Positions 1 through 64,000 of a stretch of DNA of 64,000 bases are shown here, piece after piece; positions within the stretch are counted from its first letter, which is position 1; each line of letters begins with the position of its first letter. The notes under the pieces are model-generated. The model was not told where the DNA came from. It did no database searches and saw only the letters and a program-made list of their open reading frames with translations. Origin of the DNA: Macrostomum lignano (Eukaryota); NCBI GenBank assembly GCA_002269645.1, contig NIVC01001321.1:214858-278857 (forward strand). The letters run 5' to 3'. A program made the translations under genes and the position numbers.

Positions 1-489
1 CAAGCCTGACTGACCCCGGCAGCTCGATCAGTTTATGCACCTGAAATTTCGATTGCTTTGGACTTTTGCTTTCTGAACCGCCTCCCCCCCCCCAGGCTGG
101 AGTTGCTGCTGATCGATGAATCGACGGGCAGTTTTTGGTTCTTCCAGAAGCAGGGTAAAGTGCTTCATCGCGCGGATGCTGCATGTTTGGCAGCGCTGGA
201 GCAGCGAGTCTAAGCGGCCATCAGGACTCTGATTTCTTATCCCAAAGCTTCCAGCAGCTCAGGTGGAGCTCAAGCAAGCGTGAGGGCCGGGGCTTCCGTT
301 ATTGATTGCCGGAGTCACGGCACGTCCTCAGGTGGACTCTCAGGTGGCGGGAGCTCCTCTGGTTGAGGAAGTTTTTGGCGGGATCGGAGAGGGAAAAAGC
401 GATTTTGGGGATTGAGATGCCCAGAAATTTTTTGGGCATTTAAGTGCTTGAGATAGGAGTGGGAGAGAACAGAACTCGGAAGATGAGAG

Positions 490-1250
490 AGGATAATGAG
501 ATTAGATAGGATAACGAGATTAGATAGGATAATGAGATTAGATAGGATAACGAGATTAGATAGGATAACGAGATTAGATAGGATAACGAGATTAGATAGG
601 ATAATGAGATTAGATAGGATAATGAGATTAGATAGGATAACGAGATTAGATAGGATAACGAGATTAGATAGGATAATGAGATTAGATAGGATAATGAGAT
701 TAGATAGGATAACGAGATTAGATAGGATAATGAGATTAGATAGGATAATGAGATTAGATAGGATAATGAGATTAGATAGGATAATGAGATTAGATAGGAT
801 AACGAGATTAGATAGGATAATGAGATTAGATAGGATAATGAGATTACAGAGGATAATGAGATATCAGAGGATGATGAGATATCAGAGGATAATTAGATAT
901 CAGAGGATAATTAGATATCAGAGGATAATGAGATATCAGAGGATAATGAGATATCAGAGGATAATGAGATATCAGAGGATAATGAGATTACAGAGGATAA
1001 TTAGATATCAGAGGATAATGAGATATCAGAGGATAATGAGATATCAGAGGATAATGAGATTACAGAGGATAATTAGATATCAGAGGATAATGAGATAACA
1101 GAGGATAATGAGATTACAGAGGATAATGAGATATCAGAGGATAATGAGATTACAGAGGATAATGAGATATCAGAGGATAATGAGATTACAGAGGATAATT
1201 ATATTAAAGAGGATAATGAGATTACAGAGGATAATGAGATTACAGAGGAT
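490..1250. repeat. 18-bp minisatellite (GAGATTAGATAGGATAA[T/C], grading into GAGAT[AT/TA]CAGAGGATAAT)
   Basis: Direct 18-bp periodicity; explains the RLDRIM/RYQRIM pseudo-ORF at 496-1098. Confidence 0.95.
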
Positions 1251-2067
1251 ATAGAGCTGAGAAAAGATAGGGAGAGGGTAGAGGTGAGGGCAGTGACCGG
1301 TAGAGGAGAGCTGAGGTGAAAGGAACACAGAGATGCAGAGACAAAAGGACGCGAAGCCGAATCGAACTCAGCTCTGAGGTGAACGGAAGAAGAGCAAAGC
1401 CAAGAAGAAGGTGGCCAGAGGCTCTGTGGGGACTGGCAGTTCTGGCTTTCACTTTCCCCGCCCTCTCTTTATTTCCCACGAGGTATTTTGCAGCCGATCG
1501 CAATTGAAAGAAGTTGATGGAAATTGAAAGTTGCAGGGGCCGCCCGACCCAGCCGTTTTTTTCCATCTCGGGGCTGAAAAGGAGGCAGAGGCAGGAAGCC
1601 GCGGTCTAATTGTGCCTTGAAAAATTCTAAGCTCCGAGATTTGAGAGGATTAAGGCGATGGAGGGGGGGGGGGAAGCTGAGGAGTGAGTCTGCGACCGCA
1701 GGAAGTGCTTGAAGTGGGCAGCGGCGAGAGGCACCGGGGCGGCAGCGGCACGCACAGGGAAATCAAAAGTTGTCGGTACTTCCGTGAGCGAGGGCAAAGT
1801 TCCTCACGGCTGCCCTTCTCTCTTTACTCTCAGCCCGTCGATCCCTTAGCATGACCGCCGGCAGAAAGGCCACTCCGTCCCTGTTAAGTGCTGACTGGCA
1901 GCCCGCTGTGTAATGGAGTGTGTTTCAAATGTGTCAGATTTGAGCTTTTTGATCCTCTTTTCCGTCATTTAAACTGCGGTTTGGTATAAGGTCACGGCTA
2001 TTGAGAAACTGGATTTCAGAATTTCTTAACTGCCTATGGTCTGCAGCATATGATTCGCAAATCAAAT

Positions 2068-2950
2068 GCCAATTTGAACTGTCTATGGCCCACAGCCCAC
2101 AGCCCGTGATTGGCCAATGAGATGATATGCCAGTTTGAACTATCTATGGCCCACAGCCCGTGATTGGCCAATGAGATGATATGCCAGTTTGAACTATCTA
2201 TGGCCCACAGCCCGTGATTGGCCAATCAGATGATATGCCAGTTTGAACTATCTATGGCCCACAGCCCGTGATTGGCCAATGAGATGATATGCCAGTTTGA
2301 ACTATCTATGGCCCACAGCCCGTGATTGGCCAATGAGATGATATGCCAGTTTGAACTGTCTATGGCCCACAGCCCGTGATTGGCCAATCAGATGATATGC
2401 CAGTTTGAACTATCTATGGCCCACAGCCCGTGATTGGCCAATGAGATGATATGCCAGTTTGAACTATCTATGGCCCACAGCCCGTGATTGGCCAATGAGA
2501 TGATATGCCAGTTTGAACTATCTATGGCCCACAGCCCGTGATTGGCCAATGAGATGATATGCCAGTTTGAACTATCTATGGCCCACAGCCCGTGATTGGC
2601 CAATGAGATGATATGCCAGTTTGAACTGTCTATGGCCCACAGCCCGTGATTGGCCAATCAGATGATATGCCAGTTTGAACTATCTATGGCCCACAGCCCG
2701 TGATTGGCCAATGAGATGATATGCCAGTTTGAACTGTCTATGGCCCACAGCCCGTGATTGGCCAATGAGATGATATGCCAGTTTGAACTATCTATGGCCC
2801 ACAGCCCGTGATTGGCCAATCAGATGCTATGCTAGATTGAACTGTCTATGGCCCACAGCCCGTGATTCACCAATCAAATGCCAGTTTGAACTGTCTATGG
2901 CCCACAGCCCGTGATTGGCCAATGAGATGATATGCCAGTTCGAACTGTCT
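2068..2950. repeat. 54-bp tandem repeat, about 16 copies, with an inverted double CCAAT (TGATTGGCCAAT[G/C]A)
   Basis: Unit GCCAGTTTGAACTATCTATGGCCCACAGCCCGTGATTGGCCAATGAGATGATAT; 18-aa period in the pseudo-ORFs. Confidence 0.95.
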
Positions 2951-3642
2951 TTGGAATGCGCCTGAGAACCGTTTGAGTTAATTAAAGCCAGGCTATGCTG
3001 CTCATTGCTCAAGGCGGGGCTCTGAGCAGCCATGCGTCTGACACATTGGACTGAGAGGTCGGGTCACTCTCAAACGGGCTGACTTGGCAGTGATTACGCA
3101 ATCCACTCGGCAGCAGATTTCGTCCCGCAAGAAAATAAGAAAGAAATGAGCTCAGTTGGAGTTCCTACTAGCAGAAATAAGTCTGCTGCTAGCCAGCCGA
3201 CTTTTTTATTCCATGACCAATTAAAACTAATTGGCATGCAATTTGAGGCCATGCTCGCTGATGTCTCTGCTCTTACTGTGAGCTGTGAGCTGTAGCTGTG
3301 GCTGTGGAGGTCCCCACCGACAAATTATCAAGTTGAGAACAAAATGAGAGATTGTCGGTCTATGAGCTGCTTGTGAAAATTGTCTAATTATTGTTTTTTA
3401 TTGTCTGCGGAGACCAGGGGGGGGTCGCGTTTTTTTCTGGAATCTTTCCGAATAAGAGTATGGCGAGCTGTATAGTTGCTGGGCTGGCTCTGTACGTTCA
3501 CGCGTGAATGTGTGAGAGAGTGCTGACCTGCCCGCGATGCTGGCTGGGTATCATTATGCAAAATAAATGGGGAGATGGGGGCAGGGAGGGTTATAGGGGA
3601 GACGGAGAGGAAGACGGAGAGCGACAGACGGAGGCGAAGAAG

Positions 3643-3927
3643 GAGACAGAGAGGGAGACAGAGAGGGAGACAGAGAGGGAGACATAGAGGGAGACAGAGA
3701 CGGAGACAAAGAGGGAGACAGAGAGGGAGACAGAGAGGGAGACAGAGAGGGAGACAGAGAGGGAGACAGAGAGGGAGACAGAGAGGGAGACAGAGAGGGA
3801 GACAGAGAGGGAGACAGAGAGGGAGACAGAGAGGGAGACAGAGAGGGAGACAGAGAGGGAGACAGAGAGGGAGACAGAGAGGGAGACAGAGAGGGAGACA
3901 GAGAGGGAGACAGAGAGGGAGACAGAG
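3643..3927. repeat. 12-bp repeat (GACAGAGAGGGA)n
   Basis: Near-perfect 12-bp period. Confidence 0.95.
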
Positions 3928-4400
3928 TAGCCAAGAGTTCTTACAGGCAAATCTGTCAAAGCCCCTCAGCCCGCACTCAGCTCAACATGCTCAAAGAGTC
4001 TTCTTTCTCCCCCAAGCCGCCGCAGTGGCCTCCAGAACGAGTCGGCACTGAGAATGCAATTTTCTAGAATGCTGGGGTTGTTGGGCGGGCCGGACAGACA
4101 GTGAGGCAGGAGTCAATCAGAATCCCAGCGAGTCCCTTGTCAGACTTGATTTGCCTTTTGCCCGTTCTGTCAATTCAAACCGCCGCTGTGGCCGACTGTC
4201 CCTGGGATAATGAGGATTTCATAAAGCTATTTGAATTCGAATTCCAGAGGTGGACAGGCGAAGGTGACGTCCTTTTTAATGCGTTCGAATTGAGCGAAGG
4301 TGGATGGGAAGCGGCCGTTTGAGAGGAATTTTGACTGCTTCTCTGCGGTCTTTTTCACTTCTCTTGGTGAAACTTACTTCATTGAACCCTTCATACCCAC

Positions 4401-4787
4401 CTTCTCCCTTCATCTCTCTACCTCTCCCTTCATCTCTCTACCTCTCCCTTCATCTCTCTACCTCTCCCTTCATCTCTCTACCTCTCCCTTCATCTCTCTA
4501 CCTCTACCTTCATCTCTCTACCTCTCCCTTCATCTCTCTACCTCTACCTTCATCTCTCTACCTCTCCCTTCATCTCTCTACCTCTACCTTCATCTCTCTA
4601 CCTCTACCTTCATCTCTCTACCTCTCCCTTCATCTCTCTATCTCTCCCTTCATCTCACTGCCTCTACCTTCATCTCTCTACCTCTCCCTTCATCTCTCTA
4701 CCTCTCCCTTCATCTCTCTACCTCTCCCTTCATCTCTCTACCTCTCCCTTTATCTTTCTACCTCTCCTTTCATCTCTCTACCTCTCC
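4401..4787. repeat. 20-bp pyrimidine repeat (CTTCATCTCTCTACCTCTCC)n
   Basis: Direct periodicity. Confidence 0.95.
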
Positions 4788-5892
4788 GTTTTGCTGTTGA
4801 ATTTCAATTTTGCCTCTTTCGCCCCAGAATCCCACTCCATCATCGCATATCTGAGCCCATCGCCCCGCAGTCCAATTTCAACACCTCAGCGGCTGCCTCC
4901 CACCAGACCAGCGAATTCCCCAGACGGTCCCCAGTTAACAATCCTTGACTCACCTCTCCTCTTATGCAACCCGCCGCCTCCCCTTAACTCATTCCACTCT
5001 GCCGCCCCCGTGTCAAACCGTAAAGAAAATTCATTTTCATTTTTCCTCTCGCTCTGCGACTTCTCGACAGTCGTCAATTTAGCAAACTCCCCGATTCCCA
5101 ATTTTTTTTATTACCGCCTTTCATCTCCCCATCCCGGGCCGTGATTGCGGGCCTCCCAGCGCAGTGCCAGATATGACTGGGCGGAGGGGGGCGAGGAGTT
5201 CCGCGGACGCAGCCTCTGGGATGAAGGATTTGGCGAGCTTGAAAATGTGTGAAAACCGCCGCTACACCAATTCCGCTGCATGCGTACGCGGTCACAGCGC
5301 TCACACAGGGTGCACAGCGGCACACAGGGTGCACAGCGGCACTGACCAGTTCATCAAATTAGCAGTCGTTTGGGTTACTCGAGTTAAGCTTCTTAGGTAA
5401 AGAATAAGCCTATGAGCCAAGGGTGCTCGAGAAGTGGGTTGCTTGTCCTCAGTCAGTCTCCACTCCAGTTAGCTCAGTCTAGCAGTCCTTGACTCTGAGA
5501 CGGTTGGAGGACCCAGCCAACTCATTCAACGCATAATTTATGGCTGGCGCGGCGGCTGGGGAAACCGCAAAGATTATCAGGTGGAAGCTCTGCCCCCCTC
5601 CCCCCTAGGCGGGGCCCCAATTCCCCGCCTGATATCTGGGCGAGCAGTTTATGCATATTTTCACGCAGTCGCAGCGCCGCCAAAATTGATTGCATCATTT
5701 CTTCGACGGGTCAGCAGAGCTGCTCAATGCCAGTGAGGGCAGTGATTCGAGCTCAGCTCACTGCTGCTTGCTGCCGGCTTTTGCTTTGGAAGCGTGCAGA
5801 TTTTCTGCGTTCTACCAGTTTTAGGGGCAAACGCATCGCTGGGAGAGAAGAAGGACAGGGAAGGGTAGACGGAGACTTAATGAGAGCAAGAG

Positions 5893-6715
5893 GGAGACCG
5901 AGAGAGGGAGACTGAGAGAGGGAGACTGAGAGAGAGGGACTGAGATGAGAGGGAGACTGAGAGAGGGAGACTGAGAGAGGGAGACTGAGAGAGTGAGACG
6001 TAGAGAGGGAGACTGAGAGAGGCAGGCTGAGAGAGGGAGACTGAGAGAGTGAGACGGAGAGAGGGAGACTGAGAGAGGCAGGCTGAGAGAGGGAGACTGA
6101 GAGAGGGAGACTGAGAGAGGGAGACTGAGAGAGTGAGACTGAGAGAGTGAGACGTAGAGAGGGAGACTGAGAGAGGCAGGCTGAGAGAGGGAGACTGAGA
6201 GAGGGAGACTGAGAGAAGGAGATTGAGAGAGGGAGAAGACAGGGAGACTGAGAGAGGGAGACTGAGAGAGTGAGACGGAGAGAGGGAGACTGAGAGAGGC
6301 AGGCTGAGAGAGGGAGACTGAGAGAGGGAGACTGAGAGAGGGAGACTGAGACAGGGAGACTGAGAGAGTGAGACTTAGAGAGGGAGACTGAGAGAAGGAG
6401 ATTGAGAGAGGGAGAAGACAGGGAGACTGAGAGAGGGAGACTGAGAGAGTGAGACGGAGAGAGGGAGACTGAGAGAGGGAAACTGAGAGAGGGAGACTGA
6501 GAGAGGCAGGCTGAGAGAGGGAGACTGAGAGAGGGAGACCGAGAGAGGGAGACTGAGAGAGGGAGACTGAGAGAGGGAGACTGAGAGAGGGAGACTGAGA
6601 GAGTGAGACGGAGAGGGAGACTGAGAGAGGAAGACTGAGAGAGTGAGACGGAGAGGGAGACTGAGAGAGGAAGACTGAGAGAGGGAGACTGATAGTGAGA
6701 CTGAGATGAGAGGGA
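5893..6715. repeat. ~14-bp GA-rich minisatellite (GAGAGGGAGACTGA)n with variants
   Basis: Direct periodicity. Confidence 0.9.
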
Positions 6716-7009
6716 GTAGCCCGTGCCACAGCAGAGGACATCTGGGTCTCCCTATTTTCCCAAGGAAGAGATGTCAGAAGCAAGTTTGGCGGGGGGCGTT
6801 CGCGCAGCCTGGGAGATGAATTGGTGGCAGCGGGTGTTTCCATGCGATGCCCCCTCAAGCCCGTGTTTTCCTTGGCGAAGCCCCTTGTCAGCTGGTGGCG
6901 TTCAATCAGCCTGGGAATGCGGCTGGCAGTCTCTCAAGTTTTTTAACACTAAAATTTGTCTGCTAAAAATTGTTTTTTATTTTGCACAGATTTGGGTCCG
7001 GAGAAGAGA

Positions 7010-8030
7010 GATGGAGAGGTAGATGGAGAGAAAGAAAAGGAAGATGGAGAGACAAACAGAGAAGAATGTGGAGATAAAGCCTGAGAAGAAGAGGAAGAAG
7101 AAGATGCAGAGGAGAGGGATAAGTTGAAGGAGATAGAGAAGGAAAGGGGTGGAGAAGGAGAGGGAGAGACAGATGGAGAGGGAGGAAGATGGAGAAGGAG
7201 AGGGAGATGGAAAAGGAGAGGGGGTGAAGAAGGAGAGGGAGATGGAAAAGGAGAGGGGTGGAGAAGGAGAGGAAGAAGAAGATGGAGAAGGAGAGGGAGA
7301 TGGAGAGGGAGACGGAGATGGAGATGGAGAAGGAGATGGAGATGGAGAAGGAGATGGAGATGGTGAAGGAGAGGGAGATTGCCTCTGGAAAAGGAGAGGG
7401 GTGAAGAAGGAGAGGGAGATGGAGAAGGAGAGGGGTGGAGAAGAAGAGGAAGAAGATGGAGAAGGAGAGGGAGATGGAGATGGAGAAGGAGATGGAGATG
7501 GAGAAGGAGATGGAGATAGAAAAAGAGACGGGGTGGAGAAGGAGAGGGAGATGGAGACGGAGATGGAGAAGGAGATGGAAAAGGAGATGGAGAGGGAGAT
7601 AAAGAAGGAGAGGGAGATAAAGAAGGAGAGGGAGATGGGGAAGAAGAGGGAGATGGGGATGAAGAGGGAGATGGGGAAGAAGAGGGAGATGGGGAAGAAG
7701 AGGGAGATGGGGAAGAAGAGGGAGATGGGGAAGAAGAGGGAGATGGGGAAGAAGAGGGAGATGGAAAAGGAGAGGGAGATGGGGAAGGAGAGGGAGATGG
7801 GGAAGGAGAGGGAGATGGGGAAGGAGAGGGAGATGGGGAAGGAGAGGGAGATGGGGAAGGAGAGGGAGATGGGGAAGGAGAGGGAGATGGGGAAGGAGAG
7901 GGAGATGGGGAAGGAGAGGGAGATGGGGAAGGAGAGGGAGATGGGGAAGGAGAGGGAGATGGGGAAGGAGAGGGAGATGGGGAAGGAGAGGGAGATGGGG
8001 AAGGAGAGGGAGATGGGGAAGGAGAGGAAG
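7010..8030. repeat. GA-rich compound repeat ending in an 18-bp (GAGGGAGATGGGGAAGGA)n array
   Basis: Direct periodicity; source of the SP/KEREMG pseudo-ORFs. Confidence 0.9.
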
Positions 8031-8865
8031 AGGAGTCAAAGACAGAATGCGGGACAGCATTAGCAAACAGGGGGGGGGGGGGCGGCTGAAGTAAAAAAAG
8101 CAGCGCAGCAGCAATGAAAGCCCATCTTGAAGAGAAAAGGCGCCACCAGACGAGCGAAGCCCCACTGCGGTTTTCATTCTCTGCTGAGTTGTGCGGCAAC
8201 GGGCAGGGAATTCCAGCACCGATACCGACTTAACGGCTCACGGACAAAGGAAACCGACTCAGTGTCCGAGAGAGGGCAGAGGAGAAACTGCTGGGAGGCC
8301 GCCTACTTGTCCCGCCAATTGAGGGAAAGTGAGATGGGAAGAAACGAGGAGAGAGGCGAGATGGACGGATGCGGCCGGGTTGAGTCACTTTCCCTGGCGC
8401 TGACTCACGACTGGCGATTCTCATTTCCCAGAAAGAGTTCGAGCGGCTTCCACCGGCCGATCTTAAATTTCGATTCCGTCGTTTTTTTGAAAAAAATGTT
8501 TTTAAAAAATATCCTAGTGGTATCTGGGCTGTCCGATAGCCGGAACACGATGCTGGATACAGCTCAACGTGAGCACATCCCGGACCCAGATAGCGGACAG
8601 CGGGTCTGTATCCGACTGCCCGAATCGCTTGGCCGCCGCCCGCCTCGATGCTCATTGCAACACAGCTGCTGAATTTTTCAATTGCTACACTTGGCTGACA
8701 TCTCCGTCTCTTCTGGAAGACTCTTTCAGATTTCTGTTGAAACTGTTGCGATTCTGGGTGAAATTTTTGCTGATTCTTGACACACTGAATCTGGTTCTCC
8801 TGATGCAGCTGCCAGACAGCCTCATCATTCCGTTGCCATAGACTGAGAGAGGATCAAAAAGCTAT

Positions 8866-9527
8866 CGGCGCTTAAATCTAGGAGCTATTGGCGCTAAAAT
8901 CTAGGAGCTATTGGCGCTAAAATCTAAGGACTGTTGGCACTAAAATCTAGGATCTATTGGCGCTTAAATGTAGGAGGTACTGGCGCTTAAATATTGGAAC
9001 TCTATCGGCGCTTAAATCTAGGAGCTATTGGCGCTAAAATCTAAGAGGTACTGGCGCTTAAATCTATGAGCTATTGGCGCTAAAATCTAAGAGGTACTGG
9101 CGCTTAAATCTTGGAACTCTATCGGCGCTTAAATCTAGGAGCTATTGGCGCTAAAATCTAGGGGCTATCGGCGCTTAAATCTAGGAGCTATCGGCGCTTA
9201 AATCTAAGAGCTACTGGCGCTAAAATCTAGGAGCTACTCGCGCTAAAATCTAGGAGCTACTCGCGCTAAAATCTAGGAGCTACTGGCGCTAAAATCTAGG
9301 AGCTACTCGCGCTAAAATCTAGGAGCTACTGGCGCTAAAATCTAGGAGCTACTGGCGCTAAAATCTAGGAGCTACTCGCGCTAAAATCTAGGAGCTACTG
9401 GCGCTAAAATCTAGGAGCTACTGGCGCTAAAATCTAGGAGCTACTGGCGCTAAAATCTAGGAGCTACTCGCGCTAAAATCTAGGAGCTACTGGCGCTAAA
9501 ATCTAGGAGCTACTGGCGCTAAAATCT
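8866..9527. repeat. 23-bp minisatellite (GGCGCTAAAATCTAGGAGCTACT)n
   Basis: About 28 copies with variants. Confidence 0.95.
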
Positions 9528-10291
9528 GAAACAAAGAGACCAATAGCGCTAAAATGTAGACATGTGAGGCTATTTAACATTGGCAAGACTCCTTCTACCA
9601 GCTCAAGGCCCCATCCCAATCCGCTGTAATTAACTGAATGCCCCCACATCAACGTGATGCTGGCCCCGACATCAGGAATGGAGCATCGCACACAGTAGGG
9701 ATTAACTCGTTATGGATTTGAAGATTAGCAGCAAAAATGAGCGCTGCAGCTTCGCCCATCTTTTCCTACTCGGAGTTAACCAGCTTCTGGTTTCTGGGCT
9801 GGTCCGAGTTTACTCCTCAAGCTGAGTAGATGAGAAAGCTTGTGAGAAACCATCACGGAACTTCTCTGGGCTGGAGCTGCTACTCAGCCAAATCAAAATT
9901 TTTGTTGCCATTGAAGATTAGCGGATTGCGCAACCGGCGGCCATTGTGAAACCGTAAGTGCTTACTTCTGTTTCAACTCTCGGTTGCATTGAGAACTGCT
10001 CATTTTCCTGCATTTGCTGGTTCCGCTGCTCAGGATCTCTGAGCTGGCCGTAAATCTGTTTGCTTTCTTCTCCTGCATCAGCTGGTGAGCTGTCGGTTGC
10101 TTCTCACGATCGGAAATGGCGATCAAAGAATTGAGCAGATTGGAGTGAAACCCGGGATCAAGCGGTGCCGCTGCCGCCTGCTCCCAGCTCACGGACCGGC
10201 TCACAAATCGTTTGATTTTCACGAGATAAGAAGCTTTTAGCCTTGTTGAGCACTGAATTTTAACAATAATGAGTTCCCGAGGTTTCGTAGC

Positions 10292-10757
<466 letters not shown>

Positions 10758-11864
10758 CTGCTGTTTTTCAGTTGCTTACAAGAGGAGCTGCTCAAAGCTC
10801 TACTCAGAGTTGAGAAATGAGCACAGAACGCCAACCCAGCCATGGAAAACACGGAAATCTGAGGATTCATCTGAGAAAGGGAGATGAAGACGTCAGCTTG
10901 GTCCCAGCCTCAGACCAGCAGAAATCGGACACCTCGGCACCAAGGGATAAATTAGCAGCCCAAGTCAGCGACCTGCCAGCCGGGGATTTCTGGGCACGGG
11001 AAGAAAGCGGGGGCGGAGAGGGCTGGGGTCGGACCTGAGGTTGGCTTGGCTCTGGATGAAAAAAGCATGATTGTACTCATATAGCTCGTGCGTTTGTGCA
11101 CTGGCTCAGGGACTAGGAAGGAGGATGCATTACATTCTCTTTTCTAAGAAACACAAGAGCAACCCGACACCTGGGCCGGCTCCCGATAGAGCGCTTCACA
11201 GGTAATCTAATTTACAACCCTTAATTTCCTTAACATAAAATATTTGTAACAATAAACTTCCCAAATCCAATATAAACTTCCCCAACCAGAAACTTCCCAG
11301 GCACGAAAATCCCCATTAGAGCCTAAAGCAAGGCTCTGAGCCATATTAGGACGTACACTAACCAGAGTATTAATTCCATAATGCAACTCCAGATGTAAGT
11401 CAGTTGTGCTCAGCTTTCCTGCACTAACCGGCTTAGCTAACAGATTACCCATCTAAATAAGTGAGCAGAGCCGCATCATTTTCGCGCCACTGAGCAGCTG
11501 GGACGCCTGCCCAGCAACTGGCGCTGGTCGATCGCCCTGTGGCTTCTGCACCGCATTTTCCTGTCGCTAAGCCAGCCAGCCGTCTCAGCCAGCACAACTC
11601 GACCCTCTGGCCTCGAGGCGTCAAGTGCCAGGCCTTTCCCATTGCTGCCTGTACACAGCTGACCCAAATAAGATGCAGCATTGGAGTGCAGCCCCCTCCT
11701 CAGGCGCTCTCATTTGCTTAGTTGTCATATTGGGAGGCCCGTGTCCTCCCCGACTTAATCCGAGTTCAATGACGCTCGTGACCTGGTGGCTCCGGCCGCT
11801 AATCAGCTGCCACAGATGCTGGAGCGAGCCTTAAGCTCAAGAGTGCAGGGAGCTCAGTTTATTG

Positions 11865-11910
11865 AGGGAGATAAGAGAGGAGACAGAGGGGGAAAAGAGA
11901 GAAAGAAGGG

Positions 11911-11964
<54 letters not shown>

Positions 11965-13700
11965 GAGGTGAGAGAGAGATGGGGAGATGAGAGAGAGATG
12001 GGGAGATGAGAGAGACGGGGAGATGAGAGAGAAGGGAAGATGAGAGAGAAGGGGAGATGAGAGAGAAGGGGAGATGAGAGAGAAGTGGATAAGAGAGAGA
12101 AGGGGACGTGAGAGAGAGAAGGGGTGATGGAGAGAGAGAGAAGGGGACGTGAGAGAGAGAAGGGGTAATGGAGAGAGAGAGAAGGGGACGTGAGAAAGAG
12201 AAGGGGTGATGGAGAGAGAGAGAGAAGGGGACGTGAGAGAGAGAAAGGGAGATGAGAGAGAGAAGGGGAGATGAGAGGAAGAGAAGGGGAGATGAGAGAG
12301 AGAAGGGTACATGAGAGAGAGAATGGGAGATGAGAGAGAGAAGGGCAGATGAGAGAGAGAGAGGGGAGATGAGAGAGAGAAGGGAAGATGAGAGAGAGAG
12401 GGGAGATGAGAGAGAGAGAAAGGGTGATGAGAGAGAGAAGGGGAGATGAGAGAGAAGGGGAGATGAGAGAGAGAGGGGAGATGAGAGAGAGAGGGGAGAT
12501 GAGAGAGACAAGGGAAGATGAGAGAGAGAAGGGGAGATGAGAGAGAGAAGGGAACATGAGAGAGAGAGGGGAGATGAGAGAGAGAGGGGAGATGAGAGAG
12601 ACAAGGGGAGATGAGAGAGACAAGGGGAGATGAGAGAGAAGGGGAGATGAGAGAGAAGGGGAGATGAGAGAGAGAAGGGGAGATGAGAGAGAGAAGGGGA
12701 GATGAGAGAGAGAAGGGAAAATGAGAGAGAGAAGGGGAGATGAGAGAGAGAAGGGAACATGAGAGAGAGAGGGGAGATGAGAGAGAGAGAGGGGAGATGA
12801 GAGAGACAAGGGGAGATGAGAGAGACAAGGGGAGATGAGAGAGAAGGGGAGATGAGAGAGAAGGGGAGATGAGAGAGAGAAGGGGAGATGAGAGAGAGAA
12901 GGGGAGATGAGAGAGAGAAGGGAAAATGAGAGAGAGAAGGGGAGATGAGAGAGAGAAGGGAACATGAGAGAGAGAGGGGAGATGAGAGAGAGGGGGGAGA
13001 TAAGAGAGAGAGGGGAGATGAGAGAGACAAGGGGAAATGAGAGAGAAGGGGAGATGAGAGAGAGAAGGGGAGATGAGAGAGAAGGGGAGATGAGAGAGAG
13101 AAGGGGAGATGAGAGAGAAGGGAACATGAGAGAGAGAGGGGAGATGAGAGAAAGAAGGGGAGATGAGAGAGAAGGGGAGATGAGAGAGAGAAGCGGAGAT
13201 AAGAGAGGAGGGAACATGAGAGAGAGAGGGGAGATGAGAGGGAGAAGGGGAGATGAGAGAGAGGGGGAGCTGAGAGAGAGAAGGGAAGATGAGAGAGAGA
13301 AGGGGAGATGAGAGAGAAGGGGAGATGAGAGAGAGAAGGGGAGATGAGAGAGAAGGGGAGATGAGAGAGAAGGGGAGATGAGAGAGAGAAGGGGAGATGA
13401 GAGAGAAGGGGAGATGAGAGAGAGAAGGGGAGATGAGAGAGAGAAGGGGAGATGAGAGAGAAGGGGAGATGAGAGAGAAGGGGAGATGAGAGAGAAGGGG
13501 AGATGAGAGAGAGAAGGGGAGATGAGAGAGAGAAGGGGAGATGAGAGAGAGAAGGGGAGATGAGAGAGAGAAGGGGAGATGAGAGAGAAGGGGAGATGAG
13601 AGATAGAAGGGGAGATGAGAGAGAAGGGGAGATGAGAGAGAAGGGGAGAAAAGAGAGAATTGGATATGAGAGAGAGACGGAGACAACGGGATGAGACAGA
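11865..13700. repeat. GA-rich 18/20-bp minisatellite (GAGATGAGAGAGAAGGGG)n, ~1.8 kb
   Basis: Almost purine-only on the + strand; explains the three ~635-aa SL-rich pseudo-ORFs. Confidence 0.95.
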
Positions 13701-14184
13701 GAAAGAATGAGGAGCACACAAGAGTGGAGGCAGGCGGGCAGCACAGGTACTGATGCTGTTCAATCACCAGAAGCTTCTCCAAAGAATTCTATCCAACCGT
13801 CCACTGAAATTCTCGACAACTGTCTGCCAAAGTTTCTAGAATTTTTTAGAAGTTCAAAGCATCAAGTTTTGCTTCCGGCATCCGGTAGGCAGAATGCCAA
13901 ATTTTTTATTGCCTGTGGCGACTCCTTGTTTCAACTTTTATCTCCGTGTAAAAGCAGATTCCGCAGCATTCCGCTTTGCAGCTGCCCAGTAAAGAGAAGA
14001 AGTGGAATCACGGCGGCAATAAACTGCAGAGATTCTGCCGTTCAGAAAACTGAAACACTTGGCTAGCAGATAGTCAAAGTACACGCAAAGTGCAAATAAC
14101 AAGATGCGCGAACACTAGAGTTCAGGGTCACGACGCAGCACAGCCATTAAATTATAAAATTGCCGACCCGCGGAAGCATAGCCA

Positions 14185-14660
14185 GAGTGACACTAAGAGT
14201 GACATGGGGAGTGACACGGAGAGTTACACGAAGAATTACACGAAGAGTGACACGGAGAGTGACACGAAGAGTGACATGGAGAGTGACATGGAGAGTGACA
14301 CGGAGAGTGACACGGAGAGTGACACGGAGAGTAACACGGAGAGTGACACGGAGAGTGATACGGAGAGTGACATGGAGAGTGACAAGGAGAGTGACACGGA
14401 GAGTGACATGGAGAGTGACACGGAGAGTGACACGGAGAGTGATACGGAGAGTGACACGGAGACTGACACGGAGACTGACACGGAGACTGACACGGAGACT
14501 GACACGGAGAGTGACATGGAGAGTGACAATAGAGTGTAGCATTGAAAGTGACTATAAAATGGGACGCGAAGAGTTACACGGAAGGTGACAAAAGAGTGAC
14601 ACAAGGAGTGACACATAGAGTGACACGGAGAGTGAAACATAGAGTGACAATAGAGTGCGA
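14185..14660. repeat. 12-bp repeat (GAGTGACACGGA)n
   Basis: Direct periodicity. Confidence 0.9.
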
Positions 14661-15027
14661 CATCTGCAGATTCTTCAGATGAGCACTGAAGGAAGCTGAG
14701 CTGCAGCCAGTGGCCACAAAGCAATAAAAATTCTAAGCAGCTTCCATCAGAGGATCTCGAGATATCTGTGAGCAATTTTCCATCAGTTTATCGCTCAAAT
14801 CGTTCAAGTTTGGGATGACAGCTGGACAGTAGAATTAGCATAAATAGTGGGAACTTAATCCATCACCGAATCACGGGAAGTGGAGACCGATTCCTAGAAA
14901 TGCAGGAGCTTCCGGCACAGCCAGCTTTGGCGCACGTGTCCGCTTAGCCGGACTGAGTGAGATCTGATGAAGCAATCAGCATCCTGGCGTGTGCAGCCTC
15001 GGATTACCGACTCAACAGCTCTTGACT

Positions 15028-16894
<1,867 letters not shown>

Positions 16895-17711
16895 CCGTTG
16901 ATTTCTGGGGATTTATAAGGGCCGCCTTGAACGGGGGGCGATCGGACGGGAGGCGCCCCGCAGCTCGGAGGCGTCATTAGGTCATAATCCCCATTCTGAA
17001 CCCTCGCGTCCACCTCCAATTACTGCGCCGGCAAAATCGGCTGTCATATCGCCCTGCCTCTCTCTCAGGACGTCGTCACTTCCAGCAAAATTCCGTTTTT
17101 TTAGATTTTACATTTTTAAAGAACAGAAAAAGAATCAGCGCCGGCTGGTCATCCGCTTTCTCTTCATCTCTCAGGAGGCTGGGCGACAAGCGACACTGAA
17201 GTTGCAGCCGCGAGCGGCACCGCTTGATGTCGGATTTTCGCGGGGTGCACGGGGGTGGAGCCGGCAGACGCTCGGTAATTATTTTGATTACGTAATCCCG
17301 CCCGCTCTCTCTCACCCACTCCAGGCGCGGCCACGGCACCCCTCGCCACTCCACCAACCCCAGAGCCCAGCTGGCCGCTTGCGAATCTCTGGGGCGCTTT
17401 TTGGCGCTGCAGAGGGTCAGGAAAATACCTGGCCTGAGTGAGGGGGCCCAAGCTCCCCGGCCTCTATTATTGTGGGCGGTATTTTGCTTGGGGAGCTGTT
17501 AGATAATCAGCTGGCATGAGATTGGGGCCCGGCGTTCCGCCAACACCCGGCAGCAGCGCACGGGCCTTCCAAAGAGCTCGGCATGACAGCGTCGGAGATG
17601 CACCTTCCAGCCAAATAACAACAACTGACAGGGTGCTGCGCCGGCTGGCGACTTGGCTGGCGTGGGAGCGGCTTGAATTATATGGGAAACTGATCCTTGC
17701 TTTGGGATGAA

Positions 17712-17812
<101 letters not shown>

Positions 17813-18649
17813 TAGCTCCTGTCTCATTCCCTGTCTCAGCAGGATCAGCCAAAAGCCGGGGGAATGCGCGGCGGCCGCCTGCAGTCCGTCAATCTCCTGT
17901 TGATAAAGCCGTGTAAAAATGCTGCAGGCTGACAGAGTCGCCCGGCCCTGGGTCAGTCAGCAAGTGTCAAACAGCCATGCAGCCCCCAGCTCGGCCCTGT
18001 AATCGCAGTGCAACATCCCGGAGGCGGCGTTCTGGCAATGCAGGGGATCAGATAAGCTGATAAGCCACAGTCGGATGTGTCAGTCACAGCTGACACGGCG
18101 GAGCGCCCCTCATTGATTTCGGTAATCGGGGCTCGCAGAGGCGCAGCCGATCGCTACCCTCCCTGGTTACGTCACACTTTCCCTGGCGCCCTGCCAGGAC
18201 CCTCGGCCTCACAGAAAAAGGCTAATAATGCTCGTATAGCCTCCGGTGCAGAGCTGTGCTGTGTGGCTGGCAAATCCTCAGGCTCGCCGTCGACTGCTGA
18301 TGCAGAACAACTTCCTTAGAGAATTCCCCTACGGGACCAGGCAATGCAAATTGTTGCATTAAGCATAGGTGATTGCGCACAGATAGGATCCTCTGTGTGC
18401 TGGGCATTCTCACTTCTCAGGATCGACTTTCAAGCTTTCAATGCTCTGCTATTAGTTTCAGCTGCCATTGCATAATATATTGTATTGCACATATTTGCAT
18501 CACGAGTCATGTCCTTCGGCAGAACTTTTTTAGTTGAATAGAGAGCTGGGTTACTCTACTCACAGTAGGGAGGCAAGGACAACATGTTCAGCGGAGGTTT
18601 TTTATTCATTGAAAACATTCAAAATGAGCAAATAAAAAATGAAGAGAAA

Positions 18650-18900
18650 AGGAAGAAAGAACGAAGGGAGAGAGTAAGGGGAAAGAGAGGGAAAGAGAGA
18701 AGAGGAGAGAGAGGGGGAGAGAGGGGGAGGAAAAAGGGGGGAGAGAGAGAGGAAGAGAGAGGGAGAGAGGGGAGAGAGAGGGAGAGAGGGGAGAGAGGGG
18801 TAGAGAGGGGGGAGAGTGGGGGAGAGTGGGGGAGAGTGGGGGAGAGTAAAGGGGAGAGGAGGGGGAGAGGGAGAGGGGAGGGGAGGGAAAGACATGAGAG
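18650..18900. repeat. GA-rich low-complexity tract
   Basis: Polypurine on the + strand. Confidence 0.8.
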
Positions 18901-19526
18901 GAGTGGATTTGGTGACCATGGAGGCAAATGCACGGACTATTAGAAATCCGCGAGAGTCGAAGAGTGCAAAAAGTGCTGTTTTGCGGGCGAAAGACCGATC
19001 GAAGTCACGTGGGATGCATGCTGCCACATCTCGCTGCGCACCTTGCCAGGACAAAATGAACATGAAATGAAAGAATTTGCTTAAAAATTTGATTACTTCC
19101 GTTGTCTCTACCTGAGCAAACTGACGGAAATGGCAACTTTTATTAAGAAACTCTCGGTCAACTCTGTACTTGATCTGGTGAATATTCATAGCCGTACTTA
19201 AGTTAGTTTTGTCATTTATTTTACTTCTCCCCAATGTTTTACAGAAAATTACTGGTTAAGGGAGAACAAAAAAGTTTTTGGAAATGAATTTTTCATGGAC
19301 TAATTAAAGTACGGATGCACTTAAAAATACGCACAGAATAGTACATAACCAGAGTGCTTATGAAGTACGCGTGCACTGGAAAGTGCACGAGCACTTGCAA
19401 AGTACAAATAAACTCAGTAAGTACACGTGCACTAATAAGTACACTAGTACTCGGAAAGTACAAGTGCACTCGTACAGAACGCACGCACCCGTAAAGTTCG
19501 CGAGTACTCGTCCCAGATAAAAGCAC

Positions 19527-20049
19527 TTATTCGGGCTCGCACATCAGTCCGAGGCTTTTGTTGATGTTGCCGACGCATCCTTTGAGACTTTGCGACAGGC
19601 CCAGCAGGGACTCAGCCATGCTGTTGATGAGCTCAATCTTGCGACTCAAATTGCCGTGGGGTCGCCGACTGCCGCGACTGGGCGGCGGTGGCGGCGGCAT
19701 CTGCTGCTGCTGAGTCTGGGAGTCCTCGCTGACGAAGGACCGGCTGCTTGGAGACGCCGATGATGTTGAAGATTCCCCGGCCCTCACAAAGAACTCAAAG
19801 TGAGCAGGAGCAGCGTGCACTTCAGACTGGTTAGCTGAGTGCCGCCTCTGCCGCCTCCTGGCGCGATCCAGAGTGCGCAACAGGCTGCTGAAGTCTTCGT
19901 CATCATCGTCTGAGCAGCGGCAGCGGCCGCCGGCCTCCGCCTTGTCGTTGTTGGCGTTGGCGTTGCTCAACTGGCAGCTGGCGGCTGGCAGCTCAGACTG
20001 AACTTCGTGCTGCTGCTGCTGCTGCCTTTGCAGCTGCTTCAGCTGGTCA
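19527..20049 (-). CDS. Orphan low-complexity protein, terminal exon
   Basis: Acceptor CCCTGATCCGCCAG| at 20050 joins in frame (TG|T = Cys) to the upstream exon. GC-rich, poly-Q/poly-P, ends ...LGLMCEPE*. Confidence 0.65.
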
Positions 20050-20349
20050 CTGGCGGATCAGGGATGGGGGGGGTGACATCGGTCCCGCAGCCAGCGCTGA
20101 GGCAATTATCCAATTCCGCTGACTCCTGATCCATGCAAGTGCGCCAATGCTGTGCGCAGGCCAAAGGATGTACAGCAGCCCTTCACTTTCTAATCGTCAG
20201 GCATGTGGACTCTCTTGAGGTGGATTCCCTGAGTAACTGTATGAATTTGAGCTTCGCAAACAGAAAAATTACGTTGAGCCTTTTCGTGCAATTCCCGCCC
20301 ACGAGGACCAACACCCAAGCCACGGAGACGCCCCAAACCCGGCGCTCAC

Positions 20350-21800
20350 CACAGCTGCGACTCCACCGGCGCCTGACGCCCCTCCAGGTCTTCGGTCTCG
20401 GCATGCCGGCCGCACATCGCTCGCCGCAGCTGCCGGCTCACCGACCGCGCCGTCCGAGCCGCTTTCCGGGTCAGCCGACCGCCGTACACCAGCGCCGCAT
20501 TTGCGGCCGCAGCCGTGGCTGCCGCTGCCGCAGTCGGCGTTTTCGGCGGCGGCTGCCCGGAAGTTGCGCCGGCTGGCACGCGGACGCGGTGACTCGGCGG
20601 CATCGGCGGCTCCAGCAGGTGCCTTCGAGACGGCGCCGCGGCGACCGACCGACCAACGTCGATGGCGAGCGTCGACGCGCTAATGTCGATGACGGAATCG
20701 TCATGGCTGGCGGCGGCAACCTCGTCACCGACGCCGCCTTCCAGCTGGCGAAGGCTGCGTCGCCTTCGACTTCGATGCCGCTGACGGTCACGAAGGTCAC
20801 CGTCGCCGTCACCGTCGCCGTCGCCGTTGTCGTCAAGAGTGCGGTGGCACCGATGCCGGCAATGACGATGGCGCCGACGATGCCGCCGCTGCTCCGACGC
20901 CGTCGTCCCCGTCACGGATGTCGACATCGGCGAGGCTGGCGAGTGTAGCGGCGGCGGAGTCGGCGGCAGGCGGACGCTGGCGGCTGTGTGTGGCAGCAGC
21001 GGCAACTCGGAGCAGCGGAACAGCCAGCAGGCGGCTCCCGGCGGCTGCACGGCCTCCCGCGCCCACTCGGCCAGCGGCTGCGGAGTTGCCAGCGGCGCCG
21101 CCTCCTCGACGCTGATTGGGTTGTCGATCCGCTCGAAGCCGCCGAAGCAGCTCCGGCGGGCCGCCAGCGGCAGCGGCTGCCGTTTTTGCCAGGCAGCTGC
21201 GTCGGCGTCGGGGTCGACGGCGACGGTGGCAGCGGCAGCGGCGTCTCCGGCTGCAGGCGATGCCCGACGCTGGTGCCGCTGGCGCTGCACGTGTCGGCGG
21301 AGATGATGCTCCTGACAGCGGCGGCAGTGTCGGTGGCGGGTGGCGCGATGACTCCGATGGTCTCGGCTGCTGCTGCTGCTCCGGCTGCTGACGGTGTTCA
21401 TAGCGTCTTGGAGGTTCAGCCCCCGCTGTCGCTGCGGCCGTCGTTTGTCGAGGCTGTCGCCGCCGCCGAGCACGATGGACATGCAGTCCAGCAGCGTGAA
21501 GGCGTTTTCATCGTCCTCGTCATCCAGCGTGGTGGTGGCGGCGGGGTAGGCGGTTGAGCGGGTAGCTGGGATTGGCGGCAGCGGCGGCGGCGGGTGCTGC
21601 AGCATCGACTTGCTGAGCGTCATGGTTTTGAAGGAGGCCACCAGCTCCTTGGCGGTGGCGGTGGTGCCGCTGACTGCATTGAAGGCCTTCCGTCTGCTGT
21701 TGCTGCGGTTGTCGCTTCGGCGCCTGTCGCGGCTGCTGCTGTGGCGTCGGTGGCGGTGGCGCCGCCTCGGCCGGCTGTCGCCGCGCGCTTCGCTCGGCAT
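20350..21800 (-). CDS. Orphan low-complexity (Arg/Ala/Pro/His-rich) protein, exon 1; spliced product ~657 aa
   Basis: 484-codon GC-rich ORF that is not a tandem repeat. Donor TG|GTGAGC at 20349, 300-bp intron, phase 2 matches the next exon. No domain recognised; start codon uncertain. Confidence 0.65.
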
Positions 21801-22164
21801 CGTCAGAAACTGCGTCAGCGGCAGTGCATGGCCGCGGGCAGGCTGGTTGGCTGTGCGAGTGAAACTTGAGAACTGCTCAGACTGAGCTGCCGCTGCCCGG
21901 CTGTGGGAAGATCTGCGAGTTCGGCCATAGACAAACTGATTGGTTGATAGGAAATTTGCTGCGGCAGTTTGTGCCGCCGAAAGCTAAATTTACTCTGAGA
22001 GTGTGAGGCTAACAAGTTTGAAGTGAATTTTATGAATACAAGTATTGTATCCTACTTTTAGTAACATATAGATGTAATTCTACTGCTGCCGTTCTTATCA
22101 CTAGTGATATTCCCAAACTGTTCATACCATTATCAAGCATAATATCCATAATAGCCAATCCCAG

Positions 22165-22670
22165 AATCAAAGGGAATTTCCCAAGTTATTAATCCCAGGA
22201 TCCAAAGGAATTCCCCAAGTCATCAATCCCAGGATCCAAAGGAATTCCCCAAGTCATCAATCCCAGTATCTAAGAGAATTCCCCAAGTTATCAATCACAG
22301 GATCCAAAGGAATTCCCCAAGTCATCAATCCCAGTATCTAAGAGAATTCCCCAAGTTATCAATCACAGGATCCAAGGGAATTCGCCAAGTTATCAATCCC
22401 AGGATCCAAAGGAATTCCCCAAGTCATCAATCCCAGTATCTAAGAGAATTCCCCAAGTTATCAATCCCAGGATCCAAAGGAATTCCCCAAGTCATCAATC
22501 CCAGTATCTAAGAGAATTCCCCAAGTTATCAATCCCAGTATCCAAGGGAATTCCCTAAGTTATCAATCCCAGTATCTAAGAGAATTCCCCAAGTTATCAA
22601 TCCCAGTATCCAAGGGAATTCCCTAAGTTATTAATCCCAGGATCCAAGGGAATTCCCAGGTTATCAGTTG
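22165..22670. repeat. 34-bp minisatellite (AATTCCCCAAGT[C/T]ATCAATCCCAGGATCCAAAGG)n with alternating variants
   Basis: 34-bp period. Confidence 0.9.
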
Positions 22671-23139
22671 TGGTATCTAGGGGGAATTCCGACAGCCATT
22701 GCAAGCCATATTTGAGCACAATTTTGCCAAACAAAAGAATAACTTGAGGAGCTCAAGCAATGAATCAGAACACATACAGCTCAATCTTTGCAGATCTGCA
22801 GCCAATATTGAATTTTTATTGATTAATGAAGCACAAATAAAATATGATTTCTACAAAAATTCATGACCAGCTAATAAAAATGAATTGACAATTTTTGTTG
22901 ACACAGTAAAATGAAAAAAGCATTTTATTGACACTGAATGGATCCATGGAAATTATTCTACACAGCAGCAGAGGTGCCAGAAATGAAAAGCCACAAAAAG
23001 GCGAAACTCTCCAATGAGGTGGAAGACTTGGTCGGATTGAATCAAACGCGATGTACTCAAGACTTTGACATGCTACTTGAGCAGTAGTTGATAAGTTTGG
23101 AACTTATATTGCATTGTGAAAATTGTTAGATTTGCGCCT

Positions 23140-23639
23140 TCACTCGGGAACGGGGCACAGGTCCGTGACAGGCAGCTTCAGCCGGTAGTTCCGGCCGCCG
23201 TTGTTGTCCCAGACTGACTCGCAGCTGCCAGCCGGGTCAACGCGCTGCAGACAGAGGCAGAACTCCAGCTGCTGTTGCTGCTGCTGCAGTTGTTGCAGAT
23301 TCTGCTGAAGCAGTTCAATGGAGCAGACGGTCGTGTCGGAAGCCGCCGGGTCCTCCTTGACGCCGCTGCTCGCGTCCACATCCCGGTAGCTGTTCCAGCT
23401 GTCCAGCGTCATTCTGGCAAACACTCGGCTGATTGTTGCCGAGGTGACGGTTGCTATGGCAACCAGGCTGCCGTCCCGGCGCAGGTGCAGCATGGAGAGG
23501 TGAATCTGCGGCCGCGGGTCGCTGCTGAAGCTCGACAGAGAAGCCGCGGTGTCGCCGCCAGTCTGGCTGAAGAAGCCGCAAACCGTCGAACGGCGGTGCC
23601 TGGCGCTGCCGGTGTCGACACTGGTGACCAAGCTGGTTG
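23140..23639 (-). CDS. PPP1R3: PP1 regulatory (glycogen-targeting) subunit 3-like, exon 2 (CBM21 domain)
   Basis: RVFARMTLDSWNSYRDV and WDNNGGRNY CBM21 motifs; acceptor CCCCATAG| at 23640, phase 1. Confidence 0.85.
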
Positions 23640-23689
23640 CTATGGGGATCGGTTGTTTGTTGGTTGATTAGTTGTTTAATTGATTGGTT

Positions 23690-24040
23690 GATTGACTGAC
23701 TGACTGACTGACTGACTGACTGACTGACTGACTGACTGACTGACTGACTGACTGACTGACTGACTGACTGACTGACTGACTGACTGACTGACTGACTGAC
23801 TGACTGACTGACTGACTGACTGACTGACTGACTGACTGACTGACTGACTGACTGACTGACTGACTGACTGACTGACTGACTGACTGACTGACTGACTGAC
23901 TGACTGACTGACTGACTGACTGACTGACTGACTGACTGACTGACTGACTGACTGACTGACTGACTGACTGACTGACTGACTGACTGACTGACTGACTGAC
24001 TGACTGACTGACTGACTGACTGATTGATTGATTGATTGTC
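23690..24040. repeat. (TGAC)n microsatellite inside the PPP1R3 intron
   Basis: Perfect run, ending in (TGAT)n. Confidence 0.98.
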
Positions 24041-24694
24041 AAGTGTGGAAAACTTTCTGTGTCGATTTAACGCTCAGTAAGAGATTCGCCAGCATTAGGA
24101 CTATCCTATGGTGACCTACGCTGTTTTCTATTAAAGCATGCAAAAAAACTGCATTCTATAAGTTTAAATTGGCGCCAAAGCTTTCTTACAGGACATGCAC
24201 TCAGAAGGACGATCCTAGTTTATCTACGCATAGGCAGCAAAGTCCAAAAGCTCAAGCCAAAGTTCAAGTATTGCACTTAGTTTCGAAAATTTCCTGAATA
24301 CGAATAAGAACAGAGAAGCCAGAGAGAAGCCAGTCAGATTAGATTAGCTGCATTTAAACAGATCAGCTGCACTTTAGGGCACAATTTAAAATTGATATAG
24401 CAGAGAGACAGCCAATCAAACTGAAGGCGCGATTTGATGTTTGCAAAATTCAACAGTGGAAGAATTTTTGGCGATTTGTCGCACGTTTTACTACTGTCAG
24501 TAGAAGCTGAAGAAAGCCACCCTGCGGAGACCTAATGCTAAAACGCGATGTGCTGGGCTCTGCTTTGATTACAAAACATTTCTCGTTCATTATCAGCTGG
24601 GTCGGATCCCCTAAGCCCTCTTTTGACCCCAGCTGGAGCAGAGAGGGGTCAGTTGACCTCCAGTTAACACCTCAGCCTGGACCGGCTGTCTCAC

Positions 24695-25118
24695 CTTCGC
24701 TGTCCTCCCCGGAGCCGCTGTAGAAATCCGTGTCCCTGCAGGCCACCCGCTCCAGCTGCAGGCCGACCTCATCGGCGAAGGTCACTCGCCGCCTCCGCCG
24801 CCAGCGTCGCCAGCCCGGCGGTGGAAGCTCAGTCCGGTGGCTAGCAGCCGCCGTAGCTGCGAGGGTCGACAGCCTCGGCAGCGAATGTCTGTCCTTCACT
24901 GGAAGCTCAGTGGCCGCCCCGATCTCCGCCACCAGAGCGTCGGTGTAACGGTCCAGCGGCGCCGCAGATGTTGAGAAATAATTTGAGTAGCTGCTCACCT
25001 GCCATGAGTCATCATGATGGTCGAACACCGGCGAGGCCTCCGGGCTGCTTCTGGTGCTGGTCATTATGAAGTCAGCCGCCTCCTTCAGCGCTCCCGCCGT
25101 GGGCACATTGAACGGCAT
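24695..25118 (-). CDS. PPP1R3: PP1 regulatory subunit 3-like, exon 1 (RVxF motif); spliced product 307 aa
   Basis: RRRRRVTFADEVGLQL PP1-docking motif; GCC-ATG start; donor GAAG|GTGAGA at 24694 (1055-bp intron) joins exon 2 in frame (G|CA). Confidence 0.85.
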
Positions 25119-26139
25119 GGCTCTGTGTTGCCTGCAGTCGATAATTATTCAAGGCCAAGGCGGCTCTTTAATCAGCAGAGATAATGATGACAGCCGACTG
25201 GCGGACACACCTGGCGACACACCTGGCGCCTGGGGAAATTAAATTGGAAATTTCAATAGAGAATTGTGAGCAAGAATTAACTGCCCGAGTCTCAGCCCGT
25301 GAGCTGGTTCAGCCCGGCTTAGTATAAATAAAATTGCCCGAGCCATGTGAGCCCGGCGTGACGGCGGGGGTGGGGGCGGGGCGCCTCTTATCTGTCCGCC
25401 TGAGAGCGCGCAAGCCCGTGCGTAGGCTGGCACAGATAACACAGAGACACCCCATGGGGCCGCGTTGGCCTTATCTGACCTTTCAGTGATAGCGGCGTGG
25501 CTTCTTTCAATGCAAAGCCTCACTCTCAGCCTTTAGTGTGTGGGAGGGGGTTGCGTCAGCGTGGTGGCGGCGGTTGCATGGTTTGACAGAAAAGATTTCT
25601 GTCAGTCGGGTAGCGCGTGATCAAACTGGAGCGTCTGGCCTGGGTCTCTCGCTCAGCTGATTGCCCATGAGTCTATTTTTAGCTGCTGCGATTTTGAAGA
25701 TGTAATTGTTCCTTTTGTTAAATTTGCTTCTGCATCAGACAATCCTGAGACAGTATTTCTGACTCCCCGAGTTTCACCCCTCGAGCCTTTTGACTCTAAA
25801 GGTGTCCACCGCTTGTTTATTCAACTCATAAATACTTCTCACTCAGCAGTTTCTCTCGGGCTTGTTTATCTTATCTCCACGTGTACTTTTCTGCTTGTTG
25901 ACACCGCATATAACTTTCTGTAACTGTGGAAATCTGAATTGCAGTTTAAGAACCTCCGAAAGGCAGACTGCATGGAAAACGAGCTAAAATGTAGTCAGAA
26001 ATGCTCTTCTTGACCCAATCTCCGGCAATTAAAATTGTTAGTCTTAATTGTTACAAAATTGTCAGCAAAATGGGTAGCTGCCTATTGTAGTAGCAGTACA
26101 TGCTGGAACTCGAATTTAAAAGCGAAAAGTTGCCCATAG

Positions 26140-26345
26140 GGCTACATTGGCGCAAAAATCTCTTCCCTAGAGCGCTAAATTGCTGTGCTAAAATCTCTCG
26201 CCTAGGGCGCTAAATTGGCGCTAAAATCTCTTGGCTAGAGCGCTAAATTGGCGCTAAGCTCTCTTGCCTAGGGCGCTAAATTGGCGCTAAATTGGCGCTA
26301 AAATCTCGATCGTCTAGGACTTTAGGGCGCTAAAATCTCGCCCTC
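26140..26345. repeat. Degenerate repeat with a GGCGCTAAA(ATCT) core, related to the 23-bp array at 8.9 kb
   Basis: Repeated GGCGCTAAATTGGCGCTAAAATCTC. Confidence 0.8.
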
Positions 26346-27169
26346 TCTCTGGTTGAAAGCCAATCAAGTTGACAATGCCGTCATAAAGCAGCGCCAGTTA
26401 GAAATAAATCTCTGCGGCCAGAATGCTTGCTTTGAAATTTTCTACTTGATTTGTATTTTTAACCAGATTTTAGCGCCAGTCTGAAGGAATTTAAAGATGC
26501 TCAGAAAAAGTTGTGATAGGTGCATGTACTGTATTCTTATTGTTAATGAGATTTTTCACCCAGTTGATCAGATCTCTGAGTCCACTTGGACAGTTGTGTT
26601 GAGAAGTCAAGTAACGCGAAATAACGTTTCAGATTGTAAAACCTTTTGGCAGCGTTCGCCTCGTCCTTGAAAGATAAAAACGTGCGTGGTCGCATGGCTG
26701 GCACAAATTCAAATATTCACTCCACAGAAGGCAGACTGGGTCCGCCTTTATCGCTTTGTTTTGAGCTTGTGCTCAGTCGACAGTAAATGATAATTCTAAT
26801 TTATTTGTTATCACAAAACTAGCAGCAAGATACGAATTACTCTACTGCTAGTAGGGCGCCAACAAAAATGAAGTCTATATAAAAATTGCCAAGTTTCATG
26901 GCTTTACAGAAGATTTCTGCGCACTCTGCCAATTCAGCTGGTGCGATTTGGCAAAGTTAGAACATGGAATTTTATAAATTCGAACTGAATGAAAATAATT
27001 AGCTCATTATTTTGACGTGTGGCATAGAATTATTGAAACACAAGAAATTCATTCTATTACTTTATAGAAGAAAAAACATCATAAAAAGCAGCGAAGTGGT
27101 AATTTTCAATTAACTGACGAAGCGAAATGCGCCTGCGATGGGTATTTACGAGCGTTCGATAGAGTTTGT

Positions 27170-27458
27170 GGAGGGAGGTGGGTGTGGAGGGAGGTGGGTG
27201 TGGAGGGAGGTGGGTGTCGTGGGAGGTGGGTATGGAGGGAGGTGGGTGTGGAGGGACGTGTGTGTGGAGGGAGGTGGGTGTGGCCGAGGGAGATGGGTGT
27301 GGAGGGAGATGGGTGTGGAGGGAGATGGGTGTGGAGGGAGGTGGGTGTGGAGGGAGGTGGGTGTGGAGGGAGGTGGGTGTCGTGGGACGTGGGTGTGGAG
27401 GGAGGTGGGTGTGGAGGGAGGTGGGTGTGGAGGGAGGTGGATGTGGAGGGAGGTGGGC
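27170..27458. repeat. 16-bp G-rich repeat (GGAGGGAGGTGGGTGT)n
   Basis: Direct periodicity, downstream of the SEC14-like gene. Confidence 0.9.
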
Positions 27459-27697
27459 GTGAAATGATACGATACAGAAGGAAGAGTGACAAAAAAGGTT
27501 TTGAAAGCGATGCAGACTGCTGAGAAAAATGGAATTTTAAAAAACCATGGCTCAAGAAGAATTCTATCTCAATCAAGATTTTACGCATTAAAATTGGCTG
27601 CACAAACAGTATTTGATAATTTGGTATAAGATAAAAGTCAAGGAAGAGATCCACGGGACCAGCTCCATCAGGAGACAGCAGGATTCCCTGTAGTTCC

Positions 27698-28906
27698 TCA
27701 GTGCCTGGAGCCGGACGAGCTGACTGTCTTGAAGCTGTCTTCGGATTCCGCGTCCGATGCGTCTTGGTCGGTCACCGTCGGCGCCGCTTGAAAGTCGGTC
27801 TTGCCGTTACTGCTGAAGCTCGGGGTTGCCACGGCGGCAGAAGCAGCTGCCGAAGGTCCGTCAGCTTCGCCCGAGTCCTCATCGGCACCGCCCTGCTGCT
27901 CCAGCCGGTCGGCCACCGACTCGCTGACGTGGAAGCTGGGCGCCAGGTTGGCCAGCACGGCGGGGTCGATGGGCTCCTGGCCGCGCAGGTCCGTCACCAC
28001 CTCCAGGTAGTAGCGCAGCTTCTTGGTCCGCAGCCAGCTGAACGAGTTGTCGAAGGTGGCCTCGTAGACGCCGGGCCGGGGGCAGGCGAGCAGGCCGGAG
28101 AACGGGCAGGTGCCGCAGTTCACCTTGCGGTAGGGGTACACCGACAGGCGCTCCTTGCCGTCCTTGAAGGTCAGCTCGAAGCCGAGGTCACCGTCGCTAG
28201 TGACGAAGTCCCACTCGATGTAGCGCTGCGGCTGCCCGGCCGGCACTGTGACGGCCGCGCGGAACTTGGACCGCCGGCCGATGTGCTGCGACTGCATGCA
28301 GTCCGGGTACTTGGGCTGCAGGTAGAAGGACTCCGGCACCGGGCCGCCGAAGCAGATCTCGTTTAGGCAGCGCGGATCTCCGTCAGGGTCGCGCCGTTCG
28401 CCGCCGTAGACTGCCGGCAGCTGGTCGGCGTCAATGTACTGCAGCAGGGTGCGCTGGTAGTCCTTGCCGAGCACGTGGATTTTCGCCTGCGTAGCCGGGT
28501 TGAACAGCGGCTTGAGCAGGTTGAACACCACCGGGAAGATCGCCGGCGCGTTGATGATGAACACGATGCCGATGGTCTCCGGGTAGTTCTGCTCGCAGGT
28601 GCGGGTGAGGTCGCCATAGAACTCCAGGCTGGGCCGCCACATGTGCTTCTTGCCGAAGTGCTGCAGGTCGTACACGAAGGTCACGCCGTAGATGGCCTTG
28701 CCGGTGCGGGCGCGCACCTGCGGCAGCAAGTGGGTGACGATCTTCTCAGCCCGGCAGATCTGGCTGAGGAACAGCTCCTCGCGGCTGACGGACTTGGCGA
28801 TGCCCTGCGGATCGATGCAGCCGATGGGGTCATAGTACACCGGCCGACCCTCCTTGTCCTCTCCACACAGACCTCCGGTGTAGTACTTGGTGATGACCTC
28901 CTTCTC
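27698..28906 (-). CDS. SEC14L: SEC14-like protein, exon 2 (CRAL-TRIO + GOLD + acidic tail)
   Basis: YYTGGLCGEDKEGRPVYYD, EQNYPETIGIVFIINAPAIF, TQAKIHVLG, DQLPAVYGG, GOLD TFDNSFSWLRTKKLRY; acceptor CTCGCCAG| at 28907, phase 0. Confidence 0.92.
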   Translation of the reverse strand, partial: EKEVITKYYTGGLCGEDKEGRPVYYDPIGCIDPQGIAKSVSREELFLSQICRAEKIVTHLLPQVRARTGKAIYGVTFVYDLQHFGKKHMWRPSLEFYGDLTRTCEQNYPETIGIVFIINAPAIFPVVFNLLKPLFNPATQAKIHVLGKDYQRTLLQYIDADQLPAVYGGERRDPDGDPRCLNEICFGGPVPESFYLQPKYPDCMQSQHIGRRSKFRAAVTVPAGQPQRYIEWDFVTSDGDLGFELTFKDGKERLSVYPYRKVNCGTCPFSGLLACPRPGVYEATFDNSFSWLRTKKLRYYLEVVTDLRGQEPIDPAVLANLAPSFHVSESVADRLEQQGGADEDSGEADGPSAAASAAVATPSFSSNGKTDFQAAPTVTDQDASDAESEDSFKTVSSSGSRH

Positions 28907-28989
28907 CTGGCGAGCGGGCGGTTCAATGGCACTTTGCTGACAACGTCCCGAACCCGAAGCTTCCCAAATCGAATCGCCCCTTAGAATTG

Positions 28990-29130
28990 TTTCTCAGAGA
29001 ATCGCTCATCACAGAACCGCCTCTCACACAATCGCCCGTCACACAATCGCCCCTCACAGAATCGTCCCTTACAGAATCGCCTCTCACAGAATCACCTCTC
29101 ATAGAATCGCCCCTCACAGAATCGCCCCCC
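28990..29130. repeat. 15-bp repeat (ACAGAATCGCCCCTC)n in the SEC14-like intron
   Basis: Direct periodicity inside the 242-bp intron. Confidence 0.85.
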
Positions 29131-29148
29131 CCCCACAAAACCACCCAC

Positions 29149-29415
29149 CTGGAAGCGGTCCACAATATCGTCAATCCGGAGCTCCTTCCTCCAGCGTATG
29201 TGATTTCTGAGCATGAGCTCGGACTTGGCCAAGTCGAACTCCCTGGCCCGCAGGAATCTGTACAACTGAAAATCGTCCTCAAACTCCGGGCGCCAGACGT
29301 CGCGGACATTGCGGCGCAAGGCTTCAAAGGCGGCGCGCTTCTTTGGATCGCGCAGGTCCCCCTCAGCCATCTGGCTGTAGGCGTTCTGGTTTGGCGGGAA
29401 TTTGAAATCCGACAT
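29149..29415 (-). CDS. SEC14L: SEC14-like protein, exon 1 (CRAL-TRIO N-terminal domain); spliced product ~491 aa
   Basis: DDFQLYRFLRAREFDLAKSELMLRNHIRWRKE; donor CAG|GTGGGT at 29148. Confidence 0.9.
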
Positions 29416-30127
29416 TTCTAATATCTGATTGCCGTCTCCTTCTAGCAGAAATGTCAAGAAAGGTCTCTCTGACAGAACGAAAAAATGCTTTATGCAAGAG
29501 GTGGCAGTCCAGTTTCTTTCACAGCGAGAGAATCAGAAGAGGGGAGAGAGAGAGATAGATAGGAAAAAAACTGGTCCTAGCAACAAGCAGCGTGAGATAC
29601 ACTCTTGCTACGAGTAGGAATGCGTTCTCACAATAAGTTGCTCAAACACTGGGTACCCACCCACCCCATCATTGGCAGAGGTCTGTCTGCACAATGCCAC
29701 AGGCCCAAAGTGAGGGCTTGGGGCAGAGGGGCCCGCAGAGAGCCGCACTGCAAGCTTACAAGCATTTCCTATCTCAATAGTTTTCCTTCTCCTGCGGCTG
29801 TGTGCGTGTATGAAAGCATATATATACGCGCTTGATGGAGGCGCAGCGAGAGCCTGTGGGGTATTTTTGTGCTTCGAATTGGTCTGGCAAAGCCCCATTT
29901 GCCCTCAAGCATTTTGCCAAGCTGAGGTCGCTATGAGCAACGCGTGACCCTGGTCCCCTGTGCAGCCGGACTTTTCACGGCGAGGGTGCACCAGGGGCCT
30001 CGGTCTCGCTTTATTCATAGCGGCTCATGCCGGCTGGTTCGACTCCCCGTCTCCCACTCGAGTTGAAAATGCAATGCGAGTTCTTTCTGAAACTGCTTTC
30101 AGGGCCTCCAGATATGCTGTTGTTAAA

Positions 30128-30650
30128 GTCGATTCTGAGTAGGGTTTAGGGCTTTTCTGAGTAGGGTTTAGGGTCGATTCTGAGTAGGGTTTAGGGGCGA
30201 TTCTGAGTAGGGTTTAGGGTCGATTCTGAGTAGGGTTTAGGGGCGATTCTAAGTAGGGTTTAGGGGCGATTCTAAGTAGGGTTTAGGGGCGATTCTAAGT
30301 AGGGTTTAGGGTCGATTCTAAGTAGGGTTTAGGGGCGATTCTGAGTAGGGTTTAGGGGCGATTCTAAGTAGGGTTTAGGGGCGATTCTGAGTAGGGTTTA
30401 GGGTCGATTCTAAGTAGGGTTTAGGGGCGATTCTGAGTAGGGTTTAGGGTCGATTCTAAGTAGGGTTTAGGGGCGATTCTGAGTAGGGTTTAGGGGCGAT
30501 TCTAAGTAGGGTTTAGGGGCGATTCTGAGTAGGGTTTAGGGGCGATTCTAAGTAGGGTTTAGGGGCGATTCTGAGTAGGGTTTAGGGTGATTCTGAGTAG
30601 GGTTTATGGTCGATTCTGAGTAGAGTTTAGGGTGATTTTAAATATGGTTT
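30128..30650. repeat. 23/24-bp minisatellite (GATTCT[G/A]AGTAGGGTTTAGGG[G]C)n with a telomere-like core
   Basis: About 22 copies. Confidence 0.92.
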
Positions 30651-31689
30651 AGGGAGAATTGAGGCCGATTCGAAAATGCTAATCACGAGCTACAAAAGTA
30701 CAACGCGTTTTCGTTGATAGTTTCTCCGAGCTTGCAGCCCCAGGCGCAAAAGGTGGGCAGATTTGGCATGGAGATGGCGATACCGCTCCAATGAGATACG
30801 GGTGGTGCCACAAAAAGAAGGCAAGCTATGTGCTGTGTCTGCATGGAATACAAGCAGGGCAGGCGAATGCCTGATGCACACACTGCAGTGCTGCAGCGGC
30901 AGGGCTTGGCCCGAAATGCCTATACTATTTTGCACAATTGCAAGCCTCAATTCAGACAGCAGCCACTCACGCAGACACCGAGTGTCTTTTTTCTATATTT
31001 CATTCTTTCGATAGAGCTGTTTAGATGAACCTTCTTCTGTCTGACCGGGCCAATCTTGAGTCTTGCTTAGGGTTCATTGCTTATTCTTGTTAAACCGAAT
31101 CGTATCCGAATCATAATAGCCGGTGTGCTAGGATGCAGCTAAATGCGAGTATAAGACAAGTAGAGCTCAATGCACGCTCCCTCACTCCCACTGACCACAG
31201 ACAGAGACTGTGGACGGGCCACGGAACTATCGCCCGTCCATATACTTCCAAACGGTCCTTGGACAGCCGATTGTTAGTCTCCCCTGTCTAAATATATAAT
31301 AAAATAAAATATGATATAAAAAATGACACAGGACCAACTAGATAGCTACTCAGCAAGTTGTAAAAGCCAACACGCCGCTAATTAAGTTTAAAAAAAAACT
31401 GATAGATTAGGCAAAAGCAATTACACAAGCATGCACACAGGCTATGGCAGTGGCAAAGACTGCCGCAGCAGGAAAGTCACCAATACTGCAGCCCCCGCGG
31501 ACTGATGAAGCCACCCGATGCTGCCATGAGGGAGTCCTAACCCAGCTGTGAGACTCGGGTGGGCAACATTCATGGCAGCCCAGGGTTTGCTTGTTCAACA
31601 ATTATACCGATCAACTCAGTGTGCGATGCCGCTGGTTGGAATGGAGGAATTCACTTTCGGAGCTAAAGTTGTGAGCCTTACCAGTGTGA

Positions 31690-31960
31690 GACAGAGAGAA
31701 GGAGCTAGAAGTAGACAGCGAGAGAGAGAGAGTGAGAAGTAGAAAGGGGAGTGAGAAATTGACAGGGTAAAAGAGGGTGAGAAGTGATTGAGAAGTAGAT
31801 ACAGAGAGAGAGAGAAGTAGAAAGGAGAAGGATGAGAAGTAGGCAATAACAGATGAGAAGAATGAAAAGTATACAGAGGAGTAATAATTGTAGACAATGA
31901 GAGGGGTGAGAAGTAGACAGGGAAGGCGATGAGAAATAGACAGGGAAGGGACAAGAAGTA
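31690..31960. repeat. GA-rich degenerate tract (GAGAAGTAGA-like)
   Basis: Purine-rich, related to the ACOT13 intron repeat. Confidence 0.6.
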
Positions 31961-32451
31961 GCTACTACCGGTAGACTGAAAGCACTCGTAAGCTAGGCCT
32001 TCTAGAGAACTATACAGTACAGCATGTACTTTAACTCTGGTCAATTACTATCCTAATCAGCATGTACTTTTTCACTATACTTATTTGCTATCGGCTGAAT
32101 AAAAAATTCTCTTCTAGAAAAAACTCATTGGCACAGAAAATATGAAACTTTTATTGTTTCATTGAAACACAATCGAATGCCTTTTTCATGCTACTGACAG
32201 TAGCAAAAATAAGGCTATTATAGGAAAGCTCCCGTTTTCTAAATAAAGAAAGAACCAAAGCACAAAACGTGTATGTAGGCGTTTAAATATACGCTAGAAA
32301 TTCGATTAAAACAAGACTAACTTTGATGTATTTAAGAAACGGCCTGGAACTACATCTACAATGGCAGATAATGGATGAGCAAATCATGATGCTACTAATA
32401 AAATAAAATACGTGGCTAACAGAGTCGATGCTCAGTGCAGACCCGCACAGC

Positions 32452-32602
32452 CTACAGGTGCTTGATGTGCTTCCCGGTGGCGATCAGCTTGCCGGACTCT
32501 TTGTCCCGGAATTCACTGGTCAGGAAGGCCATCGACTTGCCCAGCTTGACAATCTCGGAGTGGATGAGCAGTGTGCTGCCCACGGCCGCCGGTCGCATGT
32601 AA
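32452..32602 (-). CDS. ACOT13: Acyl-CoA thioesterase 13 (THEM2), last exon
   Basis: Acceptor CCCCGCAG|T; translates YMRPAAVGSTLLIHSEIVKLGKSMAFLTSEFRDKESGKLIATGKHIKHL*. Confidence 0.9.
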
Positions 32603-32659
32603 CTGCGGGGTGGAGGGCGCCAAATAAAATTGGAATGTAGCTGCTTTTAAGATCTGTAA

Positions 32660-33162
32660 AAAAGAAGTAGATAGGTAAGGAGAGAAGTAGACAGGAAAAG
32701 GGAGGTAGATACGAGGTAGAAAAAGGCGAGGGACTATAGAGAAGGCGAGGTAGAGAGGTAGATAGGGAGAGCGAGAAGCAGATAGGGAAAGCAAGAAGTA
32801 GAGAAGGACAGCAAGAAGTAGATAATGACAGCGAGAAGTAGATAGGGACAGCGAGAAGTAGATAGGGGAAGTGAGAAGTAGATAGGGAGAGCGAGAAGCA
32901 GATAGGGGGAGCGAGAAGTAGATAGGGACAGCGAGAAGTAGATAGGAAGAGCGGGAAGTAAATAGGGAGACGGAGAGTGAGAAGTAGATAGAGTGAGAAG
33001 TAGATAGAGAGTGAGAAGTAGATAGAGAGTGAGAAGTAGATAGGGAGAGTGGGAAGTAGATAGGGAGAGTGGGAAGTAGATAGGAAGAGCGGGAAGTAAA
33101 TAGGGAGTGAGAAGTAGATAGAGAGTGAGAAGTAGATAGAGAGTGAGAAGTAGATAGGGAGA
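32660..33162. repeat. 16-18-bp repeat (GAGAAGTAGATAGGGA[GA])n in an ACOT13 intron
   Basis: Direct periodicity. Confidence 0.9.
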
Positions 33163-33256
33163 GCCAGTCGGGCAGTTGGGTGCTTGGCATGCATGCATCC
33201 CACACTCAGTCACCAGGTGGACACAAAACAGAGCACAGACTTTGGCCCATACTCAC

Positions 33257-33431
33257 GAGACAGACAGCTCCACAGATACGCCAGGTGGAGAGTTGTTAGC
33301 AACCAGTGCCATGGTTGTCATGGTATCGACCAGAGAAGCAGTCAGGCCACCATGCAGGGTGCCATATGTGTTGGCATGCTCAGTGTCAATGGCCAGCTCA
33401 ACTGTGCATGTATTCTTGGTACAGGCAACAC
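33257..33431 (-). CDS. ACOT13: ACOT13 middle exon (hotdog-fold active site)
   Basis: HANTYGTLHGGLTASLVD...PGVSVELSVS; donor TC|GTGAGT at 33256. The 5' boundary is uncertain. Confidence 0.9.
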
Positions 33432-33553
33432 CTTGCAACAAAAGAAAAATGACATCAGTAAATTATTACTTTTAGAATGGTATATATGCTAGCAAAACTG
33501 AAAAAAAACTACAATTGGGTAAATAATAAAAGCAAAGTTGCAAACAATGCTAC

Positions 33554-33646
33554 CTTGGCCATAACTCGATTGAAATCAGTTGTTTTGCAGAACTTTTGCA
33601 GGCACTGGCCCAACTTTGCAAGCTGCTTTGCAGAATTGGCAGCCAT
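33554..33646 (-). CDS. ACOT13: ACOT13 probable first coding exon
   Basis: TTTCAG|CAAC-ATG; MAANSAKQLAKLGQCLQKFCKTTDFNRVMAK resembles the ACOT13 N-terminus (F-x-RV-x-x-K); donor AAG|GTAGCA. The phase conflicts with the next acceptor. Confidence 0.65.
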
Positions 33647-35799
33647 GTTGCTGAAATATTTGTCTATAGACATTAATCAACAAAATAAATAAACTTTGTT
33701 ATGTAGGCAACATAAAAATATCGATAAAGTTAATAACAAACAAAGGATTACCTTGGCTATAGAATATGGCCTAGTAAATTGCTTGAAGCCATATAAGCTA
33801 TGTCATTTAGAGTTACAATTTCAAAATTTTAATTTAAATATAGAAACACATTAGGTAATTTACTTACATTTGTCTTATATTTTTCATTTCTAGATAAGAT
33901 CACTACATCAAGAGAATTCAGTAAAGCATTTAAAACTTAAAAAGGCTGGGGATAATAGCAAACTAAGTATTGATAGCAATCAATATACAAAACAAAGTTC
34001 CTAGTCAATAAAGACACTAGACAATAATTATATAATCATGTAATCACTTAGATATTAACAGAAGACATTTGCAAAAAATACTTTAACACTGATTTAAAAT
34101 TATTAATTTTGTAATAAATTATGCTACAGAGGGTTTTTAATTTACTAATAACAGTAACTAACCAGTATTCATTAATAATATCCTAGCTAGCTTTTTGAAA
34201 GCAAAAAAATATAAATGTATAGTATGGTTTGTTAAAAGGAAAAGGAAACAAGAAATATTTTTTTCTACATATACAATAGATCTATACCCCGTAGTAGTAA
34301 TTTTTTAATTTTATTTATTTTATCAGAGTATGTTATTATGTATTGGGCGCATTTCCAGGTACAGGTATGACATGAGGTATTGAGTACTGCAATGCAAATT
34401 TAACATACTTCTACAAAGAAGCTGATAGTGATACTACTGACTTTTTTCTTACTACCAAAAAGTGAACACTGTTAACTAAAACCTGACTCAAGTGTGTCTT
34501 TATATATAAAAATAAAAAACGCTTTAACATTGTCACGCTGTCAACTCATCAGCTGAAAATTGACAATCGATTCGAGAAGCTTGAATCTGTACACGAGTCG
34601 GTGCGAAAAAAGGTATTTAAAATAGAAATGAATAAATTTACTGAAAATAATAAATATTCATCGATGTGTGTTAAAATAACCAGAGACCTATCATAAAAGG
34701 ACGCAAGGTTTTATATTTTATTAAAATTAACTATACAAACATCGTATTTTAAAGTTATAGAAAGTTATCGTGGGGCCCGGGCCCCGCCCGGCCGATCGAA
34801 AGCCGAAGCCGAAACTCTAAAAGCTAAAATTTACTATCGCAACCAAGATTTCGCGTTACATTAACTGGTTTATTCTATTTAGTTTATTTCTTATTTTAGT
34901 TACTGTTAAAATTGAATAATGTACAAATAAATAAATAGACCTTACTTGTATACTTACTTTTATTTTTAAGAGTTTTCTAATACTAATTGACAATAGTGTA
35001 ATGGCTTTGCTTTGTGCATGTGTAATGAATTTGCAACGATGTGATGCTATAATACACATGTAATAGTAAAAGTTTAAAAGGTTAACATCTACCAATAGTA
35101 ATCCTAATTATTGAAGATGTTCAATTTTTTATGTTAATTTGATAAATAGATATCAGGTACAATAATAGTAATGACTTTTTGCAGTGGATTTAGTGAAGCT
35201 AATATATGCATTTTGTAAAAATTTTATTTATTATACTTATAGAATTGTACAATAGTCATAGAATAGATTAGCTGATAATTATGATAAGATAATCAGATCA
35301 GTATAAGTCTGCAGCAATTAATTAACAAATTTCAAAAAAATTTAAAGTAATTCTTGTGGCTTTAAAAGCCATATATTTAAATTGGCATACCTTTTAAAAT
35401 AATTTTTTTTATTTGTATCCACTATTGCTTTTAGTTTTTCAAATACCATAAATGTTGTTATATTACTATTTAGTCTTGAATCATAGTTTTCTAACATTAT
35501 TTTGAAATAGCCTTGAAAAAGTATGATAAAATCTTTGTATTTGCAAGATTTTCTATAAAAATAATCCACTTATAGAAATACTTCAGGATAAAATCTTGAA
35601 GTTGGTAGTTTTGAAAGGTGTTTTATTTTAAGTGCATTGTATTTTAACTACTTTAATTCATTCTTAGAGTAAACTAGCAATCTTCGCCCCCCGTTGGGGG
35701 ACATCTGGATAGAATCTCTGCTCTCTACAGGTAACAAAAAGCCTTCTCAAAGACAACAGACAAACTGCTCAAATAAAGTGCAATGCAAAAAGAAATCAT

Positions 35800-36440
35800 C
35801 CCAAGACAGCAAGCATCCCCCAGATAGCAAGCATCCCCCAAATAGCAAGCATCCCCAAGATAGCAAGCATCTTCCAGATAGAAAGCATTCACTAGATAGC
35901 AAGCATCCCCCAAATAGCAAGCATCCCCCAGATAGAAAGCATCCCCCAAATAGCAAGCATCCCCCAGATAGCAAGCATCCCCCAGATAGCAAGCATCCCC
36001 CAGATAGCACAGATAGCAAGCATCCCCCAGATAGCAAGCATCCCCAAAATAGCAAGCATCCCCCAGATAGCAAGCATCCCCCAGATAGCACAGATAGCAA
36101 GCATCCCCCAGATAGCAAGCATCCCCAGATAGCAAGCATCCCCAAATAGCAAGCATCCCCAGATAGCAAGCATCCCCCAAATAGCAAGCATCCCTCAGAT
36201 AGCAAGCATCCCCCAGATAGCAAGCATCCCCCAGATAGCAAGCCTCCCCCAGATAGCAAGCATCCCCCCTCCCGGATAACAAGCATCCCCCAAATAGCAA
36301 GCATCCCTCAGATAGCAAGCATCCCCCAGATAGCAAGCATCCCCCAGATAGCAAGCATCCCCCCTCCCAGATAGCAAGCATCCCCCAGATAGCAAGCATC
36401 CCCCAGATAGCAAGCATCCCCAAATAGTAAGCATCCACCA
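35800..36440. repeat. 18-bp satellite (GATAGCAAGCATCCCCCA)n in H1; also 39235-40050, 52065-52625, 57080-57690
   Basis: 6-aa GDACYL/GMLAIW period in the pseudo-ORFs. Confidence 0.95.
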
Positions 36441-36529
36441 GACAATAAGTAGCTAGTGCAACAATTTCCTTAGCTCTATAGTGGCTCCTTTAAAATTGGC
36501 ATGACGCTTACTTTTAAGTTTGGAATTGT

Positions 36530-38530
36530 GTATCTTTTATGTTCGACAGGGTGGCTCTTTTATGTTTGGCATGGTGGCTCTTTTATGTTTGACATGGTGG
36601 CTCTTTAATGTTCGAAATGGTGGCTCTTTAATATTTGACATGGTGGCTCTTTAATGTTTGACATGGTGGCTCTTTAATGTTTGACATGGTGTCTCTTTAA
36701 TGTTCGACAGGGTGACTCTTTAATGTTCGAAATGGTGGCTGTTTAATATTTGACATGGTGGCTCTTTAATGTTTGACATGGTGGCTCTTTAATGTTTGAC
36801 ATGGTGACTCTTTTATGTTCTACATGGTGTCTCTTTAATGTTTGACATGGTGGCTCTTTTATTTTTGGAATGGTGTCTCTTTAATGTTTGACATGGTGGC
36901 TCTTTTACGTTTGACATGGTGGCTCTTCTATGTTTGACATGGTGGTTCTTTGATGTTTGACATGGTGACTCTTTTATGTTCTACATGGTGGCTCTTTAAT
37001 GTTTGATTCGGGGTTTTTTTAATGTCTGACATGGTGTCTCTTTAATGTTTGACATGGTGGCTCTTTTATGTTTGACATGGTGGCTCTTTAGTGTTTGAAA
37101 TAGTGACTCTTTAATGTTCGACATGGTGGCTCTTTAATGTTCTTCATGGTAGCTCTTTTATGTTTTACATGGTGGCTTTTTAATGTTTGACATGGTGACT
37201 CTTTTATGTTCTACATGGTGGCTCTTTTATGTTCGACATGGTGGCTCTTTTATGTTTGACATGGTGGCTCTTTTATGTTTGACATGGTGGCTCTTGTATG
37301 TTCGACATGGTGGCTCTTTTAGGTTTGAAATAGTGGCTCTTTAATGTTCGACATGTTGGCTCTTTAATGTTTGACATTGTGGCTCTTTAATGTTTTACAT
37401 GGTGGCTCTTTTATGTTCGATATGGTGGTTCTTTTATGTTTGACATGGTGGCTCTTTAATGTTCGACACGGTGGCTCTTTAATGTTCGACATAGTGGCTC
37501 TTTTATGTTTGATTCGGGGTTTTTTTAACGTCTGACATGGTGTCTCTTTAATGTTCGACATGGTGGCTCTTTAAAGTTTGACATGGTGGTTCTTTACTGT
37601 TTGACATGGAGTCACATATATGTTTGACTTGGTGGCTCTTTTATGTTTAACATGGTGGCTCTTTAATGTTGGACATGGTGGCTCCTTAATTTTTGACATG
37701 GTGGCTCTTTAATGTTTGACATGGTGGCTATTTTATGCTTGACATGGTGGCTTTTTACTGTTTGACGTGGAGTCACATATATGTGTGACATGGTGGCTCT
37801 TTAATGTTTGACATGATGGCTCTTTTATGTTTGACATGGTGGCTTTTTTATGTTTGACATGGTGGCTTTTTAATGTTCGACATGGTGGCTCTTTTAGGTT
37901 TGACATGGTGGCTCTTGTATGTTCTACATGGTGGCTCTTTAATGTTTGACATGGTGGCTCTTTTATGTTCAACATGGTGGCTCTTTTATGCTTGACATGG
38001 TGGCTCTTTACTGTTTGACATGGAGTCACATATATGTTTGACATGGTGGCTCTTTTATGTTTGACATGGTGGCTCTTTAATGTTTGACATGACTCTTTAA
38101 TGTTCCACAATGTGGCTCTTTAATGTTTGATAAGGTGGCTCTTTTAGGTTTTAAATGGTGGCTATTTAATGTTTGACAAGGTGGCTCTTGTATGTTGGAC
38201 ATGGTGGCTCTTTAATGTTTGACATGGTGGCTCTTTAATGTTCGATATGGTGGCTCTTTAATGTTAGACATGGTGGCTCTTTAATGTTAGACATGATGGC
38301 TCTTTAATGTTCGACATGGTGGCTCTTTAATGTTAGACATGGTGGCTCTTTAATGTTAGACATGGTGGCTCTTTAATGTTAGACATGATGGCTCTTTAAT
38401 GTTAGACATGATGGCTCTTTAATGTTAGACATGATGGCTCTTTAATGTTAGACATGATGGCTCTTTAATGTTCGACATGGAGTCACATATATGTTCGACA
38501 TGGTGGCTCTTTAATATTTGACATTGTGCT
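36530..38530. repeat. 23-bp satellite (AATGTTTGACATGGTGGCTCTTT)n in H1; also 40105-41640, 52720-56360, 57745-59520
   Basis: 23-aa MSNIKEPPCQTLKSHHVKHKRAT period equals 3 x 23 bp. Confidence 0.95.
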
Positions 38531-38589
38531 TTTTTGTGTTTAGCATTTTGTGTTTTTAAGGTGTTTAATAAAAAAATCTTTTTGCACTA

Positions 38590-38647
38590 CTAAGATTCGA
38601 ACCCAGGTCGCTGCATTAGCAGTCCAGTCTGTTCGCATCTATGCTAT
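38590..38647 (-). other. tRNA-like A-box/B-box cassette in H1; copies at 41700-41757, 43725-43782, 47016-47072, 50986-51042, 56422-56479, 59576-59633
   Basis: TAGC[A/C]TAGA..G A-box, anticodon arm CTGGA-CTGCTAA-TGCAG, 4-nt variable loop, T-arm CTGGG-TTCGAAT-CTTAG, then a T-run. Acceptor stem does not pair. Confidence 0.7.
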
Positions 38648-39110
38648 TTCTTGTCAATTGGAGAACATGAATTGTGGCCCTTATAATTAAATTCTTATAG
38701 CAAATCGGTTAGAGTAAAAAGTTATGACATAATCAATTTCTCAGTCAGCCAGTATCAGTGTCAATTTAAGTTAGCAATATGATTACGCAATTTCAATCAA
38801 GTTGTGTGTGCATTTCTTCGGCACTGTTTTCAACTTGTTGTGATGCAATCTTTATCAGAATTGAAATTCAGTCAGTCAGTTTTTTCTCTAGCATTCTTAC
38901 AATGCATTCCAGGTCGAAAGAGCTGCTTGACCTTTGCAAAAAAAGCATGTTTTTCGAATATTTAATCCCTTTAATACTGAGCAATTTCTTAGCCAAGATG
39001 CATGTACCGTCCCAGGAAAATTTCTGATCGAATGGTGCAAGTTTGAAGAAAATCGGTTGAGCCGTTTTTTCTGAAATGTATCTCACACATACATACACAC
39101 AGACATTTCA

Positions 39111-42100
39111 CTAGCAATCTTTGCCCCCCGATGGGGGACATCTGGATAGAATCCTTGTTCTTTACAAATAACAAATAGACAGCAAAAAAAGCCTTCATAA
39201 AAAACAACAGACATTCCCTCTTAAAAACAAAACATCCCAAGACAGCAAGCATCCTCAGACAGCATTCAAACATCGATCCCCAAATAGCAAGCATCCCCCA
39301 GACTGCAAGCATCCCCCAGACTGCAAGCATCCCCCAGACTGCAAGCATCCCCCAGACTGCAAGCATCCCCCAGATAGCAAGCATCCCCCCGATAGAAAGC
39401 AACCCCAGATAGCAAGCATCCCCCCGATAGAAAGCAACCCCAGATAGCAAGCATCCCCCCGATAGAAAGCAACCCCAGATAGCAAGCATCCCCCCGATAG
39501 AAAGCAACCCCAGATAGCAAGCATCCCCCCGATAGAAAGCAACCCCAGATAGCAAGCATCCCCCAGATAGCAAGCATTCCCCCAGACCCCAGATAGTAAG
39601 CATCCCCCAGATAGCAAGCATCCCCCAGATAGCAAGCATTCCCCCAGACCCCAGATAGTAAGCATCCCCCAGATAGCAAGCATCCCCCAGATAGCAAGCA
39701 TCCCCCAGATAGCAAGCATCCCCCAGATAGCAAGCATTCCCCCAGACCCCAGATAGTAAGCATCCCCAGATAGCAAGCATCCCCCAGATAGCAAGCATCC
39801 CCAGATAGCAAGCATCCCCCAGATAGCAAGCATCCCCCAGATAGCAAGCATCCCCCAGATAGCAAGCATCCCCCAGATCGCAAGAATCCCCAGACAGCAA
39901 GCAAACCCTGATAGCAAGCATAACCTGGATACAAAGAGACCTTATAGATATCTAGCAACCCCCTCTCAGATAGCAAGTACTCTCCACCCCCAAGAGCAAG
40001 CATCCCCCTGATAGCAAGTATCCATCCTTAAATAGCAAGCATCCACCAGAGAACAAGTAGCTAGTGCAGCAATTTCCTTAGCTTTATAATGGTTCCATTT
40101 TGTTTGGCATGACACTTCTTTTATGTTTGAAATGGTGTCTCTTTTTTTAAAAAGGTGGCTCTTTAATGTTTGACATGGTGGCTCTTCTATGTTTGACATG
40201 GTAGCTCTTTTGTGTTTGACATGGTGGCTCTTTAATGTTTGACATGGTGGCTCTTCTATGTTTGACATGGTAGCTCTTTTGTGTTTGACATGGTGGCTCT
40301 TCTATATTTGACATGGTGTCTTCTATATTTGACGTGGTGGCTCTTTTGTGTTTGACATGATAGCTCTTTAATGTTTGACATGGTGGCTCTTCTTGTTTGA
40401 CATGGTAGCTCTTTATTGTTTGACATGGTGGCTCCCTTATGTGTGACATGGTGTCTTTTTTATGTTTAAGGTTTGACATGGAGTCATATATGTTTGACAT
40501 GGTGGCTCTTTTATGTGTTTTATCTCTTTTATGAGTAAACAAACAAGCTTTTTAATGTTTGACATGGTGGCTCAATAATGTTTTGACATGGTGGCTCAAT
40601 AATGTTTTGACATGGTCTCTCTTTTATGTTCAATGTTTGACATGGAGTCACATATATGTTTGACATAGTGGCTCTTTTATGTTTGAGAGGGTGGCTCTTT
40701 AATTTTCACCATGATGGCGCTTTAATGTTTGACATAGAGACACGTATAGTATATGTTTGACATGGTGGCTCTTTTATGTTCGAAATGGTGGCTCTTTTAT
40801 GTTCGACATGGTGGCTCTTTTTTGTTTGGCATGGTGGCTCTTTTATGTTTGACATGGTGGCTCTTTTATGTTTGACATGGTGGCTCTTTTATGTTCGACA
40901 TGGTGGCTCTTTTATGTTTGACATGGTGGCTCCTTTTTGTTGATATGATGGCTCTTTTATGTTCTACATGGTAACTCTTTTATGTTTGATACGGTGGCTT
41001 TTCAATGTCTGACATGGGGGCTCTTTAATGTTTGACATGGTGGCTCTTTAATGTTTGACATGGGGGCTCTTTAATGTTTGACATGGTGGCTCTTTAATGT
41101 TAGACAAAGTGGCTCTTAAATGTTTGACATGATGGCTCTTTTATGTTTGACATGGTGGCTCTCTAATGTTTGACATGGTGGCTCTTTAATGTTAGACAAA
41201 GTGGCTCTTAAATGTTTGACATGATGGCTCTTTTATGTTTGACATGGTGGCTCTTTAATGTTCGAAATGGTGGCTCTTTAATGTTCGAAATGGTGGCTCT
41301 TTTATGTTTGACATGGTGGCTCTTAAATGTTAGACATGGTGGCTCAATGTTCGACATGATGGCTCTTTAATGTTTGAAATGGTGGCTTTGTAATGTTAGA
41401 CATGGTGGCTTTGTAATGTTAGACATGGTGGCTCTTTAATTTTCGACATGGTGGCTCTTTAATGTTAGACATGGTGGCTCTTTAATGTTCGACATGGTGG
41501 CTCTTTAATGTTTGACATGGTGGCTCTTTAATGTTTGACATGGTGGCTCTTTAATGTTCGACATGGTGGCTCTTTAATGGTCGACATGGTGGCTCTTTAC
41601 TGGTCGACATGGTGGCTCTTTAATGTTTGACATTGTGCTTTTTTGTGTTTAGCATTTTGTGTTTTTAAGGTTTTTGAATAAAAAAATCTTTTTGCACTAC
41701 TAAGATTCGAACCCAGATCGCTGCATTAGCAGTCCAGTCTGTTCGCATCTATGCTATCTCTTTTCAATTGGAGATCATGAATTGTGGCCCTTATAATTAA
41801 ATTCTTATAGCAAATCGGTTAGAGTAAAAAGTTATGACATAATCAATTTCTTAGTCAGCCAGTATCAGTGTCAATTCAAGTTAGCAATATTGTTACGCAA
41901 TTTAAATCAAGTTTTGTGTGCATTTGTTCGGCACTGTTTTCAACTGGTTGTGATGTAATCTTTATCACAATTGGAATTCAGTCAGTCAGTTTTTTCTCTA
42001 GCATTCTTACAATGCATTTCAGGTCGAAAGAGCTGCTTGACCTTTGCAAAAAAGCATGTTTTTCGAATATTTAATCCCTTTAATATTGAGCAATTTCTTA

Positions 42101-42227
42101 GCCAGGATGCATGTACCGTGCCAGGAAAATTTCTGATCAAATGGTGCAAGTTTGAAGAAAATCGGTTAAACCAATTTTTCTGAAATCTATCGCATACCGA
42201 CAGACAACTCATTTTCAGTATATTGGA
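39111..42227 (-). mobile_element. Helitron-like unit H2, nested in H1 at an A|T site
   Basis: A|CTAG + hairpin at 39111; ends ...CAGTATATTGGA|T at 42227; rejoined flanks restore the H1 terminus. Confidence 0.8.
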
Positions 42228-42273
42228 TTTTTAGTATATAAAGGAGAAGATAGGAAGATTTAGTATATGTAGA

Positions 42274-44277
42274 CTAGCAATCAGCGCCCCCCGTTGGGGA
42301 GCCAAAAAAATGCAGTACAAGTTTTTTTTAATAAACTACATGTAAGCGTCTCTTTGCATTATAGTTTGTAAGCCTTGACATGTCAGAAAATCCCCCCACA
42401 AGCCTTAGCATATCAACCCCCTTGACATCTTAGCAATGCCCCATAAGCCTTGAAATCTTAAAAAATCTGTCAACCTTTTAACCCTAACCCTAACCCTAAC
42501 CCTAAAGCATTGACATTTCAGTAATTCTCTCCAACAGTCATTATAGCACTACAGCATTATAGCGATTCCCTGCAAGCCTCGACATCGTAGGGATTCCCAA
42601 ATGAATCTCTTAACTTCGACATGAAGCTTCTTTTATTTTTTACATTACGCTTTTTCTATCAGCGATCCCTCCCGTGAGCCAACAAATAATGAAAAAAAGT
42701 TTTCAATATACTACATGTAGCTTGACTTTAGCCTTGACATCTCATTTATTCCCCCATGAGCCTTGACATCTCAGCTATCCCCCCGTAAGCCTTGACATGT
42801 CAGCTATGGCCCCCATAAACCTTGAAATCTAAAAAATCCCCTGTTAACCTTGAAACCCGCTAAAATATAACCCTCAACCCAAACCTGACCTAAACCTAAC
42901 TTTAACCCAACCTAAAGCCTTGAAATCTCAGCAATTCTTCTCCCCTAAGCCTTGACATTTTAGTGATTCCTTCTTCAAGAATCACAGCACTATAACGATT
43001 CCCTCCAAGCCTTGACATCGTAGCAATTCCCAAATGAATCTTTTAACTTCGACATGACTCTTCTTTTATGTATACATAGTGCTTCTTTTCTTTTTTACAT
43101 GACTCTTCTTCTATCAGCGCCCCCCGTGGCGAGCCAACAAAGAATGTAATAAAAAAATTGAGTAAAGTACATGTACTTTGAAGTAGTTTCTGACTTTTGC
43201 TTTGACAGCTCAAACCCCCCCGTAATCTCAGTTTTTCTCCGTAAGCCTTGACATCTCAGTAAGTCTCCCCAGCACAGCACAATAGCTTCATTTAATTTTT
43301 ACATGACACTTCTTTCAGGTCTGACATGACGCTTCGTTTGATTTTTACATGACGCTTCTTTTATTCTTCCATGACGCTTCTATGATATCTCAAATGACAC
43401 TTCCATTAGTTTTTATATAAGGCTTTTTTAAAATGACGCTTCTATGATTGTTTACATGACGCTTCTATGATTGTTTATATGACGCTTCTATGATTGTTTA
43501 TGTGACGCTTTTATGATTTTTTACATGACGCTTCTATGATTTTTTTCATGACGCTTCTATGATTGTTTATATGACGCTTCTATGATTGTTTACATGACGC
43601 TTCGATGATTGTTTACATGACGCTTCTATGATTTTTTACATGACGCTTCTATGCCTTTTTAAATGACGCCTTTTGTCCTTTATTTGTCCTTTAATAAAAG
43701 CTTTTAATAAAAAACTTTTCACTACTAAGATTCGAACCCAGGTCGCTGCATTTGCAGTCCAGTCTGTTCACATCTAGGCTAGCTTTTATCGAATTTATAA
43801 ATGAAATTGTAGCACTTATATAATTTAGCACTCACTCACGAAGCAGTTATGACATAATCAATTTCCCAGGCAAGTCAGTATCAGTCTCAATTTAAGTTGA
43901 CAATATGGTTACGCAATCTAAATCACGTCTGGTGCTACGCTTCCACACTGCATTTTCAATACTGTGACGCAATTCAAGTTGGAGTTACAATTCAGTTATG
44001 ATGCAATCTATTTCAGAATCAGAATTCAACCAGTCAGTTTTTTTCTAGCATTCTTACAATGCATTTCAAGTCGAAAAGTTTGCTTGACCTTTGCAAAAAA
44101 GCATGTTTTTCGAGTATTTAATGCCTTTAGCATCAAGCAATTTCTTAGCCAAGACACATGTACCGTCACGGGAAAATTTCTGATCGAACAGTGCAAGTCT
44201 CATGAAAATCGGTTAAGCCATTTTTTCTCTAATCGATTACAAGCAAGCAAGCAAGATTTTCATTTTTAGTATATGGA
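42274..44277 (-). mobile_element. Helitron-like unit H3 (second subfamily)
   Basis: GA|CTAGCAATCAGCGCCCCCCGTTGGGG start; AGCCTTGACATCTCAG repeats; variant 23-bp array at 43290-43680; ends TTTTAGTATATGGA. Confidence 0.75.
42479..42505 (-). repeat. Interstitial telomeric repeat, (TAACCC)4 on + = (TTAGGG)n on -
   Basis: Four perfect units; degenerate copy at ~42870-42915. Confidence 0.85.
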
Positions 44278-47200
44278 CTAGCCAATTCCAACCCCCGTTG
44301 GGGCTTTCCGTTCAAACTCCAATCACAGTTTTCCCCATTCACAAAATCCCGATGCAAAAAATCTCACATGCAAAGAATCCCCTATCCAAAGAACCCCCAA
44401 TCGATAGAATCACCGATCCGAGGAATTCCCCTTTCAAGGAATCCTCCCATCTGAAGAACTCCCCATCCAATGAATCCCCTACTCAAGAAATCCCCATCCA
44501 CAGAATCCCCATCCAAAGAATCCTCCATCCATCCATATCCAAAGAATCCCCCAAATAATTCATATCATAATCCCCATCCACAAAATCCCCATCCAAAGAA
44601 TCCAAAGAATCTCCCATCCAAATAATCCCCCCCCCCCTATTAATAGAATTATTGATCAAAGAATTTCCTCATCTAAAGAACCCCGTCCATTCTAAAGAAC
44701 TCTTTAGAAATTATTTCTTTTTAAAGAATTCTTTCCATTCTAAAGAACCCCCGTCCAAATATCCCCCATCAAAATAATCCTTTATTTAAAGAATCCCCGA
44801 TTCAAAAAATCCTCCATCGAAACAATGCCCCATCGAAGGAATTCCTCAATGAATCAAAGATATACATTAAAAGCATCCCTCATCCAAAGAATCATCAATC
44901 CATAGAATTTCCCCCAAGACTTACAATCTCAGTCATTCCGCCAAGCCTCAACACCTCAGAAATTTCCCCCAAGCATTGACATCTCAGCAATCCCGCCCCA
45001 AGCCTTGACATCTCAGAAATTCCCCAAGCCTTGACATCTGAACAAGTCCCTCTTAAGCCTTGGCATCTCAGCAATTCCTCGACGGCGACAAGATTAGACA
45101 TCTCAGCAATTTACCCCCCCCCCCTAAGACTTGACATCTCAGCAATTCTCCTCACAAGCCTTGGCATCTCAGCAAGTCTCTCTTTAGGTAAGATTTTATA
45201 TACATGTATCTTAATAATTCCCCTGTAAATCTTGACATCTTAGAATTCTCTTCCGAGCAAGCATCCCCCAAGAGCAAGCGTCCTTCTGATAGCAAGCATC
45301 CCTTGATAGAAAGTACCCCCAGCAAGATTAGTGAAACAATTTCCTCAGCTAGCCAATTCCAACCCCCGTTGGGGCTTTTCGTCCAAACTCCAACCACAGT
45401 TTTCCTACACAATAAAATTACACCCAACTGAATCTCCCATATAAAGAATCTCCCATCCAAAGAATCCAACACCCATAAAATCCACGATACAAAGAATCTC
45501 ACATGCAAAGAATCCGCCATCCAAAAACCTCCCATCGATAGAATCCCCTATCCGAAGACTCATCTAAAGAATCCCCGTCCAAACAATCCCATATCCAAAA
45601 GGATCCCTTTATCGAATGAATCCTTCATCTAAAGAATCCCCCATTCAAAGAACCCTCCATTGAAAGAATCCCCCATCGAAGGAATTTCCCAATGAATCAC
45701 CTATCCAAAGATATCCATTAGAAGCAGCCCTTGTGGAAAGAATCTCCAATCCATAGAATTCCCCCCAAGAATTGACATCTCAACAATTCCCCCCAAGCCT
45801 TGACACCTTAGTAATTCTCTCTTAAGCTTTATTATCTCAGAAATTCGCTCTCAAGATCTGAAATTTCAGGAATTCCCCCCTCCCAAGACTTGACGTCTCA
45901 GCAGTGCTCCAAGTAAGCCTTTGTATCTCAGTGATTCTCCCAGTAAGTTTTTACATCTTAGCAATTTCTCCCCGTCCAAAGCCTTGCTATCTCAGCAGTT
46001 CCCCCTTAATCTTTGAAATCTCAGCAATTCCCCTCCCTCAAGACTTGACATTTTAGAAATTCCCCCATGCCAGCAGTTCCCCCATTAAGCCTTTATATCT
46101 CAGAAATCCCCCCCAAGCCTTAACATCTCAGTGATTCCCCCAGTAAGTCTTCGCATCTTAGCAATTTCTCCTCGTCCAAAGCCCTGACATCTCAGCGATT
46201 CCCCCCCCACAACTTGACACCTCAGAAATTCCCCCACGGCTTGAAATCTCAGCAATTTCCTCTTAAGCCTTGACATCTCAAAAATTCCCCTAGTAAGCCT
46301 GCATATCTGAATAATTCCCCAGTATGTCTTGACATCTTAGCAATCTCCCCCGAGCAAGCATCCCTCCCCTAAGAGCAAGCGTCCTTCCGATAGCAAGCAT
46401 CCGCTGATAGAAAGTACCCCAAGCGAGATAGTAAAACAATTTCCTCAGCTAGTACAATAATTAATGTCTTATCTATTTTTTATTAGAGGCAGGGGGGTTG
46501 TGTGCACCCTGGCGCAATTTAAGCGTCAATATTGGCACACAACCGGCAAGAGGCATTACTGCCCATTCCGCCGACTCCCCTGAGCAGGCACACAAGCGCG
46601 CGGATACGTTACGCAGGCACACACTCACACAGGAGTGTACAGCGGCCCTAACTTTATCAATTGTTAGGCATGTACACTTCACTGCGCCTTGGGGGGGGGG
46701 TTGGCTCTCAAGGCCGTTAATTGCACAAGCGAGCCAAGCCAAGATTCCAATCCAGCCCCAAATTAATGTGGCTGCACTTGGAATCGAGCCTGGGTCGCGG
46801 CACACCAGAGCAGCTGCGCTACCGCTGGGCTACGGCCCCCTAATGTCTTACCTAGTGCAATAATCCTTTTTAAAATTGAAAGTTTAATAAAAATTTTTGA
46901 ATATACTACATGAACGCTCGTAGCTTCTTCTCTTTTACTTGATTTACTTGACGTTTTTTTAAGTTTCCTTTAACTGTCTTGAAATTTAAATTTTTAATAA
47001 AAAACTTTTACAATCTAAAAATTCGAACCCACGTCGCTGCATTAGCAGTTCAGTCTGTTCACCTCTAGGCTAGCTCTCATTGCTTTCATAACATGAATTT
47101 TAGCACTTATAATATATAATTCAACACTGAAAACTCCAAGCATAGGATAGAAATCACTCGAAACAGTCAGTTTCAATTATTAAAGTCAACAATTAATTAA

Positions 47201-47965
47201 AGTCAACAATATGGTTACGCAATCTAAATCTAAATCAAATGGCGCTGGCTTGAATTGTGGAGTTGCGATAAAGTAGGGTTTGCGATATGGGAGAGTGTAC
47301 AATGAGTATATAAAGTAAAAAGCATAGAAATCTTCTTTTCAATGCTGTGATTTTAATTTTTCGAATTTCAGCAAACAAATTATGTTCCCGAACTCAGCGT
47401 TTCTAGCTCTTTCCAGTAATACAAGGCTCTCTTCTGAAAGTAAAAAACTCGAAGCACAAACAACGGTTGAACATTCCTGCTTTAAAGTATTCAAATTCAA
47501 AAGGTGTACATTCAGCGCCAGCTACAGTGAGAGGCCTGCAAGTTGATGCATTGAAATTAACAACCAAGCCAATGCCCAGGACTAATTGAATAACGACACC
47601 CGCCCCTCAATTTCAATAACTTAAAGGTGTTGTGCAACCTTTCAACGCTTGTAGCTCTCCACGCGAGTGTAGAGAACCAATGCTATAGTTGGCACTGAGT
47701 TATGATGCAATACAATTCCATCGGCAGTCAGACTGCTTCTCAATCGGAAAGAACTGTTTGAACTTAAAAAACTTGGCGAAAAATCGAGTTTTTCGAATAT
47801 TTAAGCCCGAAAAAATGAAGCAATTTCTTAGAAAAATTTTATGTACCTGCGCACCATCAATACGCATCGAATGCAGAAGACCCCAGGAAATTCCGACCAC
47901 GCAAAGTCAAGTTAAACGACGGTTCCTATAGATAGGTACATAGTTTTGATTTTTAGTATATTGGA
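44278..47965 (-). mobile_element. Helitron-like unit H4 (third subfamily; duplicated 3' module; contains the SINE)
   Basis: GA|CTAGCCAATTCCAACCCCCGTTGGGG start; AAAGAATCCCC and AGCCTTGACATCTCAG repeats; ends TTTTAGTATATTGGA. Confidence 0.75.
46472..46840 (-). mobile_element. Full-length tRNA-head SINE with 10-bp TSD (TAATGTCTTA)
   Basis: TSD at 46462-46471 and 46841-46850; A-box TAGCCCAGCGG (46832-46822); B-box GGCTCGATTCC (46790-46780); A-rich tail AATAAAAAA. Confidence 0.85.
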
Positions 47966-50900
47966 CTAGCCAATTCCAACCCCCGTTGGGGCTTTCCGTC
48001 AGAACTCCTACCAAAGTTTTCTCACGCAAAAGAAATTCACCCAACTGAACCCCCCCCCCCCATCCAAAGAATCTCTAATCCATAAAGTCCCTGATGCAAA
48101 TAATCTCACGTGCAAAAAACCCTCATCCAAAGAATCCCATACAAAGAACCCCCCATCGACAGAATCCCCGATCCGAAGAATTCCCCATTCAAGGAATCCT
48201 CTATCTGTAGAATTCCCTATTTAATGAATCGCCCATCCATAGAATCTCACATGCAAAGAATACCAATCCTTCCCGTCCCATCCCCATCCCATCCCATTGA
48301 TAGAATCCCCGATCCGAAGAATTCCCCATTCAAGGAATCCTCCCATCTGAAGAATTCCCCGTCCAATAAATCCCTTATTCAAGAAATCCCTCATCCACAG
48401 AAACCCTCTATCCAAAGAATCCCCCCACCCATCCCTATCCAAAGAATCGCCCATCCATCCCTATCTAAACAATCCCCCATCCATCCCTATCCCAAGAATC
48501 CTCCTATTCATCCCTATCCAAATAATTTCCCCATCCATTCCTATCTAAATAATCACCTTAACCATCCATATCCAAAAAATTCCTTCTCCAAAAAATCCCC
48601 CTCTAAATAATTCACATCCTTAAATAATCCCCCATCAAAAGCATAATTGGCCAAAGAATCCAGAATCCCCTCATCTAAAGAACCCCCGTTCAAATAACAC
48701 CCATCTAAAGAATCATTCATCTAAAGAATCCCCCATTCAAAAAACCCTCAATCGAAACAATGCCCCACCGAAGAAATTGCCCAATGAATCACCTATTCAA
48801 ATTTATCCATTAGAAGCATCCCTCATCCAAAGAATCATCAATCCATAGAATTCCCCCAAGACTTAACATCTCAGCAATTTCCCCAAGCCTCGACACCTCA
48901 GAAATTTTCCCCAAGCATTGACATCTAAGCAATTCCGGCGCAAGCCTTGACATGTTACCAATTTCTCCCCGTCCAAAGCCTTGACATCTCAGTAATTCCC
49001 CTCCCCAAGCCTTGATATCTCAGTAATTCTCCCAGTAAGCCTTCATATCTCAGTAATTCCTCCAGTAAGTCTTGACATCTTAGCGATTCCCCTCCCCGAG
49101 ACTTAAGACCTCAGCAATTCCTTTTTAAGCCTTCACACCTCAGCAATTCCCCCCACAAGCCTTGGCATCTCAGCAAGTCCCACTTAAGCCTTCACATGTC
49201 ATTAATTTCCCAAGGTAAGATTTTATACATGTATCTCAATAATTCCCCTTGTAAATCTTGACATCTTAAAATTCTCTTCCGAGCAAGCATACCCCAAGAG
49301 CAAGCGTCCTTCCGATAGCAAGCAACCCCTGATAGAAAGTACCCCCAGCAAGATTAATGAAGCAATTTCCTCAGCTAGCCAATTCCAACTCCCGTTGAGG
49401 CTTTCCGTCCAAACTCCAGCCACAGTTTTCCCACGCAATAAAATTTCACCCAACTGAATCTCCCATACAAAGAATCCCTCATCCAAAGAATACACCACCC
49501 ATAAAATCCACGATGCAAAGAATCTCACATGCAAAGAATCCGCCATCCAAAAAACCTCCCATCGATAGAATCACCGATCCGAAGAATTCCCCATTCAAGG
49601 AGTTCTCCTATCTGAAGAATTGCCCATCCTTAGAATCTTACATGCAGAGAATCCCCATCCAAAGAACCCCCATCGATAGAATCCCCGATCCGAAGAATCC
49701 CCCTATCCATCCCTATCCAAAAAATCCTCGACCTCCATCCATATCAAAAAATCTCCCATCCAAAGAACCCCTATCAATAGAATCCCGGATCCAAAGAATT
49801 CCCCATTCAAGGAATTCTCCTATCTGAAGAATTTCCCATCCAATGCATTGCCCATCCATAACATCTCACATGCAAAGAATCCCCTTCAAAAGAATCCCTA
49901 TTAAAAGAGTCCCTCATTCACAGAGTCCCCATCGAAAGAATCCCCCACCCATCCATATCCAAAGAATCCCCCACCCATCCATATCCAAAGAATCTCCCAC
50001 CCATCCATATCCAAAGAATCCCCCACCCATCCATATCCAAAGAATCCCCCACCCATCCATATCCAAAGAATCCCCACCCATCCAAATCCAAAGAATCCCC
50101 CACCCATCCATATCCAAAGAATCCCCCACCCATCCATATCCAAAGAATCCCCCCCACCCATCTATATCCAAAGAATCCCCCTCCCATCCATATCCAAAGA
50201 AACCCCCCACCCATCCATATCCAAAGAATCCCCCATCCATCCCTATCGAAAAAATTCCCCTATTTATCCCTATCCAAAGAATCCTCCTATCCATCCCCAT
50301 CCATTCCTAACTAAAGAATCTCCCTCCAAAAAATCCCCATGCAAATAATCCACGTCCAAATAATCCCCATCCACAGAATCTCCATCCACATTATCCATTG
50401 ATTCTCCCATCAAAAGAATAATTGGCCAAATAATACCCTCATCTAAAAAAACCCGTTCAAAAAACTTTACGTCCAAATAATCCCCATCAACAGAATCCCC
50501 CATTCAAGGAATCCAAAGAAACTCCCATCCAAATAATCCGCCCATGAATAGAATTCTTGGCCAAAGAATCCCCTCATCTCCTCGAGATATCCATTAGAAG
50601 CATCTCTCGTTCAAAGATTCCCCGATCCATAGAATTCCTCCCCAAGACTTAACATCTCAGCAATTCCCACCAAGCCCTGACACCTCAGAAATTCCCTCCA
50701 AGCCTTGACATCTCAGCAATTCACTCTTAAGCCTTGGCATCTCAGTAATTCTCTCAGCAAGCCCTTATATCTCAGTAATTCCCCCAGTAAGTCTTGACAT
50801 CTCAGCAATTCCCCTCACGTCTTGATATCTCAGCAATTCCCTCTTAGCCTTGGCATCTCAGTTTAATATTTTTTTTGAATATAATACTCGTAGCTTCTCT

Positions 50901-51923
50901 TCTACCTGATTTACCTGACGTTTTTTTAGTTTTCTTTAGCTAAAAAGTTTAAAATTAATTTTTTTAATAAAATACTTCTACAATTTAAAAATTCGAACCC
51001 ACGTCGCTGCATTAGCAGGTCAGTCTGTTTACCTCTAGGCTATCTCTCAATGCTTTGATAACATAAATTGTAGCACTTACATAATTCAACACTTTCAAAA
51101 CTCCACGCACAGAGTAAATCACACGAAGCAGTTATGACATAATTTCTCAGCCAGTCTGTATCAGTTTCAAATAAAGTCACCAATATGGTTACGCAATCTA
51201 AATCTAAATTCAATGGCGCTGGCTTGAATTGTGGAGTTGCGATAAAGTAGGGGTTTGCGATATGGGAGAGTGTACAATGAGTATATAAAGTAAAATTCAA
51301 AGGAATCTTCTTTTTAATGCTGTGCTTTTAATTTTTCGAATCTAAGCAAAGAAATTATTCCCAAACTCAGCGTTTCAAGCTCTTTCTAGCAATACAAGGC
51401 TCTCTTCTGAAAGTAAAAAACTCGAAGCACAAACAATGATTGAACATTCCTGCTTTAAAGCATTCAAATTCATAAGGCGTACATTCAGCGCCAGCTACAG
51501 TGAGAGGCCTGCAAGTTGATGCATTGAAATTAACAACCAAGCCAGCCCATGAATAATTGAATAGCGACACCCGCCCCTCAATTAAAATGTGTTGCGCAAC
51601 CTTTCAACGCTTGTAGCTCTCCACGCGAGTGTGGAGAACCAATGCTATAGTTGGCACTGAGTTATGATGCAATACAATTCCATCGGCCGGCAGACTGCTT
51701 CTCAATCGGAAAGAACTGTTTGAACTTAAAAAACTTGGCGAAAAATCGAGTTTTTCGAATATTTAAGCCCGAAAAAATGAAGCAATTTCTTAGAAAAATT
51801 TTGTGTACCTGCGCACCATCAATACGCATCGAATGCAGAAAACCCCACGAAATTCCGACCATGTAGAGTCAAGTTAAGCGAAGGTTCGTATAGGTACATA
51901 GTTTTGATTTTTAGTATATTGGA
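47966..51923 (-). mobile_element. Helitron-like unit H5 (same subfamily as H4)
   Basis: Same termini as H4; 50990-51923 closely matches 47020-47965. Confidence 0.75.
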
Positions 51924-54900
51924 CTAGCAATCTTCGCCCCCCGATGGGGGACATCTGGATAGAATCTCTGTTCTCTACAAGTAACAAAAAGACAGCCAAA
52001 AAATCCTTCACAAAGACAACAGACAAACTGCTCAAATGAAGTGAATTGCAATAAGAAATCATCCCAAGACCACAAGCATCCCCCAGATAGCAAGCATCCT
52101 CCAGATAGCAAGCATTCCCCCAGATAGCAAGCATTCCCCAGATAGCAAGCATCCCTCAAATAGCAAGCATCCTCCAGATAGCAAGCATCCCCCAGATAGC
52201 AAACATCCCCAGATAGCAAGCATCCTCCAGATAGCAAGCATTCCCCCAGATAGCAAGCATTCCCCAGATAGCAAGAATCCCTCAAATAGCAAGCATCCTC
52301 CAGATAGCAAGCATCCCCCAGATAGCAAACATCCCCCAGATAGCAAGCATCCTCCAGATAGCAAGCATCCCCCAGATAGCAAGCATCCTCCAGATAGCAA
52401 GCATCCTCCAGATAGCAAGCATCCCCCAGATAGCAAACATCCCCCAGATAGCAAACATCCCCCAGATAGCAAGCATCCTCCAGATAGCAAGCATCCCCCA
52501 GATAGCAAGCATCCTCCAGATTGCAAGCATCCCCCAGATAGCAAGCATCCCCCAGATTGCAAGCATCCTCCAGATAGCAAGCATCCCCCAGATAGATAGC
52601 ATCCCCAAATAGCAAGCATCCACCAGACAATAAGTAGCTAGTGCGACAATTTTCTTAGCTTTATAGTAGCTCCTTTAAATTGGCATGGCGCTTTATACCT
52701 TTACATTTGAAATTGTATATCTTGAATGTTTGACATGGTGGCTCTTTATGTTTGACGTAGTGGCTCTTTAATGTTTGACATGGTAACTCTTTTATGTTTG
52801 ATATGGTGGCTCTTTTATGTTCGACATGGTGGCTCTTTAATGTTCGACATAGTAGCTCTTTAATTTTTGACATGGTAGCTCTTTAATTTTCGAATGGTGG
52901 CTGTTTTATGTTTGACATGGTGGCTTTTTAATGTTCGACATGGTGGCTCTTTTAGGTTTGAAACGGTGGCTCTTTAATGTTTGACATGGTGGCTCTTTTA
53001 GGTTTGAAATGGAGGCTCTTTAATGCTTGACAAGGTGGCTCTTTAATGTTTGACATGGTGGCTCTTTAATGTTTGACATGGTGGCTCTTTAATGTTTGAC
53101 ATGGTGGCTCCTTTAGGTTTGAAATGGTGGCTCTTTAATTTTCGAAATGGTGGCTCTTTAATGTTCGACATGGTGTCTGTTTTATGTTTGACATGGTGGC
53201 TCTTTAATGTTCGACATGGTGGCTCTTTAATGTTCGACATGGTCTGTTTTATGTTTGACATGGTGGCTCTTTAATGTTTGACATGGTGGCTCTTTAATTA
53301 TTAACATGGAAACTCTTTTATGTTTGATATGGTGCATACATGCGCAACTTTGGGAATCACCCGGCCGTTTCTATTGGCAACACACACATGTAAGTCGCTA
53401 TTGGCTGAGAGCAGTCACGTGACTACTACTCCGTCCAATAGCGACTTACATGTGTGTGTTGCCAATAGAAACGGCCGAGTGAATCCCCAGGTTGCGCCCA
53501 TGCATGATATGGTGGCTCTTTTATGTTCGACATGGTGGCTCCTTTAGGTTTGAAATGGTGGCTCTTTAATGTTTGACATGGTGGCTCTTTTAGGTTTGAC
53601 ATGGTGGCTCTTTAATGTTCGACATGGTGGCTCCTTTAGGTTTGAAATGGTGGCTCTTTAATGTTTGACATTGTGGCTCTTTAATGTTTGACATTGTGGC
53701 TCTTTAATGTTTGACATGGTGGCTTTTTAATGTTCGACATGGTGGCTCTTTTAGGTTTGAAACGGTGGCTCTTTAATGTTTGACATGGTGGCTCTTTTAG
53801 GTTTGAAATGGTGGCTCTTTAATGCTTGACAAGGTGGCTCTTTAATGTTTGACATGGTGGCTCTTCAATGTTCGACATGGTGGCTCTTTAATGTTTGACA
53901 TGGTAACTCTTTTATGTTTGATATGGTGGATTTTTAATGTTCGACATGGTGGCTCTTTAATGTTTGACATGGTGACTCTTTAATGTTTCACATGGTGGCT
54001 TTTTAATGTTCGAGATGGTGGCTCTTTAATGTTCGACATGGTGGCTCCTTTAGGTTTGAAATGGTGGCTCTTTAATGTTTGACATTGTGGCTCTGTAATG
54101 TTTGACATGGTGGCTCTTTAATGCTTGACAAGGTGGCTCTTTAATGTTTGACATTGTGGCTCTTTAATGTTTGACATGGTGGCTCTTTAATGTTCGACAT
54201 GGTGGCTCTTTAATGTTTGACATGGTAACTCTTTTATGTTTGATATGGTGGCTTTTTAATGTTCGACATGGTGGCTCTTTAATGTTTTACATGGTGGCTT
54301 TTTAATGTTCGACATGGTGGCTCTTTTAGGTTTGAAACGGTGGATCTTTAATGTTTGACATGGTGGCTCTTTAATGTTTGACATGGTGGCTTTTCTATGT
54401 TTGACATGGTGGCTCTTTAATGTTTGACATGGTGGCTCTTTAATGTTCGACATGGTGGCTCTTTAATGTTTGACATGGTGGCTCTTTAATGTTTGACATG
54501 GTGGCTCTATAATGTTTAACATGGTGGCTCTTTAATGTTTGACATGGTTGCTTTTCTATGTTCGACATGGTGGCTCTTTAATGTTCTTAATGGTGTGTGT
54601 TTTATGTTTGACATGGTGGCTTTTTAATGTTCCACATGGTGGCTCTTTAATGTTTGACATGGTGGCTCTTTAATGTTTGACATGGTGGCTTTTTAATGTT
54701 TGAAATGGTGGCTTTTCTATGTTTGACATGGTGGCTCTTATATGATTGACATGGTGGCTTTTTAATGTTCGACATGGTGGCTCTTTAATGTTCGACATGG
54801 TGGCTCTTTAATGTTTGACATGGTAACTCTTTTATGTTTGATATGGTGGCTTTTTAATGTTCGACATGGTGGCTCTATAATGTTTAACATGGTGGCTCTT

Positions 54901-56964
54901 TAATGTTTGACATGGTTGCTTTTCTATGTTCGACATGGTGGCTCTTTAATGTTCTTAATAGTGTGTGTTTTATGTTTGACATGGTGGCTTTTTAATGTTC
55001 CACATGGTGGCTCTTTAATGTTTGACATGGTGGCTCTTTAATGTTTGACATGGTGGCTTTTCTATGTTTGACATGGTGGCTCTTTAATGTGTGACATGGT
55101 GGCTTTTTAATGTTCGACATGGTGGCTCTTTAATGTTTGACATGGTGGCTCTTTAATGTTTGACATGGTGGCTCTATAATGTTTAACATGGTGGCTCTTT
55201 AATGTTTGACATGGTTGCTTTTCTATGTTCGACATGGTGGCTCTTTAATGTTCTTAATGGTGTGTGTTCTATGTTCGACATGGTGGCTCTTTAATGTTCT
55301 TAATGGTGTGTGTTTTATGTTTGACATGGTGGCTTTTTAATGTTTGAAATGGTGGCTTTTCTACGTTTGACATGGTGGCTCTTTTATGTTTGACATGGTG
55401 GCTTTTTAATGTTCGACATGGTGGCTCTTTAATGTTTGACATGGTAACTCTTTTATGTTTGATATGGTGGCTTTTTAATGTTCGACATGGTGGCTCTTTA
55501 ATGTTCGACATAGTGGCTCTTTTAGGTTTGAAATGGTGGCTCTTTAATGTTTGACATGGTGGCTCTTTAATGTTTGACATGGTGGCTTTTCTATGTTTGA
55601 CATGGTGGCTCTTTAATGTGTGACATGGTGGCTTTTTAATGTTCGACATGGTGGCTCTTTAATGTTTGACATGTTGGCTCTTTTATGTTTGACATGGTGG
55701 CTCTATAATGTTTGACATGGTGGCTCTTTAATGTTTGACATGGTTGCTTTTCTATGTTCGACATGGTGGCTCTTTAATGTTTGACATGGTTGTTTTTCTA
55801 TGTTTGACATGGTGGCTCTTTTATGTTTGACATGGTAGCTTTTTAATGTTCGAGATGGTGGCTCCTTTAGGTTTGAAATGGTGGCTCTTTAATGTTTGAC
55901 ATGGTGGCTCTTTAATGTTTGACATGGTGGCTCTTTAATGTTTGACATGGTGGCTTTTTTACGTTTGACATGGTGGCTCTTTTATGTTTGACATGGTGGC
56001 TTTTTAATGTTCGACATGGTGGCTCTTTAATGTTTGACATGGTGGCTCTTTAATGTTCGAGATGGTGGCTCTTTTAGGTTTGAAATGGTGGCTCTTTAAT
56101 GTTCGAGATGGTGGCTCCTTTAGGTTTGACATGGTGACTCTTTAATGTTTGACATGGTGGCTCTTTAATGTTCGAGATGGTGGCTCTTTTAGGTTTGAAA
56201 TGGTGGCTCTTTAATGTTTGACATGGTGGCTCTTTAATGTTCGACATGGTGGCTCTTTAATGTTTGACATGGTGGCTCTTTAATGTTTCACATGGTGGCT
56301 TTTCTATGTTTGACGTGGTGGCTCTCTTATGTTTGACATGGTGGCTCTTTTATTGCGCTTCTTTTATGTTTAGCAGTTTTTTGTTTTTAAGGTGTTTTAA
56401 TAAAAAAATTATTTTGCGCTACTAAGATTCGAACCCTTGTCGCTACATTAGCAGTCCAGTCTGTTCGCATCTAGGCTATCTCTTTTTAATTGGAGAATAT
56501 GAATTGTGGCCCTTATAATTCAATTCTTACAGCAAGTCAATTGGAGTAAAAAGTTATGACATAATCAATTTCTCAGTCAGCCAGTATCAGTCTCAATTTA
56601 AGTTAGCAATATGGTTACGCAATTTTAATCAAGTATTGTGTGCGTTTCTGTGGCACTGTTTTCAACTTGTTGTGATGCAATCTTTATCACAATCGGAATT
56701 CAGTCAGTCAGTTTTTTTCTAGCATTCTTACAATGTATTTCAAGTCGAAAATTTGGCTTGACCTTTGCAAAAAAGCATGTTTTTCGAATATTTAATCCCT
56801 TTAACATTGAGCAATTTCTTAGCCAAGATGCATGTACCGTCCCAGGAAAATTTCTGATCGAATGGTGCAAGTTTGAAGAAAATCGGTTAAACCAATTTTT
56901 CTGAAATCTATCGCATACCCACATACCCACATACCCACAGACAACTCATTTTTAGTATATAGGA
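51924..56964 (-). mobile_element. Helitron-like unit H6 (H1 subfamily; contains the MITE)
   Basis: GA|CTAG + hairpin; 3.6-kb 23-bp array; ends CAGACAACTCATTTTTAGTATATAGGA. Confidence 0.8.
53335..53506. mobile_element. 172-bp fold-back MITE with 8-bp TSD (ATATGGTG)
   Basis: TSD at 53327-53334 and 53507-53514; termini CATACATG...CATGCATG; perfect 43-bp inverted arms at 53362-53404 and 53435-53477. Confidence 0.9.
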
Positions 56965-59900
56965 AGCAATCTTCGCCCCCCGATGGGGGACATCTAAATA
57001 GAATATCTGTTCTCTAAAAGTAACAAAAAGACAGCGAAATAAAGCTTTCACAAAGACAACAGACATTCCATCTGTAAAGAAAACATCCCCAGACAGCATG
57101 CAAGCATCTCCCAGATAGCATGCAAGCATCTCCCAGATAGCAAGCATCCCCCAAATAGCAAGAATCCCCCAGATAGCAAGCATCCCCAGACAGCATGCAA
57201 GCATCTTCCAGATAGCAAGCATCCCCCAGATAGCAAGCATCCCCAGATAGCACGAATCCCCCAGATATAGCAAGCATCCCCAGACAGCACTCAAGCATCC
57301 CCCAGATAGCAAGAATCCCCCAGATAGCAAGCATCCCCAGACAGCATGCAAGCATCCCCCAGATAGCAAGCATCTCCCAGATAGCAAGAATCGCCCAGAT
57401 AGCAAGCATCCCCAGACAGCATGCAAGCATCCCCAGACAGCATGCAACCATCCCCCAGATAGCAAGCATCCCTGGATACAAAGAATCCTTATAGATAGCT
57501 AGCAACCCCCTCTCAGATAGCAAGTACCCTCCACTCCCCAAGAGCAAGCATCCCCCAATAGCAAGTTACCCCAGATAGCAAGCATTCTTCCGATAGCAAG
57601 CATCCCTCCCCCCAATAGCAAGCATCACTCAGATAGCAAGCATCCCCCTGATAGCAAGTATCCATCCTTAAATAGCAAGCATCCACCAGACATCAAGTAG
57701 CTAGTGCAATAATTTCCTTAGCTTTATAGTGGCTCCATTTTGTTTGGCATGACACTTCTTTTTATGTTTGACATGGTGGCTCTTCTATGTTTGACATGAA
57801 CACATGGTGTCTCTTCTATGTTTGACATGGTGGCTCTTCTATGTTTGACATGGTAGCTCTTTAATGTTTGACATGGAGTCACGTATATGTTTGACATAGT
57901 GGCTCTTTAATGATTGACATCGTGGTTCTTTAATGTTTGACATGGTGGCTCTTTAATGTTTGACATGGTGTCTCTGTTATGTTTGACATGATGGCTCAGT
58001 TGTTCGACATGGTGTCTCTTCTATGTTTGACATGGTGGCTCTTTTGTGTTTGACATTGTGGCTCTTTAATGTTTGACATGGTGGCTCTTCTATGTTTGAC
58101 ATGGTAGCACTTTAATCTTCGACATGGTGGCTCTTTATTTTTGACATTGTGGCTCTTTAATGTTTGATATGGAGTAATGTATATGCTTGACGTGGTGGTT
58201 CTTTTATGGTTGACATGGTGGCTTTTTTATGTTTGACACGGCGGCTCTTTTATGTTTGGCATGGTGGCTCTTTTATGTTCGACATGGTGGCTCAATAATG
58301 TTCGACATGGTGGCTCTTTTATGTTTGACATGGTGGCTCTTTTATGTTCGACATGGTGGCTCTTTTATGTTTGACATGCTGGCTCTTTTATGTTTGGCAT
58401 GGTGGCTCTTTAATGTTTGGCATGGTGGCTCTTTAATGTTTGACATTGTAGTTCTTTTATGTTTGATATGGTGGCTCTTTTATGTTCGACATGGTGGCTC
58501 TTTAATGTTCGACATGGTGGCTCTTTTAGGTTTGAAATGGTGGCTCTTTTGTGTTTGACATTGTGGCTCTTTAATGTTTCACATGGTGGCTCTTCTATAT
58601 TTGACATGGTAGCACTTTAATCTTCGACATGGTGGCTCTTTAATTTTTGACATTGTGGCTCTTTAATGTTTCACATAGTGGCTCTTTAATTTTTGACATT
58701 GTGGCTCTTTAATGTTTGACATGGTGGCTCTTTTATGTTTGACATTGTGGCTCTTTAATGTCTGACATGGTGGCTCAATAATGTTTGACATGCTGGCTCT
58801 TTAATGTTTTACATGATGGCTCTTTAATATTTGACATGGAGGCCCTTTTATGTTCGACATGGTGGCTCTTCAATGTTTGACATGGTACCTCTTTTATGTT
58901 CGACATAGTGGCTCTTTAATGTTTGACATGGTGACTCTTTTATGTTCTACATGGTGGCTCTTTAATGTTTGATAAGGTGGCTCTTTAATGTTCTTAATGG
59001 TGTCTGTTTTATGTTTGACATGGTGGCTCTTTAATGTTTGATAAGGTGGCTCTTTAATGTTCTTAATGGTGTCTGTTTTATGTTTGACATGGTGGCTCTT
59101 TTATGTTTGACATGGTGGCTCTTTAATGTTTTACATGGTGGCTCTTTTATGTTCTACATGGTAGATCTTTTATGTTCGACATGGTGGCTCTTTAATGTTT
59201 GATAAGGTGGCTCTTTAATGTTCGACATGGTGGCTCTTTTAGGTTTGAAATGGTGGCTCTTTTATGTTTGACATGGTGGCTTTTTAATGTTCGACATGTT
59301 GGCTCTTTAATGTTCTTTATGGTGTCTGTTTTATGTTTGACATGGTGGCTCTTTAATGTTTTGACATGGTGGCTCTTTTATGTTCTTGATGGTGTCTGTT
59401 TTATGTTTGACATGGTGGCTTTTTAATGTTCGACATGGTGGCTCTTTAATGTTCTTAATGGTAACTCTTTTTTTTGTTCGAAATAGTGGCTCTTTTATGT
59501 TTGACATTGCGCTTCTTTTATGTTTAGCAGTTTTTTGTTTTTAAGGTGTTTTAATAAAAAAATCATTTTGCGCTACTAAGATTGGAACCCAGGTCGCTAC
59601 ATTAGTAGTCCAGTCTGTTCACATCTAGGCTATCTTTTTTCAATTGGAGCACATGAATTGTGGCCCTTATAATTCAATTCTTACAGCAAGTCGGTTAGAG
59701 TAAAAATTTATGACATAATCAATTTCTCAGTCAGCCAGTATCAGTCTTAATTTAAGTTAGCAATATTGTTGCGCAATTTTAATCAAGTCTTGTGTGCGTT
59801 TCTGTGGCACTGTTTTCACCTTGTTGTGATGCAATCTTTATCAGAATTGAAATTCAGCCAGTCAGTTTTTTCTCTAGCATTCTTACAATGCATTTCAAGT

Positions 59901-60187
59901 CGAAAATTTTGCTTGACCTTTGCAAAAAAGCATGTTTTTCGAATATTTAATCCCTTTAACATTGAGCAATTTCTTAGCCAAGATGCATGTACCGTCCCAG
60001 GAAAATTTCTGATCGAATGGTGCAAGTTTGAAAAAAATCGGTTGAGCCAATTTTTCTGAAATCAATCGCATACCCATATACATACATACTTTGAATCTTT
60101 TGGCGAAAACGCGATGAAAATCGGTGAAGAATTGCAATCTGTAGAGCGTTATGGACATACAAATATTAGAGATTTAGTATATTTAGA
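56965..60187 (-). mobile_element. Helitron-like unit H7 (H1 subfamily; junction lacks the CT of CTAG; foreign 5' end)
   Basis: AGCAATCTTCGCCCCCCGATGGGGG start; ends AGATTTAGTATATTTAGA|T at 60187. Confidence 0.75.
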
Positions 60188-60367
60188 TTATTAATCATGA
60201 CACACTTATTTTTTGCTTTATCATAGAAATCATAGAAAATTCTATTAAAAGCTCCTCTAGATATTATTTTCCGAATGCTGAAGCTTAGCTGAAACAGAAT
60301 GCGATTTAGTTTGAATTAATTTGATTCAGAATTCGGCTGCCCTCAACCATTCCCACTCTTTTGCCAG

Positions 60368-60636
60368 GCGTCTGGTGTGAAAATTCTCGACGAAGTGCTG
60401 CAGGCCTTCAATGAGGTGAAGACACGGCACACGAGCCGCTACCTGCTGCTCGGCCTGATGAACAGCGACCGCGAGATTGGCGTTCTGAAGAAGGCGCCGT
60501 TGACGGCACCATATGAGGAGTTCCTGGCGGATTTGAAGGCCTATCAAGACCAGGGCCGGGGAGTGTACGGAGTGTACGATATCGAGTACGAGCTGGAGTC
60601 GAAACAGAAGCGAAACAAGCTGGTCTTTGTGAGCTG
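60368..60636 (+). CDS. CFL: Cofilin/ADF, first visible coding exon (initiator ATG not adjacent)
   Basis: Acceptor CTTTTGCCAG|GCG TCT GGT GTG gives (M)ASGVKILDEV...YGVYDIEY...RNKLVFVSW; donor TG|GTGAGT. Confidence 0.9.
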
Positions 60637-60659
60637 GTGAGTAAATGAAATGCGTTGTG

Positions 60660-61460
60660 TACTGCAGTCACTCAGGTGTGTTACTACAGTCACTCAGGTG
60701 TGTTACAACAGTCACTCAGGTGTGCTACTACAGTCACTCAGGTGTGTTACAACAGTCACTCAGGTGTGTTACTACAGTCACTCAGGTGTGTTATTACAGT
60801 CACTCAGGTCGGTTACTACAGTCACTCAGGTGTGTTTCAACAGTCACTCAGGTGTGTTACTACAGTCACTCAGGTGTGTTACTACAGTCACTCAGGTGTG
60901 TTACTACAGTCACTCAGGTGTGTTACTACAGTCACTCAGGTGTGTTACTACAGTCACTCAGGTGTGTTACTACAGTCACTCAGGTGTGTTACAACAGTCA
61001 CTCAGGTGTGTTACTACAGTCACTCAGGTGTGTTACTACAGTCACTCAGGTGTGTTACTACAGTCACTCAGGTGTGTTACAATAGTCACTCAGGTGTGTT
61101 ACAACAGTCACTCAGATGTGTTACTACAGTCACTCAGGTGTGTTACTACAGTCACTCAGGTGTGTTACTACAGTCACTCAGGTGTGTTACTACAGTCACT
61201 CAGGTGTGTTACTACAGTCACTCAGGTGTGTTATTACAGTCACTCAGGTCGGTTACTACAGTCACTCAGGTGTGTTATTACAGTCACTCAGGTCGGTTAC
61301 TACAGTCACTCAGGTGTGTTTCAACAGTCACTCAGGTGTGTTACTACAGTCACTCAGGTGTGTTACTACAGTCACTCAGGTGTGTTACTACAGTCACTCA
61401 GGTGTGTTACTACAGTCACTCAGGTGTGTTACTACAGTCACTCAGGTGTGTTACTACAGC
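60660..61460. repeat. 22-bp minisatellite (CAGTCACTCAGGTGTGTTACTA)n in the cofilin intron
   Basis: About 36 copies. Confidence 0.97.
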
Positions 61461-61889
61461 CACCAAGGTATTTAAACAACTCGACTTATGGTTGTAAAGT
61501 TCCACATAAATACATATCTGCTGTACTAACGGCACTGAGGGTGTGTACACAGGTACAAGTATATGTACTTCAGTTGCTTATTTGGGTATATAAGTATTTT
61601 TTACTTCCGGGTACTAAAACATTTGTGCATTTGCTACTCAGATGTGCACTTGTGCAAAGATCTAGCCTATAAAACTATAAATATCTGTGCATAACGAGTG
61701 AAGAAGTCGAACCTACCGTACAGTGGAACCACAGCTAGCATTAGTACTGAGCTAAAGGAATCACAGGGGCAGAGCAACTTAGCCGCGTTTATTTTGGGTC
61801 CGTGAGCACGAAAATTGGCCGGCGGGTTGTTGTGCGTTTCACACCTATGCCTAGCAACAAAGAAGTCAGGGCAGCTGTGCACCCTTTTC

Positions 61890-61990
61890 ATTAGAGGCAG
61901 GGGGCTGTGTGCACCCTGGTGCACTTTAAGCGACATTGTCACACAACCGTCGAGAGGCATTACCGCCCATTCCGCCCACTCCCCTGAGCG
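61890..61990 (-). mobile_element. 5'-truncated copy of the SINE 3' body in the cofilin intron
   Basis: Clear by-eye similarity to 46482-46590 (TTAGAGGCAGGGGG..TGTGTGCACCCTGG...GCCCATTCCGCC.ACTCCCCTGAGC). Confidence 0.8.
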
Positions 61991-62080
61991 CACTTGCTCA
62001 GGAGTCAGCGGTTGTGGGGCGATGTTTAAAAAGCTTTTGAACAGGAATTTCATAAGTTCCACACCCGACCGGCATTACAG

Positions 62081-62252
62081 GGGCCCGGACAACCTGCCCA
62101 TCCGGCAGCGGATGCTCATCGCCTCCTCCAAGAACGACCTGCGTCGCAAGCTGCAGGGAGTTCACAAGGAGATGCAGGCCAGCGAGCTAGGCGAGATCAC
62201 CGAGGACTGCATGATCGAGGTGTGCAGGCAGGGCGACCTGGGCTCCAACTGA
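62081..62252 (+). CDS. CFL: Cofilin/ADF, last exon; total ~147 aa with Met
   Basis: Acceptor CATTACAG|G (TG|G = Trp); GPDNLPIRQRMLIASSKNDLRRKLQGVHKEMQASELGEI...*. Confidence 0.9.
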
Positions 62253-63402
62253 CCTTGGAGAGCTTGGACTTTGTAGCTAAGCGGCTCTCGGATTGAACTG
62301 GCGAGATAGAAAGTTTCCTGCTCAATTTCCTGGTCCTTGCATTTGAAATTGAGGCTGTAGGCAAAAAAAAGTGACAGTAAAATACAAAACGGATTATCTA
62401 CAGGTAGTTCGAAAAGCACAGAAAAGTTCCTATCTCGCCGAGTTTTGACTTCCTAAATTGAGAAGGGATGACTCCTTTTAAATTAAATACGCCCTTGAGA
62501 TCCCTTGTTAATGATTTCTATACTTTCGTGAGCATGGCGTTTCAGCAAACTGCTCTAGTGTCACGTGATGCTGTTTGAAACTATCGATAAAGGTTGCATT
62601 GATCACGCGACCAACGCGTGCGCTTGCCGTTCAAGGTCGAACAAACTTACAATAGCTAGCCATATAGAGAGTAAAAGTCACGCATGTACTTTTTCAATTT
62701 TGCTGTGTGCTTCGCTTTGAAAAGTTTCTGATAATAACCACTGTGGCCTTGCAATTCGCATCCGATGTCAGTTTTATGAGCTACAATTTTTACTGTCAAT
62801 CGATTACTTATCTAGCGGTGGCCAAGATTTTTTTGCGGCCTAATCTATTTACCCTCAAGCTCTGTTCAGTATTATCTGTATGCACCGACTCTGCCTTTGA
62901 TAGTAGTCTGTTTGGACTGATTTTCATTTTCATTTATCCTCAAAGTTTTTTTTTTCACTGCAGCATGTTTTGTTTTTGTTTTTGTTCTACTCATAGTAGA
63001 CTGCTGACAGCTTACTAATTAGCTTAATTAATATACACCAGTCAATCAACTTTTAGACACGTTTTGAAGTCACAAATCAAGTCTAATTAAATCTGCTTGG
63101 AATTTGTTTTCAACGTATTTGCAATTTTGAGTTGTGAAATTGTTTAAGTTTATTCTATGTATTTGTTAATTTTTACTCTTTAGCACATTTCGGGTTTCAC
63201 ACTTTAGGATGTAAGTAGATATTCATCAGAAGTCATCTGCTCTGTTTGTCAAGTAGACTCCGGAGCCATCAGATGATTGGCAATTTGCGTGTCGGTATGT
63301 CCAGGACTACATCCATGTCCGGGGTGCACCTGGGTAAGGTGTGTGAGAACTGCTGTATAATGTAGGCTCAGACCTGAGAATCTGTTGAACTGGGTTTGTG
63401 CT

Positions 63403-63790
63403 GACTCCGTCACCAACATCACTCCATCATCAACCTCACTCCGTCACCAACCTCACTCCGTCACCAACCTCACTCCGTCACCAACCTCACTCCGTCACCA
63501 ACCTCACTCCGTCACCAACCTCACTCCGTCACCAACCTCACTCCGTCACCAACCTCACTCCGTCACCAACCTCACTCCGTCACCAACCTCACTCCGTCAC
63601 CAACCTCACTCCGTCACCAACCTCACTCCGTCACCAACCTCACTCCGTCACCAACCTCACTCCGTCACCAACCTCACTCCGTCACCAACCTCACTCCGTC
63701 ACCAACCTCACTCCGTCACCAACCTCACTCCGTCACCAACCTTACTCCGTCACCAACCTCACTCCGTCACTAACGTCACTCCGTCACCAT
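63403..63790. repeat. 17-bp minisatellite (CTCACTCCGTCACCAAC)n, probably intronic
   Basis: Near-perfect period, just downstream of a donor site. Confidence 0.95.
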
Positions 63791-63857
63791 GTTCGAGCCA
63801 CACACTGTTCCATGCCTTCAGCCCGCCCAGCAACCCCAGGTGGCTGGAGTGACTCAC

Positions 63858-64000
63858 TTCTCCTGCTTCCTGAAAATGTGCGGGAACATGCTGCTGGGCA
63901 CGGCCGCCTCGGGGTCCCGTCTCAACGCATCGTTGGCCGCTTCCAGGGAGCGAATCTCGGCGCGAAGGCGGCAGTTGAGGTCGCGATGGAACTCGATGTC
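63858..64000 (-). CDS. Internal exon of an unidentified, possibly coiled-coil, protein (continues beyond the window)
   Basis: Open GC-rich frame DIEFHRDLNCRLRAEIRSLEAANDALRRDPEAAVPSSMFPHIFRKQE ending at donor AA|GTGAGT. Confidence 0.6.

What the first reader, a model, noticed from the sequence alone, without database searches (positions are those of the whole stretch)
35674..60187. 24.5-kb head-to-tail stack of seven non-autonomous Helitron-like elements from at least three subfamilies
Seen: the block starts A|CTAG and ends GA|T. Internal junctions read ...TAGTATAT(N)nGA|CTAG with no spacer at 42273/4, 44277/8, 47965/6 and 51923/4. Each CTAG is followed by a GC hairpin, there are no TSDs, and there is no RepHel ORF. 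Established: 5'-TC, a 3' hairpin plus CTRR, and A|T insertion define Helitrons, and rolling-circle replication gives tandem copies. Inference: because neighbours are different subfamilies, this is not one concatemer; it suggests repeated targeting of existing Helitron ends or mixed-circle integration, forming a Helitron landing pad.
Basis: partly seen in the sequence, partly recalled or inferred. Interest (0 to 1): 0.85.

Follow-up and report, generated by a model that had tools for sequence, protein, structure and literature searches.

The report
Stacked Helitron transposons in a flatworm
A 24.5-kb block in the flatworm Macrostomum lignano is a real end-to-end pile of protein-less rolling-circle transposons (Helitrons) sitting in one A|T site that is empty in two sister copies of the locus; this arrangement is already known in other organisms, though how the pile formed is unresolved.

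Summary
Window 35674-60187 is a head-to-tail stack of non-autonomous canonical Helitrons, all on the minus strand. On that strand each unit reads 5'-TC(C/T)..ATATACTAAA ... GC hairpin + 9-13 nt + CTAG-3'. The window is M. lignano contig NIVC01001321.1. So the block occupies one A|T site with no target-site duplication. No protein domain is detectable.

Corrections to the finding:
- There are nine 3' termini and six intact 5' termini, not seven of each.
- The family-C units are composites with an internal terminator, present twice.
- The four family-A units form two two-unit blocks with mosaic genealogies.
- The four joints between blocks are perfect CTAG|TC. Joints inside blocks are degenerate.

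The "landing pad" idea is plausible but untested. One-step insertion of a pre-built composite, and in-situ duplication, are not excluded. Tandem Helitron arrays, directly abutting unrelated Helitrons, and insertion at another Helitron's 5' end are already in the literature. This is a new member of a known kind, of moderate interest.

The parts
35674..60187 (-). Whole Helitron stack (24,514 bp). It corresponds to NIVC01001321.1 positions 250531-275044. It is absent from two homologous loci.
35674..39110 (-). U1, family A (alpha type). 3' terminus (hairpin + CTAG) at 35674-35700. 18-bp array at 35800-36442. 23-bp array at 36533-38528. The 5' end lacks about 10 nt (junction CTAG|TGAAATG).
39111..42273 (-). 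U2, family A (beta type). Arrays at 39278-39921 and 40117-41637. Three 5'-end-like motifs lie in series at 42215-42273; the outermost is TCTACATATACTAAATC.
42274..44277 (-). U3, family B. It has its own interior (array 43285-43669). It shares the roughly 560-nt 5'-side segment with family A at about 77-78% identity. Both ends are perfect.
44278..47965 (-). Family C composite, copy 1. It consists of U5 (45349-47965, with a 5' end) plus U4 (44278-45348, no 5' end). An internal hairpin-CTAG terminus lies at 45349-45374. It carries a SINE-like insertion at 46476-46840.
47966..51923 (-). Family C composite, copy 2 (U6). It consists of U6b (49375-51923) plus U6a (47966-49374). It is colinear with copy 1 across the internal terminus, which here is mutated to CCTCAACGGGAG.
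51924..56964 (-). U7, family A (alpha type). Arrays at 52073-52627 and 52720-56350, the latter interrupted by a 172-bp palindromic MITE at 53335-53506. The 5' end TCCTATATACTAAAAATG is intact.
56965..60187 (-). U8, family A (beta type). The 3' end reads ...GATTGCT, with AG lost. Arrays at 57100-57697 and 57802-59525. An extra leader of about 75 nt carries its own 5' end, TCTAAATATACTAAATC, which abuts host A.
35660..35673 (.). Left host flank ...TTAGAGTAAA. It is continuous with 60188 onward in the empty loci.
60188..60367 (.). Right host flank TTATTAATCAT... These 180 nt separate the stack from the first coding exon of a cofilin/ADF gene. That gene has exons at 60368-~60637 and ~62081-62252 on the + strand.

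Best explanation
**What it is (shown).** The block is a stack of non-autonomous canonical Helitrons, all in minus-strand orientation. It occupies a single A|T site 180 nt upstream of a cofilin gene copy in Macrostomum lignano. It arose on this copy of the locus after that copy diverged from its two sister copies.

**How such elements move (established knowledge).**
- A RepHel transposase encoded elsewhere mobilises them in trans.
- It nicks at A|TC and unwinds 5'->3'.
- It terminates at the hairpin plus CTAG.
- It joins the 3' end to the 5' end to form a circle, then integrates at A|T without a target duplication.

**How the stack formed (inference).** It grew by transposase-made 3'-end-to-5'-end joints, not by random insertion.
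- About five mobile blocks are involved: [U8+U7], [U6], [U5+U4], [U3], [U2+U1].
- Three are composites that carry crippled internal junctions.
- Each block was added stepwise, exactly at an existing Helitron end or junction.
- The outer A|TC boundary offers both the A|T dinucleotide and the transposase's own cleavage site. An internal CTAG|TC joint mimics the circle junction.
- Later recombination or gene conversion among the units produced mosaics.
For: **Helitron identity.**
- 5'-TC ends and hairpin-plus-CTAG ends occur 6 and 9 times, all on one strand and far above chance.
- A precise empty site, with A|T and no TSD, is present in two independent homologous contigs.
- There are no coding domains.

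**Non-random joining.**
- Four perfect CTAG|TC joints and one near-perfect joint.
- All 7 units share one orientation.

**Block view.**
- The C composites are colinear across their internal terminus.
- [U8 U7] and [U2 U1] share alpha/beta 3'-side types: 13 informative sites against 1, plus shared indels.
- Both A blocks start with the same variant 5' end, TCTA(A/C)ATATACTAAATCT.
- Every inter-block joint is perfect and every intra-block joint is degenerate.

**Contrast with ordinary insertions.** Secondary insertions by other elements in the stack do have TSDs of 14 bp and 8 bp.

**Clustering.** In roughly 150 kb of M. lignano DNA examined, all copies lie in this one stack and none is solo.

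**Literature.**
- Helitron circles carry exactly this junction (PMC5876387).
- Insertion at another Helitron's 5' end has been proposed for fungi (PMC5148889).
Against: - No allele with a partial stack was seen. The three loci are 1 full and 2 empty, so stepwise growth at this site is not shown.
- K2P distances between same-family units (0.05-0.10) overlap the divergence between the full and empty loci (0.03-0.10). Timing therefore cannot separate separate insertions from in-situ duplication.
- Internal joints are G|T, not A|T. Only the outer 5' boundary fits the simple A|T rule.
- The 5'-side segments of the A units group by neighbourhood (18 informative sites). This needs an extra conversion step under the block view.
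- No genome-wide census, no autonomous partner and no read support could be obtained.
Confidence: 0.5

Rival explanations
1. One-step insertion. The 24.5-kb stack was assembled at another locus. It then transposed here as a single composite Helitron, using the 5' end of U8 and the 3' end of U1, with all internal terminators bypassed.
For: - The whole block sits in one A|T site with clean outer ends, and no intermediate allele exists among the three loci.
- Composites with internal terminators are demonstrably propagated here, since the C unit is present twice.
- End bypass and compound Helitrons are documented (PMC4224331).
Against: - It requires bypass of eight terminator-like ends, five of them apparently intact.
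- It only moves the question of how the perfect hetero-joints formed to another locus.
- No donor copy was seen, though the genome could not be searched.
Confidence: 0.25
2. Few founders plus in-situ amplification. Three or four elements (A, B, C) inserted here. The same-family neighbours arose locally by unequal crossing-over, replication slippage or gene conversion, helped by the long shared minisatellite arrays.
For: - Same-family units are adjacent, and in the 5'-side segment neighbours are each other's closest relatives (U1-U2 K2P 0.049, U7-U8 0.059; 18 informative sites).
- Divergences fit the post-insertion time window.
- Mosaic genealogies show that recombination has acted.
Against: - The 3'-side and spacer segments pair U1 with U7 and U2 with U8, which lie at opposite ends of the stack (13 sites against 1).
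- It does not explain the perfect joints between different families.
- A first duplication of a single unit has no flanking homology to act on.
- The array k-mer comparison gave no signal either way.
Confidence: 0.17
3. Mixed multimeric circles. Different Helitron circles recombined through shared sequence, or were ligated by the transposase, into a hetero-multimer that integrated once.
For: - Every joint has the form of the circle junction CTAG|TC (PMC5876387).
- Families A and B share about 560 nt, and all families share their ends.
- Chimeric 5'/3' combinations exist among the A units.
Against: - No evidence for hetero-multimeric Helitron circles was found in the papers read.
- With the data available it cannot be distinguished from the explanations above.
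Confidence: 0.05
4. Assembly artefact or not a Helitron. The stack is a mis-join of repeats, or a satellite or other transposon class.
For: The region is rich in minisatellites, and read support could not be checked.
Against: - The units differ by 5-23%, which is enough for long-read assembly.
- The outer boundaries match empty sites in two independent contigs to the base.
- The termini are strand-specific, with no inverted copies and hence no TIRs.
- There is no TSD.
Confidence: 0.03

Closest known systems
Canonical (Helitron1/HLE1-type) non-autonomous Helitrons
   Same: - 5'-TC and 3'-CTAG ends.
- A GC hairpin about 10-13 nt before the 3' end.
- Insertion between A and T with no target duplication.
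- No TIRs and no coding capacity.
   Different: Nothing structural. These M. lignano families (A, B, C), with 18-bp and 23-bp internal minisatellites, were not found in the literature held.
Tandem Helitron arrays attributed to rolling-circle replication. Reported in Myotis, in plant centromeres (Xiong et al. 2016) and on the D. pseudoobscura Y; cited in PMC5876387, PMC12001565 and 10.1101/2021.06.02.446622.
   Same: Head-to-tail copies with the 3' end joined directly to the 5' end, all in one orientation.
   Different: - Those arrays are copies of one family, and in plants they often have many 5' ends and one 3' end.
- Here three families are mixed and 3' ends outnumber 5' ends (9 against 6).
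Unrelated Helitrons lying directly next to one another in bat and maize (PMC4067079, section 15). [quoted passage not shown]
   Same: - Hetero-family abutment.
- The idea of insertion at a resident 5' end.
- Serial 5'-end motifs, as seen in U2 at 42215-42273.
   Different: - Here there are seven units and four perfect hetero- or inter-block joints at one site.
- Two empty sister loci prove the A|T boundaries.
Chimeric or compound Helitrons made by end bypass (Feschotte & Wessler 2001; Tempel 2007; HelibatN539 in PMC4224331)
   Same: Units with an internal, bypassed terminator that are copied as a whole. Examples here are the C composite and probably the A alpha-beta block.
   Different: There is no captured host gene between the parts. 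The downstream part is itself a 5'-truncated Helitron.
Helraiser circle junction (PMC5876387)
   Same: Each internal joint, CTAG|TC, is the sequence formed when the transposase closes the circle.
   Different: Here the junction is chromosomal and joins different elements. There is no experimental link.
Satellite-carrying Helitrons and Helentrons (Heli2Xen in PMC12001565; DINE-1/HINE in PMC4067079; Paramecium Helitrons in PMC13085455)
   Same: Most of each unit is internal minisatellite array.
   Different: Helentrons and Helitron2 have subterminal inverted repeats and T|T sites, which are absent here.

Membership tests
Canonical Helitron (non-autonomous) | 5' terminus begins with TC | tested here: met
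   Six units begin TC(C/T). U1 is truncated by about 10 nt.
Canonical Helitron (non-autonomous) | 3' terminus ends with CTRR | tested here: met
   CTAG at 8 of 9 termini. U8 has lost the AG.
Canonical Helitron (non-autonomous) | Short GC-rich hairpin about 10-12 nt upstream of the 3' end | tested here: met
   All 9 termini fold with DNA parameters, at -4.6 to -6.9 kcal/mol. The hairpin lies 10-13 nt from the end.
Canonical Helitron (non-autonomous) | Insertion between host A and T without target-site duplication | tested here: met
   The empty site ...GAGTAAA|TTATTAATC... is present in L003. L001 is the same with one SNP. This was tested for the stack as a whole, not for each unit.
Canonical Helitron (non-autonomous) | Similarity between copies ends at the termini, in different sequence contexts | tested here: met
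   Within the stack, A, B and C units have different neighbours, and homology stops at TC and CTAG. No dispersed solo copy could be retrieved.
Canonical Helitron (non-autonomous) | A RepHel-encoding autonomous partner with matching ends in the same genome | not testable with these tools
   The M. lignano genome cannot be searched by DNA here. There is no RepHel remnant in the stack.
Helentron / Helitron2 | Subterminal inverted repeats and insertion between T and T | tested here: not met
   The end motifs occur on one strand only, and the site is A|T.
Homomeric rolling-circle concatemer | All units are copies of one element with identical joints | tested here: not met
   There are three families. 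A against B is about 77% identical in the only shared segment, and C is unrelated apart from its ends. Same-family pairs could still be dimers.
Composite Helitron (end bypass) | An internal terminator is retained and the whole unit is copied | tested here: met
   C copy 1 and copy 2 are colinear across the internal hairpin-CTAG (89% over 444 nt). For the A alpha-beta block the evidence is mixed.
Helitron-end 'landing pad' (targeted integration) | Excess of 3'-end|5'-end joints genome-wide, and alleles with partial stacks | not testable with these tools
   Only three copies of this locus were retrievable, 1 full and 2 empty.
TSD-forming DNA transposon or retroposon | Target-site duplication and/or TIRs at unit ends | tested here: not met
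   None at any unit end. By contrast the nested SINE-like element has a 14-bp TSD and the MITE an 8-bp TSD.

The most novel reading that the evidence does not exclude
Resident Helitron ends, and chromosomal CTAG|TC joints that mimic the circle junction, may be preferred integration targets for the Helitron transposase, used in one fixed orientation. Helitron stacks would then grow as self-reinforcing landing pads that also manufacture new composite elements. This mode of target choice has been suggested from genome data but has not been demonstrated.
Probability: 0.3. Interest if true: 0.6.

Novelty: new member of a known kind. Interest (0 to 1): 0.4.

Why it matters
- It is a clean natural example. 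The boundaries are proven to the base by two empty sister loci, and several Helitron families are joined exactly end to end at one site.
- Such loci are the raw material for asking how Helitrons choose targets and how chimeric or composite Helitrons arise. M. lignano is a transgenic-capable model in which this could be tested.
- Locally, 24.5 kb of repeats sits 180 nt upstream of the first coding exon of one of three cofilin gene copies. This may affect that copy's expression.
- It does not reveal a new kind of element.

Tried and rejected
**Attempts to retrieve other genomic copies.**
1. A protein search with the 310-aa ORF spanning the U2|U1 joint gave no hits.
2. An exhaustive profile search with the conserved 97-aa ORF gave 0 hits.
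3. Exact-motif scans of metagenome and viral collections gave 0 hits.
4. Four other M. lignano loci, plus 8 kb beyond the window, contained no copies.

**Look-ups that failed.** P0021 had no contig on record. Cluster members P0026 and P0027 then worked.

**tRNA or SINE identity.** ARAGORN and Rfam were negative for the tRNA-like pieces. The tRNA resemblance is by eye only.

**Coding content.** A Pfam scan of all stop-free stretches found nothing.

**Dating.** Comparing K2P between units with K2P between flanks gave overlapping ranges and is uninformative.

**Array comparison.** K-mer sharing between the minisatellite arrays showed no clear pattern.

**Readings rejected.**
- Helentron/Helitron2: there are no inverted end copies and the site is A|T.
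- A homomeric concatemer for the whole block: three families are present.
- Precise excision as the origin of the empty sites: two independent loci are intact.
- Chance: the motif counts are far above expectation.

**Papers not held.** Pritham & Feschotte 2007 and Du et al. 2009 could not be read.


Full report
**Source and setting**

The window is eukaryotic DNA crowded with minisatellites. A CRAL-TRIO ORF at 27698-28840 (-) is 99% identical to Macrostomum lignano BOX15_Mlig016597g1.

Locus L002 is 100% identical to the window. This places the window on GCA_002269645.1 contig NIVC01001321.1, with window position 1 at record position 214858. The block is therefore record positions 250531-275044.

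A cofilin/ADF gene lies to the right on the + strand. Its first coding exon (ASGVKILDEV...) starts at 60368, directly after ...ttttgccag, and its second exon ends at 62252. The block ends 180 nt upstream of that exon and is in the opposite orientation.

**Checking the observation**

The boundaries and the four listed spacer-free junctions are as described.

On the minus strand every unit has the canonical Helitron layout:
- 5' end: TC(C/T)(A/T)(A)ATATACTAAA(A)AT.
- 3' end: a GC hairpin (-4.6 to -6.9 kcal/mol with DNA parameters), then 9-13 nt, then CTAG.

The 5' core ATATACTAAA occurs 7 times (0.09 expected). The 3' pattern occurs 9 times (0 expected). All copies are on the minus strand, all are inside the block, and none is elsewhere in the window. 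Because no inverted copies of the ends exist, there are no TIRs.

**Empty sites**

The same assembly holds two further copies of this locus: L001 (NIVC01001689.1) and L003 (NIVC01001944.1). Both align to the window up to 35672/35673 and resume at 60188 (L001) or 60184 with a 4-nt overlap (L003).

| Locus | Sequence at the site |
|---|---|
| L003 (empty) | ...TTCTTAGAGTAAA\|TTATTAATCAT... |
| L001 (empty) | same, with G for the last A |
| Window (filled) | ...GAGTAAA[CTAG...TTTAGA]TTATTAATC... |

So the 24,514 bp occupy one A|T site, with no duplication and no deletion.

Flank identity over +/-600 nt is 0.934-0.937 between the window and the empty loci, and 0.976 between the two empty loci. The insertion therefore arose on the window's lineage.

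**Anatomy**

Self-comparison with tandem arrays masked gives three families.

- **Family A:** U1 35674-39110, U2 39111-42273, U7 51924-56964, U8 56965-60187. In Helitron sense each has a 5' segment of about 560 nt, a 23-bp array, a spacer, an 18-bp array, about 125 nt, and then the 3' end.
- **Family B:** U3 42274-44277. It shares only the 5' segment with A, at about 77-78% identity.
- **Family C:** two copies of one composite, U5+U4 (44278-47965) and U6b+U6a (47966-51923). They are colinear over their whole length, including an internal hairpin-CTAG terminus followed by CTGAGG... with no 5' end (45348/9 and 49374/5; 89% identity over 444 nt across it).

Joints in Helitron sense:

| Joint | Sequence | State |
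|---|---|---|
| host \| U8 | A\|TC | clean outer boundary |
| U8 \| U7 | ...GCT\|TCC | AG lost |
| U7 \| U6 | CTAG\|TCC | perfect |
| U6b \| U6a | CTAG\|CTGAGG | no 5' end |
| U6a \| U5 | CTAG\|TCC | perfect |
| U5 \| U4 | CTAG\|CTGAGG | no 5' end |
| U4 \| U3 | CTAG\|TCC | perfect |
| U3 \| U2 | CTAG\|TCT | perfect |
| U2 \| U1 | CTAG\|TGAAATG | U1 5' end lacks about 10 nt |
| U1 \| host | CTAG\|T | clean outer boundary |

U2 carries three 5'-end-like motifs in series at 42215-42273. U8 has an extra leader of about 75 nt with its own 5' end.

No Pfam domain is found in any stop-free stretch of 45 aa or more on either strand. The elements are non-autonomous and carry no recognisable captured gene.

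**Relationships inside the stack**

In the 5'-side segment, neighbours are closest:
- U1-U2 K2P 0.049.
- U7-U8 K2P 0.059.
- Cross-pairs 0.087-0.094.

In the 3'-side segment and the inter-array spacer the grouping is different. U1 pairs with U7 (alpha type) and U2 with U8 (beta type), with shared indels.

Counts of informative sites:

| Segment | (U1,U7)\|(U2,U8) | (U1,U2)\|(U7,U8) | (U1,U8)\|(U2,U7) |
|---|---|---|---|
| 3' side and spacer | 13 | 1 | 0 |
| 5' side | 1 | 18 | 4 |

So the A units are mosaics. The simplest reading is that [U8 U7] and [U2 U1] are two copies of a beta-alpha two-unit block. Both begin with the same variant 5' end, TCTA(A/C)ATATACTAAATCT. Their 5'-side segments were later homogenised within each block. 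Recombination in the long arrays, or template switching, could produce the same pattern. This is unresolved.

On the block view the stack is [U8U7] | [U6] | [U5U4] | [U3] | [U2U1]. All four joints between blocks are perfect. Every joint inside a block is degenerate. That fits older, inherited, crippled internal junctions and younger transposase-made outer joints. This last step is inference.

**Timing**

K2P between same-family units (0.05-0.10) overlaps K2P between the filled and empty loci in non-coding flanks (0.03-0.10). Dating cannot tell separate insertions from in-situ duplication.

The stack is old enough to have received two insertions of other element types, and both have TSDs:
- A SINE-like element at 46476-46840 with a 14-bp TSD.
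- A 172-bp palindromic MITE at 53335-53506 with an 8-bp TSD.

This contrasts with the TSD-free Helitron joints.

**Mechanism**

*Shown:* Helitron-type ends, A|T integration without a TSD, one orientation throughout, exact 3'-to-5' joints, and propagation of at least one composite as a unit.

*Established elsewhere:* RepHel nicks at A|TC, terminates at the hairpin plus CTAG, and closes a circle whose junction is CTAG|TC (PMC5876387). Terminator bypass gives composite elements (PMC4224331). Tandem arrays are ascribed to rolling-circle replication (cited in PMC5876387 and PMC12001565).

*Inferred:* the perfect joints between different families cannot come from random A|T insertion, which would give nested copies in either orientation. 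They need one of the following:
- (a) End-directed integration at the resident A|TC boundary or at a junction that mimics the circle junction.
- (b) Integration of a hetero-multimeric circle.
- (c) Transposition of a stack pre-built elsewhere by (a) or (b).

I favour stepwise end-directed accretion of about five blocks at confidence 0.5. One-step composite insertion is at 0.25. Founders plus in-situ amplification is at 0.17. The rest is small. All three available copies of the locus are either full or empty, so the decisive evidence, partial stacks or a donor locus, is missing.

**Comparison with what is known**

- Membership in canonical Helitrons is met on every testable feature. The autonomous partner could not be sought.
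- Helentron/Helitron2 features are not met.
- Head-to-tail Helitron arrays are known in bats, plants, Drosophila Y chromosomes and Xenopus (PMC5876387, PMC12001565, 10.1101/2021.06.02.446622).
[quoted passage not shown] - No paper on M. lignano Helitrons was found.

The finding is therefore a new member of a known kind. It is well documented, with an unusually clean empty-site proof and an informative pattern of perfect and degenerate joints.

**Limits**

- There was no DNA-level access to the rest of the M. lignano genome and none to reads.
- All attempts to fetch dispersed copies failed.
- The idea that the cofilin start codon comes from a trans-spliced leader rests on my memory of flatworm spliced leaders and was not tested.

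Noticed in passing
window 46462-46854: A SINE-like retroposon lies inside U5, with its body at 46476-46840 on the minus strand. It has a short A-tail and a 14-bp target duplication, TAATGTCTTA(T/C)CTA. Partial copies lie in the cofilin intron (61885-61989) and in L001 and L003. Its 5' end looks tRNA-like by eye, but ARAGORN and Rfam do not call it.
   Followed up: partly
window 53327-53514; L003 22086-22214: A 172-bp palindromic MITE interrupts the 23-bp array of U7. Its 63-nt arms are 94% complementary and it has an 8-bp target duplication, ATATGGTG. A second copy lies at the end of L003.
   Followed up: partly
window 60188-62252: The first coding exon of the cofilin/ADF gene starts at a splice acceptor (60367/8) with no in-frame ATG. 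The annotated proteins are 'partial'. The Met may come from a trans-spliced leader; this is from memory and untested. The Helitron stack lies only 180 nt upstream of this acceptor in one of three gene copies.
   Followed up: partly
window 1-35000 and 60600-63800: More than 25 mini- and microsatellite arrays, with periods of 4-54 nt, lie in and between genes. Many are GA-rich, and there are also (CTAA)n, (CTAT)n and (TGAC)n runs. The same arrays sit at the same places in L001 and L003 with different copy numbers.
   Followed up: no
window 16205-16894: Two pieces next to the (CTAT)n array recur at 99-100% identity in swapped order: 16205-16313 = 16786-16894, and 16313-16485 = 16586-16758. This could be a local rearrangement or an assembly quirk.
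   Followed up: no
window vs L001 (NIVC01001689.1) and L003 (NIVC01001944.1): One assembly holds three copies of this gene neighbourhood, with cofilin, CRAL-TRIO, CBM_21 and DUF4618 genes. Two copies are 2.4% apart and the third about 6.5% away. This fits the hidden polyploidy reported for M. lignano.
   Followed up: partly
window 38560-38640, 41670-41750, 43700-43790, 56390-56470, 59550-59630: The shared 5'-side segment of families A and B contains a stretch resembling a tRNA T-arm on the minus strand (GGGTTCGAATCTTAGTAGTG). Rfam and ARAGORN are negative. It may be an old captured tRNA or SINE fragment.
   Followed up: partly
window 20346-21800: A 484-aa ORF lies in a 67% GC island. It is part of a 687-aa annotated protein and has no Pfam domain.
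   Followed up: no
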